Shown here: positions 1 to 61,052 of the stretch, in pieces
Position numbering within the stretch: the first letter of the stretch is position 1
How the letters are laid out: each line of letters opens with the position of its first letter
From: Psammoneis japonica
Lineage: Eukaryota
DNA: 61,052 nt
Assembly (NCBI GenBank): GCA_008632985.1
Contig: QPGO01000034.1
Span: 573,311 to 634,362, forward strand
Direction of reading: 5' to 3'
Notes under the pieces: model-generated
Databases searched by the model: none
Seen by the model: only the letters and a program-made list of their open reading frames with translations
Told to the model about the DNA's origin: nothing
Program-made: the position numbers and the translations under genes

Positions 1-421
1 GGCCAGAACGAACAACCGACGCTCTGAATATCATGGTGACGCCCAACGAACGGCAGGTGAAAATGGCGAAAGAGAAGGCGACACGCGACGCACGCACGCA
101 CGGACGGATACACGTACAGTAGTACGTACGTTACGTACGTACTGTACATACAGCGACGGACGGACGGATCAAGGGATTATGGCATGTAGTACAGTGCTTG
201 TACTCGCTCTCTACTCTCTAGGCCCTAAAGCTAAAGCAGTAATCCCTTGGACGAATGAAGGAAAGATCATCTAGCCCTGTCGCATCAGGTATGCTCTACT
301 CTCGCTAGCTAGAGAGTAGAGTAGAGAGAGAGAGAGAGAGAGCAGCACCAGCTGTTGTGCTGTGAGCTCTCTCTTGTCACATTTGACGGCAAATTGGCTT
401 CGCCAATTTTGATCGTTCGTT

Positions 422-906
422 TCATCCGCCTGGAGTGCTCACCGGCCTTGTCATGGGCATGCTCTTTCGCTTCAAAAACCTCTGCTCCGACACTGATGAT
501 GCCAAAGCAAAAATGAGACTGCTCTGCCTTCGACTTCAAGCTCGAGGCTGCAAGCCCAGCAAACTACAACCGCTCTTCCACAAGGCACATGACCGCATCT
601 TTGGCAATGCCACCGGAACAATCCAAGCACCTCAGTCGAACCCCATCTTTCTGCACATCCCCTGTCATCCGAATGATCCGCCATCAAGTGAACTGCAGCA
701 AATTTGGAAAGGTGCCATGGCCACCCCTCCCCACTCACAACCCCTCTCAAACCTTCGAAATCACGCTCGACAACGCATCGGCCTTGACCGCATGATTGTC
801 TGTCACAGCCGCTCACACAACCTCGGAAACCTTCTGTCTTATCGCAAACTTTGCATCTCCCATGGCCCCCCAGTTTCGTCCTACCGGATTACAAATAGGG
901 AGGCCC

Positions 907-941
<35 letters not shown>

Positions 942-956
942 GGTGATTTGAATTAA
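422..956 (+). mobile_element. Penelope-like retroelement, 5'-truncated RT C-terminal (thumb) remnant with no GIY-YIG domain seen, ending in (GA)n
   Basis: Translation HPPGVLTGLVMGMLFRFKNLCSD..RLQARGCK..IFLHIPCHPNDP..IVCHSRSHNLGNLL matches the recalled PLE RT C-terminal pattern (HP..G...R...LCS..L..RGY; L.IPYHP; I.YSR..NL..LL), with Tyr replaced by Cys/His. It is followed by (GA)n at about 908-939 and a hammerhead motif. Confidence 0.7.
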
Positions 957-1024
957 TCAATCGAGTCAACTCGCCTGTCCTCCACCACTCGGATTTTTTA
1001 ACGCAACAACCTCAACCACGTCAA

Positions 1025-1093
1025 CAACAACAGCCGGCCGCTGATGAAGCCACCGCGAAAGTCTCATTCTCCTGACTTCGGCCAACGTTGTTG
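1025..1093 (+). ncRNA. Type I hammerhead ribozyme
   Basis: Stem I GGCCG(1036-1040)/CGGCC(1079-1083), extended across an internal loop by CAACAAC(1025-1031)/GTTGTTG(1087-1093). Core CTGATGA(1041-1047)+A, short stem II GC-CACC-GC, GAAA(1057-1060), stem III GTC/GAC, then UH=TT. Predicted cleavage at 1078/1079. Lies just 3' of a PLE ORF, where such ribozymes are expected. Confidence 0.8.
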
Positions 1094-1251
1094 TGCCTGC
1101 TATTTACCGAAATAGTTGGATAAATATCCGATTAAGTAGCTCTACCTTAGCTACTTGTATTCTTTGTTTGTCACATTTGACGGAGAATCGGCTGCGCCGA
1201 TTCGTTCGTTCGTTCGAGAGAGAGAGAGAGAGCAGCTCTCTCCAATGGCAG

Positions 1252-1678
1252 CTGTGCCGCCCCCCGCGCGGCGACATGAACTGAGAAACAGCTGGATCCG
1301 CCTCTATTCTCCAATAGAGTGGGGCCTATACTAGAGTAGAGAGTAGAGTAGCTAGCTAGAGCTACTTCTACTAGCTAGTGCAGACAAACAGAAGTAGATC
1401 TCTGGCTAGCTCAGCCACACACGGCAGCTGCAGAGCTGATCTAGAGTAGAGAGAGAGAGAGAGTAGCTCTCTCTCTCCCTAGTAGTTCCTGTGCCGACGC
1501 CCCCCGCGCGGCAACATGAACTGAGAAACAGCTCGATCCGCCTCTATTCTCCAATAGAGTGTGGCCTTTACTAGAGTAGAAAGTAGAATAGCTGGCTAGG
1601 GCCGCTTCTGCTGGCTAGTGCAGACAAACAGAAGTAGAACTCTAGCTAGCTCAGCTACATACGGTAGCTGCAGAGCTG
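1252..1678. repeat. Two-copy direct repeat, period 240 bp, rich in CTAG/AGAGT low-complexity motifs
   Basis: About 1252-1438 aligns with about 1489-1678 (e.g. CCCCCGCGCGGC.ACATGAACTGAGAAACAGCT at 1261 and 1501). Confidence 0.9.
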
Positions 1679-1751
1679 CCGAAAAAGTAGTGAACGGTTT
1701 ATTCCCTTTAATCTAGGGCATCGTAGACTCCTTAGCGTTAGCGCACTGCGT

Positions 1752-2927
1752 TCAGTCTTCCTCCACCACTCGACCATCCTTGTCGAACGCCATGTATTTC
1801 AACGGGGCAAATGTCCGTCGATGAATTGGAGATGCTCCATGCGTCCGAACTGCAGCCATGTGAAGTGCTGTAGGATAGCCCTTGTGCTTTCCAAGTTGGT
1901 ACGCTGGGTACATGATGTCGTAGTCTCGCATGAGGCGATCCCTAGTCACTTTTGCCAGGATGGACGCAGCTGCAATCGAATACTCTCTCGAATCGCCTTT
2001 AATCATTGCTTCGGCTTCGCAGGGCATATCTTCTGGCACTCGATTGCCATCAACCAAAGCGAAAAAAGTGGTTGCTTTATTCTCTGTTTTGCTGCTAGAC
2101 TTTTCGCCATCACTGATGGTTTCACCCTTGACAACATAACATCCTTTATGTTTGACAGAAGCCTTGTCAAAAACATGATGTTTTGGTGATGAATGCATCA
2201 GTGCAGATGCAGCCATGTGCATACCCTGCATTGTGGCTTGTAATATATTTATTTCGTCGATTCGAGCTGCGTCGACAATAGCGACTGCCCAGGAAACGTT
2301 GGGGCTAGAAACAATCATTTCGTATAGCTCCTCTCGTTGCTCTTCCTTTGTCATTTTCTTACTGTCCTTAATGCCAACAATATCTTCGGTCACAATTGCA
2401 GCAGCTGCAACAACTGGTCCAGCTAGCGGACCACGTCCTGCCTCATCAACCCCCATGACCCGTGAAACTGCATTTCCGCTTTCTTGTTTTACCTCAAGCT
2501 CACGGGTGCGTGGTAGGCATGCTTTGTCTACTGTTTTTGTCTGGGTAGTATTATTCGTTGGTTTCTTCGCAGCGTTGGCCGTTGAATCCATTTTCTTTTG
2601 GAGTTTCGCCTTTTGCGGTTTTGGCTTTTCATCTTTGCCCTGTTCGTCTCTTGACGACGTTGCTAAGCCACGCAGTTTTTGGAGTCTGGCGCTACGACGA
2701 CGAATTTGCGTCTTCATGTTTGTGACATCAAGTGATCGAAAATGGCATATACTTCCAAAGCTACAAAAGGATACTCCGTGATGAAGTACTTGCCGTTTTT
2801 GAATCGGATGGACAAGACACCACGAGGATGACGTTAGGCAGGAAAAAACAACAAGGGGCGGAATGCACAAGCGTCTCGATCTCAAAGATATTCTTGAAAC
2901 GACACTCGGTGAGAGACCACCACACAT
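1752..2927 (-). CDS. rnhB: Ribonuclease HII, bacterial-type, with N-terminal extension (possible organelle targeting; alternative ATG at 2717)
   Basis: Motifs GVDEAGRGPLAGPVVAAA, DSKK, INILQAT, LVDGN, KGDSREYSIAAASILAKVTRD, HKGYPT, SPIHRRTF. Uninterrupted 391-aa ORF with normal CpG and TpA content. Confidence 0.95.
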   Translation of the reverse strand: MCGGLSPSVVSRISLRSRRLCIPPLVVFSCLTSSSWCLVHPIQKRQVLHHGVSFCSFGSICHFRSLDVTNMKTQIRRRSARLQKLRGLATSSRDEQGKDEKPKPQKAKLQKKMDSTANAAKKPTNNTTQTKTVDKACLPRTRELEVKQESGNAVSRVMGVDEAGRGPLAGPVVAAAAIVTEDIVGIKDSKKMTKEEQREELYEMIVSSPNVSWAVAIVDAARIDEINILQATMQGMHMAASALMHSSPKHHVFDKASVKHKGCYVVKGETISDGEKSSSKTENKATTFFALVDGNRVPEDMPCEAEAMIKGDSREYSIAAASILAKVTRDRLMRDYDIMYPAYQLGKHKGYPTALHMAAVRTHGASPIHRRTFAPLKYMAFDKDGRVVEED

Positions 2928-3384
2928 TCACTCTTGGCGCTTTATTCAGCTTTTAAAACGAATTAAAGGCAATCACCATTACTTTTGAGTTTTGAGTCGA
3001 CACCGTCAAATGATTTCCTGTCCAATTCTTTCACCGTCGACATTATTTCCACCATGAACATTGGATTTTTGATTTTTGGATTTGGTCCAGATTGCTTGGC
3101 GGGAAGAGGATGATTCATTCTGATTGGCCATCTTGCGTCATCATTAAGATCTTTACTATCAGATCAACGTATGTAGAACTTCCGTATCCTTTTTACAGAA
3201 CCGTATCCACACACCCTCAAAGTTCCGACAAATCCTCTGAATTTTCATCGGCATGCGGGTTCTTTCGTACGAGTGATACGTAGGTTTCTACGTGAAAACG
3301 AAAATTCTTCGCAGCTGCCGCCAGTCAGAGCTCTCATCCCTCATCCTTTTTCTTCATCATCGTGCACAACACGAACCTGGCAAG

Positions 3385-6300
3385 ATGATGTCCTCAACAG
3401 CGCCTCGGCTGTCAGTTGGCAGCCGAAGCTTATCTCGCGGAAGAATAGGACAGAGAGTCGTTGCTCGCGGAAAGACTGCTCGAGCCTCCGCTCGTTGGGT
3501 GGCTCCAACGACTGCACTCAGGCATCAGTTGCAGTCGCTCACTTTCTACTCGACCGAAAAGATTGTTGAACTCCGTTCAGGACGTGCGAAAGACGATTTG
3601 CCTCGTACTCTGCATGACGGGACTCGTGAGACAGAGAACTGTGGTGTGGGACTCGTTGCCTCTCTCAAGTCCGTTGCCAGTCGTCGAGTTGTTGATGACG
3701 CGGATGAAATGCTTGTTCGTATGAGTCACAGAGGAGGATGCGGATGCGATCCTGCCAGTGGCGACGGAGCTGGTAAGTAGTGTTGGCCCATATGATGAGC
3801 ATCGACTCGCTAGTTCTAGCTTCTGATGTCGTTTCGACCATCTAATTCTGTTCCCGGTCCGCTCAACAGGCATGCTTTTCGGAATGCCTGACTCGTTCAT
3901 GAGATCACAGGCGAAAGAACACTTTGGTGCAGATCTCCCGCCTTTGGGGGAGTACGCCGTCTCTAACGTCTTTTTCCCACACGGAAACGAAAAGGCCTAT
4001 ATCGACTGCAAGGATCTCTTGGAGAGAAACGTGAAGGATCGCGGTCTTACGGTGATGGGATGGAGGCCTGTGCCTGTAGACAACTCCATGCTGGGAAAAG
4101 ATCCGCTCGACTCGGAGCCCGTCACGGAACAAATCTTTGTGACCAACTCGGGATCCAGGAAATACTCTCAACGAGAGTTCGAGCAGGAACTCATGCGCAT
4201 CAGGAAGATGACCGAAGATGAAGCAGCCCTAATGCTTGGACCGGAGAGTGGCTTCTACATCAACTCTCTCACTTCGCAGACCATCACCTACAAGGGGCAG
4301 CTGACACCGGAGCAAGTGTCGCAGTACTTCCTTGACTTGAAGGACCCTACATTTGTTTCCCATCTGGCTTTGGTTCATTCGCGTTTCTCTACCAACACAT
4401 TTCCTTCTTGGGAACGTGCTCAACCTATTCGTATGATGTGCCACAACGGTGAGATCAACACTCTCAGAGGTAACAAGAACTGGATGTTTAGTCGTGGCGG
4501 AATCATGGTTTCGGATGTATACGGTGATGATACCACTCATCTCTTGCCCGCCACAAGTGATAACATGAGTGACAGCGGAAACTTTGACAGCGTGCTGGAA
4601 CTCATGACGAAAGCGAGCAACCGAAGCCTCCCCGAGGCCGTCATGATGATGATTCCGGAGGCATGGCAAGACAACGATAACCTGTCGGATACGAAAAAGG
4701 CATTTTACGAGTACAACTCGTGTGTCATGGAGCCGTGGGATGGACCTGCCATGGTTGCCTTTACCGATGGGCGCTACATTGGAGCCACCCTGGACCGTAA
4801 CGGTCTCCGTCCCTCACGCTACTACGTGACCAACGACGATCACGTCATGCTCTCGTCCGAGATTGGTGTTTGTCCAGACCTCCCTGATTCCGATGTCAAG
4901 ATCAAGCATCGTTTGGAACCGGGAAAGATGTTCTTGGTCGATTTTGAGACCGAACGTATTGTTCCAGATAACGAAATTAAGGAAGAAGTTGCATCGATGA
5001 ATCCCTACGGCGAGTGGGTGGACGACGCGATGATTGACTTGGAATCGTGGACAAAGAAGACAGTCGAAAAGAGAGGAAAGATGGACTTCTCGCAGACGAA
5101 CCGTAGGCTTAACATGTTTGGATTCAGCATTGAGAAGTTGGAGATGCTCTTGCTGCCGATGGCTGTTGGAGGAAAAGAAGCCCTTGGAAGCATGGGCAAC
5201 GACTCCGCACTTGCGGTACTTTCAGAGAAGCCGCGCCAAGTCAACGACTATTTCAAACAACTGTTTGCGCAGGTAACGAACCCTCCTATTGATCCTATCC
5301 GGGAGGAGATTGTCATGTCCCTTGTTTGTCCAGTCGGACCGGAAGGCAATCTTTTGTCTGAGCCAAGTAAAAAGCATTGCGAGCGTCTTGTCGTTCGTCA
5401 CCCAGTTCTTACGCTTGAGGAAATGAAAACAATTAAGAACCACGAATACAAGAACGCTGAGGGAAAGACCGCATTCAGGACAGCCGTGATCGATACCACT
5501 TTCCCCGTCGGAAGTGGAGTCGATGGCATGCTTCATGTAAGTCGTCTCTGATTTTTTCTTGTCAATATGCAAATACCATCTGTTAAACCTGTAATTTTTC
5601 TTCTCGGTTACGTTTCAGGCGCTTGAACGCATTTGTGACGAGGCTGCTGAAGCCATCCAAGGAAATCTCGGCGAGTCCGGTGTTCAGGGAGTTATTCTTT
5701 CTGATACGCTCGCTGGACCTGACAGAATGCCACTTCCTTCCCTCCTAGCTGTTGGTGCCGTCCACCAGCATTTGATTAAGACGAAGCAACGTCCCAAGGT
5801 AAGAGTTTCTTGCGCATGATATTACAGTCACTTCTTGAGAGAATGGTGCTGCTAACATGGAAACCCGTTGTGCGTTCTAGTCTGCAATCTTTGCGGAGGT
5901 GGGAGATGCGAAAGAGGTTCATGACTATGCAACGCTCTTTGGATACGGTTGCGATGGTGTCTGTCCTTATGTTGCTTATGAAGCTATCTGTAAAATGAAC
6001 GAAGAAGGTCTTGTGGAGGCAAAGGCGAAGCAGCAGTTTACAGACGATGAAATCATCGGGAACTATCGCAAGGCGGCCGCGAAGGGATTGCTGAAGGTTA
6101 TGAGCAAAATGGGCATCTCCACTCTTCAGAGCTACAAGGGAGCCCAGGTAAGCTTCATTCTAGAGTTCTTGTCTCTGTTATTACTGTTTTGATTGCTCAG
6201 CCTGTTCTTTCCTTGTTGCTCCTAGGTATTCGAAGCTGTAGGTCTTGCTGATGAAATTGTTGACCGATGTTTCACGGGCACAACAACTCGTATTCAAGGA

Positions 6301-8598
6301 ACGGATTTCGATGCCTTGTACCGTGACCTCGAGAGATTCCACCAAGATGCATACCCGACACATGGCGGTGAAACAACTCCATTGGTGAGGAACGACGGAC
6401 AATTCCACTTCCGTGATGGAGGGGAAGCGCATCTCAACACACCCGTTGGAATGGTGAACCTTCAGTTGGCGGCCCGAACGAATTCCCGGGAGGCTTACAA
6501 AGAATTCTCTCGGGCCACCAACGAGATGAACAAGAAGGTGACACTGCGCGGACAGCTGAAATTTAAATTTGATCCATCGCGCGCTGTTCCGCTTGATGAA
6601 GTTGAGCCGGCATCGGAAATTGTAAAGCGATTTGCCACTGGAGCAATGTCGCTAGGATCGATCAGTCGGGAGGCACACGAGACCCTTGCGGTTGCAATGA
6701 ACGCCCTCGGCGGGCGCTCTAACACTGGTGAAGGAGGCGAAGACCCTGCTCGTTTCGAAGACAATCGTCGCTCTAGCATCAAGCAAGTTGCCTCCGGAAG
6801 GTTTGGTGTAACTTCGCATTATCTCGCAAACAGTGACCAGATCCAGATCAAAATGGCCCAAGGTGCAAAGCCCGGCGAAGGCGGAGAGCTTCCAGGTTTC
6901 AAGGTTTCAGAATACATTGCATCCAACAGGCACACCACCCCGGGTGTCGGCTTGATTTCTCCACCACCTCACCACGATATTTACTCAATCGAAGATCTTG
7001 CGCAGCTTATTCACGATCTCAAGAACGCTCAACCCGAAGGCGAAGTTTCGACAAAGCTTGTTTCAGAGGTTGGTGTCGGTGTCGTTGCTGCCGGTGTTGC
7101 CAAGGCCCTTTCCGATCACATTACCATCAGTGGTCATGACGGAGGAACAGGTGCGGCAGCCTGGACCGGTGTCAAGGGCGCAGGATTGCCGTGGGAACTT
7201 GGACTTGCCGAGACGCAACAGACTCTTGTGCTGAATGGGCTTCGAGATAGGATCAAGCTTCAAACTGATGGTCAACTCAAGACTGGTCGAGATGTTGCGA
7301 TCGCCGCTCTTCTCGGTGCTGAAGAGTTTGGTTTTGCAACGGCACCGTTGATTACTATGGGTTGTATTATGATGCGTAAGTGTCATTTGAACACCTGCCC
7401 GGTTGGCATTGCAACGCAGGACGAGGAACTTCGTCGAAAGTTTTCCGGGCAACCCGAGCATGTAATGAATTATTTCTTTTTGATGGCGGAAGAGATCCGC
7501 GAAATTATGGCGAAACTCGGCTACAGAAAGATGGAAGACATGATCGGACAAACACAGCATTTAGATGTGAACAGGAGAGGGCTCCACTACAAGAGCCGCG
7601 GTTTGGATTTGAGTCCCCTCTTGACACCTGCTTCCGAACTTAATCCATCCGCCGGTGTGCGCAACCTCACTGGACAGTACCACGGTCTCGACGTCGCGCT
7701 GGATAACGAGTTCATCGACAAAGCGCGCGAAGCCCTCGAGGAGAAGAAGCCTGTTGTCATCGAAGGCACAATCACGAACATTAACAGGACTGCCGGTACA
7801 ATGCTCTCTTGCGAAGTGTCAAAGCGTCACGGAAAAGAAGGTTTGCCAGAAGATACCATCCAATTGAAGCTGAAGGGCCACGGGTAAGCAATCACATGTG
7901 ATGTGCGTTTCTATTTCATTTTGCGCTTTGATCTGACACTCCATCCCTCAATCGCCGTCTACCGTAGTGGCCAGTCCATGGCATTCACCCTTGCAAAAGG
8001 TATCACCATGACTGTCGAGGGTGATGCCAACGACTACACCGGCAAGGGACTTTCCGGTGGAAAGATCGCTGTGTTCCCCGCTAAGGACGTAGTGGAAGGT
8101 GGATTCACTCCTGAGGAGCACGTCGTGGTTGGCAACGTTTGCCTGTACGGTGCTACCTCTGGTAAAGCCTTCTTCCGCGGAAAGGCGGGCGAGCGCTTTT
8201 GTGTTCGAAACTCCGGCGCTCTCGCTGTTGTGGAAGGCGTCGGCGACCATGGTTGCGAGTACATGACGGGAGGACATGTGGTTGTTCTCGGTGAAACGGG
8301 GCGGAATTTCGCCGCAGGTATGAGTGGTGGAATTGCGTACATTTATGACCCTGACAATAAGTTCCCAGCCAGGTGTAATATGGGCTTAGTCGGTCTCGAA
8401 AAAATCGAAACAGAAGAAGAGAAGCAGGAGGTGTATGATTACATCAAAGAGCATGTCGAGTTCACCGGCAGCACTGTCGGCCAGGAAATGCTTGACAATT
8501 GGGATGTGAGAGTGAATCAGTATGTGAAGGTGATGCCACACGACTACAAGCGCGTGCTCCTTGAACGCGAGGCAGCTGCCAAGGAGCAAGCCGCGTAG
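3385..8598 (+). CDS. gltB: Glutamate synthase (GOGAT) large subunit, 6 exons, 1596 aa, probably the mitochondrion-targeted NAD(P)H type
   Basis: join(3385..3772,3870..5536,5619..5798,5881..6147,6226..7883,7968..8598) = 4791 nt, in frame, all introns GT-AG. Motifs: CGVG N-terminal nucleophile, [57 protein letters not shown] [3Fe-4S], GCEYMTGG. No fused small subunit. Confidence 0.97.
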
Positions 8599-8702
8599 TT
8601 TCCGGTGTTAATTTTTACGGCAGCATCCTCCATTTCGTCTTTTAAGTTTGCAGTTTCATTTTTATAAGTTAGCAGTTTCATTTTTATGAAGTCTTAGCGC
8701 GA

Positions 8703-9308
8703 CTATTGACTCGTGCCGAGTAGTTCGTAGTAGCCTTTCCCGGACATATGAAGGCCGTCCGGAGCCCAATTTGCGTCACTAGGATAGAACCTTATTGGGA
8801 ACGGAACGAATGTCGCTTTTGAAGATGCTTCGCAATATTCTTCGAGACCTTTATTTATTGCATTCGCCAACAGTGCCGCGTCTTGAACAGCACGCTGATA
8901 TCCTGAAGGAGGGATACCGATACACATGGTTGACACACCCTGTCGGTGACAAACATCGTGCAACTTCTTGATAGAGTCCAGGATGGGTTCAGGATTGCTC
9001 TCGTAACCGAGATCATTGGTTCCTGCTAGGATAATGACCAATGAGAGGGATGGATCAGAAACAGCTCTTATCAATGAACGTACACCAATCTGGGGAGCAT
9101 CTAGTTTGTTAGCCATCTGAGATGCTGTTATGCTGTCCATCCCGGGCGGGAGGCCTCGGTGACGCACAACGACGTCATCTGTGGATAAGTCATTTCGAAG
9201 AAAAGATTCCAAATGAGGAGCATAAGGAAATTCCTGCGTAGGAGGAGGAGAGGCACCAGCCGTGAGCGAATCCCCATGAGTTGTCCCACACTTCCAAAAG
9301 TGGGCCAT
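8703..9308 (-). CDS. SGNH/GDSL-family hydrolase; native 5' end apparently replaced by decayed TE sequence (possible pseudogene)
   Basis: Blocks GDSLTAG, GLPPG, IILAGTNDLG, DGLH. Upstream of GDS the sequence switches abruptly to TA/CG-depleted DNA. The nearest in-frame ATG (9308) lies in that DNA. Confidence 0.75.
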   Translation of the reverse strand: MAHFWKCGTTHGDSLTAGASPPPTQEFPYAPHLESFLRNDLSTDDVVVRHRGLPPGMDSITASQMANKLDAPQIGVRSLIRAVSDPSLSLVIILAGTNDLGYESNPEPILDSIKKLHDVCHRQGVSTMCIGIPPSGYQRAVQDAALLANAINKGLEEYCEASSKATFVPFPIRFYPSDANWAPDGLHMSGKGYYELLGTSQ

Positions 9309-11650
9309 CAGAGTTGCCAGTGCTTGGGTCTGTCTCAAGAAGCATCTCCATGACACCCCTGAGGAGCATCGTGCTGGACAGTGCAGCATGGCAGCATGCT
9401 GCAACCCTTTCGGTCAAGTTTTGACAAGGCTGCTTTGCCTTCCTCTGGCACTGGATGTGTCAAGTGCCATGCTGCATCCTTCAGAGCCTCAAATTGACAG
9501 ACAAGATGCAATGGAGTCCTTTCTCCCTGTGGCTCAATGCTCAGCAGCGCATCCAGATGAGCTCAAATGAGGGCCTCAGCAATGTCTGCATGGGGGCATC
9601 TTTGATTGCAGGTGTGATGGAACACAGTCCATCCGTCCTGTCCAGCACAACCTGCACATTGCCGGCAACTGTGGCATGGCTCTGGTGCAGCTCACCAGTT
9701 TGCAATGCACAGGGCATTGTGAATCAAAGAAGGGTCATCTTGTGCAAGTTGCAACATGTTTCCCAGGCTTGTGGGCTGGTTTGATGAAATCATCCCATGT
9801 CACAGCATGGGCCCGAGCCCCCCATCTGAAAGAAAGTCACCACTGCTGACACCCCAGCTCTGGTGGAAGACAGAGTTGCTTGACAAATCCGATTTGTCTC
9901 ACGTGCATCCTGCAGAAACTCAGTTGCATCTGTGCCTTCCTGTGCAACTGCTGTGGTTGTTGCAGCTCTGCCAATGGCAGAAAGAATTGCAGGATGAGTC
10001 TGTGTCTGAGTCTGCTGACAGCGGACAGAATTGCAGGATGAGTCTGTGTCTGAGAGGAGTCAGGTGCATTTCCCAAATGCTCTGATCCTTTTTCTTCTTG
10101 ACCGCAGGACTCCCCATTGCGCTCCGCCCCTGTTGATGCCACTGTTGGCAGACGCAACAATGAATTGTTGTTTGCTTCTCACCTCTTTTTTGTTGCAACC
10201 TTTGTCACCATTTTTAAGAGAGTGGTTGCGTGCAAGATGCGCAACTCCACCATGTGTTTGGGTTGGACTTTGCTCTTGTTGCACCTCCTCCTGCTTTGCT
10301 GTTCAAGGCACTCAAGCTCTGCTGTTGGCGGCTGCACCACTCTCTGATCTTGCACTTCACCAACCAAGAATCATGTTGATGACAACTTGCACGCTGATGT
10401 CCACAACATGTCACTGCAGACCATTTTGGCAAGCACGTTCTAATGTTTGTGTCCTCCAAGGATTTCCTTGATCAGAAGCTCCAAATGCCTTGAGCTTGGA
10501 GAAGCTCAACCTGCTTCTCCACTGGGCTTGGAAGCTGCTTGGATGGTTGCACAATTCTGAGAGGTTGACGGTTGGCATGCCCAAGTGCAAACCCAGTGAA
10601 CTCCTGACAGTCCTCCACAATTGGAGGAGCTCCAAGGTTGGTTGGTTGCTTGGGGAGCCATCTTCTCCACTTTGGACAAAAGAGAAAGATGAGACACCAA
10701 GGTCAGTCATTTGGAGAAACCTGGCAACACTGTGACCCCAGCTGACTGGCTTGTGAAGGTCACCCAGATCCAGCATGGTCCAAAAGGGCATTTGCAGTGG
10801 CGGGAACACTCCCAGCCTGCCAGAGCAAAGCTCCAAGCCTTGCTGTTTGCACACTCTGATGAGACAAGTCAGAAGCAGCAAAAGCAATCCAGGCATCATG
10901 TGCAGGAGCTGGCTTGGCCCATGGAATCTCTCTGGGTCAAAGACAAGGGCTGACTCATTGTGGCATTGCAGGCTGATCAAGACAACCAAGCCAAGCCACT
11001 GCGTCAAATGGCACCATGTGCAGCTTGTGGGCAACTGCGCGAGGCACGCCACTTGGCAGAAGCAGGGTTTCTTTCAGCATTGTCAGCCCACAATGGCAGG
11101 TTGATGCAGCCAACACCATTGTCACCAGCGGCCTGCCAAATGCAGTGAGGGCAGCTGGGGTGGCCTCTCATTGTCATCCATCATCTGCCTGTCTGTCTCC
11201 TGACACGAGCAACTGTCCGTCATGTGGCAACTCCTCCAAGAGCTTGGCCGCTCACCAGGTGGCCTCTCCTTGTGCTGGGCCCACCATCTTGGCACCAAGG
11301 AAATGGCACGCACAGGGGCAGGTTGTCAAACAGTGTGGGGTGCCACACATGACAACAGCGCTGACATGGAAGGTCATCCTCTGAGCAATTGCACCTTGTG
11401 TGCGGCACAAATTTCATGCCACACACAAGGTGGAGGACATGACAAGGTTGCACTGCACACAAAGGCGAGTCCATCACTCACTCAATGGGGTGATTTTTAG
11501 AGTTGTCACACATTGCCCCTTTGTCATTTTAATCAAAATGGTCAAATGCAGCTTTAAACTGCCATCATGCAGTGCAGGAGATGGCAGATCTTGTGGCACA
11601 AATGTCACCAGTCTAACACCAGCAACAAGACAGTCAACACAGAAAATGTG
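9280..11650 (-). mobile_element. Heavily decayed Ty1/Copia pol remnant (RT/RNase H, possibly integrase)
   Basis: Only weak residual motifs on the minus strand: EKQVELLQAQGIW (RT start, about 10480-10520), LVKCKIR (cf. VKKYKAR), and an LTKG-like end near 9410. Many frameshifts. Confidence 0.4.
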
Positions 11651-14285
11651 AAGGCATGCCAAGCAGAAAGAATTGCCATTGTCAGCTGTGTTGCTTGTTC
11701 CTGTCTCTCTGACATCATTTCTTCTTTTGCAGCACCCCCTCCTCTCTCACAGCAAGCTTGTCTCACCTGCTTCCTTCCTGTCACCACATGCTGCACACAT
11801 TGATCAAAGTGTTTTGCTTTTCAACTCTGCCACAAAGTGCTCTGAGTTGGCAGTGCAAGAGGTCACTGTTCATGATGGTGTGCACTCTTGAGCCGCCACC
11901 TGGCACCAATGCTGTGCAAAGTTGGCATGCTTCTCTCTGTGTGGCTTCTTGATTTTGCTCATGCCATCCTCTCACAAAAGCAGGCCTTCATTCTCTTGCC
12001 CCAGTGCTTCTGTTGCTGCCATCCACCTTGCATTGGTGCATGCTGGAGATCATTTCTGGCCTCCTCAGCTTGCTGCTCCAACACACAGAGCTGCTTTCTG
12101 CTTTTGCCACTGCTCTTGCTCATGATCTTGGTGCTTCTGTGAAGCATGATTGTGCTGGGAGCTCTGCACCAAAGCTGCAAAGATGATTTGGAGGTCACAG
12201 AGCACATGCTTGTGCTCTCATTTGACAGAAGCAGCACATGGCAGCAGAGAGACATCTCCAGCAAGCTCTGGCCCTCCCTTGTCCTTTTGGAGATTCAGCA
12301 ACAAGAAGTGCCAAAGCCATTCTTTGGTGTGAGGCACCAGCTCTCATCAACAACTGGGCTGCACCCCAAAGGGGTGCTGAAAACACTTTGCAGGGTGCTG
12401 CTTGGTTGTGGACAATGTGTGAGGATTCTTGGCTGGCCCTGCTGGGGTGGCAATGAGCTCTTGCTGGGTTGTGCTGCAGAGCATCTCAACTGCTTGCTTT
12501 TTGCACCCAAAACAGTCTCACAATTTTCCCCTTTGGCACCTTGTTCATCCCCCCTCCACCCCCACTTGTTTCTTCAAGATGCAGCAGGCAGGGCTCTCTG
12601 TGAGATCTGGCATGCGGTGCTGCCTTGGCTTCCTTTGCTCTGCCTCCTGCAGCCATCAGCGCTGTGGCTGGACACACTGCTTCTGCACAAACTCCTTGTC
12701 TGCATGTCACACTTTGCTTCAAAAAATGTTCCTTGCCCTTGAGCGCAGCCACCTTTGGCAATGGGGCTTGTGAAAAGTCATCAGCTCGCCCCCACTTTAA
12801 AACCCATGTTGCTTTTTCTGTGCTGCTTGGTGCATTGCAGGTGACTTTGTGCATTCTTGAGCCACCACCCTGACCAAGGCTGTGCCAAGTTGACTTGCTT
12901 CTCTTTGCACAGCCTCTTGGCTTCACTCATGTCATCATCACAAAAAAAACAATCTTTTGACGATTGTCATTTCTGGCCACCTCAGATGCTGCAGCATCTT
13001 CCCAAGCTTTTTTTGCCAACACAAAATGCCTGGATTTTGCCCTTCTTCTTGCTTCTTCCTTCTTGCTCTGCCTTTTGCAGCTGCCAGTGCTGCAGCTGGA
13101 CACTCTGCTTCTGCACAAGCTCCTTGTCTGCATTTGCACTTTGCCTCACATGCTGTTCCTTGTCCTGAAGTGCAGCTGCCTTTGGCAATGGATGGGTGCT
13201 TGTGCAGTTGTTGGTTCCCCCCCTTTGACATCCAGGTCACTTTTGCAAGCTGATGACAACTCCTCTCACTTCACTTGAGTCAAGCCAATCAAAATCCCAT
13301 GCCCACACCAGGGACATTGCCTGAAATGACTGAATTTTTGGTCACCTCAATTGTTTGTGGCAAGTGGAAGATCATGAGCATGAACAGAGCTGAACAACAC
13401 ATAAAAACATTGAGGACACTTTTGTTCAATGTGACTGGCAATGTCCAAATGAAGTCTTTCAGACATTTTGCTTGTTTTCCCACTCTCAAACTGCAAATTC
13501 TAAATCTTGAACTGTGCAGTTTCAGATTTGTAAATCTCAAACTAGACAGTTTCAGATTTGTCACAATCTCAGGCTAAATCTGAAACAAGGCAATTGCATC
13601 AGAGGCTGCAACACAAAAGTGCTCAACAAAATCCAATTGTTTGGCATGTTTCATCTGATGTCTCACTTGCTTTTCTTGCACAAGCTTCAATCAAATGCAT
13701 GCAATGTTTGATTTAATTGGGATCAAAATCTGTTTTTTGTGATGCATGGTTTGGTTTCCTTTTGATGGTCATCAATTTTGAACTTGGTTTTGCCTTTGTC
13801 TTCCCCACTCATGTGCATGTGTCTTGCACGTGTGCAGTCTGCTTCACGCACCCCACCCTCATTTTAAAAATTTTCTTCATGCTTCACAGCCCGCTGCTGG
13901 TCTGTGGTGTTTTCAGTGTTTTTTTTTTACATGTGCAATTTTCCACACACTTCACAACAGCGCACCGTTGCAAAAAACGAGAGCATGCGCTGTTGTGGTT
14001 CAGGTGGATTCTGTGTGTGATCACAAAATCTGCAAATTGACAACCTGCCATGGTGGTGAAAGACATCACCCCATTGGCCCATGACAGCAGCTCAATGCAT
14101 GGTGAGACCTGCTGTCCTTCTGGTTGGCAAAGACGGTTTTTGATTGGGGCGTTGCTTGAGTTTCATGATTGTGAGTGTGCTGCCATGAACCCACCACATC
14201 AAAAAAGCATCATCCAGAATGCCAAAACAGCACGCTGTTGTGTGCACGCACTTCACAATTTTTTCCGCAGCATTGATCGAGCATG

Positions 14286-15790
14286 TCAGAGTTTTGCATC
14301 TGGAGTTGTCGCAAGTCGCCACAAATGACACTCTTCAAACAAGGTGGCACTCACAAAAAGAGGTTCATTTGCATCTTGTGCATTCACTGACGTTGCATCT
14401 GTCTTCTCCAATTCTTGTGCACAGATCCAGAAAGACTGCAGAGGCAGAGAGTTGATGTTTGGGAGACCTGGCGGTGTGATTGTGCACATTGTTGGCATGG
14501 CGTACGTGTGGCATGTGGACATTGCATCCATCTCCTCCAATTCTTGTGCACAGATCCAGAAAGACTGCAGAGGCAGAGAGTTGATGTTTGGAAGACCTGG
14601 CAGCCTGATTGTGCATGCTGTTGGCACAGCATGTGGCCACAAGTGGGGATCAATCGCTTTTGGCCAGTGATGGCAAGCATGTGTTGTTCTTTTTTCTGCC
14701 CTGCCATTTTGAAAGTGTGTGTTGACTCCACAACAGGTCACATGCTGCCCTTGTTGGCACACCAAGTTGATGAATGCATTGTCTGCAAAACATCTGTTGG
14801 CATGACAGTGTTGGACATTTGCTCCAAGGCTTCTGGCGATGGCTTCACAAGCAACTTTGGCATGCAAGGTTTCTTCCAAGGTGGTCAATTTTTGTAATTA
14901 CACAAATGACAGGTTGCTGCAATGGTCAATGAATGCCATGATGCAGCAACATCATTGTCATGCTGGCATGCCCTTGAGTTGGGCCATCAGCCCAGGTGTG
15001 GTTGCATCGAGTTGGTTGACAGACACCACTTGGACAGCAGCTGTGGCCTGGAAGATTTTGGTTTGTTGCATGCCCTTGGTTCACCGTGGTGCTTTGGTGG
15101 CTTTGCTGCAGCAGCATGCAGCACACATGGGTGCACGGCAATCAGCGAGGTGCTTGGGTGGATTGCTGGAACAAGCCACATGCTTGATGTGTGAGAATGG
15201 CAAGTGTCCAAGTCAGCAGTGCCAGAGCAGCAGTTTGTTGGTGGGAGTCAAGTTGGCTGGGAACGGCTCATCTTCAATGACTGGGATGCCAATGTTTGCA
15301 TCAGAGAAGGCTGCTGCATTGGCGGTCATGGCTTCTGTTGTTGTTGCAGGAGCCGTGACGGCAGATGGATGCACAGGCATTGCATCAGCTGTTGTGGTGC
15401 TGTTGTCAATGGCTTCATCAAATGTGCAGCATTTGGGTGGTGCAGTGGTCTGTGCCTCAGACAAGTCTTCAGGTTCGGGTTCAATGATGTGTGCATTTTG
15501 AAACACTTTTGGTTCTCGGGATTGCAGGTTGCACTCAAGCTCAAATTTGTTGTGTTTGTCGTAGAATGGAGCAGAGTGAAAGACCGGTGCATTTGCTTGG
15601 GAGAGTGGCACAATGCAAGAGCATTTCTCGTCTTGTCATCAAAGGATTGTTTGATCATGCAGTGTCTTTTCATGAGTGCCGTCCAGACTGTTGGAAACTG
15701 GAGCTTGTGTCTCTGGACTTGTGCCTCTGGATGGCAAGCCTCGGGCATCATGGTGTTGTTTCCGTCAGCATCATTTAAATAAAACGCAAA
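14286..15790 (-). mobile_element. Ty1/Copia (CoDi-like) GAG-pre-integrase and integrase remnant
   Basis: LLLWHC*LGHLPFS, CRAPMCAAC, VVSVNQLDATTPGLMAQLKG, EETLHAKVACEA, VQHCHANRCFADNAF, TCCGVNTHFQNGRAEKR, LWPHAV. Contains a 129-bp-period internal duplication at about 14394-14630. Confidence 0.85.
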
Positions 15791-17869
15791 CAACAAAACA
15801 GAACATTTGCAACAAAAATGATTTTAATTTGCAGGTTTTGTGGGAATGGAGGGTGGGCACTCTCACAGGGAAAAGGGCTGGCTGTTTCATGGTTAAAGGT
15901 GGCATCTCATGGGACAGGTGGGGGCTCCACAGCAACAAAAAGTCATCTGTCACAAACACAAAATTATTGCCATGTACACAACTGTCAAGGTTTAAAACCA
16001 CAGCCATTTTAACTGTGATGCATTAAAAAATTCACTGTGAGAAAGTCAATCTGGATCACTGTGCAGTGCACTCTGATGTGTCGGGTGACAAAATGTGCCA
16101 GAGTTCTTGGCCAGTTCACTTTCTGTGTGGCCTGGTGCAACCCAAATCTGTGCAGACTCAGCACATTTTGACCTGTGGAAGTTTTCTGGCTTGCGGCTCA
16201 AAACAACACAAAAATGACACGGACAACGGCATTTTGCGGATTTGAAAAATGCAGTTGTCTCTGGGTGGGATAAAAACCCAAACACTTGCAACGGAATCTG
16301 TTGTGTTGTGTTGTGTCATTGTGTGCCAGACAAGCTCTGGAACACTTGGGTTCACATGGGTGGATCATGGTGAAGTTTCGTGCTGAAGATCAGCATTGAG
16401 AGCACTGTTTCTGTCACATTTTGATGCACCTGATGCATCGCCATTCATGCTGTGTGTTTTGTTCAGGCTTTTGACATTTGCATCTTTTCAACTTGCATGT
16501 GTTTTCTCTTTCTACATTGTTCTTTTTTGTTGTGATCATTGCATTTTCCCAAGAAGACCAACAAACATGGTGAGAAGCAAGAAATGGAGGGAAGGGTCAG
16601 AGGCAGAAGCTCTTCTGAAAGCAAACCTTGCAGATGGCATCCATGAAACAATGCAACCAAAAGAGCTGTGGAATTCTCGAGATGAACACAAAGAACTCAA
16701 GCTGGGTGCATTTTGGGGCACATTTGTCAAGAAGTGCAGTTGGCGAAGTTTGTCAATTTTCAGAAGAAAAAGCAGAAGAAAAAGGCTGCAAAATGAGCCA
16801 GGTTGAATGCCGTTGATGACTGACAAGAAGGGCTGCATTGTGGCCACTGTGTTGTTCTGTTAGATTGTGACTTGTGCAATTTTGAGTGCCCCAAAGACTT
16901 GGCAATGGTGCTTTCTGAAAAACTTTTGTGGCCAAGGTCTGCACATCAACAAAGCAATCATTTGCACATGACAACTCTTTGGTTGGAAGGGATTGGGAGC
17001 CAGTGCATGTCACATGGTGCCAGCCCTTTGCACGGTCAAAGGGATCTGTCACAAATGGCAAAGACCCCATTGTTTTTCATTGTCTTGACGGCTTTGTCAA
17101 TCTCAAACTGTGGCATTGTCAAAATCCATCTTAAACTGTGTCACCAAAAATCACGAAATCTCAAAGACAAAATCAAAACCCGAAACCACATTGTCTGAAT
17201 CTTAAGAGGGGTCACCCCCTCGTTCATCCTAGAATCGCCGTGCAATTTGAGTGAGGCTGTTGCTTGTCAGTGTTTGTTTTTGAATGCAAAAATCATCCAG
17301 ATTCCCACCCAATCATGCATGAAAACGAAAAGCATCAGCACCATGATCGAAGCATGACGATGATGCAATCGTCGACATTTCTCAAAAACGCAGCATTCCG
17401 CCTCTGTGCCATCATCTGATGCTGATCACACAATGCATGGCAAGCACAACACCAATGAGAGCACGGAGCCCACACACTTCTGTCACACACTTGTGGCTTG
17501 GAGCATCTTCGCCAGTGAGTCGCAGCAAACACAACCACAAATGCAGGAACATGACCTGACAGGACAAGCAAACAGACCACCACATTTAGGCACACAACTT
17601 GGGAAAAAGCATCCTCGTCAGTCAGTCATAAACTCATGTTTGCATTTGCACTCTACACTCCAGTCCAAGCAGTCGAATTCTTGGTGCACCATTTTTTTCT
17701 GCATCCAGCATTGTGCAGCGCCCCTGTCAAAGACTCTTTGGCACACATCACAACACACAGCTGCATCTTGACAAGTCGCACGCACCATGAATCCTGTCCT
17801 CCGGCTGCCGCCACTTGCACTTGGCACTGCAATGCTCTGCATCTGCACTCTCCTCTTGGAGGAAACATG

Positions 17870-18509
17870 GAGTGTTGGAGACACTGAGAACGTTGCGGGG
17901 GTGGTGCAAGCCATTCTCAATGCAAGGCTGTCCAGGAAAGTCAACAAGAGGAAATGCCATGCCGGCACAAACATCTGTGATGAAGAAGAGCAGCGTGGTG
18001 AGAAACGTGCCAAGCCTGATTGTGGTGCAGGTTTTTCTGCCATCACAAGACACTGCCTCGGCTCAGATGATGTCATGCTGCGTTTCAACAACAAGCAGTT
18101 CAAGCACACCTTCAGAATCATGAGGATGATGTGTCAAGACATTCTCAATCAGCTCTGTGGGCATGACAGGTTTTTCATTCACAAATTCAATGCTGCTGAA
18201 AAGCCTGGCATCTGCCCAGAAGTGAAACTCCTGGCTGCTCTCAAGACTGTTTGTTGTGGTGTGTCTGCCAACTGTTTCTCTGATTGCTTTGAAATGGGAG
18301 AAACAGCAATGGGTGGTTCAGTGAAACACTTTTCACAAGGAGCAAGGCACTCATGTGGCAAGACTCACCTGAGGAAGATGACCCAAACCAATGCTCATTG
18401 GATGACCAAGCTGCATGAGGATGCATTTGGTGTGCAAGGATTCTTGGGATGCCTCGACTGCATGCATGTGTTCTGGAAGAACTGTCCCATGTCATGGAAA
18501 GGACAGTTT
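17870..18509 (+). mobile_element. PIF/Harbinger-type DDE transposase, N-terminal half, truncated after WKGQF
   Basis: FKHTFRI, GICPEVKLLAALKTVCCGVS, FSDCFEMGET, HLRKMT, GFLGCLDCMHVFWKNCPMSWKGQF (family pattern G.LGSLDCMH..WKNCP.AW.GQ). Confidence 0.88.
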
Positions 18510-20019
18510 AGATTCTTCCTTGACAGCCTTGAACTTGGCAGGGATCTCAATGTCTTCATCAGAATCATCAGACAACAAGCTCTCATCATCTGCCTGAAGT
18601 TCAGCACGCCTCACCTCCAGAGCCGTCTTGACATGTGGAGGCATCTCCCCGCCATTTTCAGCTGCATGTTTGGCTGCAACTTTCTCAGCCTTTTTGAGAG
18701 CTTCAACTGCAGTGCGTGGAATCACAATGCAGTGAATGCCATTGCAACAACAGAGGCCACAGTCAGCACCGTGGAGACAGTGTGCCTCACAATCTGATTT
18801 TTGTGATGCACCAAACTGAAAAGCTGTTAGAGGGAGGAAGCCTGCGAGGATTCCACATCCCTTTTGCACTGACAATTTGTAATTTTTGTTTGCGATTCTG
18901 GAAGGTGGATCGCATCCAAGGCCTGATTTGCGGCTCACTTTCATGAATCGTAAATTTGAAAAGGGTCATTGGAGCGAAAAGTGTGTTTGCGATCCACCAA
19001 AAATGATGATTTTTTGTGAATCTCAATCGCATTGGAAGATGTGCGGACACAGGTTTGTGTTTGCGACTCACTGGCAGAGATGCTCTTGCAGTTTTCACCA
19101 CGGTGAAGCACGGTGAAATTCAGAAAAAATCATGCAAATCACAAGCCATTCGGCCAAATTTGAGCCACAAAAAGTGGCGACTGACCACTCTTAAACTGTG
19201 TTGTCAAAAATTGCAAAATCTTGAAGAAAACATCAAAGTCTTAAACTGTGTTGTCTAAATGACAAACCATGCAGTTTGAGATTTGTCTGAATCTTGAGGA
19301 TGGGTTGTCATGCAGCTTTTTTTTTTTGACAGCTCATGATTTTTTTAATTTTCTTGCACTTCGCCCACTTTGTTTTGTGATGCATCTGAGCACCCCCAAA
19401 TGCTTGTGAGCGTGCCTGGCCCCCATCAGGGCCATCAGACCTGTGTGTGAACTCTGCACATTTCAACCTTCAAATGCCAGTCATCGGATTCGGCTCAGTT
19501 GTTGTGTTCAACAAACTGCTTTTTTTCACCAAAGACATGCTGCATTTGCAGGAGACAAGCCATGACTTTCCAGGAAATGCCAACAATTGGCACTTGACTT
19601 GCTGCAGACATGTCCACAGTCATTGAGCCAAAGATCCCGCATGGTCACAACCATTCCCAGCACTTTCTATGATGTTTTTCGAAGGGACAAAGTTCAGCCC
19701 ATCGCTGATTTTTTTTTTGCAAACATGTGCATTGTCAGTGCAACAAATCCGGGTTATTTTCAAACATTTGTGAGTTCCAAAAACAATGTCGACTGCTGCA
19801 CAACGATCCATCCTCAAACCGCACTGCACACATTTGAGATTTCAAAATCTCAAGCTGGACCTGTCAACTCTGAAGCTGCGAGTTGTCTTGCAGAAGGGAC
19901 AAATGGAGAATGACCAAAGAGTGTTTTTGTGACTTTCGCAGTCGATGAAAGTTTTGTCCAAAAGGACTCTTCATCAAACGATTTCTCAGCATGGTCATTT
20001 GATGCATTGATGAATTGCT

Positions 20020-20290
20020 GTCCATCTGTGTTTCCCCCCTGCCCTGACCCCAAACCAACTGGAGACAAACAGGTGAGACAAAGTCAGGGTTTGGGGCCAA
20101 CCACTTTCAGAATGACCAAATTCGCAAGCAGTCTTTGTGTGCAAAACAGAGCGCAATGACTTTTGCATGGTTCGGGGTTTCACAAAAATTGCTTTGTTCA
20201 CTCACACAAAACATTTGCAGTTTCGCGTTGCCTTGGTCATTTTTGGGTTGGGATGCCATCAACTCCTGGCCAATGAGCCATGTGCAGGGG
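20020..20290 (+). repeat. Dispersed non-coding repeat, probably Helitron-associated
   Basis: CCATCTGTG..GTCAGGGTTT.GGG..ACCACTTTCA.AATGACCAAATT.GCAAG recurs at about 55995-56146 and 56295-56550, and inverted at 42555-42574 plus 47917-48020 (split by the Gypsy insertion). Confidence 0.85.
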
Positions 20291-21002
20291 TCGTGAGTCC
20301 CAAAAAGGGTTTGGGCCAATTTCTGGCACAAAACTCATGCAGAAAATTCATGCAGCAATGTCTTGTTCATTGTGCTTTCCCCATGCTTTGCAAAAAATGG
20401 GCCACAACCTCAAGAAATTGTTTTCAGACACAACGACTGACATTTTGTGCACTCATTTTTTATGACAAACACGACAATGTCCGCTGTTCTGCGAAATTCC
20501 ATCATTGGAAAATGTTCACCATGGTGAGACCGCAGTGAAACATTGATCAAATTTCTGAAAATGGAATTTTGAAGTGTTCACACACAGAACAGTGTTGCTT
20601 GTGTGAAAGTCATCATGCAAAGTGTCAATGGTTTCAGGGAAAAATGATTCCTCGAGGCATCGGTGGAGCGGAGAAGCACGGCAGAAGCACGAGAAAAAAA
20701 TCAGCCCAAACCCTGATTTTTGTGATTTTTTCTACGTAAAATTTCTGCATGATTTTTGCACCAGTGCACGTGGCTTGCTGATTGGCTGTTTTTCCATTTT
20801 GAGGTCATTTGCATTAAATGTTTGAGTGCCAGTTGCTTTTGTCTTTTTTTGTGCCCCCAATCTGTGGATGTGACATGTCACTTTTTTCCGTTGTGATGGA
20901 TTTTTGAATTTTGTGCTTTTTGCACATGCTCGCTTTCAAACCAGAGATTGTGAGTGCAAACAACTTGCTCAACTGCCTTGTTTCCATGCCTGACAAGGAC
21001 AA

Positions 21003-21335
21003 TCACATGATGCAAGCCCAGGCTGTTGCTGCATTGTAAAAAATCATTGTCCAACGATTGCAGTCTTCAGCTGTGATGCCTTGCATGGTCATTTGCAGCT
21101 GGAGCCTGACAGCCTTCTTCTTGGAGCCCTCTTCTTGTGTGCTCCTGAAGCAACCAAGGAGCTCCCTCAATGCCAATGAGGTGCCCTTTCTTGTTGTCAC
21201 TCTGGACAGAGCCACACAAACCCAGTTGTCTCTGCAGTCAAAGTTGTTGACAACCTGGCTCCATGAGGCAAAGCAGCCTCCATGTTGAACAAAAAGAAGC
21301 CTCTCTTTGCACTCAAATGACTGGCACTTTGGCAA
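21003..21335 (-). mobile_element. Helitron-like Pif1 helicase C-terminal fragment
   Basis: NWVCVALSRVTTRKG corresponds to helicase motif VI (YVALSRV). Nucleotide similarity to about 56720-57090. Confidence 0.7.
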
Positions 21336-22350
21336 ACAACATTGTTCAGCTTGCGGTTGTGGACAGAGACAACAAGGTCCAATTCTCTGGGCACCTGAAC
21401 AAGGACATGTGGGGAGCAGATTGCTGGCAGATCAAAAGGTCCTCGACCCTCAGATGTTGCCATGAGAGTCAGAAAAAACAACAAAGATCCAGAGGAGAAT
21501 GGCTGGCCTGTCGGGATTTGTCTGATCACAACAAATGAAAACACCACCAAATCATGTCCCCAGCTTTGTCAATCAAAAATTGGGTGACAATGCGCAAAGA
21601 CAACGAGCCCAAGGCAGAGCACATTGTCGATGATGTGATGCGCTGCGCCATGTTGTGCACTCTCCACCTGTTGCACCTGGCCATTTGTGGGCTGCCAGCA
21701 CCATCATCAAGTTGATCAGAGAGGCACATGATGAAGACGATGCTGATGAGACATTTTGTGAAACTTGCGCGGACATCGCAAGAAGCTCATGGTTTGCCAT
21801 CGGCGCATGTCCAAACGAAGCAGAAGAGCGTGGCTGCAGGTGTCCCTCTCCCTGACATTTCAACAAACATGATGTCATGGTGTTGTTTGAAGCATCCAAC
21901 ATTTTTGCTTGATGTTTGCAAACAAAGAGACAATGTGACACAGCTGTTCAGCAAAGCGCCCAATTTCAGTGGCCAGCGCCGCCCATCTCGTTTGTTCTCC
22001 TGCAGCTCTCTGGTTAACTGGTGAGGTGCAGTTGCAGTTCTAAGTTGATGGACTGGAATGGCTTTGCCAGCAGATGCGCAAGCCTCATTCCCAAAACCCA
22101 AGCTGGAACGGCAGGGCCTTCCAGCGCGGGCGGGAGAGGTGGGAGCGTCAAAAACTGTCTTGCGGCTGTTGCTCTTGGTTGCTCTTTGGAAGAATGAGAG
22201 GAGCAAGTGGAAGAGCAAATGGCCGTTGCTCTGGTCTTGCAAAAGCGCGTTCAAATTGTTGAACGGCTAGAAATGACCCAACGGTCAAAAACGGGCCACA
22301 ACGGCCAGGCGTGGGTCATTTCGCTTCGTCGAACGTCGTGAGGTTGGCGG

Positions 22351-23763
22351 CTAGCGCCGCCCGTCTCGTTTGTTCTCCTGCAGCTCTCTAGTTAACTGGT
22401 GAGGTGCAATTGCAGTTCCAAGTTGATGGACTGGAATGGCTTTGCCAGCGGATGCGCAAGCCTCATTCCCAAAACCCAAGCTGGAACGGCAGGGCCTTCC
22501 AGCACCACCCACAGTGCCATGCACTTGAGGGCATGCACCATTGGGAGGGTGGGTGGGTGAGGCTGGAGGGCTGTGGGAGATCCAGTCCTGGGGATCCTTG
22601 GGATTCACAGGGACGTCGGCATTCGGATGGAGGACGAAGTCACCACCAGCAAGCATGTCACGAGCAAAGTTGTGCATGACGGGCTCGGCTTGCAAGTGAA
22701 GGTAGCGCAACATTTTGTCAGATCGCCAATGGCCCAAGAGCCAGATGAGGTCAGTGTCAACATTGGCGCAGAGAGGCGCCATGGCGCCAGCGGTGCGAAG
22801 ACAGCAAGCAGTGACATCTCGGGTGTTGAATCCGAGATTCGCCGGACCACAAGCAACCACAGCAGTGTGCAATGCGCCAGTGATGTCGGCAGGTGACACA
22901 CGTCGCCAGGCGCCATTTTGAAAATAGACGCCTGGAGGGGTGTCGGGGAGCGCGCCATGCATCCGAAGATGCTGGACGCGACAGACGAGTGCCTTGGTTG
23001 GGCACAGGTTGGGGTGCCCCGAAAGGCCGAGTCCCAAAACTTCTCTGCGGACGCCATTCTTTTGTGTTGCGAAGGCAAGAGTGGCGAATGTGGCAGCATC
23101 AAGCTGAGCATCGGGGGCTTGGAAGGTGTCGAGGTAGATGTTTCCAGATGCTGGGCGGACATCGGCAAGACGGAACGGTGCAGTGTCGGATGGGGTGGCA
23201 GTGTGTTCGCCAGGGTGCAGCAAACAAAAGAAGGCAATGGCAATCATGTCGGCAACGGCGTTGGTGCCGGGATCGTTGCTGTTGGCTGCAGCATGCACAA
23301 TCCAGGTGAGGATGACGACGGGGACCGGTTTGACACGGTCGGGCGGTGGATCCTCTTTCTTGTAGAAACAGACTTGGCGGGTAAGGCGGAAATCCATGCC
23401 GCCTTGGGGTGTGTGGCGCGGGTCCGAGGACCCCATGGCAGCGAACGTTTGGCCAACCGACCGTGCGGCATCCTCAGCGGTTCGTCCGTGGACGGGATTG
23501 CCGCGTGGGGCAATGGCTCCGGTTCGGCATCGGTGGAGGAAGACTTGCAAGAAGACAACGGGGTCGTCGACGTCTTGGAGCAGAGGGTCGAGGGCCACAG
23601 TGGTGCAGAACTCTCGCCATTTGTCCCAATGGGTGTTGGCGGCGGCGGCGCGCAAATCGGTGACACCGTGGGCAACGGCATGCTGAGCAGTGTTGAGGTC
23701 ACAAAGGAATTCAGCTCGGGTGGTGGCGTCCAAAGGCGCCAGGAGAGTTGCTGTGGATGACAA
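22351..23763 (-). pseudogene. Tyrosine recombinase of the Ngaro element (hypermutated but frame open)
   Basis: IAFFCLLHPGEHT (cf. FFYLLRPGEYT), FATQKNG, CLRTAGAMA, LLGHWRSDKMLRYLH. The first catalytic Arg appears changed to His. Confidence 0.88.
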
Positions 23764-25847
23764 CGATCAAAATGGGTCAAAAATTGTTTGTCAGTGAGAG
23801 ACTGGAGGCGGGGTGCGTCATCAGCGGCAGAGTTGAGGCATCCAGGCCAGCAATCATGGAGTCCAAGGTGGCGGTGACAGCTTTGATGGAAGGCTTGGTG
23901 CCGGAGAAGCTTGGAGGCGGGTTCAATCATTGTAGCCGATCCTTTGCGTTGCCAACACATTGTGCCGGAATTGTCGGTGCGAGATGGGACAGTGCACTCG
24001 TGCATGTCGAAACACTCAGCGGCGGTGTGGGATTGTATGACGCTGCCTGCGAGTTTGAGGTCGGTGTCAGTGATGGGACCTCTAGGGTTGGTGTGCGTGG
24101 CTAGGCGGGATGTGACGCACTTCGGAAAGGGAAGTCGCCACACCACGGGGCCTGCATCACGTTGAGTGCAGTGGCGGCCGTTGCTGAAGCGGAGGGTGGC
24201 GGCGCGCGGGACAGCAGTGTCGGTGGGCAGGAGCACGCCGCCGGCGCTGTGGCCTGCTGCATCATGGCAGCCTGTAAGAGTTGGTTGTAACGGAACCAGT
24301 TCTTGAATGCGAGCGGGTCGCGAGTCGAGGGTGGCTTCGAGCTCGCAAAAATCGTCTGGTGCTGAATGGGCATTTTGAGCAAGGCAGACTCGGGAGTCTG
24401 GTGCAGTGTGTCGGAGGTTCTCCTGAAGTTCTGAGTGCAAACCAAGCAAGCCTGGGATGGCAATGCTGAGGGAGCGCAGTTCACCTAGAAGCTTCTGGCA
24501 TTTGGTGGCGGTGGCACGCTTTCTGGTGCGAGGAAAATCCTTGTACAGCGTGTTGCGAAGTCGCTCATGCCTCCGTGGCGTGAGACGGATGGTCATTGAT
24601 TGTGTGTCAATGAGCCACCCTGGCACTTCTTTCTGTGTGGACCAGGTGGCGTCACCCTTGCGGAGCTTCTTGACAGAGGCTGGCTCCTTGCGGGTGGCTG
24701 GATCCTGGGAATCGAGGGGACGGAAGATGTCGTCTAAAGCATGCAGAATGACTCGATGTACATTTTGGCGGGACCGTCGCGAGCCTTGCACGGCTCCGAT
24801 GAAGTCGTCCACATAGATTTCGACGCATTGTAGACGACGACGGCGGTGTCGCCTGAGATGTGGGTCGTGCGCCTGTGGCACTGGCACAGCTTGCGTGGTG
24901 CCGTCGTCTGGTGGTGGTTGGTGTGGCGGCGGCCTGCTGTTGAGCAAGCGTTCCAACGGGTGTGCTGGAGCCTTTACGTTGCGCATGAGGTCCAGGTTGG
25001 CCATGTCCGCTGTGGTTTCGGCAGCAGTGCAAAACACAGGCGGCGAGTTGGCCCATCCCACAGGCAGACGTGTGGGGAAGGCAACGAGTGGTGGTTCGCC
25101 TGGCAAGCTTGGGAAAACCACTCCCAAGGTGGGTGCTTGGTCCGGGGCAAGTTGCACGCGATGGCAGCCATCTGCAAGATCGATCTTCATGAGGTGGACC
25201 TTGCCTTTATGCGGGTTGGCCAACAGGATGCGACGCAACAATCTGTCCAGGGCTCGACCAAATTGCATGGCTTCCACTGCGGCATTCGGTTGTGTCGAAG
25301 GGTTGACGCCATAGAACGTGTGGTCTACGATGGGGCGTGGGCGCCTGCCACATTGTGGCACCACACCAATGGGGCCAACTCGAAGCCCCGGCACATTGCG
25401 GACTTCGTGGTGCAGAACCACAGTCCAAAAACCCTTTTCCACCACATCGGCCACATCTTCGCGCAAGAACTTGATGTGTTCGTATGCGGACTTGTGTGGT
25501 CCTCTTTCGACACTGGCGTCTAGCTCAGCGCACGTCCAGGGTGCGTCGGCGACAGTGATCGGTGCTCCACGGCACTTGCACTGTTTTAGCAGTCGATGTG
25601 CTGGGTGTCGTTGGCTTCTGGCCAGGGGGCCCCAATCGCCTCTGCCGCTGCGGTGACGCAACAGGTGGCTGAGTCCTTCACGACGCAATGAACCAGTGTC
25701 ATTTGAAATGTGCTCACCTGATTTGTCATTGTAAATGGCAGCAGCCACATCCTGTCCACGTGCAGTGGGGCGGGTGCGCTGCCGTTTCGAACTCTCCACA
25801 GTTGGGGGTTGTGGATGCGTCGGCCGCTCTTGGCACCAAGTCCCCAA
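23244..25847 (-). pseudogene. RT/RNase H of the Ngaro element (hypermutated but frame open)
   Basis: PIGVVPQ..RRPRPIVDHT, AMQFGRAL, KIDLADGCHRV, RLPVGWANSPPVFC, IYVDDFIG, GCHDAAG, RTDNSG. Confidence 0.9.
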
Positions 25848-27295
25848 ACTTGGGCCATTGCCGAAGACCTGTTCGGTCTTCCAATGTTCCTCGCCCCAAG
25901 CCAGGAAGCGCTGCTGCTCATCCTCTGTGTGGTCATTGCGATGGTCGCAGCTTGAGCCGCAGTTGGAGTTGCACTGTCCCTTGATGTGGCAGGGGTTGCA
26001 ACAGACGCGCCCTTGATCGTCCTTTGGGAGCTCAATGTTGTCTCAGGCGCATCGGTTTTTGACGTCCCGTGACCGCACGTTGGGGCGATCGCCCAACCTC
26101 GCGAAGCGCGAGTTGCATGTGGGGTTGCGAACGATGCTGTTGGTGCCCGCTCGCACGGCGTCGCCCAACCCTGTAACAGGAGCAGGGGGTGCTCCGGACC
26201 TTGTGGCAGGCGTGACAGAGCCCGTGGCCTGCATCGAAGGTGGGAGGCTGAGACGCCAAAACATGGTGCCCTTTGCCGCTTCATGTGCAATGTTGTGTGC
26301 CGTGAAGGGCACTTCCTGGTGCGTGGTGGCTTGAGACAGGAACCAGTGGCGCACTTCCACCTGGCACAGCGTTGTAGATCCACAGGGAGCGTTGGGTGCA
26401 AGGTGTGCTGGCACATGAGCTCATTGGCATGCCGATCCATGTTGGTGCGCTGAAGGGTGAGCCACTGCACGACGGGGTGCCGATTTCCAAGGGTGGCCGA
26501 GAGGATGAGATGGCAACCGTCACAGGATTGCTGTGCCGCTTGCATGGTGGTCGCGACGAGTGCCTTGTTGGGCGCTTCCAGGAGCTGTGTGTCTTGGAGG
26601 GACGGAACACCGGCACCTCCGTGCATCTGTGCGTACATTGCATTGCGATGCGCGATCTGTTCGGCTGCTTGTGGAGTGGTGAGCCCGAACAAAAATGGGT
26701 TGATGCCTTGTGTCGGCTCCTCCTGATCACAGCCAGCAAAATCGAGTTGCACCAGCTTTGTGACAAGGCCAACGGTCACTGGGAGGTCGAAATGCACTTG
26801 CAAGGCCTGATGCTGCTCGTCAACAGAATTTTGAACGACAGCGAGGCGTCCCGTCTTTGGTGCTGCGGCAAGTGCTTGCCAGAAAGGCGGGAGTGCGGCC
26901 TCGTTGTAGACCTGGCACCAGCGCAATGTCCCAGTGATGCCAAGTGCGCCCCAAAACTCCGCGGGTGTCTTTCCCCAGCTGGCAGCATTGCACCTTGCCT
27001 CTTCGTCCAACCGCTGTTGCTGCTGCTCGGTGGTGAGACCTTCAATGGCGGCAATGACGGGTTGAAAGTGCTGCACCGGTGCTTGAGTGCCGGCGTTGCG
27101 ACCCGGCAGATCTCGCTCAACCTTGTGGTCAAAAAAGCACATCAAAGCATCATTGGGCGGCCATGTCATGGTGGGCCATCCTTGCGCCGCTGCGGCTCCT
27201 GGTGGTTGATTCATGACATGTGAAAGGGGAGGCTCTTCCTGCGAACGACGAAAACAACAAACGGCGGACGGAATCCTGCGCCGAATCGATGGCAT
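25586..27295 (-). pseudogene. gag-like ORF1 of the Ngaro element (frameshifted near the 3' end)
   Basis: First long ORF after repeat A1, overlapping the RT ORF. Assignment rests on position, not on a recognised motif. Confidence 0.65.
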
Positions 27296-27551
27296 TAAAA
27301 ACCATCTTGCGGCTGTTGCTCTTGGCTGCTCTTCGGAAGAATGAGAGGAGCGAGTGGAAGAGCAAATGGCCGTTGCTCTGGTCTTGCGAAAGCGCGTTCA
27401 AATTGTTGAACGGCTAGAAACGACCCAACGGTCAAAAACGGGCCACAACGGCCAGGCGTGGGTCATTTCGCTTCGTCGAACGTCGCGAGGTTGGGTCATT
27501 TCCGGCCACGTCGTCCGTCGCTGGTTCGCTGGTTCGTTCGCGGAGTCGAAT

Positions 27552-27635
27552 GCTGTGCGTTGTTTCATGCGTAGATTCCGTCACATACGTAATATTACGT
27601 AGGTGACGGAATCTACGCATGAAACTACGCATGGC
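27552..27635. repeat. Near-perfect 84-bp spacerless palindrome
   Basis: Left arm GCTGTGCGTTGTTTCATGCGTAGATTCCGTCACATACGTAAT versus the reverse complement of the right arm GCCATGCGTAGTTTCATGCGTAGATTCCGTCACCTACGTAAT: 4 mismatches in 42 bp. Centre at 27593/27594. Confidence 0.95.
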
Positions 27636-27706
27636 TTTCTGATGAAACTGGCATTGCTCTCACAACAACAGCTCACAACTTAGACAAACTCCGAAACTGC
27701 GGTACA

Positions 27707-29060
27707 ATGAGCTTCAACCCACCCTTTGATGATGACGACTACGCGCCCATGGCCCCGGATCTTGCTCGCAACCCTTCTGCAGGATCGAGTGGTTCCAACC
27801 GATCGGCTTCCAACCGATCGGCCTTGCTCCCGGGCTTTGGTCGAAACGAGTCCGGAGGATCAAACGGCTCCAATCCAAGTCGGTCAGGACTCATCGGGTC
27901 CTCCTTAGACACTATCATTGCGGTGGTAAGTGCTGTGTGGCTGGTGTCTTGGTGCGTCTTTTCAGGACTCGTCCCTCACCTTCTTTTTTGTGCACTAGCC
28001 GTCCATCATCCAGAACGCTGCATCGTCTTTGACGTCGATTGTCCCCACGGGCACCTCGAGGAGAGCCGCCTCTGAGCGTCCACCTCTCCCTCCCTCCCAC
28101 CACCGCAGCCTTTCTGGTGGTTCTTTGAGCGCTGCGTCTTCCACGCAAAGCCATTCTCAAGAGTCGGATCGTTTGGAGGTAGATTTGGAGGAGGGGGGAA
28201 CCGTTGTAGCTGATCCTCAGACACTCGCGGACTTTGATACTTACATTCGTGTCACTCGTGCGGAGCACGAACACTACCTCAAGTACAACCACGAGAAAGA
28301 CCTGGAGGGTTTGGTGAAAGTGGCCAACGAGCGCATGGTGCACCTCAAGAACAGCGAGAATGGTTTGGCAATTACCAAACAGAAGAAGAAAGGGTTGGAA
28401 AAGAAGATCGCTCAGTTGAAAGCTCAGCTTGACAAGATCAAAAAGCAAGAAATTGCGGGCAAGCACCATGTTCAACAGTGGGTTGCGAGCGTAGAAGCAG
28501 AGATAGCCGACGTTCATCGGGCGCATGAGCGTCGTGCTATTGCTGAGTGGATTTTAAACGATGTTCCCGGTGCTCCCAAGAAATACGCGTACAAGTCGCT
28601 TGAGTTCATTCGCGAGGACTCCGGTTTCAACACGCAAAAGGCTTACGACAGGCTTGAGCACGTCCTCGACATCCGAGCCGAGTTTATTCGTTTGGTGAAC
28701 CTAGACTTCGAACTAAGTGAAGGCTGTCCAAGCGGAAAATTAAACGCTTACCCCAAACAAGCCATGGTGAATGGGAATAGGGTAAGTGAGAAAAAACCTG
28801 ATTATCTGCAACGCTTCAAGGAAACCCTGGGATGGGTGGACATTGCCGAAGAAACCGCTGCAGAAAAAATTCGGCGCCTGGATGCAGAGGCAGAGGCGAA
28901 AAGGGCCGAAGCTGATGCTCTTCGCAATGCGGAAATAGAGCGATTGGACGAAGAGCCTGCCACCGAGCAATCGGGCCAAGAGGCTGCCGCCGAGCCGATG
29001 GCTGACGACGACGGGGTCATCGAGAATCATCGTCCTTTGAAGCGTCCACGCATGGGATAG
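27707..29060 (+). CDS. Intact two-exon hypothetical protein, 426 aa (Ser/Gly-rich N-terminus, coiled coil, basic C-terminal RPLKRPR)
   Basis: join(27707..27925,27999..29060). The 73-nt phase-0 intron GTAAG...TTTTTTGTGCACTAG fuses the 27707 and 28029 ORFs in frame. Normal Tyr, TpA and CpG content. No family recognised. Confidence 0.75.
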
Positions 29061-29067
29061 ATCACAG

Positions 29068-29162
29068 GGAGGGGTAGTGGGAGTGTCAAGTGGGGTTGAG
29101 GGGTTAGAGTGAGTGTCGATTGCGGTTGAGGGGGTAGAGTGAGTGTCAATTGGGATTGAGGT
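29068..29162. repeat. 30-bp minisatellite, about 3 copies
   Basis: GAGTGTC.A.TG.G.TTGAGGGG.TAGAGT units at 29081, 29111 and (partial) 29141. Confidence 0.85.
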
Positions 29163-32100
29163 GAAATCGACTACTTGCATTGTTTCAGAAATGATTTGGA
29201 CAACGTCCCTGGACGAGGGAGAGCACCATAACTTGTAATAGTCGGCGGATCGCGTTCACTTCATATGTCTTTACCATGTCTAAGCTGCATCATTCACAGC
29301 GTTCCACCCGGCATGCCTCATTCTTCCCTAATCTTCAGTGCGACACTTCCTTCTGTGGGTTTATCGACCACCATGGCTTCGAAAGTGGTCGAGAGCCCAG
29401 CAACAGAAGCGTGGACGCTGTTGGGGTGACATCTCAGTCATGTCATTCGAGTTAAGGTTCACACTGACACGATGCAACCGGGGCAGCAGTCGGGTGGATG
29501 GGCCACCAGAACAGGTGACAAACATCAGTGCCGGGTGGGGTTGCATCACTTTGTAGACCATGCGTTGGAATGGGAGTGCTGCACATTTAAAACCATTTAA
29601 ACACTGTCAAAAATTCTTCTATTTTCTCTAAACTTTTAGTCGAAAATGCAAATGCAGGGAGTGCAGTGTCATTGGCAGCCGGCCCAATGGATCAAAGGAC
29701 TGTTTCCAACATTTTCACAACTCTTGTTTTGCAGTGGTGGTGACAAGGAGCTCCCAGCAAACACCTTGCAAGATTGTGACATCATTCTGCTCTCATCTCA
29801 CACACACAAAATTGTGCTGAAGTGCTTGACTTAATCTCTGAAATGCTCTTCCCTCAAAACTCTCAAGACTGGCCGCCAGAGCCCAGCTCTGGAATGCTGC
29901 ACCCAGGACAAGCAAAAGCATTGTGCAGCAACTCCAGAAAGAGAAATTCCTTTGTCAGGTCAAATGATGCTCCAGTGTCCAAGCAACATTGGCTTGTTCA
30001 GCTCTTGCAAGAAGATGACATGGCCTTCCTTCATCTCTGCCGCCAGCCATTGTGAATTTTCAGGCGTTGGGGCAGGCACCAAGTGATGTCTTCCACAGCC
30101 CAATGCCTCAGAGATCAAAAACAATGCTCTGCTCACCAATGTCTTCAAGGTGATGTTTCTCACCATGCTCCACTTCATGCAGCTCTGGCTCCATGGAACA
30201 AGCTGGCAGTTGCTGCTCTTGGGCACTGCAGCACTTTCTTGCTGACAGACTTGCTCAAATCAATGGTGATTTGTGGTTCATTCCATTGCATCAGACAACC
30301 CATGGACAAACTGCTGTGCACATCAAGAGCAAAACCTTGGCATAAGACCACATTTGAGAACAACCCAGGTGCCACTGTGGCTTTTGTTGGTTGGCACAAA
30401 TGCCAAAAAGTTCTGCAACCTTCAAGCTCTTTTTGTCCAGCAGTCATCAGCACAGTTTGGTGCATCCATTCAGAGCAGACCAGCACAAAAAAAAACAGCT
30501 GACAAAAGGGGGTCTCTCCCCATGGTGGGAATCGCCCTTGACCCACAACTGACTTTCAAAAAAGTGTTTTCACAAGGGTCCTTTTGTTGTTGTTCTTGAG
30601 AATCCTGTGCTCCTCATGTGCACTTTCCTGCCAAAATGGCAGTGATGGCAGAACATCAAAACAACTTGTTGAACAAACAAAGTTTGTCAATGCTGGCATT
30701 CACTCAAGAGCTTGTTGATGTGCACACAACATTTGGAAGAGGACCCCAATCTTGCTCCAGTCCAATTTGTCTGCAGTCTTGGGCAAGTTTAGAGTTGTTG
30801 CAAGCAGCAAAACAGCCTCTCAATGAAGGGCTCAGCAGTCTGTGGTCTGAGAGCTGAGAGCACTGCCAATCACAACCCAAGGTCTGCAGTGCTGTGACAA
30901 CAAAGCATTGCTGGAAGAAATGGATGACTTTGACAAGCAAAGCAATGATGGATTTTTCAACAAACACAAACGATCAATTGCACCATGTCATCTTCAAGCA
31001 ATGGCAATGCCAGTGGCACCAACCATGTGCCGCCAACACAAGAAGACAGTCACACTGATGGTGTGCCTTGTGACAAGGGCATGGAGCTTGTGCCAACCCC
31101 TCACCTCTTTGACCGAAGGCTGTTCTTGCACCTCCATGTTTGTGACAGCAAAGAACTGTCAACAGAAGAAAAGATGTGTGCGGACATGAGTGTCATGTCA
31201 ATGAAAGTGTCTGGCCTCAAATTGTTTTGCCACAAGTGCAAGTGTGCTCGCAATGACAGCCGCACACCCAAAAACCTTTGCACCTCAGGCAATTTTGGTG
31301 ACTTGAAGAAACATCTGATGATGTGGTTCTGCAACTTCCAGCAGGAAGAAGTGTGCATTTTTGGTTCTGCATCTTCCAGCAGGAAGAAGCATGCATTGAA
31401 AAGTGCCCCTTCAGCGCTTCCAAGAGCTGGAGCCAGGCAGAAGATGCATGCATTGTTGAGATGCTGAGTGACCCTTCCTTCCAGAAACCCCTCCAGCACC
31501 TTCACCAAAAGGCCCCACATGTTGTGCTGGATCAAGGGCAAGAACCCACCCCTTGTTGCTGTGCGCTGACAGTTCATGGCAGTTCTGCACAACAATTTTG
31601 ACAAGCACAAACCCAAAATGCAGGAGGTTTCAAGATGACCCACTGCTCAAGGCCTTTGATCCCAATGACAAAACAATTGCTTCCTGTGCTCCAGATGTCA
31701 TCAAATTGAGGGTTGGTCAGCTCAGAAGCAGACTGACAGTGGTGCACAAGCTTGGCACAAAAAGTGTCTTGGACCCAGAAGGTTTGAAAATGCACTTGTT
31801 TTGACAGATCCACTGGACCAAGCAATTCTCTGTTTGGTGGAAGGCAATTGACCACCATGGTGATTCATCTGTTCTCAACAAGTTTGTGTGCCTTCTTCCA
31901 GCTGGCTCAGGTGTGAATGCCTTGGATCCTGGCACCATTGAATGCAGCCTGGAAGCCACCAGCTCCATCTTGTGCAGCAGGGGCAAGGGTGACAGCTCCT
32001 CCAGCAAGCCCAAAAGTGTGTCTGATAAAATCCTTGGCGCAGTCAATGAGTTGAAAAGTGACACAAGGGACAAGGGCAACAAAGAGAACATGTTTCTCTT

Positions 32101-32869
32101 GCAGCAGAATCAAGACCATGCCCAGAACAAAGTCAAGCAACTCAATGATGAGATTCAGGCCATGATGCATGAAAAGGTTGATCAAGCAGTGCAAAAGAGC
32201 CTGCAGTGAGTGCAAGGAGCTCAAGAAAGAGGTGGCAAAAGCACAACAAGTTGAGCTGGACAGCAACATTGAGCACAATGATGCTTCTTTTCTTCTGGCT
32301 GAGTCATCCAGCAGCAGCAACAATGAGGTGAGTGCCTTGTGCATTCTTGGTCCTTTTTGCAGCAAAGTCAATGATTTGCGCCAACTCAGTGTTTGTTGTC
32401 AACACAAGTGCCATCAACACCATGGAGGGGACAAGTCTGCTGAGAAAGCATCTGCTGGGAACAACTCTGATGGCAATGGCAGAAGGAATGAGTTTGCAGA
32501 GCTGGAAGAAGATGGCCAGTTGGACGGCAAGAGTGATTTGCGCAATGAACTGGTGTGCTGCAGCAACATGGAATGCAGCAAGCACAACACCACAATTTCA
32601 ATTTTGTGGATTTGTGTTCTTGGTCATCAAACATGTGCTGCAATTGCAACTTTTGTGGGTGTCACTTGCATTGTGTTGGTTGCAAAGCTTGCCTTGATGA
32701 AAATGACCACACACTTCCCTGACTTGTGGGCACCCTGACTGCACTGGCAGGAGTGACTTCGCACATTTGCGTCATGCCCTGATGTGGACAACAACACCAC
32801 AGACTGTGATTTTCCATCTTCAGACAGCAGCGAGTGCACTGCAATGGGTTGAGCATTGTTTGGAGAACA

Positions 32870-33430
32870 ACAGCACATTTGAATCATCACTCAGGTGTCC
32901 TGCCAACCCCACAGCTGTGCACCCAAGTCCTGGTGCATTTTGGTTGTTCAGGCACTGCTTTGCAAAAACTTTGAGTTGTGGCACAATCAATGGCAATGAC
33001 ATCATCTGCAGAATGAGAGCTTTTCCATGATGTCACTTTCATTTCCATGCCCCTGGAAGATCCGAATCGGCACTCAGATGTCCTGTCGACCCTGCAGCTG
33101 CACGCCAAAATCCTGGTGCATTTTGCTTGAGTGGGCGTTGCTTTACAAAAACTTGGAGTTGTGGCACATTCAATGGCAATGACATCATCTGCAGAGCAAG
33201 AGCTTTCCAATGATGTTGTTTTTATTTCCATGCCTCTGGCACATCCGAATCATCATCCAGACATCCCACCACCAACCCCACAGCTGCACGCCAAAATCCT
33301 GCTGCATTTTGCTCAAGCAGGCACCGCTCCAGCCACAGCAGAAATTGTGGGACAATCAAAGGCAATGATGCTGTCTGCAGAATGACAACTTTCCAATCGT
33401 GTCACTTTTGTTCCCATGACCACAGCAGAT
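32870..33430 (-). repeat. Older inverted copy (about 3 units) of the 183-bp satellite
   Basis: CATCATCTGCAGA..GAGAGCTTTCCAATGATGT and CAGCTGCACGCCAAAATCC are reverse complements of the 48.7-52.9 kb unit. Confidence 0.85.
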
Positions 33431-36400
33431 TGGCTCTCCAGTTGTGGTTCATTGCCATTGACAACAAAGCCACATTTCTGCCGCCACTGCAAGGTGGGTG
33501 AACAGCATTGGCAGTTCTCAACAAATCTGCAATTTGTTCCCCCAAATTGGACACCGCCCATGATGAACCCATGGGACAGACCTTTTTTCAAGCCAACAGT
33601 CACATCCCATGGGCTTTGCTGCAGAAAGGAATGGCTCACCCTGTTGGTGCTGACCTGGTCCAGTGTTGACTGAAGGAACATGCAATTCATCATCATCAAC
33701 TTTGAGGTCTTTCAAAAAATTGTGCAGGCAAAATGTTGGTCAAATCACCAAGGGACACCTGCACAATGGAAAAAGCACACAGGCCACCAAAAAATTCCAA
33801 ACTTCTGGCAGACATTGTCCCACATGCACCCAGTGCAATTGTGGCAGCCTTTGTTCAGACAACAGCTGAAGGCATCCTCACATGGCTCACACTCTACAAG
33901 CCCTGCACCTGTCCATGGACCAACCCAATTTGCACCACAGCTACAAGCCTCATCCAAAGAGATGTGGCAGCACCTCTCTGTGCCGTGACACTTGACTTGG
34001 GTTGCATTCTCCCATCTTCTGCCCATGGCACACAACTCCCAAGCCATCCTGTCATGAGAGTGTGCATTTCCCCTGGCATGGACATCCAACACTTGGCACT
34101 TTGGGATTGTGCCTGCAATTGCTTGGACATTGGTTGCTGGAAAACCCTTTCAATTGATGTGCAACATTGGGTTCTTGCACCTGTTGCCACCGGGCACACA
34201 AGTTCTCACAGCACATCCATCCAGTGCTCCCACATGACCCAAACACAGTTCAGGAAGATTGTTCTTGTTTGTCAAGAATTGATTTGGCTTTGTGGTCAGA
34301 AAATGAACAGCGCCAACATCAGCCAAAACAATCACCTTGAAAAAATCAAACAAAGTGTCCTCCACACAAGTGTGGTCCACACCAAAAGCAAACATGAGAG
34401 GCCCTGGAGAACAACCTTGAGCCCCCATGTAACCAACTTCCAGTTTTCATCAACAGCAGCCAAGTGGCCTCCTGTTGCAATCCTGTTGGCCCACAATGAT
34501 GGTGCCCAACAATTTTGGCTTCAAATGTGGGTGCAATTTGTTTTGGAGACTTTCCATGGCATGTGGAGGCATTCTGAAAACAGCTGCAAATTCTCCTGTG
34601 AGCAGGAAGGCACAGCGTGAGTCGAGCAAGTCCCAAAGAATGCATTTTGCATGAGCAAAACAGCAACAAGTTCTGCCAACAAAGCAAGCCTCTTTTTCTT
34701 TTTCCTTGGTCTTGTTGCCACCAATGCACTGAGATCTGTCAGAGCTTCATCAAAAAAAAAAAAAAACAGACCCACCTTTTAAGTGCTGTCACTCCTTTGC
34801 CAGCTGGGCCGGCGCCAGCTGACCCACACTCCCAGCACACAGTTGAGTGCAGCAGGAGTTTGCATGGGATCAGCTGGAATGGGTGTCACCAGAAGATGAC
34901 ACCCCACCAAGACAACTGAAAAGGAATGATTCACACAAGGGATTTGTTGCATGCTTGTTGATGACAGCCACAGAAGGCACACCACAACTGCAGTGCACAA
35001 TTGCATTCAGATGGGTTTTTAAAACAGTCCACAAAAAAGGAGCCTTGAAGGTGAGATGAGCAGGTCATCGGAGAAATGTTCTTGACACGTAGAAACAATG
35101 CTGAGTCTTGCACAGAAAAGCCGATGAGAGCAGCAAACTGAAGACCATCAAATGGCACCACAGGGTGACTTGCATTCTTGCTGAAAAGGGCCGCAAAAGA
35201 AGCAGCACATTTACCACAAAGAGTGAAGTGCTTGACTGCACAGCAGAGAAAAGAAGAGAGGTTGAAGACCAATTGGCAAGGACAAAAGTGGTCCGGAGAA
35301 GTGACACGCAGACAGTCAGAAGTGACATGCAGAAACAACACCAGATCTTGCGCAGAAAGACTGATGGGAGCAGCAAATTGACGACAATCAAATGACTCTG
35401 AAGGACAACCATTGTTCTTGCTGAAAAGGGCCGCAACAGAAGCAGCACTTGCACCACAAAGAGTGAAGGACTTGAATGCACGGTGAGGAAAAGAAGCAGT
35501 GTTGAGAATCAATTCACAAGGACAAAAGCAGGCCAGGGAAGTGACATGCAGATCGTCAGCAGCATCTGCAGATCCACGCAGAATTTGCACCAGAACCTGT
35601 GTAGAAAATTTTCTGAGACAACAGAAAATTACAAGAAATGACAACCAGCACACGAGCCAAAAGGCCGGGACACTCATCATTTTCCACTGATGAACTTTGC
35701 TCATCATGCTGCAACAAGGATGCACCATTGGTGAACGTGGGCAGAATGGGCTTGTTGGAGCCAAATCAACACTGTCTGAGAAGGGCGACATCAGCACGAG
35801 AACTCGCATAGAAACACATGCAGGAGGTTGCCAGTGGGAGCTTGCATGAAAGAGCATGGAAGACATCAAAGTCTGAAAGTTCTTGGCAGCAAGAAATGCA
35901 ATCCCTTGCCAGGCAACATTCCCGGAATGCATTGGATGGTTGCGTTGCAGCTCCAAAACCATGACGGAAATGACAATCCACAAACACATCCATTGCCATT
36001 TTGGAGTCAAGGAATCTGAAGACATGGGCCTTCAGTGGAGGACCATTTGCAGCTAGGATGGAACACGACCCAAATTCAACAGAGACAGTCCAAAAAAGAA
36101 CCCCGTGGCAATCCACATTGACGTTGACATTGACCAAGCCCACCAAGCAAGGATCCAAGCAGAACATCTGTGGCAAGTTGGAGCAAGGAAGAAAACACTT
36201 GGCCTGACACTGCATTTTGCACCTTGTCACTCATCTCAGGCACTCCAATGTGCCCCAGATGATGTCAAGAAGAATGTCACCAAACTGGCTCAATGCCAAC
36301 ACTGCCTCACAGAACAGGTCCTTGGACAAGCAGACCACACCTTTGTTGAACATCTGGACTCACCTGTCTCAGACCCAAAGAGAAAGGCCTGGACCTCAAG

Positions 36401-38252
36401 GTGCCACCCAATGAGGAAGAAGCATGTCCATGACCCAACATCTGAGAAGAACAAGATGACTCCACTCTTCCATCATGTGGACATCAAATGGAGCCAAAGC
36501 GTGGATCATGCTGTCACTTTTCCAAAGAAAGTGCATGCAGCAGCTGTGCAGATGATCAACAACCTGATTCCAGAGGTCCTGTGCCACCTGGGAGATGAAG
36601 CTGCATCATCATGGTTCAAAGCATTGGGCATTGCAGAGCACCAGCAAGCAACCTTCAACCCTGAGACAGGCACGATGTCTTCAAAGGAAAACAAAAAACT
36701 CCCAGAAATTGTCAAAGATGATCCCTGGGGCATGGAAGAAAACTGGCAAACCAACATCAATGCTGAAAAGCAAGCGGAGCAGAAACGAGAATTGTCCAAA
36801 CCCCAAAAGAGAAGGGAAACACCAAACAAGCAAAAATGGCCATGGAACAAGCCACAGCATGCTTGGAGAATGCAGACGATGTCAAGTCTGTTGGCATTGC
36901 AAGGAACAAAGACAACAACACAACGCACTCCAATTCTCATGGAAACAGAGCTGTTGCCTTTCAAGAAGCAGAAAGGAAAGGAGCAGACAAACTGATGGAA
37001 CAAGACAACACATTCATTGCAACCACACCATCAACATGAGCAAGACTGGAGGCAGCCAAGGCAGAACTTGCAAAACTGTGGTCTTGTTTTGGAGTTGCAG
37101 AAGATGAACTGGGTCTGGCCACACCATGGTGAATGACTCTGCCAGCAGCACTCATTCTGAGAGTGCTGGGTGCAACTTTTGAGCCACACCATCCTTGATG
37201 ATCCCACCAGCGATTGTCCAAGGAGGATGTAAATTTGGAAAATCTGGGCCAGCAAACAGATGAATGGTGAGAGACTCTGTTGACATTAAAATTCAGAGCA
37301 CCCACCATTTGGCCTTTCATGACATTGGAGGCCTTCCTGTGGAAAAGACCAGGTGCATGACAAGCACAACTGGCTCAAACAATGGATGACAAAAAGCCAG
37401 GTCAATGCCGTGGGACTCATTGAAGCAAACCTTGGCTTTAGAAGGATCCCAAAACACCAGCAATGGACCGATTGTTGGCACACACTCCATTGCTCTTACA
37501 CGGTGGCAGCCACTGACAAAAACTGCTCTGCATCAACAAGACGACAGTGCAGAGGAGTGGGAAACCTGGTCCAATGCTCATTGAGCCACCATCTCATGTC
37601 AAAAGGACAAGAATCAACTGGCCCAGGAAGATGGATGTGGACAAGACTCAAAGGAACAGGAACACACACAAGAGTGACTGCGGCCCACAGACCAGCACTG
37701 GACAGAACAGGACACCCTGGCACAGTGCGTTCCCAACACTTGGCACACCTTCTCTCCAATCAAGATGCAAGAGACCTGTGCAAGGCATTTCTGGAGGATT
37801 TGGGAGAACAGACTGGGGAGTGGCAGAAAGAAGGTGATCTGGTTGTCCTTGGTGTTGACTCAAATGAGAGCATGTGGGGGAATCTGGAAATGATCACCTG
37901 GATGAAGTCCTTGAATCTGATTGATGCTCTTTGCTCAACTCACCCAAACTCCATGACACCCATTGATGCCACCCCAGTTTCTTCTGCTTTGGAGGTGAGA
38001 CGAGAAGGAATGACAGGATTTGGGCAATTCAGCTGCTCCTCCAACCATTGCACCCTGTGAATCAATGTCAACAAGCCAAGTGTCTTTGGCTGCTTGCCCC
38101 CTCCATTGGCCAGCATTGAACCAGACAGGTTGGCTGGGAAGCTCAAAGAACCCAAAGTGGCAAAGAAGCACAACACTTGACCGTGTGCAAGATGACGCTG
38201 TCATGTGACTTGCTCAGCAGAGGCCCTGTGATGGAAAACTGTGACTCTTTTG

Positions 38253-38685
38253 TGCAACATGCAGCCACTGACAAGAGCCAATGTATCACGGCGACGTGTT
38301 GCAGCCTTTAAATGTCACAAAGGGCGTGAGAAAAATGACCTTTTGTCTGCATGCATGCTGCATCATGAATTCACAGCGGAGTGGTTCGCAGGAGGCCAGG
38401 GGTTCGAAACCCTGAGTGGGAGTTGTCTGCAGCAACGTTGATCACTGTCGAACGCGTAAAACTCTGTGCAGTTCTGTATGTTCCTTTGTGCGCACCCACA
38501 CTGTTCCGCCAAAAACGTGCAGTGTCAGTGCACGTTAGTAAAGAGCCGCATGGACGCGTGACACATGGGGAGGAGTGCAACACACAGCTGCCAACAAGAG
38601 CCAATGTATCACGGCGACGTGTTACAGCCTTTAAATGTCACAAAGGGCGTGACAAAAACAACCTTTTGTCTGCATGCATGCTGCA
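38253..38685 (+). mobile_element. TRIM-like miniature LTR element (433 bp) with a tRNA-like internal segment
   Basis: 110-bp direct repeats 38253-38362 and 38576-38685, both TG...CA. Polypurine tract GGGGAGGAG directly before the second repeat. TTTG on both flanks (4-bp TSD). Internal AGCGGAGTGG and CAGGGGTTCGAAACCCTG. Confidence 0.75.
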
Positions 38686-41600
38686 TTTGGACTGGGAGAG
38701 AAACCAGAGTGCAAAAGAATCTTCAAGGAGAGCAGGAAAATCCAAGCAACAGCAAAGGAGAAATGCAGAGGAAGCAGAGTGTGAAACAAGGATGAGTTGT
38801 CTCATGAGATTGACGAGGCAAGGAAAGAAATCCATCTTTGGAGACTGATTTGCAAGCTTCATTTTGGAAGGTCCAAACTCTGCCAGGATGAGCTCCATTC
38901 CTGTTGTGTCAAACAAGTGGGGCAAAACAAGACCGCCATCAAGCATGAAGAGAAGCTGATCAGGCACACCTGCTGTCAGAAGAAGATCTTCTGCTGCATC
39001 TGCACAGTTGCTGGCAAGGCTGGGGCAGCTCTGTGAGAACTGTCGCAGGACCTGACAGAAATGGAAAAGACAAAGTTTGCTCTTCAAAGCATGGTGTCAA
39101 GCAGGCTTGCACAAAGAAGGTCTGTCACAATGTGGCCAAACTTTTGCACCAGGATGCACAGTGCCCCTTTCATGAAGGAACCACTTCTCTCCAACTTTGG
39201 GCACCTCACTGACACACCGGCCACCAAACAAGTTCTGGAAGGTGCGCGCAAGCCGCCCCCGGGAGTTGACAAGTGGGCTGCCAAATTCATCAAGCAATTG
39301 GAGCAACCAAATCCACTGCCCCCATCACTCAATGCAAGCTGCGCCACAGAGGAACATGTCAACAGATGGGACAAGATGAGGGCCCACACAATGAGCAGCC
39401 CATTCAGACCAACCTTTTCTGACTGCAAGGCAGGCTGCCAGCACCCCACGGTGGCGGAACTCAACACTTGCATGTCTGCAACACCAAGAGCACATGGTCA
39501 TGCACCAAAATGCTGGTCAAAGGCAGCAGATGTGATGATGCCAAAAAAGCAAGAATCAAATCATGTCAAGAAGCTTTGCACTGCTGCACTTTTCAATGCC
39601 CAGTGGAACAAAATGAACAAGCACCTCAGCCACACCACAGTCCAGCAAGCTGAGGCACACAGGGAGATGCCATGGGAAGTGCACGGAAGCAGGAAAAGGC
39701 AACAAGCTGTCATCTGTGCTCTTGACAAAGTGCTCACCGGTGCCATGTTCCATCAACTCCACAAACCAGGAGCGATCTGCAGCACTGGTGCCAAATCTTG
39801 CCATGACAAGATCCCACACTCCATTGCACACCTCTGCATGAGATGAATGTGCAAGGAGGAGGATGACAATGAACTTTTCATGACAGTGGCGACCCTCAGT
39901 CAGATGGAACACTGCATTTGAACTGCCTGCAGAGATTCAGACGAATTGAGCGGAGCTCTTTAAAATGCCATCACAGGGAATGTTCTAAGGCCATGGAGCT
40001 GCACCCGCTGTCTGGCTTTTGGCAAGCATTCCAGTGATCAAAATGCTTGAAGAGAAAGGATTTGGGATCTGTGCCAAGACTCCAATGACACAGAATACCT
40101 TCCACTGTGTGCGCTGCACCTTTGTGGATGACATGGGTCTGCCATGCACAACAAGGGATCCAGGTGCAACACACAGGGCTGTGACAGATGGAGTGCAACA
40201 AATGGCAGACTGCTGGGAAGGAGGAACTGGGGCAACTGGTGGTGCCTTGGTCCCCGCCAAGAGTTGCTGGTCCCTGGCCTTGTTTGTTTGGCAGAACAAT
40301 GGCTGGCACTGCAAAACTGTTGCAGAAACATGCCGGGCAACATCTCCACCCCAGATCATGAGGGACAGCGATCAACCATTTGAAGACTGGAGGCACACTG
40401 GGTGCATGGGTTGCTGTGGATGGTTCCACTGAACAACAAGTTGAGGCCTTGGCAGATGAGGTTGACAAGTGGGCAAATCAAGTGCAGAGCAGGCATCTGA
40501 GCAGAACAGAGTCATGGATGTTGCTGATTGGAGGAACAAGGAAAGGCATTGAATGTCCACTTGCGGCATGCTCTCTTACAAAGAAGGGCTGTGGCTCCAT
40601 CCAATGACCCTTGTTTGAAGTGGCCCTTCCTGTGCCAGGGCATCCACAATCATTTCCCTGGAAAGTCTCATTTGCACCAAAGAATGTCAATGGTCTGGGA
40701 GTTTGGAAATCTGCACTCTGCAGGGGCTTCTCAAATTGGAAGCATGCCTTCAATGAGGGGATGCTCTGTCAATGACGGGCAGAGAACTCGCGGTGGTGCA
40801 GGAATTGACACAGCTGGAGCCAGGGGGATCTGGACAGACACATTGGCTGGACCACAAAAAACTTGCTCCTCTGGCCACCAAGACCTGAACAAAGTCTCTG
40901 TGGGAGTTCTGCACAATGCATTGAATGGATCTCATCTCATTGGACCCAGAGATCCCCCTCCAGCATGAGAATGATGCCTTCCTCATAAAGACCTTTCTTG
41001 CCAATGGATGCAAAGGAGCATGTTTGTGCAAGATCAACCTGCACAGACTTTGGACAAAGGCCCTGCAAAGTTCAGATGTGGTTTCAGGAGACAGCAAGTG
41101 CATCTTGTTGGGACATCACAAAGGACCAAAGATCTGCAAGAGCAGCTGTGATTGGCCCAAGGCAGGATTCCCATTGCCAATGTGTTGGAGACTTTGGCAA
41201 GAAGCTCCAACCACCTGCTTTCTCTCACCAATGAAATGCCAACCTGCGCGCACACAGAGCCCTGGGAAAATGGATCATTGACACAAGTCAATGCAGGTGG
41301 CAATGCTCTTGGAGTCAGGACAGGGTGTTTCAGGCACAGGATGACACACACAGGACATGCTTGGTGCTCCTGCAATCTTGATGCCAAAGGAAAAGATTCC
41401 ATCACTTCACAGGTGCAAATGCTGCCTGCTCCACCTCCTGACACACTCCCACACAAACAGTTGGAACAGAAAGCAGAATCACATCAACAGGGACTGCTGA
41501 GGAGCTGATGACTCCTGCCAAAGAGGCAGAATTCAAATGGCTCTGCACACTGCACAACAAAGAACCCCCCATCAAACCACTGCTGCAGGGCATCATTGAC

Positions 41601-42083
41601 TGCACAGCAAGCAGTGTGTGTTGCAGAAGGATCATTCAAAGAGGAGCCAGCCACCACTGCCACAATCCTGCTTCTGTCGTTTGGACACTCACAAAGATGC
41701 CAGGGAGTGAACTAGACTCATGGCATGAGGGTCAGTTTGACAGCATGCAGAGGAGAATTGGGAGGCATCTGTGGCTTGTTGAGACATTTGTCAGACCTTT
41801 GCAAAAGGTGTCACATCTGCAAAGGTCAAATCATGCTGGGATGCAACTGTGGCTCCGCACTGCGTGCTTCTGCAATGACTTCGATGACCCAAAACAATGG
41901 AGCCATGACTTGATGCAACCGATCAGATGCACGACACGAGATCTTCCAACACCCATGATTCCTGAGGAGGTTGATGGACACAAGGAGAGAATGGTGCCAT
42001 TGCAAGACGTTGCTCCCATGGAACAACTCAACATTGAGATGGGCCTTCTCACCAAGGCATGTTGGGAGGCTGCTTGCAGGCAG

Positions 42084-42477
42084 GACGCGTTCCAGGTCTA
42101 GGTGGGACCTCGCACTGCTGAACTGTGAATGACATCGACAGTTTTTTGAATCAAGTCGTATGTCGCGCACGTAGATTTCTACGTGATTTTTTCGATATTT
42201 TGTGTCATTTTACGGTACACTTATTGAGCGATCCGTCCAACAACTTTTGACATTTTTTGTTACAGCGCGATTCTATAATGTCTTAAGAATCGCGTAGGGC
42301 AGGCGCATTTGCAAAAACGTCAAGTGGTAACAGGCATAATTGTACCACAAACTTGGCCATTTATTTGATGTTGAAGATAAATATATCCATTAATTAAATT
42401 CTCGTACTACGGAGCTCGCACGTAGAATTCTACGGGCCCAATGTCACACGGAGTCCCACCTAGGGCTGGAACGCGTC
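42084..42477. mobile_element. MITE family X, young copy (394 bp, 25-bp TIRs, 4-bp TSD GCAG)
   Basis: TIRs GACGCGTTCCAGGTCTAGGTGGGAC / GTCCCACCTAGGGCTGGAACGCGTC, with GCAG on both flanks. Retains TpA and CpG. Confidence 0.92.
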
Positions 42478-42574
42478 GCAGAAGAGGACCTCCACCACTG
42501 TGAAATGCCAGAGCAAAATAGATGGCATGTGCAGCTTGGAGGAGAGACATTGATGTTTTATGAAACCCCAAACC

Positions 42575-45500
42575 TGCAGTGTTCCACACCCTGTTTTTCT
42601 GACACACAGTGTTGGTGATTGCATTGGATGTCAAATGGAGCCATTGCAATGGGCTTTGCTGATTGCAACCTCGTCACCTCAGTCTCTGCTCACAACTTTG
42701 TTGCAACTGAAGTCTTTGTCTTGTTTGACCTTGCACTGTAATTGCTGTCAACCAAAAGAACTGGATGGAGACTGGACCACATTCAGAGAAACTGACTGAA
42801 TGTGAAAAAAGAGAACTGCAAGCCAGAGCAGCAGCTTGGCTGGGCCATTGATCACAAGAAACAAGTGCAACAGCACAAACATCACAAACAGAATTTGGTG
42901 AGTCAAGTGCATCACTTGGAGTCAAAGGCAGAGTCCCTGGAGAGGACTGTTGCACAACTGCATTCTATCCTTCATGATGAGTGAATTGTTGAAGGAACCA
43001 TGCATTGATTGTGAGGCAAAGTTTGAGCACTCTGATTTGGAAAGTGTGCAAAATTAACTCAATCGCTTGATGATGGCAGCACTCACACTAAAAAGTGTCC
43101 ACATTTTGATGGAACACATGGCATTGAAGTGTTGTCATTTGTTGAAGATCGTGTTTGTAAAATTGCCACCAAATTAGAGCATGCCACTGGAGAGGAGTTG
43201 TTTGATGATTTTGAGGAAGTGTTGGCTGACACGGCTGAGGACAAATGGGCAAATCTTTTGATCAAGAGATGAGCCATTTTTGTTTGTCTTGTTGTGATGA
43301 TGAAGCATGTGATGCAACAATTGAACACTTGCCAACCTTGAAAAAACCACTAAAATCTGAAGCACAGGTGCACGCGAATCACATGGAGACTCTGATTTGG
43401 TGCACCAACAAGCTGCCTGGAAATGATCCTCAAGTCAATGATGCCCAGAAGAAGAAGATGACATTTGACAGCTTCCCTCATCCGTGGCGTGAGATGCACA
43501 CTTGAGCAGGATGTTTGACAGCTGATGACAGTCTCACCGAGATCATCAGCCACATGAACAATGAAAAATCTTTTGTGGACAAAAGTGGCAACAAGAAACA
43601 AGACAAGAAGTGCAAAAATGATTCCACTTCATCTCAAGCTTCAAGACACAGCCGTGGCAATGGCACTCGGGTGGAACCAGAGGTCAGATGCCCGGCCCAT
43701 CCCAGTCATGATCACAAGTGGAAAGATTGCATCTTGAACCCAGAGAGCCAAAACCATTGACCAAGAACAGATCGTGGAGGTTGTGGCAGAGGTTGAGGTG
43801 GAGGCCATGGGAACTGTCAAGGACAAGGATGACAGGGCTGAGGAGGTTGTGGCAACTTCCAAGGTCAAGGACGCAGTGGTTGTGGCAACCAAGGCAGCTG
43901 TGGAGGTGGCGGTTGTGGGAGCTGCAGTGGTTCCCAGAACAATCAAGGAGGTGGATCCCACCATTGTCAAGATCAAAATTGCACCCAAGCCAACAGCAAT
44001 GCCCAAGGCTGTGAAAATCTGGCTGGAGCAGCTCCTCCTGGTGGTTGGCAAATGGAGCCACACAATTTTGATCAAGGAGGGCCTCATGAGATGCAAGGTG
44101 GAAATGGATGCAATCAATGCAGTTGTTTTCCACAAGGCCAATGAAGTTGGTGTGGTTGACGTGGGACAGAAGTGCCCAAGTCAGAGTGTGTTGCTCAATC
44201 TTTTTGTGTCATGTGTGATTGTGAAAATCATTTGTGTTTCAATGCAGATGAAAGTGTTGGAGACCTGATGGAATCTCATGCTGCAAATGATGAAAAATTG
44301 GGTGGCGTTTTGGAGTGCGCTGCACCAACCCCTAAAACTGTGACTCCCAAACCATTGAATGTGGTGCCTGCAATGTTGATGGCATTGCGCACAATTCAAA
44401 ATCAAGAGAGCAAGTGAGTGTTGCATGTGCTTTTAGATTCTGGAGGTGCTCACACCCTTGCACATCCTCGAGTTCTGCCAAAGGGAGCAAATCCAACCAT
44501 GAACAACGAAGGATGGATGAACTTCCAGACTGCAGCTGGACAGCACAAATCCCATTGACATGTTGTCATGAAGGACCCAGTGCCACCCGAGTTCGACAAG
44601 TCCAAACAAGAGGATGGGATTGTGGCTCAAGCATTTGATTCTCTGATCAAGTGCAACATGATGTTGGGCCAAGATTTTTTATCCAAGGCTGGAACAGTGC
44701 TCGACTTCAATCTTGGTGTTGTCAAGTGGTCAGATGCATCCATCCCAATGAAGCAATCCAATCATTGGAGTCAAGTTCAGAATTGGTTGGACGTGCTTGA
44801 CCACCTCAAAGATGGTGAAAGATTTGAAGAAGAAATGCCAGGCAAAAGCTGCGTGTCAGATGCCAAGTGTGAAAGGGTTTCACCAGAGAGAGTGGCTCAA
44901 GCTCAAAAGCATTTAACTCCCAAACAACACAATGAATTGCAAGCAATGCTGGAAAAGCACAAGTCTCTCTTTGACAGCACACTTGGCAAATGCCCCCACA
45001 AAACTGTTCACTTGGATGTTGACCCCAGTGCCACTCCTTTTCACTCTCAAGCTTGTGAAGTGTCAAAGAACAACAAAGAAGCATTGAAAAAAGAATTGAA
45101 GCACCTTTGTGATGCTGGAGCATTGGAGCCAGTGAGTCCGATGGAATGGGTGGCTGGAACCTTTGTCACACCCAAGAAGGACAGTCAAGTGCAATGGGCA
45201 CCTGACTTTCAAGAGTTGAACAAGGTCCTCAAGTGCAAGATTTGCCCTCTGCCAGTTGTTCAAGACATGATTCATCCCTGTTCTGGGTGCAAATTTTTGA
45301 CCAAATTGGATCTCACCATGTTTCGCTGCCACATCAAACTTGATGAAGAGTCCAAGGACCTGTGTGCCACTGTCACTCCATTTGGCAAATTTTTGACAGT
45401 GTTGCCTTGTGATGAGATTGAAGCCATCTTCAGACATTGCTCAAGCTGTCATTGAGAAAATGGCAAATGGTGTCTCAACGTTGGAGCAATGCTCACATTT

Positions 45501-47916
45501 GTCATCTTGATGAGTTGTTGACCAGGCGGGAGAAGAACAATCTCAAGGTCAATCCGCTCAAGTGTGAGTGGTGCGTCCAAGAGACAGATTTTCTGGGCCA
45601 TTGGCTGGCACCATCAGGAGTCCAACCATGGAAGAAGAAAGCAGATGCAGTGCTGCGAATGCAACCACCACAGAATGTGATGCAACTGCACTCATTTGTT
45701 GGTGCAGCAACCTGTTGTCGCAATGTGTGGCCCTGTGTTGCTCTCACACACTTGCCCCTCTCACCAAGCTGACAGGGAGAAAAGCAAATTAGAGTGGACC
45801 CTGGAATGTCTGAAGGCTTTCAAAGACATGAAGATGCCAATGTCAGATGACACTTTGTGGGCCTGTCCTGATCACAACAAACCCTTCCACATTTGTGCTG
45901 ATTCCTCCGACTGTCAGATGGGCATGGTGATCATGCAAGAAGGCAAACCAGCAGTGCATTGGTTGCGAAAGCTTGGTTCAGCACAGCAGAGCCATTCCAC
46001 CATTGAAAAAGAGCTCCTTGTGGTGACAATGTGTTTTAAGAAGTTCCAAACTGTGTTGCAAGGAGGTGACTGCACTGCATTCACTGACCGTTGCAATCTC
46101 ACTTTTTGCACACTTAATTCTCAATGAGCACTCAGGTGGCGACTCTTCTCAGAAGACTTTGCACCTGCTTTGGAATGTGTTGAAGGCAAGAGTGACGTGT
46201 TGGCTGATTGTTTTTCTTGATTGCCTTCAATGGATCCTCCTGCAGAGGGCAAGTGTGCTCCCAACAAGGGCAAGTTGTTGACAGATTTCAAGGCAGTCAA
46301 CACTGCCATGCCACCTCATGAAGAAGATGAAGAGTTGGAGAAGCTGACGCCAGTGTGCTGTTTCACTTGCCAGCCTGAGGAATCCTCTCACTTTGTTCCT
46401 CCTTTGTGCATGATCCCAAGCTGTTTGAATCTTTTTTGAACTGTCTTTCTCTTGACAAGATGCCGAATCCCACTGCCATTCAGTGGATCCAAGAATGTCA
46501 ATTCGTTGACGTGGAGCTGAACCACATGCATCAACAGCACCCAAATTGCTTCATTGTTGAACATGTGAGTCAGCATCCTGTGATCTGCTGTTGCACTCAA
46601 TTGAATGATCCTCCAACATTGTGGAAAATTTGCACTCCTGCTGCTTTGCTGCCTGATGTGATGCAATGGTGCCATCGGATCTTGGGACATGCTGGAGTGC
46701 ATCAAATGCACTCTGCTGTTGGCGCACATTTTTGTCATTCTGCGCTGCATTGAATGTGCAAAGAACATCATTGTGCTGATTGTCAGCATTTGAAAACTTT
46801 GGGTCCTGGACATGGAGATTTGCCTGAACGTGAAGCGTCTTCATTGCCTTGGTCTGAAGTGGCAGTCGACTCATTGGCCCATGGAAGATCAAAATCCAAG
46901 GCCAAGAGATTGAATTTGATGCATTGACCTGCATTGACATGGTTTCAAATGTCGCTGAACTCACTCGCATTGACAACAAAACTTCTTCTCATGTGGCTCA
47001 ACAATTTAAGAATTGGTGGTTGTCTTGCCATCCTTGACCTGGCCGTTGCATCCATGACAAATGGTGGCAAATTCATTGGAGAGGACTTTCAATTTTCATT
47101 GCAAAGAGCGGGAGTCGATGATGCACCCACTGCTTCACAAAACCCACAGTCCAGTGCGGCATGTGAATGCATGCATCAGACTGTTGGCAATGTCTTGCAC
47201 ACTTTGCTTCATGTTTGTCCTCCACAGAACATTGGACAGGCCAATCAATTGGCGGACAATGCGCCAGCTGCAGCAATGCACGCAATGCGATGCGCAGTGG
47301 CTGGTGCTCTCAAGATGTCACCCGGAGCAATGGTGTTCCAAGGAGACATGATTCTAGACCCACCAGTGTTGGCGGACCTTGCTGCCATTCAAGAACATTG
47401 CCAAGCTCTTGTCAACGCGAATCTACATCGAGCGGATGCCAAATGCCGACCCTGCAAATTTCAAGTCGGTGGACAAGTTCTCCTTGAGACTGTTGATCCA
47501 ACCAAGCTTGAACCACAAGCTTGTGGTTCTCATTCTGTTGTTCAAGTGCATGCCAACAGCACTGTCATGGTTCAATGTGCACCTCATGTTGTGGAGCACA
47601 CCAACATTCAGCACGCCACACCTTGTCGGATTGAGGTTGAGGGTTTTCTCCCCAACACTTGGGTTTCCCTTGCTCCTCTCTTGGAATGTGAGCTGGAAAT
47701 TTGAAATTTTTGAGTCCCACATGTTTCTCCTGACTCAAATCATGGAAGGGAAGAGTGCAGTGTTGCACACCCTGTTTTTCTGACACACGGCATCAATGAT
47801 TGCATTGGATGTCAAAAGAAGCCGTTGTGACAGGCTTTGCCAATTGCGACCTCATCACCTTGGTCTCCACTCACAACTTTGTTGCAACCAAAGCACTCAT
47901 CTTGTTTGACCTTGCA
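42575..47916 (+). mobile_element. Full-length decayed Ty3/Gypsy LTR retrotransposon
   Basis: 161-bp LTRs 42575-42735 and 47756-47916 (TG...CA). PPT GGAAGGGAAGAG. TSD AAACC/GAACC. Order gag, protease VLLDSGG, RT (TFVTPKKD, LTKLDLTM, VTPFGKF, DFLGHW), RNase H (HICADSSDCQMG, EKELL, FTDRCNL), integrase (NPQSSAACECMHQ). Confidence 0.95.
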
Positions 47917-48136
47917 GAACCATGCAAAAGTCATTGCACTCTGTTTCGTGCACAAACACCACTTGCGAATTTGGTCATTTTGAAAGTGGTCAGCCCCAAA
48001 CCCCGACTTCATCTCACCCGTCTGTCCGGTCCGTCATGATGAATTCATCTGGCTGGTGGTCGACTTGTCCAGAGACTGCAGCTGCCAAAACTTGTCAATG
48101 CACTGCATTCAATGAACACATCAACAGCGTGGCTCA

Positions 48137-48420
48137 ATTGGCTCCTCCTTTGTGGCAGGAACTCTGGACACGAAGTGAGGAAGTGTGGAACCCGGGCCGA
48201 TTTGGATTGCCATGCACGCAAGCATCAAACTTTAGAGCTTTGATCTTCACTTGCCACCAATCATTTTTTAAAAAAGTCACACGTTTAAATGAGGGGTTTG
48301 CAAAGAATTAGGGTGGAAGGACATTTCATGTGAATGTTTGCAGACAACATAAAAAATGGCGATTTAATGTTTTCACTGTGTGTGGATGTGTCACATGAAA
48401 AGACGTGGGCCTCCCATTTT
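48137..48420. repeat. Dispersed repeat shared with 58141-58420 (probable Helitron 3'-terminal region)
   Basis: TCCTCCTTTGTGGCAGGAACTCTGGACACGAAGTGAGG..GTGTGGAACCCGGGC is present at both loci. The second copy lies downstream of the minus-strand helicase. Confidence 0.8.
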
Positions 48421-49523
48421 CGAAATTGATGATTTTTGTGTGTCGGTTCAATCATTTTTGTCTTGAGTGCGGTCGTTTCGAGTAAAATGGAACAAAACGC
48501 GTGAAACCATGGAAAAAATCTAAAAACGGGAATAAGAAGCCCAGACAAAAGTGCAACAGTTCCGTAAAAAGTGCCCTGTCAGGCAGATTGAAGATGCCAG
48601 TGCAGTGCTTTGCAGCACCTGCTGCACTGGCCACACGGGCACAAAGACTCACTGGCCATCACGATGCCTTGGATTGTTGTGGCGCGCAAGTGCTGGGTCG
48701 GTGGGATGTCTGGATGATGACTCGGATCTGTTGGGGGTGTGGAAATGAAAGCAACATCATTGGAAAGCTCTCTTGTTCTGCAGATGATGCTGTTGCCATT
48801 TGTTGTGTCACAATCTCAAGTTCTTCTGCAAAGCAGTGCCTGCTTGAGTGAAACACACTGGGATTTTGGCACGCAGCTGCGGGGTCTGCAGGATGTCTGG
48901 ATTGTGAATCTGATCTGTCACCGGTGTGGAAATGAAACTGACATCATTGGAAAGCTCTCATTCTGCAGATGATGTCACTGTCATTTGTTGTGTCATGATT
49001 TCAAGCACTTTTAAAGCAACACCCACTTGAGCAAAATGCAGTGGGATTTGGCATGCAACTGCGGGGTCGGCAGGACATCTGGATGATGACTCAGATCTGT
49101 TGGGGGCATGGAAATAAAGGCAACATTGTTGGAAAGCTCTCATTCTGCAGATGATGTTGTTGTCATTTATTGTGTCATAATTTCAAGTTCTTCCAAAGCA
49201 ATGCCCACTTGAGCAAAACTCGGCGGGGTTCTGGCACGCAACTGCGGGGTCGGCAGGACATCTGGATGATGACTCGGATCTGTTGGGGGTGTGGAAACAA
49301 AAGTGACGTCATTGCAAAGCTCTCATTCCATGGATGATGTTGTTGTCATTTGTTGTGTCTTGGTTTTGAGCACTTCTAAAGCAACGCCCACTTGAGCAAA
49401 ACACAACAGGATTTTGGCGCGCAACGGGGTCGTTGGACATGGGTGTGGAACAAAATCTGACATCATTGGAAAGTTCTTGATCTGCAGATGATGTCACTGT
49501 CATTCATTGTGTCACAATTTTAA

Positions 49524-50034
49524 GGATGGATCGATGTTTGGCGGTCGATTTTGTTTGGAGCTCGCAAATGTTTAAAAACAACCCAGATTCTTCGCACCAA
49601 CAATGCGCGCATTCGCCAAAAACATGTTCAGCGACAGGTCAAACTTTGTCCGTTTGCAAGATGTCATGGAATGCATGCACAATGAATGTGAAGGTTTGGG
49701 ATCTCTAGAATGACGACCTCAGACATGTCTGTGGCCAGTCAAACGCCAATTGTCGGCCTCTCCTGGAAAGTTGCGGCTTGTCTGCCATGAACAGCCCGAC
49801 TTTGGCGAAAAACAGCGGTTTGTTGAACATGACAACCGCACCCAATGCGACAATTTTCGTTTGAAGGTTGACGAGTGTAGTTCATGTCAAGGTCCAACAG
49901 CCCTGATGGGGGCTGGACACACACACAAGTGTTTGGGGGTGCTCAGATGCATCGCAAAATGACGCAGGCGAAGTGCAAGCAAATTGCAGAATCACAAGCT
50001 GTTTAAAAAAACACCGCTAAACATCCATCCAGCC
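49524..50034. mobile_element. Non-autonomous TIR element with TTAA target (Kolobok-like GG...CC termini)
   Basis: TIRs GGATGGATCGATGTTTGGCGGT / ACCGCTAAACATCCATCCAGCC. Flanks TTAA (49520-49523) and TCAA (50035-50038). The satellite register continues across it. Confidence 0.75.
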
Positions 50035-51393
50035 TCAAGCACTTCGAAAGCAACGCCCACTTGAGCAAAACGCAGTGGGATTTTGGCGCGCAACTGCGGG
50101 GTCGTTGGACATCTGGATGATGACTCGGATCTGTTGGGGGTGTGGAAATGAAAGTGAGACACCATTGGTTGGAAAGCTCTCGTTCCGCAGATGATGTCAC
50201 TGTCATTTGTTGTGTCACAATTTCAGGCACTTGTAAAGCAACGCCCACTGCTTGAGCAAAATGCAACAGGATTTTGGCGCGCAGCTGCGGGGTCGGTGGG
50301 ACATCTGGATGATGATTCTGATCTGTTGGGGGTGTGGAAATGAAAGTGACATCATTGGAAAGCTCTCATTCCGTCAATGATGTCATTGTCATTTATTGTG
50401 ACATGATGTTGAGCACTTCTAAAGCAACAGTGACTTGAGCAAAACGCAATGGGATTTTGGCACGCAAATGCGGGGTCGGCAGGACATTTGGGTGACAATT
50501 CGGATCTGTTGGGGGTGTGAAAATAAAAGCAACATCATTGGGAAGCTCTCATTCTGTAGATGATGTTATGGTCATTTATTGTGTCATAATTTCAAGTGCT
50601 TTTAAAACAACGCCCACTTGAGTAAAACGCAGTGGGGTTTTGGCGCGCAACTGCGGGGTCGGCAGGACATCTGGATGATGATTCGGATCCATTGGGGGTG
50701 TGGAAATGAAAGTGATGTCATCAGAAAGCTCTCATTCTGTAGATGATGTTATTGTCATTTATTGTGTCATAATTTCAAGTTCTTCTAAAGCAATGCCCAC
50801 TTGAGCAAAACGCAATGGGATTTTGGCGTGCAACTGCGGGGTCGGCAGGACATCTGGGTGATGATTCGGATCTGTTGGGGGTGTGGAAATGAAAGCAACA
50901 TCATTGGAAAGCTCTCATTCCGTCAATGATGTTATTGTCATTTATTGTGTCATGATGTTGAGCACTTTAAAGCAACGCCCACTTGAGCAAAACGCAGTGG
51001 GATTTTGGCGCACAGCTGCAGGGTCGGCAGGACATCTGGATGATGACTGGATCTGTTGGGGGTGTGGAAATAAAAGTGACATCATTGGAAAGCTCTCGTT
51101 CTGTAGATGGTGTTATTGTCATTTATTGTGTCATAATTTAAGTGCTCATAAAGCAACACCCACTTGAGCAAAATGCAACAGGATTTTGGCGCGCAGCTGC
51201 GGGGTCGGCAGGATGTCTAGATGATGATTCGGATCTGTTGGGGGCATGGAAATAAAAGCAACATCATTAGAAAGCTCTCATTCTGTAGATGATGTTATTG
51301 TCATTTATTGTGTCACAATTTCAAGTGCTCATAAAGCAACGCCCACTTGAGCAAAACGTGGGATTTTGGCGCGCAACTGCAGGGTCGGTGGGG

Positions 51394-52500
51394 GGGCGCG
51401 CTGAATTAATCTCACGTGTTGGGCGCAACCTTCGCGGTGAAGGGGGGGGGAATCGTAAAATCACGTTTTATTCTGTAAAACACGTGCTTCGTCGTGTAAA
51501 ACACACATTTTGGCTCATTACCCTATATCTTACTTCCTCCGGTAAGCGATAATTGTCCACGAGGAAACACCATGTTATTCTTTTTGGGCCGTACGACGTA
51601 GTACTGCTTCTACATATTTTTTGGATGTGCGGTCGGAACGCGCACCGTCACAGCGTTCGCACAAATCGGCACAAAACACACCGCAATGACCGAAATACCG
51701 CCGCTGCCGACACGACAACACGTTTCCGCTACCCTGACAGGCATCCAACTTATCAATCAACCCACAAGCGACTATGTATAGTGTTGAAACGATATCGTTT
51801 GGCCTGTTTTTGCGTCTGCATCGTTGATGGAAGATCGTCTTTTTCGTTTGTACGGGGTTTTACGTGCTTTGGCTCGACGGCAATGGTGGAGCGGCTCTAC
51901 AAACGACAAAATCGGATTAAAGGTCCTGTATCATGGCACTTTCGATCTCAGGGGATGATGGATAACCAGTACATGGTGTATTATCGTTGAAATGAGTGGT
52001 TTTGGGCAGTCAGCGGCCGAATTCTTGCCGTCATTGTCGCGAAGCACGGCGTTCCACCACGACGTGAAGATCCATGTCGAAATTGAATCAGGTTATGAGC
52101 GTAATTATAATTATGTAGAAGCAGTGCTACGTCGTACGGCCCAAAAAGAATAACACGGTGTTTCCTCGTGGACAATTATCGCTTACCGGAGGAAGTACGT
52201 AGGATCCTACGTAGCAGGCTTTTTCGAGCATTCGTCGGTCTGTCGTCGGTCATTTTTGATGGCGAACCCAAACCAGAAGGAACCCGGAAGTTAACATTCA
52301 CTGTCAGTGCGCGCGATTTGAATGCGCAAACAGCAAAAACTGCTCGACTCACTCGACTGTCGAAAGCACCATGACGACCCAAGCCGCTGCTTGTTACTAG
52401 GGCGTTTTACAAAACAGGGGTGTTTTACACATTTTGACAATCTGGGGTGAAAGTGGGGTCAGGGGCACCGCCCAATGTGTGAGATTAATTCAGTGCGCCC
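51394..52500. mobile_element. Non-autonomous TIR element (32-bp TIRs, subterminal GTAAAACAC repeats) inserted in the satellite
   Basis: GGGCGCGCTGAATTAATCTCACGTGTTGGGCG / CGCCCAATGTGTGAGATTAATTCAGTGCGCCC. Flanking duplication is TGGG or GGG (ambiguous within the G run). Confidence 0.85.
51533..52195. mobile_element. Tc1/mariner (Stowaway-like) MITE, 663 bp, 84-bp TIRs, TA TSD, nested in the previous element
   Basis: TA|CTTCCTCCGGTAAGCG... (51533-51616) and ...CGCTTACCGGAGGAAG|TA (52112-52195). Two mismatches between the TIRs. Confidence 0.92.
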
Positions 52501-53075
52501 TGGGACATCTGGATGATGATTCGGATCTGTTGGGGGCATGGAAATGAAAGCAACATCATTGGAAAGCTCTCAGTTCTGTAGATGGTGTTGTTGTCATTTA
52601 TTGTGTCATATTTTGAGTGCTTGTAAAGAAACGCCCACATGAGCAAAATGCAATGGGATTTTGGCGCACAACTGCGGGGTGGGCAGGACATCTGGATGAT
52701 GACTCGGATCTGTTTTGGGGGTGTGGAAATGAAAGCAACATCATTAGAAAGCTCTCATTCTGTAGATGATGTCATTGTCATTTATTGTCTCATAATTTCA
52801 AGCACTTCAAAAGCAATGCCCACTTGAACAAAACGCAACAAGATTTTGGCATGCAACTGCTGGAACGTTGTGACATCTTTGTGCCAATTCGGATCTGCTC
52901 TGGAGGGCCACAGACACAAAAGTCACACCATGAGACAGCTCTGGTTCTGTGCATGATGTTTAACAAATTGCAGTCTGTGGCAAGCACATCTGAAACCAGC
53001 TAAAGTGCATCCATCTCTGTGAGGACGTCGCATCTTTCTCGAATTTAGAGCTCAACATTGAGCACAACATGAACC

Positions 53076-53405
53076 AATCATCTCGTTCCTGAATGAAACC
53101 GGGCTCAAAGCATTGCACAAGATGCCCCACTCGTTTCGATCCTGAGGAAAATCGTGTCTTCACAAGGCTCCCATTTTAATCATCTCGTTCCTGAATGAAA
53201 CTGGGCTCAAAGCATTGCACAAGATGCCCCACTCGTTTCGGTCCTGAGGAAAATCGTGTCTTCATTGAAAACCTTCACAATGCCACATGTCAGCTTTACA
53301 AGGCTCCCATTTTGATCATCTCATTCCTGAATGAAACCGGACTTAAAGCATTGCACAAGACACCCCACCAGCAGTTTCCATCCTGAGAAAAATCGTGTCT
53401 TCATG
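53076..53405. repeat. Three irregularly spaced copies of an ~85-bp unit
   Basis: ATCATCTC.TTCCTGAATGAAAC.GG.CT.AAAGCATTGCACAAGA...AAAATCGTGTCTTCA at about 53077, 53179 and 53315. Confidence 0.85.
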
Positions 53406-54139
53406 ATTTCTGCGACTGTTTTCTGTCTGCCCTCGTGGAAGCAAATTCCACAAAAAATGGAAAACATTCTCAAGACAATTCATTTCATTCATTGGTGGAT
53501 GAGAAGGAGACTGCGACTGGTGCAACCCAGTCACCGCAGAAACCAAAGCATTGTGGCTGATGCAAAGCATTCGTTTCATTCATTTGGATGTGGTGTGATC
53601 AATGGGATGAGACTGCGACTGGCGCAACCCAGTCTCTGCAGAATGTGGGACAATCCTGCGACTGGAGCGCAACCCAGTCACTGCAGAATGCAGAAAAGAT
53701 CCTGCGACTCCCCCTGCAGAAGACTCTGTGACTGGTGCAACCCAGTCACCACAGAGGACGAAAGAGATCTGCAGCTCTGTGGCTGGTGCAACCCAGCCTC
53801 CACAGAGGCACTTTTTGTGTGGCTGAGACTGCCAACCTGTGTCATCAGATCACTGGCAAGCCTCCACGCTCCTTTGCACAAAGGTGTGCTCACAAAAAGT
53901 GAGAGCTTTGGGGGAAGCAAAAGTGATGAGTGCCCTGTTCTTCTGTGCTTTTGGCAAAGATTCTGACTGCGAATGCGCGTGCACGAATGACAGCAGACGG
54001 TTTTTTTTTGAACTGCCAGCCAGACGACCTGCAGCATGAGCTGCGCGAATGCAGCGCATGTGCGCAGCAGTGCGTGTGGCTGGATGTGAGGAGCTGCTGC
54101 ATGGCTGATGTGTTTGGCATCTCGTTGCTTGCATCAACT

Positions 54140-54537
54140 GATGCGTTCCAGCTCTGGGTGGGACCTCGTGCTGCTGAACTGTGACACAATCATTTTTTGT
54201 CATCCGTCGCATGTTTCACATGCACATTTCTGTGTGTTCCATTGTAAAAAATTGTTCCACACTGCCTGTTTTGCGAAGCCAAAGGCTTTCTGTTGTCTGC
54301 ATTTGTGACAATAAAAATGTGCTGGGTGTGTTCTTCAATGTCTGAAGAACACACCCGGGCATGCTGCAAAGAATGTGCTTCAAGTGTGGAGGAGGAGACA
54401 TGTTCACAAAATTGCCTCTTTTTCTGTTGGCGATCATTCATGTGTCCATTGCTTGACAATTTTGCTGCAAAGCTGGCATGCAGAATTTTCCATGGGCCCA
54501 ATGTCACAAAAAGTCCCACCTGGGACTGGAGCCCGTC
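54140..54537. mobile_element. MITE family X, old hypermutated copy (4-bp TSD AACT)
   Basis: TIRs GATGCGTTCCAGCTCTGGGTGGGAC / GTCCCACCTGGGACTGGAGCCCGTC, with AACT on both flanks. The ends align with 42084-42477. Confidence 0.9.
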
Positions 54538-55863
54538 AACTTTCTCTTTTGCCATTGCCAATGTCATGACATGCTGCCATGAGACCCAGGCCTTGAACAA
54601 CTTCAAACTGGCATGGTTGGTGCGTTCCGAATGAGCGTGCAGACCATCGTGGCAACAACTGACATGGAGAAATTGTCAAAAACCCGCCGGAGCCGACGAT
54701 GACATTGATGCAGCAGACAAGGTGTCCAAACATTTGTCATTTTTTGGACCATTGCAACAGAAGCTCCATTAGACCCTCATTGACGTGCGGCTGCAATTGT
54801 CCATTCGGAGACGTTCATTTTGGTGAGAAATGTCAAAACACACCGTCTCGCTTTGTCGTGATGCAGTGTTGCTGCAGACGATGCATCAACTCACCATTTG
54901 CCGGATTTTCAGAACCTGATGTGTTAAAGTCCAAGTTTGTAAAAAGGCAAGTGAATGATTTAAAATCAAAATTGTGTTGTCAACATGTCCAAGGCTCACC
55001 ACTTGTTGTCTCACTCAACTTTCTTGCTGCCGCAGCCAGCTCTTTTGTTGTCTTTCCCAGCGTGAGCACATGAACGAATCATCCAACATCGTCGTCATGT
55101 CATCTGTCCCATTTGAGCAACGGCATTGAACAGACAAACATTTGTGAGACTTTGACAAAGCAACTGCAATGCATTCAGCCAAGCATTCTTGAATGGGGGA
55201 GAGTCGGGCGGACGGCAGTGAAAATTGAAAATGCAGAATGAAGTTGGCACACGGTCAAAGAAAAAAGCAGTCAAACAACGTTGACAATGTTGCTCTGATG
55301 CTGACATTCTATAGAATGACAAATGGCAGTGAATGGAGCTCCTCCCTGGCTCGCACCCACTTTAGATTCATCGCAAAGTTGCAAATGTCACATCTCAAAA
55401 TGGAAAAGTGTGACTTGAAATGAGCACTCATGGGTTGCTCTGCCAACCCACAGCATGAAAGAGGTCAAACACAGTTGTCAGGAGGCCAGCCATGGATTGG
55501 AGAATGGAATGTGGACATGAAATGGGTCTTGTGTTGATGTCATCATCTAATCTTGGAGTCGAGTCGAGAAAGGAGAAAGTCTCAACATTGCACAGTGAGT
55601 CACGTGTCTTGAATCCCGCGTGACCCACTCGACTCAAAGTTTTTGGAAGAGTTGGCTAGACCACTTTGACCCCCACTCTAGAGTCACAAAATGCACAAGA
55701 CATGAGCATTGTTGGTGTCACACTCTTTAAACCGATGTCTTTTGAGAGTGCAACAAGTGTGCATTGTTCATGGTGTCAGGCATTTGAAAATGGAAACTGA
55801 CTTTTCGCGGAGCACCTTTGTTGCGAGGGCAAGTGCGAGAGTCAATTTTCAGTGATTGGTTGG

Positions 55864-56441
55864 TCCAGCTAGAGCAACTGATGTTCACCCCCATTCTCCA
55901 GGCCCTGAAAAGTGTGCCAAACCTCGTGTGTGCACACGGGGGGTCATTTTTTACATGTGGCATCATGGAGCTGGGGCGGAAAGCTGCACCACGTGTTGTC
56001 CATCTGTGTCTCCCCCCTGCCATGACCCCAAACGGACCGGAGACACACAGCCAGGTAAGACGAAGTCAGGGTTTTGGGCTGACCACTTTCAAAATGACCA
56101 AATTTGCAAGGGGTCTTTGTGTGCAAAACAGCATCCAATGACTTTCTAGAGCAACTGATGTTCCAGCTAGAGCAACTGATGTTCCCCATTCTCCAGGCCC
56201 TGAAAAGTGTGCCAAACCTCGTGTGTGCACACGGGGGGTCATTTTTTACATGTGGCATCACGGAGCTGGGGCGGAAAGCTGCGCCACGTGTTGTCCATCT
56301 GTGTCTCCCCCCTGCCATGACCCCAAACGGACCGGAGACACACAGCCAGGTAAGACGAAGTCAGGGTTTTGGGCTGACCACTTTCAAAATGACCAAATTT
56401 GCAAGGGGTCTTTGTGTGCAAAACAGCATCCAATGACTTTC
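55864..56441. repeat. Recent tandem duplication, period about 295 bp
   Basis: 55864-56146 versus 56162-56441: one small indel and two substitutions. Confidence 0.95.
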
Positions 56442-56849
56442 GCACACTTCGGAACATCACAAAAGTTGCTCTGTCAACAAGTGCAAAAAATTCCGAATTT
56501 TTTGTTGCCTCAGTCATTTTCTGGTTGGGGTGCCATCAACTCCTGGCCAATCGATTGGCCATTTCTTGTCTTTTGTTTGTCAACCCAAATCTGTTTTAAT
56601 GTGATGCACTGCTGTTTTCATCATGATGATGCACATTTGGATTTTGTGCTTTTTGTGTGCACACCCACTTTCAAACTGGGGATCGTGCGCAAACAATTCA
56701 ACCCTCTTGTTTCTGCACCTGACAAGGACAATTGCATGATGCAAGCCTGGCAGCTTTCAAACCAGGGTTCATGCGCAAACAATTCAACCCTCTTGTTTCT
56801 GCACCTGACAAGGACAATTGCACGATGCAAGCCTGGCAGCTAGATTTTT

Positions 56850-58060
56850 GCCATCTTGTCAAAAATCATTTTCTGATGACTGCAATCTTTGGTTGTGATG
56901 CCTTGCACAGTCACTCACAGCAGGAGCCTGAGAGCCTTCTTGGACCCCTCTCTTTTTTTTTTGTTGTGTGTGCTCCTGAAGTGACCAAGACGAAACTCAC
57001 TCAGCGCCAATGCCGCGCCCTCAATTTCCTGCCTTCAAGCTTCTTCCTGAGACAAAGCCCCTTTCTTGTTGTCACTCTGGTCAAAGTTGTTGAGAAAACC
57101 AGGCTTGCAGTTGTCTCCCCTTCCTCCTGGAGCTTGTGGTGCACAGTCATTGCATTGTTGCACAAAACTGGGAACTGAGTCATCTGCACCCTCTGACTGA
57201 TTCTTGGAATTCTCTTGTGAATGAAACTCATCACAGCAACAGGAAAGTTGACAATGCATGACTGAATGTGATGCAAGCTTTTCCTTGCAATGAGATGCCT
57301 GAAGACAATGGACACTCAACTTGTGAGACACAGGCTGACCTCCCCCATCAGCGGCCATCAACCCGGACCTCATCAACTCTGAACCATCAAAAAGACATCT
57401 TCTGACAGCCCTGATCCCTCAAAAAAGCCAACAGTGTTGCTGGCCTGCCTCATCTCCACATTCTCATTGAGGCTCATTGTCAGAGAGGGTCATGACCATG
57501 GGAAAGCTTGAGAAGTGGGTCCACATTGAACATGATGCCTGTTGATTGATCCCCGGCTTGCTTGATGTGAGCATCTGGACAGGCTGCAAACAAAATGTGG
57601 TTGGACATCTGATCTTGAAAATCCACATGCTTGCACATGCTGATGCTCTGCTTTTTTCCATTTGAGGTTGCTTGCTCAGAGCAGGACAACAACGAAGGCC
57701 AAGGCCAGCTGGTGGCTGTCGTGGGGGTCAGAAGAGGTGGCTTTGCAAGAGATTTTGAGTGTTTTCTTTCTGTGGCGCCTTCTTGAAAATGCTGCCATTG
57801 ACAGCATTCCTGCCCAGATTGGCAGCGGCAACAGAGCAGGTTGCACTTCTTGGGTTCGCTTTCCAGCAGTGTCACCAGGCCATGACGAAACCGCGTGCTC
57901 TCTCATTGGTTTCTTTCACACACCATCTGCTGTCAACTCTCGAATTGTTCAAAAGCATGAAAGAATCTCACCCCACACTGGATCATCTTTAAATTGGTGG
58001 ATTCTTCCTCTGAGTTTGATGAAACAGTTCACCCATTCTTGATGCCAGCCAATGCATGTT
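56850..58060 (-). mobile_element. Second Helitron-like Pif1 helicase, C-terminal half, decayed
   Basis: QEWVNCFIKL..HQFKDDPVWG near 58040-57970; QFPVLCNNAMTVHHKLQ and LTRVTTRKGLCLRKKL near 57180-57030. Confidence 0.75.
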
Positions 58061-58664
58061 CATGAAGACAATGAGACACAGCCGTTCAGCGAAGCGTCCA
58101 ATTGTTGATTGCGAGCTCTCGCGTCGAAAACAACCTCGAATTGGTTCCTCCTTTGTGGCAGGAACTCTGGACACGAAGTGAGGAGGTGTGGAACCCGGGC
58201 TGGTTTGGATTGCCATGCGCGCGAGCATCAAATTTTAGATCTTTGATCTTTGCTTGCCACCAATCATTTTTTAAAAAATTCGCACGCTTGAATGATGGGT
58301 TCGCAATTAATTAATGTGCGACGTAATTCTACATCAATGTTTTAACATTGTGTCAAAAAATGGCGATTTAATTTTTGCACTCGTGTGTGGACACATCATA
58401 AGAAGAGACGTGGGTTTCCCCTTTTTGACAATTCTGGTGTGATCGTTCTATGGCAGATGACAAGAGAACTGTCCTGACGTTGTGTGTCACTGGTTGCTGA
58501 GTGTGTCCATCATTGCAACAATGTGCCAACACCGATTTGTTAGATTAGACCCTTTGTTTTCTGTCGGTTGTTGCCGGGCACGCCTGCAAGCCCGACACAA
58601 AGCCTGGAACATTTTCCAAAATGCAGAAATGATTCCCATGTGCAGTGTCAAAATGTTCCATTTG

Positions 58665-61052
58665 TCAATTGGACTGCAAAATGTCATCACACTGTTCGTT
58701 GGTGAAGTGTGCGACACTTCTTCCTTCCATCAACCGGAGCAGGGCGTTGCACCCATCCGGCAGTCTGTGTGGACTTAAATCTCTCTTCAGCGGTTGCCGA
58801 AGATGCAGACCATTTCTGGTCTTGACCCTGGAGAGCATGACATGTGCCCAGTTTTGTGTGTGGCTCCAGCTGTGTGCAAACACATTGTTGACACCGCTTC
58901 CTTGAAGCTTGTGTCCTGCAGTCGCATTGTTTGTTGTGAATGGCAACTGGGTTGCTTTCAGTCCAAGCATGTGTTTCTCTTTTTCCTCAGCTGTCATCCA
59001 TTGGGTTGGGTCCTTTAAACAGGCTTTGAAAGTGGGGGACTTAGGCTTGAGCGAAAAGGTGGGTGGATCGATGCTTTTGTTGCCATGCTTGAGCTCTACA
59101 TGATCCACCTGGGATGCTGTGACACCTCGAATGGATGTTCCACAGTCCAAGACCACTTGCGATGAATGTTCTCCTGGTTTCAGCACGACTTTTGCTGTGG
59201 TTGCTTGTGTTCCGTTGCAATGCCATTTGCCACATTTTCATTGTGCGGGATCATAACTCTACATCCCTTGCATGTTCGTAACACTGGATCAAGCCTGCCA
59301 GATTGCATTTCCACATCGCTCTCTCCACAGTTTTTCCAGAATGTTTTGTGCACCGGGAAAGGCCTGCACTGTCTTGCTCCATCACGCACTTGCAAGTCGT
59401 CACTGAAAATGGCTAGAGAGTCCAAGACTTCTCCATCTCTTTGGTGCAGTCTCTTGGTCCTTTCCTCAAACAAGGCTGTGTTGATGGAGTCTCTTTCTTT
59501 GTTTCTGCACGATGCACATTTGATGTTCTCTGGCAGTTGTTGACCCTTTCTTGCTGCTCTTTCATTGATTTTGTTGACATCTTCGAGAGTCGCTTCGCCA
59601 TCTCTAAATCATTTTAGCAAACTGCCCCATTCTGGATCCTCACTGAATCTGTGCATCCCATGCAACTGGATGTGGCAGTTCACCCATTCCTGGAATTCGG
59701 CACAGGTCTCCTTGTGCAGAGGGTGCATTCCGTGTCCAACTGGCTCGAGTTGTCTCAGGTCCCCTGCAAACACTGCACTTGCACCCCCATGAGGCCTGTC
59801 TAAATTGGATTTCACGATGGATAGATTAGCATGTAATTTTTCTAAATCTCTTCTGCAAGCAAATGACATTTCGTCGACAATCAGCAGACGAGTGTCACTC
59901 CAGCTTTCCATTTGTGTTTCTGTTGTTTCTTTTTTCCTGTTTAGACAGGCAACTCTGTGAATGGTGTCTCCTTTCAGAATTGTCGCTGCAACTCCGGTCA
60001 TGGCAGTGACGGCAATTGTTTGTGCAGTGAATGGTCGTTCAATTAAAGAGCAACATTCTCTTGTGCACAAAACAACAAGATCGACAACAGTGGATTTGCC
60101 ACTTCCTCCTGCTCCATGCAAGAAACAAATTAACTGTGTGCCTCTTTGTTCTCGCACTTCAACTAACTCAGCTAATCTCCTGTGTTCTTTGTCAAACTCG
60201 TGTCTAATTCCTCCTCTTACATTGCCACTTGCTTGTTCTCCCAGAGCGTCTTTGCAGCACGTCAAAATGAAAGTTCCTGCCATGACTTCAAAAGCACGAC
60301 TTTGATGTGGGTCTAGCTTGGCTTTTTTTGACCAATCAACTAAGCTTTTAGCTGAGCCGTTAGCTTCAAGGACATCAACGGCTTCTTCCGAATTAGTTGT
60401 GTCTTGGAAAGATCGTTGAATGCATCCAGTCTTGGTCAGCAATGCTCGAACTGTGTCTCGTTTCCTAATTTGAGGCACAGGTTCTTCATCTGCTTGCATG
60501 CTGTTTTCATTGTCTTCTTCATTAACCTCAATTTCTGGTGGCTCCATTGTTTCTACGACAGGGACCGAATTGATGACAGTGTTTTGATCTGAAGAAGTCA
60601 TGCACATGCATGCCAAGTGCTGACATCCTGCAAGGTGACTTCCCTTCTGTCTGGTTTGTTTGCCACTTAAATTCGTGGGTGCGGCTGCTTCATCATTCGC
60701 TTCTGTCCTGTCTTCGTGTTCATGGTTCACCAATTCATCTAGAAGAGCATCAAGCATTTGTCCTTGCAAAGCCGTTCCGATGTCGTCTTCGGCGTCGCTT
60801 TTGCACCTTGTGCTAAATTCATTGTCGTCCGATGCATGCTCACGGGCAGTGCGTTTAAGAAAATCTGATGTGCTTTTTAATCGCAGACAATTAGATTTTG
60901 CATCTTGCAGATTTTGCAAGAATTTCAGATTTTCTTCAGTGACGATTTCTCTCTCCACCGCTTGACGGAATGATTGTAAGCAGGTTTGATCGAACAGTCG
61001 TGTGTCTGAGGCAGTCCGACATGATGTGAACAAAGCAAGAGCTGGCTTGCAA
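58665..61052 (-). mobile_element. Helitron-like Pif1-family helicase region (runs off the window end)
   Basis: FLHGAGGSGKSTVV (Walker A), TAMTGVAATILKGDTIH, LLIVDEMSF (Walker B), VFAGDLRQLEPV, HRFSEDPEWG, NNATAGHKLQG, NWAHVMLSRV. Stops and frameshifts after 59609. The Rep domain is not visible in the window. Confidence 0.85.

Follow-up and report, generated by a model that had tools for sequence, protein, structure and literature searches.

The window analysed here, the whole stretch of 61,052 bp from the diatom Psammoneis japonica, carries host genes at its start and a block of transposable elements (TEs) and satellite DNA beyond them. TpA and CpG values are observed/expected ratios (O/E), and no strand is given for features without one.

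1752–2927, minus: RNase HII gene (rnhB), spared (Pfam RNase_HII, E 8.8e-32)
3827–8598, plus: glutamate synthase (gltB-type), spared host gene used as control (Pfam GATase_2, Glu_syn_central, Glu_synthase, GXGXG)
8703–9413, minus: SGNH/GDSL hydrolase, host gene (Pfam Lipase_GDSL_2)
9241–22149: hypermutated repeat block 1 (TpA 0.06, CpG 0.27, CA/TG 1.85/1.76)
17772–18794, plus: Harbinger transposase relic in block 1 (Pfam Plant_tran)
21198–21224, minus: Helitron-type helicase motif in block 1 (motif in translation)
22150–27494, minus: DIRS/YR-like retroelement (GC 59%; three overlapping ORFs; 198-bp direct repeats at both ends)
25589–27397, 23247–26042 and 22354–23766, minus: the DIRS/YR-like ORFs, mutually overlapping
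27572–29637, plus: spared island with a 353-aa ORF (27999–29057), TA clusters and CpG at normal density
29801–42098: hypermutated repeat block 2 (TpA 0.05, CpG 0.18, TG 1.93)
32881–33430, inverted: 183-bp satellite array in block 2 (0–2 TA per monomer)
42099–42559: spared island adjoining the Gypsy 5′ LTR (29 TA and 26 CG in 461 bp)
42575–47916, plus: Gypsy-type LTR retrotransposon (LTRs 42575–42735 and 47756–47916; approximate target-site duplication)
45422–45769, plus: Gypsy reverse transcriptase (RVT_1, 22.5 bits, under the Pfam cut-off of 29.6)
45681–46124, plus: Gypsy RNase H (RT_RNaseH_2)
48677–49524, 50035–51388 and 52503–52960 (span 48677–52960), plus: three 183-bp satellite arrays (tandem repeat finder)
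53001–61052: hypermutated to partly mutated repeats with a Helitron-like PIF1 ORF at the end (TpA 0.14, CpG 0.51)
59612–61051, minus: Helitron-like PIF1 helicase ORF (Pfam PIF1, E 1.7e-15; PDB PIF1 matches)

For gltB, a spliced RNA contig shows four GT..AG introns of 78–84 nt, and the nearest named relatives are diatoms (84–89% identity). The GDSL motif of the SGNH gene lies near 9250–9280 by sequence and translation. The 353-aa ORF is probably a host gene; tyrosine makes up 2.3% of its residues and its Pfam matches are weak and sub-threshold (E ≥ 0.036). Among the TE classes named in an earlier, sequence-only reading, Harbinger, Gypsy, Helitron-like and YR/DIRS-like elements were verified, whereas the candidate Copia, LINE and PLE sequences gave no Pfam match. 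All ten peptide strings quoted there as examples of lost tyrosines are present in the translations, but the two assigned to a PLE (ARGC and IPCHP) lie at 540–671, outside the block and in DNA with ordinary TpA.

Extent and reliability of the TpA depletion

That TpA is nearly absent from the TE block and ordinary in gltB, rnhB and the SGNH gene, as had been proposed, is confirmed by dinucleotide counts far beyond chance. The genes (1–9240) have a TpA O/E of 0.56 (328 TA) and a CpG O/E of 0.98, and the block (9241–61052) values of 0.13 (422 TA) and 0.45, with CpA at 1.67 and TpG at 1.66. At the gene-like O/E of 0.56, 488 and 437 TA would be expected in the two cores, 9241–22000 and 29801–42000; they hold 52 and 36 (O/E 0.06 and 0.05, with CpG at 0.27 and 0.18; binomial log10 P of −143 and −139). 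The longest run without TA spans 1,329 bp (38633–39961). Across 9241–61052 the TpG and CpA ratios are raised to about 1.7–1.9, and the GC content of the hypermutated DNA is near 47–51%. About 90% of TpA has been removed while the number of pyrimidine–purine steps has stayed constant (23.6–24.4 per 100 bp), and in three blocks the combined deficit of TA and CG (954, 983 and 401) is balanced by an excess of TG and CA (1090, 1031 and 446). The cluster criteria of a preprint on TpA hypermutation in Bigelowiella natans (Mettrop et al., bioRxiv 10.64898/2026.01.13.699255) pick out 43 of the 52 1-kb windows in the block and none of the nine gene windows.

The loss ends within about 170 bp of host genes. 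It begins at or just past the 5′ end of the SGNH gene, where ordinary TA steps end at 9239 and no other TA occurs before 10215, exactly as had been noted by eye; the absence of TA from both 161-bp Gypsy LTRs was equally exact. The 1-kb bins of the RNase HII gene have TpA at 0.50–1.03 and CpG at 0.86–0.99. Within the block, islands of normal TpA and CpG lie at 27572–29637, 38457–38632, 42099–42559 and 51071–52624, and the TA-free Gypsy 5′ LTR starts just 16 bp beyond the third of these.

Could true TA and CG in modified repeat DNA have been misread as TG or CA during base-calling or assembly? The effect is limited to regions likely to be modified, and miscalls on opposite strands would yield TG-versus-CA doublets. 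Run X1, a DNA run of 657,387 contigs (140.7 Mb, k-mer depth about 61) that behaves like accurate short reads, nevertheless reproduces the bases; its platform is unrecorded and it may be the assembly's own polishing data. One of its contigs (10,090 nt, depth 61) covers 5000–11292, spanning the boundary over 6.3 kb, and shows a single difference; seven more span pieces of 13011–19580 with 0–1 differences. A base-calling artefact is thus unlikely, since this run, made up of numerous short contigs, returns the same sequence. The graded, copy-specific states of the satellite monomers, a tyrosine-less Harbinger relative (P0145) in an independent protein collection and the same signature in Illumina mutation-accumulation lines of B. 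natans, described by Mettrop et al., also speak against it, and we give an artefact very little credence. At site 10795 run X1 reads TA where the window has CA, the sole hint of ongoing mutation here.

Direction and timing of the mutation

The direction from TA to TG or CA, proposed from the lost tyrosines, is supported by satellite columns, LTR doublets, tyrosine columns set against gltB, outgroups with normal TA and the mass balance; the same independent tests bear out its restriction to repeats, with host genes spared, within the 61-kb window. The satellite arrays at 48677–52960 show graded mutation states, with a less mutated stretch at 51071–52624. Sixteen aligned monomers carry 0–7 TA each, and among their 44 pyrimidine–purine columns nine combine TA with TG and/or CA, seven of them showing all three states; 13 combine CG with TG and/or CA, and none contains both TA and CG. 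Within TpA, 40% of cells show a changed A and 32% a changed T, against 7–8% for other A and T. Changes from A to G are accordingly far from equal across contexts (56/158 at TpA, 36/541 elsewhere). In comparisons with other run X1 contigs, seven of the 40 differences examined (from 441 listed) have TA there and TG or CA in the window, and none shows the reverse.

The transposon proteins tell the same story. The Harbinger transposase (1,155 homologues at E ≤ 0.001) has Cys or His, encoded by TGY or CAY, at 4/4 covered conserved-tyrosine columns, as scored against 149 of the 150 homologues listed, P0145 being left out. DIRS-like ORF2 (654 homologues at E < 1e-5) likewise has His or Cys, from TGY or CAY codons, at 8/8 such columns when compared with 120 homologues. 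Conserved tyrosine is thus kept in 0/12 columns of the two proteins, compared with 10/13 in the gltB control. Helicase motif 58824–58850 also has His at a position that we take to be normally Tyr. TA→TG/CA creates no new stop codon, and long open frames therefore survive while tyrosine is lost.

These comparisons bear on the view that the elements were always poor in TpA, through composition or selection against a TA-reading factor, and that nothing mutated them in this genome. The DIRS/YR-like element lends it some substance: its end repeats are 96% identical and equally TA-poor, and run X1 k-mer depth over it is 154–475 where single-copy DNA has 61, which points to the multiplication of a copy that was depleted beforehand. 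This element had lost most of its TpA by the time it was last duplicated, so some of the depletion was passed on by already mutated source copies instead of arising in place. A check for relatives that themselves lack TpA and tyrosine found, however, that the TE relatives do carry both. The ORF2 columns that read His or Cys in the window are 55–98% Tyr among relatives, and environmental Harbinger relatives have TpA at 0.50–0.77 in 4/4 loci fetched. Hypermutated copies are rare for Harbinger (1/149 scored, plus P0145, among the 150 homologues listed) and absent from the 120 DIRS-like homologues. Satellite and non-coding LTRs are hit too, and LTR pairs have diverged by TG/CA doublets since insertion; a permanently TpA-poor origin is highly improbable.

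The timing follows from the Gypsy element, whose LTRs are 82% identical. Their 29 differing positions comprise nine TG/CA doublets, four CG-versus-TG/CA differences, four other transitions and three transversions. Differences between the paired LTRs of a single insertion require mutation after integration. A 155-bp duplicate pair shows three TA-versus-TG/CA differences. ADAR-like editing of transposon RNA, fixed into DNA by reverse transcription, would match the usual A-to-I preference for a 5′ U (Mettrop et al.), but is hard to reconcile with mutation after integration, with strands that are hit equally, or with the equal effect on Harbinger and Helitron-like DNA transposons and satellite; we regard it as scarcely credible. 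Retrotransposons, DNA transposons and satellite DNA are all hit alike.

Candidate mechanisms and known systems

We therefore consider it highly probable that repeated, selfish DNA in this diatom has undergone DNA-level hypermutation of TpA to TpG or CpA, on top of the decay of methylated CpG. The event would be a transition of the A:T pair in which the A of either strand is hit at TpA. TG and CA are about equally frequent, making the signature strand-symmetric, and no strand-coordinated runs of TG or CA outcomes were seen (z 0.04 to 2.2), so that nothing in their order points to a deaminase working processively on single strands. Because T→C on one strand is A→G on the other, adenine deamination and thymine modification look identical in sequence. 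Our tentative preference, at a little under even chances, is that an enzyme with the 5′-T/U preference typical of the TadA/ADAT2 family deaminates adenine in DNA to hypoxanthine. Such an enzyme might be directed to silenced, cytosine-methylated chromatin or repeats by chromatin marks or small RNAs.

Alternatively, thymine at TpA in silenced DNA could be modified by a TET/JBP-like enzyme to 5-hydroxymethyluracil, 5-formyluracil or a base of the J type, which mispairs with G to give T→C. 5-Formyluracil and similar bases do mispair with G, and dinoflagellate 5-hydroxymethyluracil is enriched at TpA; the strand-symmetric signature fits this route equally well. Adenine deamination, by comparison, readily explains the TpA rule through the 5′-U preference of TadA/ADAT and ADAR-type enzymes (Mettrop et al.; PMC11156358), and we judge thymine modification unlikely. 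A single dual-specificity deaminase acting on the C of CpG as well as the A of TpA would account for the spatial coincidence of the two depletions (Spearman rho 0.68 over 103 bins of 500 bp), and ADAT2 enzymes reported to deaminate both bases are cited by Mettrop et al. TpA loss exceeds CpG loss in every block. The DIRS/YR-like element has lost TpA (O/E 0.15) yet kept CpG (0.85), so the two processes are separable. Furthermore, the target base is 3′ in TpA but 5′ in CpG, and documented CpG methylation of diatom TEs alone explains the CpG decay (PMC9998398 and PMC5124317), making one enzyme for both rather less probable still than thymine modification.

The sequence-only reading knew of no described system of this kind. 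One exists: Mettrop et al. show experimentally that NCLDV and virophage DNA integrated in the B. natans genome is hypermutated A→G/T→C at TpA alone. Of the 231 de novo mutations counted in two viral inserts there, 230 were A→G or T→C changes, each of them at a TpA step, and TpA-depleted genes are enriched in TE-type RT and DDE domains. Changes only of A→G/T→C at TpA, giving TpG or CpA, are common to both hosts, and the process here is most likely of the same kind. The differences are nonetheless considerable. B. natans is a chlorarachniophyte (Rhizaria) and the present host a diatom (Stramenopila); the targets there are viral inserts, and here transposons of several classes and satellite; an NCLDV insert there has Rho 0.45, compared with near saturation here (O/E 0.05–0.06). 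Strong CpG loss coincides in the diatom, whereas a word search of the preprint text returned no ‘CpG’. The B. natans evidence is mutation accumulation in real time, and ours is an accumulated signature alone. A literature search found no report of TpA hypermutation in diatoms. Genome-defence-style DNA editing of this type had thus been reported once only, in an unrelated alga, and the diatom case is new and more extreme.

Fungal RIP resembles the present process in filling repeats with transitions in one dinucleotide context, sparing nearby genes and driving copies to diverge past resemblance. Its chemistry is the opposite: RIP converts C to T mainly at CpA, enriching TpA, lowering GC and making stop codons, whereas here TpA is destroyed, TpG and CpA are enriched, GC stays near 47–51% and TA→TG/CA makes no stops. 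Many diatoms carry RID-related DNMT4 genes of unknown function (PMC9998398); nothing connects them to A:T→G:C changes. ADAR and the fungal TAD2/TAD3 (ADAT) enzymes share the A→G change and the preference for U/T directly 5′ (PMC11156358; Mettrop et al.), but edit RNA, whereas here both strands of DNA are affected, including elements that are not copied through RNA. APOBEC3 likewise makes deaminase-style, context-specific transitions against selfish DNA; APOBEC deaminates C (plus-strand G→A) in single-stranded replication intermediates and leaves strand-coordinated clusters, in contrast to the A:T pairs hit here with no such runs seen. The decay of methylated CpG by 5mC deamination cannot remove TpA, but accounts for the half of the signature in which CpG becomes TpG or CpA. 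Conserved arginines that read His or Cys/Trp in the transposon proteins fit it, as do the satellite columns with CG and the DIRS-like end repeats, where five of the eight differences are at CpG and only one is a TG/CA doublet.

Boundaries of TpA depletion in the window

In 1-kb bins, the observed/expected ratio (O/E) is 0.41–1.03 for TpA and 0.86–1.11 for CpG over the first 9 kb, where the host genes lie. Between 10 and 22 kb the corresponding values are 0.02–0.12 and 0.08–0.49, with a mean TpG/CpA of 1.69–2.03, and between 30 and 42 kb they are 0.00–0.14 and 0.07–0.45, with a mean TpG/CpA of 1.68–1.99. Over the entire repeat-rich block CpA stands at 1.67 and TpG at 1.66. At the gene-like TpA O/E of 0.56, 488 and 437 TA would be expected in the two cores tabulated here (log10 P −143 and −139). 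A sequence-only reading of this DNA had claimed, by eye, a TA-free stretch at the start of the block and two TA-free 161-bp LTRs in a Gypsy element. Counting bears it out on both points: after the TA at 9239 the next one is at 10215, and each LTR holds 0 TA.

TpA and CpG observed/expected by segment
Genes, 1–9240: TpA 0.56 (328 TA), CpG 0.98
Block, 9241–61052: TpA 0.13 (422 TA), CpG 0.45
Core, 9241–22000: TpA 0.06 (52 TA), CpG 0.27
Core, 29801–42000: TpA 0.05 (36 TA), CpG 0.18

Features of the window
Spared left end: RNase HII, gltB-type glutamate synthase and SGNH hydrolase genes (Pfam)
5536–5619, 5796–5879, 6145–6224 and 7882–7967: gltB introns (contig of run X2)
17772–18794: Harbinger transposase relic (Plant_tran, and 1,155 homologues at E≤0.001)
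22150–27494: DIRS/YR-like retroelement, GC-rich (three overlapping ORFs; ORF2 with 654 homologues)
42575–47916: Gypsy-type element (LTRs, RT as a sub-threshold Pfam match, RNase H)
59612–61051: Helitron-like PIF1 helicase (Pfam and PDB PIF1 matches)
Four arrays: 183-bp satellite
27572–29637, 38457–38632, 42099–42559 and 51071–52624: stretches within the block with normal TpA and CpG

In this one window, hypermutation is found in selfish DNA only, with ordinary host genes alongside: genes 1–9240 and the island at 27572–29637, which encodes a 353-aa ORF with 2.3% Tyr, are unaffected, with depleted blocks in between. tRNA and Rfam scans of the window gave no match, so that none of the spared islands is a known RNA gene. 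A 552-aa gltB exon has its best named relatives in diatoms (84–89% identity), then in bolidophytes (79–80%) and other ochrophytes (71–75%), which places the window in a diatom. At 9241–9413 the TA-free zone starts either among the first ~55 codons of the SGNH ORF, which contain its GDSL motif, or slightly upstream of them; CpG persists in this short stretch. Although all affected DNA is repeat-derived, the stretch 9002–10335 is now single-copy at a likeness of at least 88% (depth 61); the original copy number can no longer be read, because mutated copies diverge.

The ten peptides quoted by the sequence-only reading for the loss of conserved tyrosines are all present, but two of them (540–671) fall outside the block. 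The 'PLE' motifs ARGC and IPCHP belong to a 189-aa ORF at 387–956, also outside the block and with ordinary TpA (O/E 0.59), for which Pfam gave no match; the assignments to Copia, LINE and PLE found no backing in Pfam.

Direction and timing of the change

Short accurate reads do not misread modified bases, and the fragmentation of run X1 (a DNA run of 657,387 contigs and 140.7 Mb, k-mer depth ~61 here) looks like that of such reads. In this run, taken from the one study with three runs that our search returned, a single contig of 10,090 nt matches 5000–11292 with one difference, and seven further contigs match 13011–19580 with 0–1 differences. This agreement is supportive and not independent, since the run may have fed the assembly and its platform is unrecorded. 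The sole mismatch to the single-copy contig lies at 10795: run X1 has T (TA) and the window C (CA). It is the single hint of change in real time, and an allelic difference, a mistake in the assembly or a recent TA→CA mutation could account for it. Other X1 contigs, from paralogues or alleles, differ from the window by transitions in 375 of 440 tallied places. Among the 40 differences displayed, the other copy has TA where the window has TG or CA in 7 and the reverse is true of 0; CG lies in the other copy in 11 and in the window in 2, 4 positions make up two TG/CA doublets (TG in one copy, CA in the other), and the rest are 9 transversions and 7 other transitions.

The two LTRs of one insertion are identical at the time of insertion. 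Those of the Gypsy element now differ at 29 positions, which comprise 9 TG-versus-CA doublets, 4 CG-versus-TG/CA differences, 4 other transitions and 3 transversions, and of the 6 differences between a 155-bp duplicate pair (at 21971 and 22349), 3 are TA versus TG/CA. The DNA transposons (Harbinger and Helitron-like) and the satellite show the same changes as the retroelements do. RNA A-to-I editing fixed by reverse transcription would also convert A to G, and we rule it out because elements that are not copied through RNA are hit and because the doublets between LTRs arose after integration. TG and CA are about equally frequent in the block, with no strand-coordinated clustering of one against the other and no runs of one state (z 0.04–2.2); either strand is hit, site by site.

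The direction of the change can be read in the satellite, for which we aligned 16 monomers with 0 to 7 TA each, giving 44 pyrimidine-purine columns. TA occurs together with TG and/or CA in 9 columns, 7 of them with all three states, and CG with TG and/or CA in 13; in 10 columns the states are TG and CA alone, 12 columns do not vary, and TA and CG share a column in 0 of the 44. Since TG and CA are two changes apart, the three-state columns have a TA (or CG) ancestor. With ancestors assigned accordingly, A within TpA is changed in 40% of cells and T in 32%, against 7–8% for other A/T; within CpG the figures are 30% for C and 37% for G, against 5–8% elsewhere. Counted by substitution, A→G is seen at 56 of 158 TpA and 36 of 541 other A, and T→C at 46 of 159 TpA and 30 of 553 other T. 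All these ratios are rough, because ancestor assignment leans to TA. GC-biased gene conversion, which also moves AT to GC, is rejected because the change is bound to one dinucleotide. The same 183-bp satellite lies in opposite orientations, 15 kb apart, at 32881–33430 and 48677–52960, with 0–2 TA per monomer in the former and up to 7 in the latter; these graded arrays are an internal time series of hypermutation.

Proteins point the same way. In ORF2 of the DIRS-like element all 8 columns in which at least half of 120 homologues have Tyr hold His (6) or Cys (2), encoded by CAY or TGY; at these columns each of the 120 homologues carries one Cys or His at most. Of the other residues, F is retained in 12 of 18 columns, W in 11 of 14, G in 34 of 36 and R in 33 of 45, the Arg losses including 3 His and 3 Cys. 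In the Harbinger ORF, Cys stands in 3 and His in 1 of the 4 covered Tyr columns, and a fifth, admitted at a looser threshold in a badly aligned tail, reads Asn. In the control exon of gltB, Tyr is retained at 10 of 13 columns of this kind and Arg at all 26. Two database homologues of Harbinger bear on the range of the signature: a 173-aa protein (P0145) has no Tyr and 6.9% Cys, with Cys at the same conserved Tyr columns, so the signature is present in at least one other Harbinger lineage, and another (P0122) is partly affected. The four environmental Harbinger loci that we fetched all have TpA O/E of 0.50–0.77 and CpG of 0.68–1.02. A metagenome scan with the hypermutated Harbinger ORF as query returned no relative, and a scan of IMG/VR with a DIRS-like relative found none. 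In the balance of dinucleotides, the combined TA and CG deficits in three blocks (954, 983 and 401) compare with TG plus CA excesses of 1090, 1031 and 446, and pyrimidine-purine steps stay constant at 23.6–24.4 per 100 bp.

CpG decay, known systems and the possible agent

TpA and CpG depletion co-vary (rho 0.68, 103 bins). Decay of CpG to TpG and CpA, putatively through methylation, is evident in the cores (CpG O/E 0.18–0.27), in the CG/TG/CA columns of the satellite and in the CpG differences between young repeats. Because CpG methylation of transposons is documented in diatoms (PMC9998398, PMC5124317), it would explain the CpG half of the signature. It fails as an explanation of the whole, as the TA deficits of the three blocks (439, 404 and 200) are about as large as the CG deficits, and the surviving fraction is smaller for TpA than for CpG in every block. 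The DIRS-like element at 22150–27494 has a TpA O/E of 0.15 and a CpG O/E of 0.85; having lost TpA and kept CpG, it makes the two losses separable. Its end repeats of 198 bp are 96% identical, with 8 differences that include 5 at CpG and one doublet, and its X1 depth of 154–475, against 61 for single-copy DNA, indicates several copies. An already TpA-depleted copy seems to have multiplied or been duplicated, so that the depletion was not all made in place.

The closest precedent is the alga Bigelowiella natans. According to a preprint, two integrated viral regions took up 231 of 302 nuclear point mutations in mutation-accumulation lines of this alga, 230 of the 231 being A→G or T→C changes, every one in a TpA context and amounting to ~6e-7 per site per generation; RT and DDE domains are enriched among TpA-depleted genes, and an ADAT2 homologue is proposed as the agent (bioRxiv 10.64898/2026.01.13.699255). 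In the diatom window, A→G and T→C changes confined to TpA, as in B. natans, are found in the satellite rates, in the three-state columns and in Tyr codons that now read TGY or CAY. By the window criteria of the preprint, here with CpA and TpG pooled in one ratio where its formula may differ, 43 of the 52 windows in the block pass, forming runs of 13, 2, 21 and 7, and 0 of the 9 in the genes. The diatom loss is most likely the same kind of process. New here are the diatom host, the target range, which spans retrotransposons, DNA transposons and satellite, the near-saturation of the signature and its coincidence with CpG decay; a word search of the preprint text finds no 'CpG'. A search of non-subscription full texts (main text in the case of bioRxiv) turned up no account of TpA loss in the repeats of diatoms, and SPLASH (PMC9258296) was a false lead. 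This second lineage suggests that the process is widespread among ecologically dominant algae.

To our knowledge, fungal RIP, which acts on cytosine, is the only case in which the permanent inactivation of repeats by mutation is understood in detail. RIP is a functional analogue of opposite chemical direction: it changes C to T at CpA (or other CpN), leaving an excess of TpA and a deficit of CpA/TpG, whereas the window shows the reverse, with TpA at 0.05–0.13 and CpA/TpG at 1.66–1.93. The first description of a counterpart that turns A:T into G:C dates from 2026 and concerns one alga (bioRxiv 10.64898/2026.01.13.699255).

A natural deaminase of adenine in DNA, strictly bound to TpA, is a possibility that the signature raises. 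Adenine would be deaminated to hypoxanthine by an enzyme of the TadA/ADAT2 type, which we infer because the requirement for a 5′ T matches the 5′ U preferred in ADAR editing (bioRxiv 10.64898/2026.01.13.699255) and in fungal ADAT editing (PMC11156358), and because the preprint names an ADAT2 candidate. Modification of thymine, which yields T→C and hence the same signature in sequence, strikes us as an unlikely origin. Guidance of the adenine deaminase may come from silent chromatin, cytosine methylation or small RNAs. Tentatively, and at somewhat less than even chances, diatoms and chlorarachniophytes, and possibly much of SAR, may share a chromatin- or repeat-guided TpA adenine deaminase acting on nuclear DNA, a natural DNA adenine editor that would be their main permanent transposon-killing system. 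Such a shared enzyme would have removed a larger share of TpA in the window than methylation-driven decay has of CpG, and its editing would offset the AT drift that decay causes. For identifying the enzyme by comparison, diatoms add a second lineage, and one in which CRISPR genetics is available, as in the knockout of DNMT5a in Phaeodactylum (PMC9998398).

The TA that survive hint at a flanking-base preference. Among 126 in the cores (9241–22000, 29801–42050, 42575–48200 and 53001–58200), TTAA is enriched 4.3-fold and CTAA/TTAG 3.4-fold over unmutated DNA, and ATAT (0), ATAC/GTAT (0.15) and GTAC (0.21) are depleted. This suggests, as a weak lead, that TAT and TAC are lost most and TAA and TTA spared most; new TA arising from the abundant CA and TG could also shape the pattern.

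Reading frames and individual elements

Conversion of TA to TG or CA erases TAA and TAG and makes no new stop, new stops coming from CGA→TGA alone, and the many long ORFs of the block fit with this; the window holds 67 of at least 150 aa. Tyr drops from 1.84% of six-frame codons in the gene region to 0.09–0.11%, and Cys, His, Gln and Trp are all up. Hypermutated diatom transposons thus keep long Tyr-less frames that evade Pfam and word-based searches, and such relics can therefore be mis-annotated as orphan genes. About 4 of 217 scanned block ORFs (at least 90 aa) show a TE domain (Plant_tran, RVT_1, RT_RNaseH and PIF1), and the Gypsy RNase H ORF returned no homologue in a word-indexed search and no PDB match. 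Alignment of the PIF1 helicase to its PDB matches was not decisive as to Tyr.

Run X2, a second run listed as 'DNA?', contains a 4,696-nt gltB contig that skips four GT..AG stretches of 78–84 nt (window 5000–8900), and because these are introns the run is RNA. Its depth over 9002–24999 is 0 save in three bins (0.25–7.35), which we do not take as evidence of silencing.

Around the Gypsy element, the 5′ DNA at 42099–42559 is normal (29 TA in 461 bp), the 3′ 316 bp (47917–48232) are without TA, and a putative target-site duplication matches at 4 of 5 bases. The DIRS-like element keeps three long overlapping ORFs and a YVDD motif despite having lost all 8 other conserved Tyr of ORF2. Near the end of its ORF3 a Tyr is kept in the motif 'RYLH', which we take to be possibly the catalytic Tyr.
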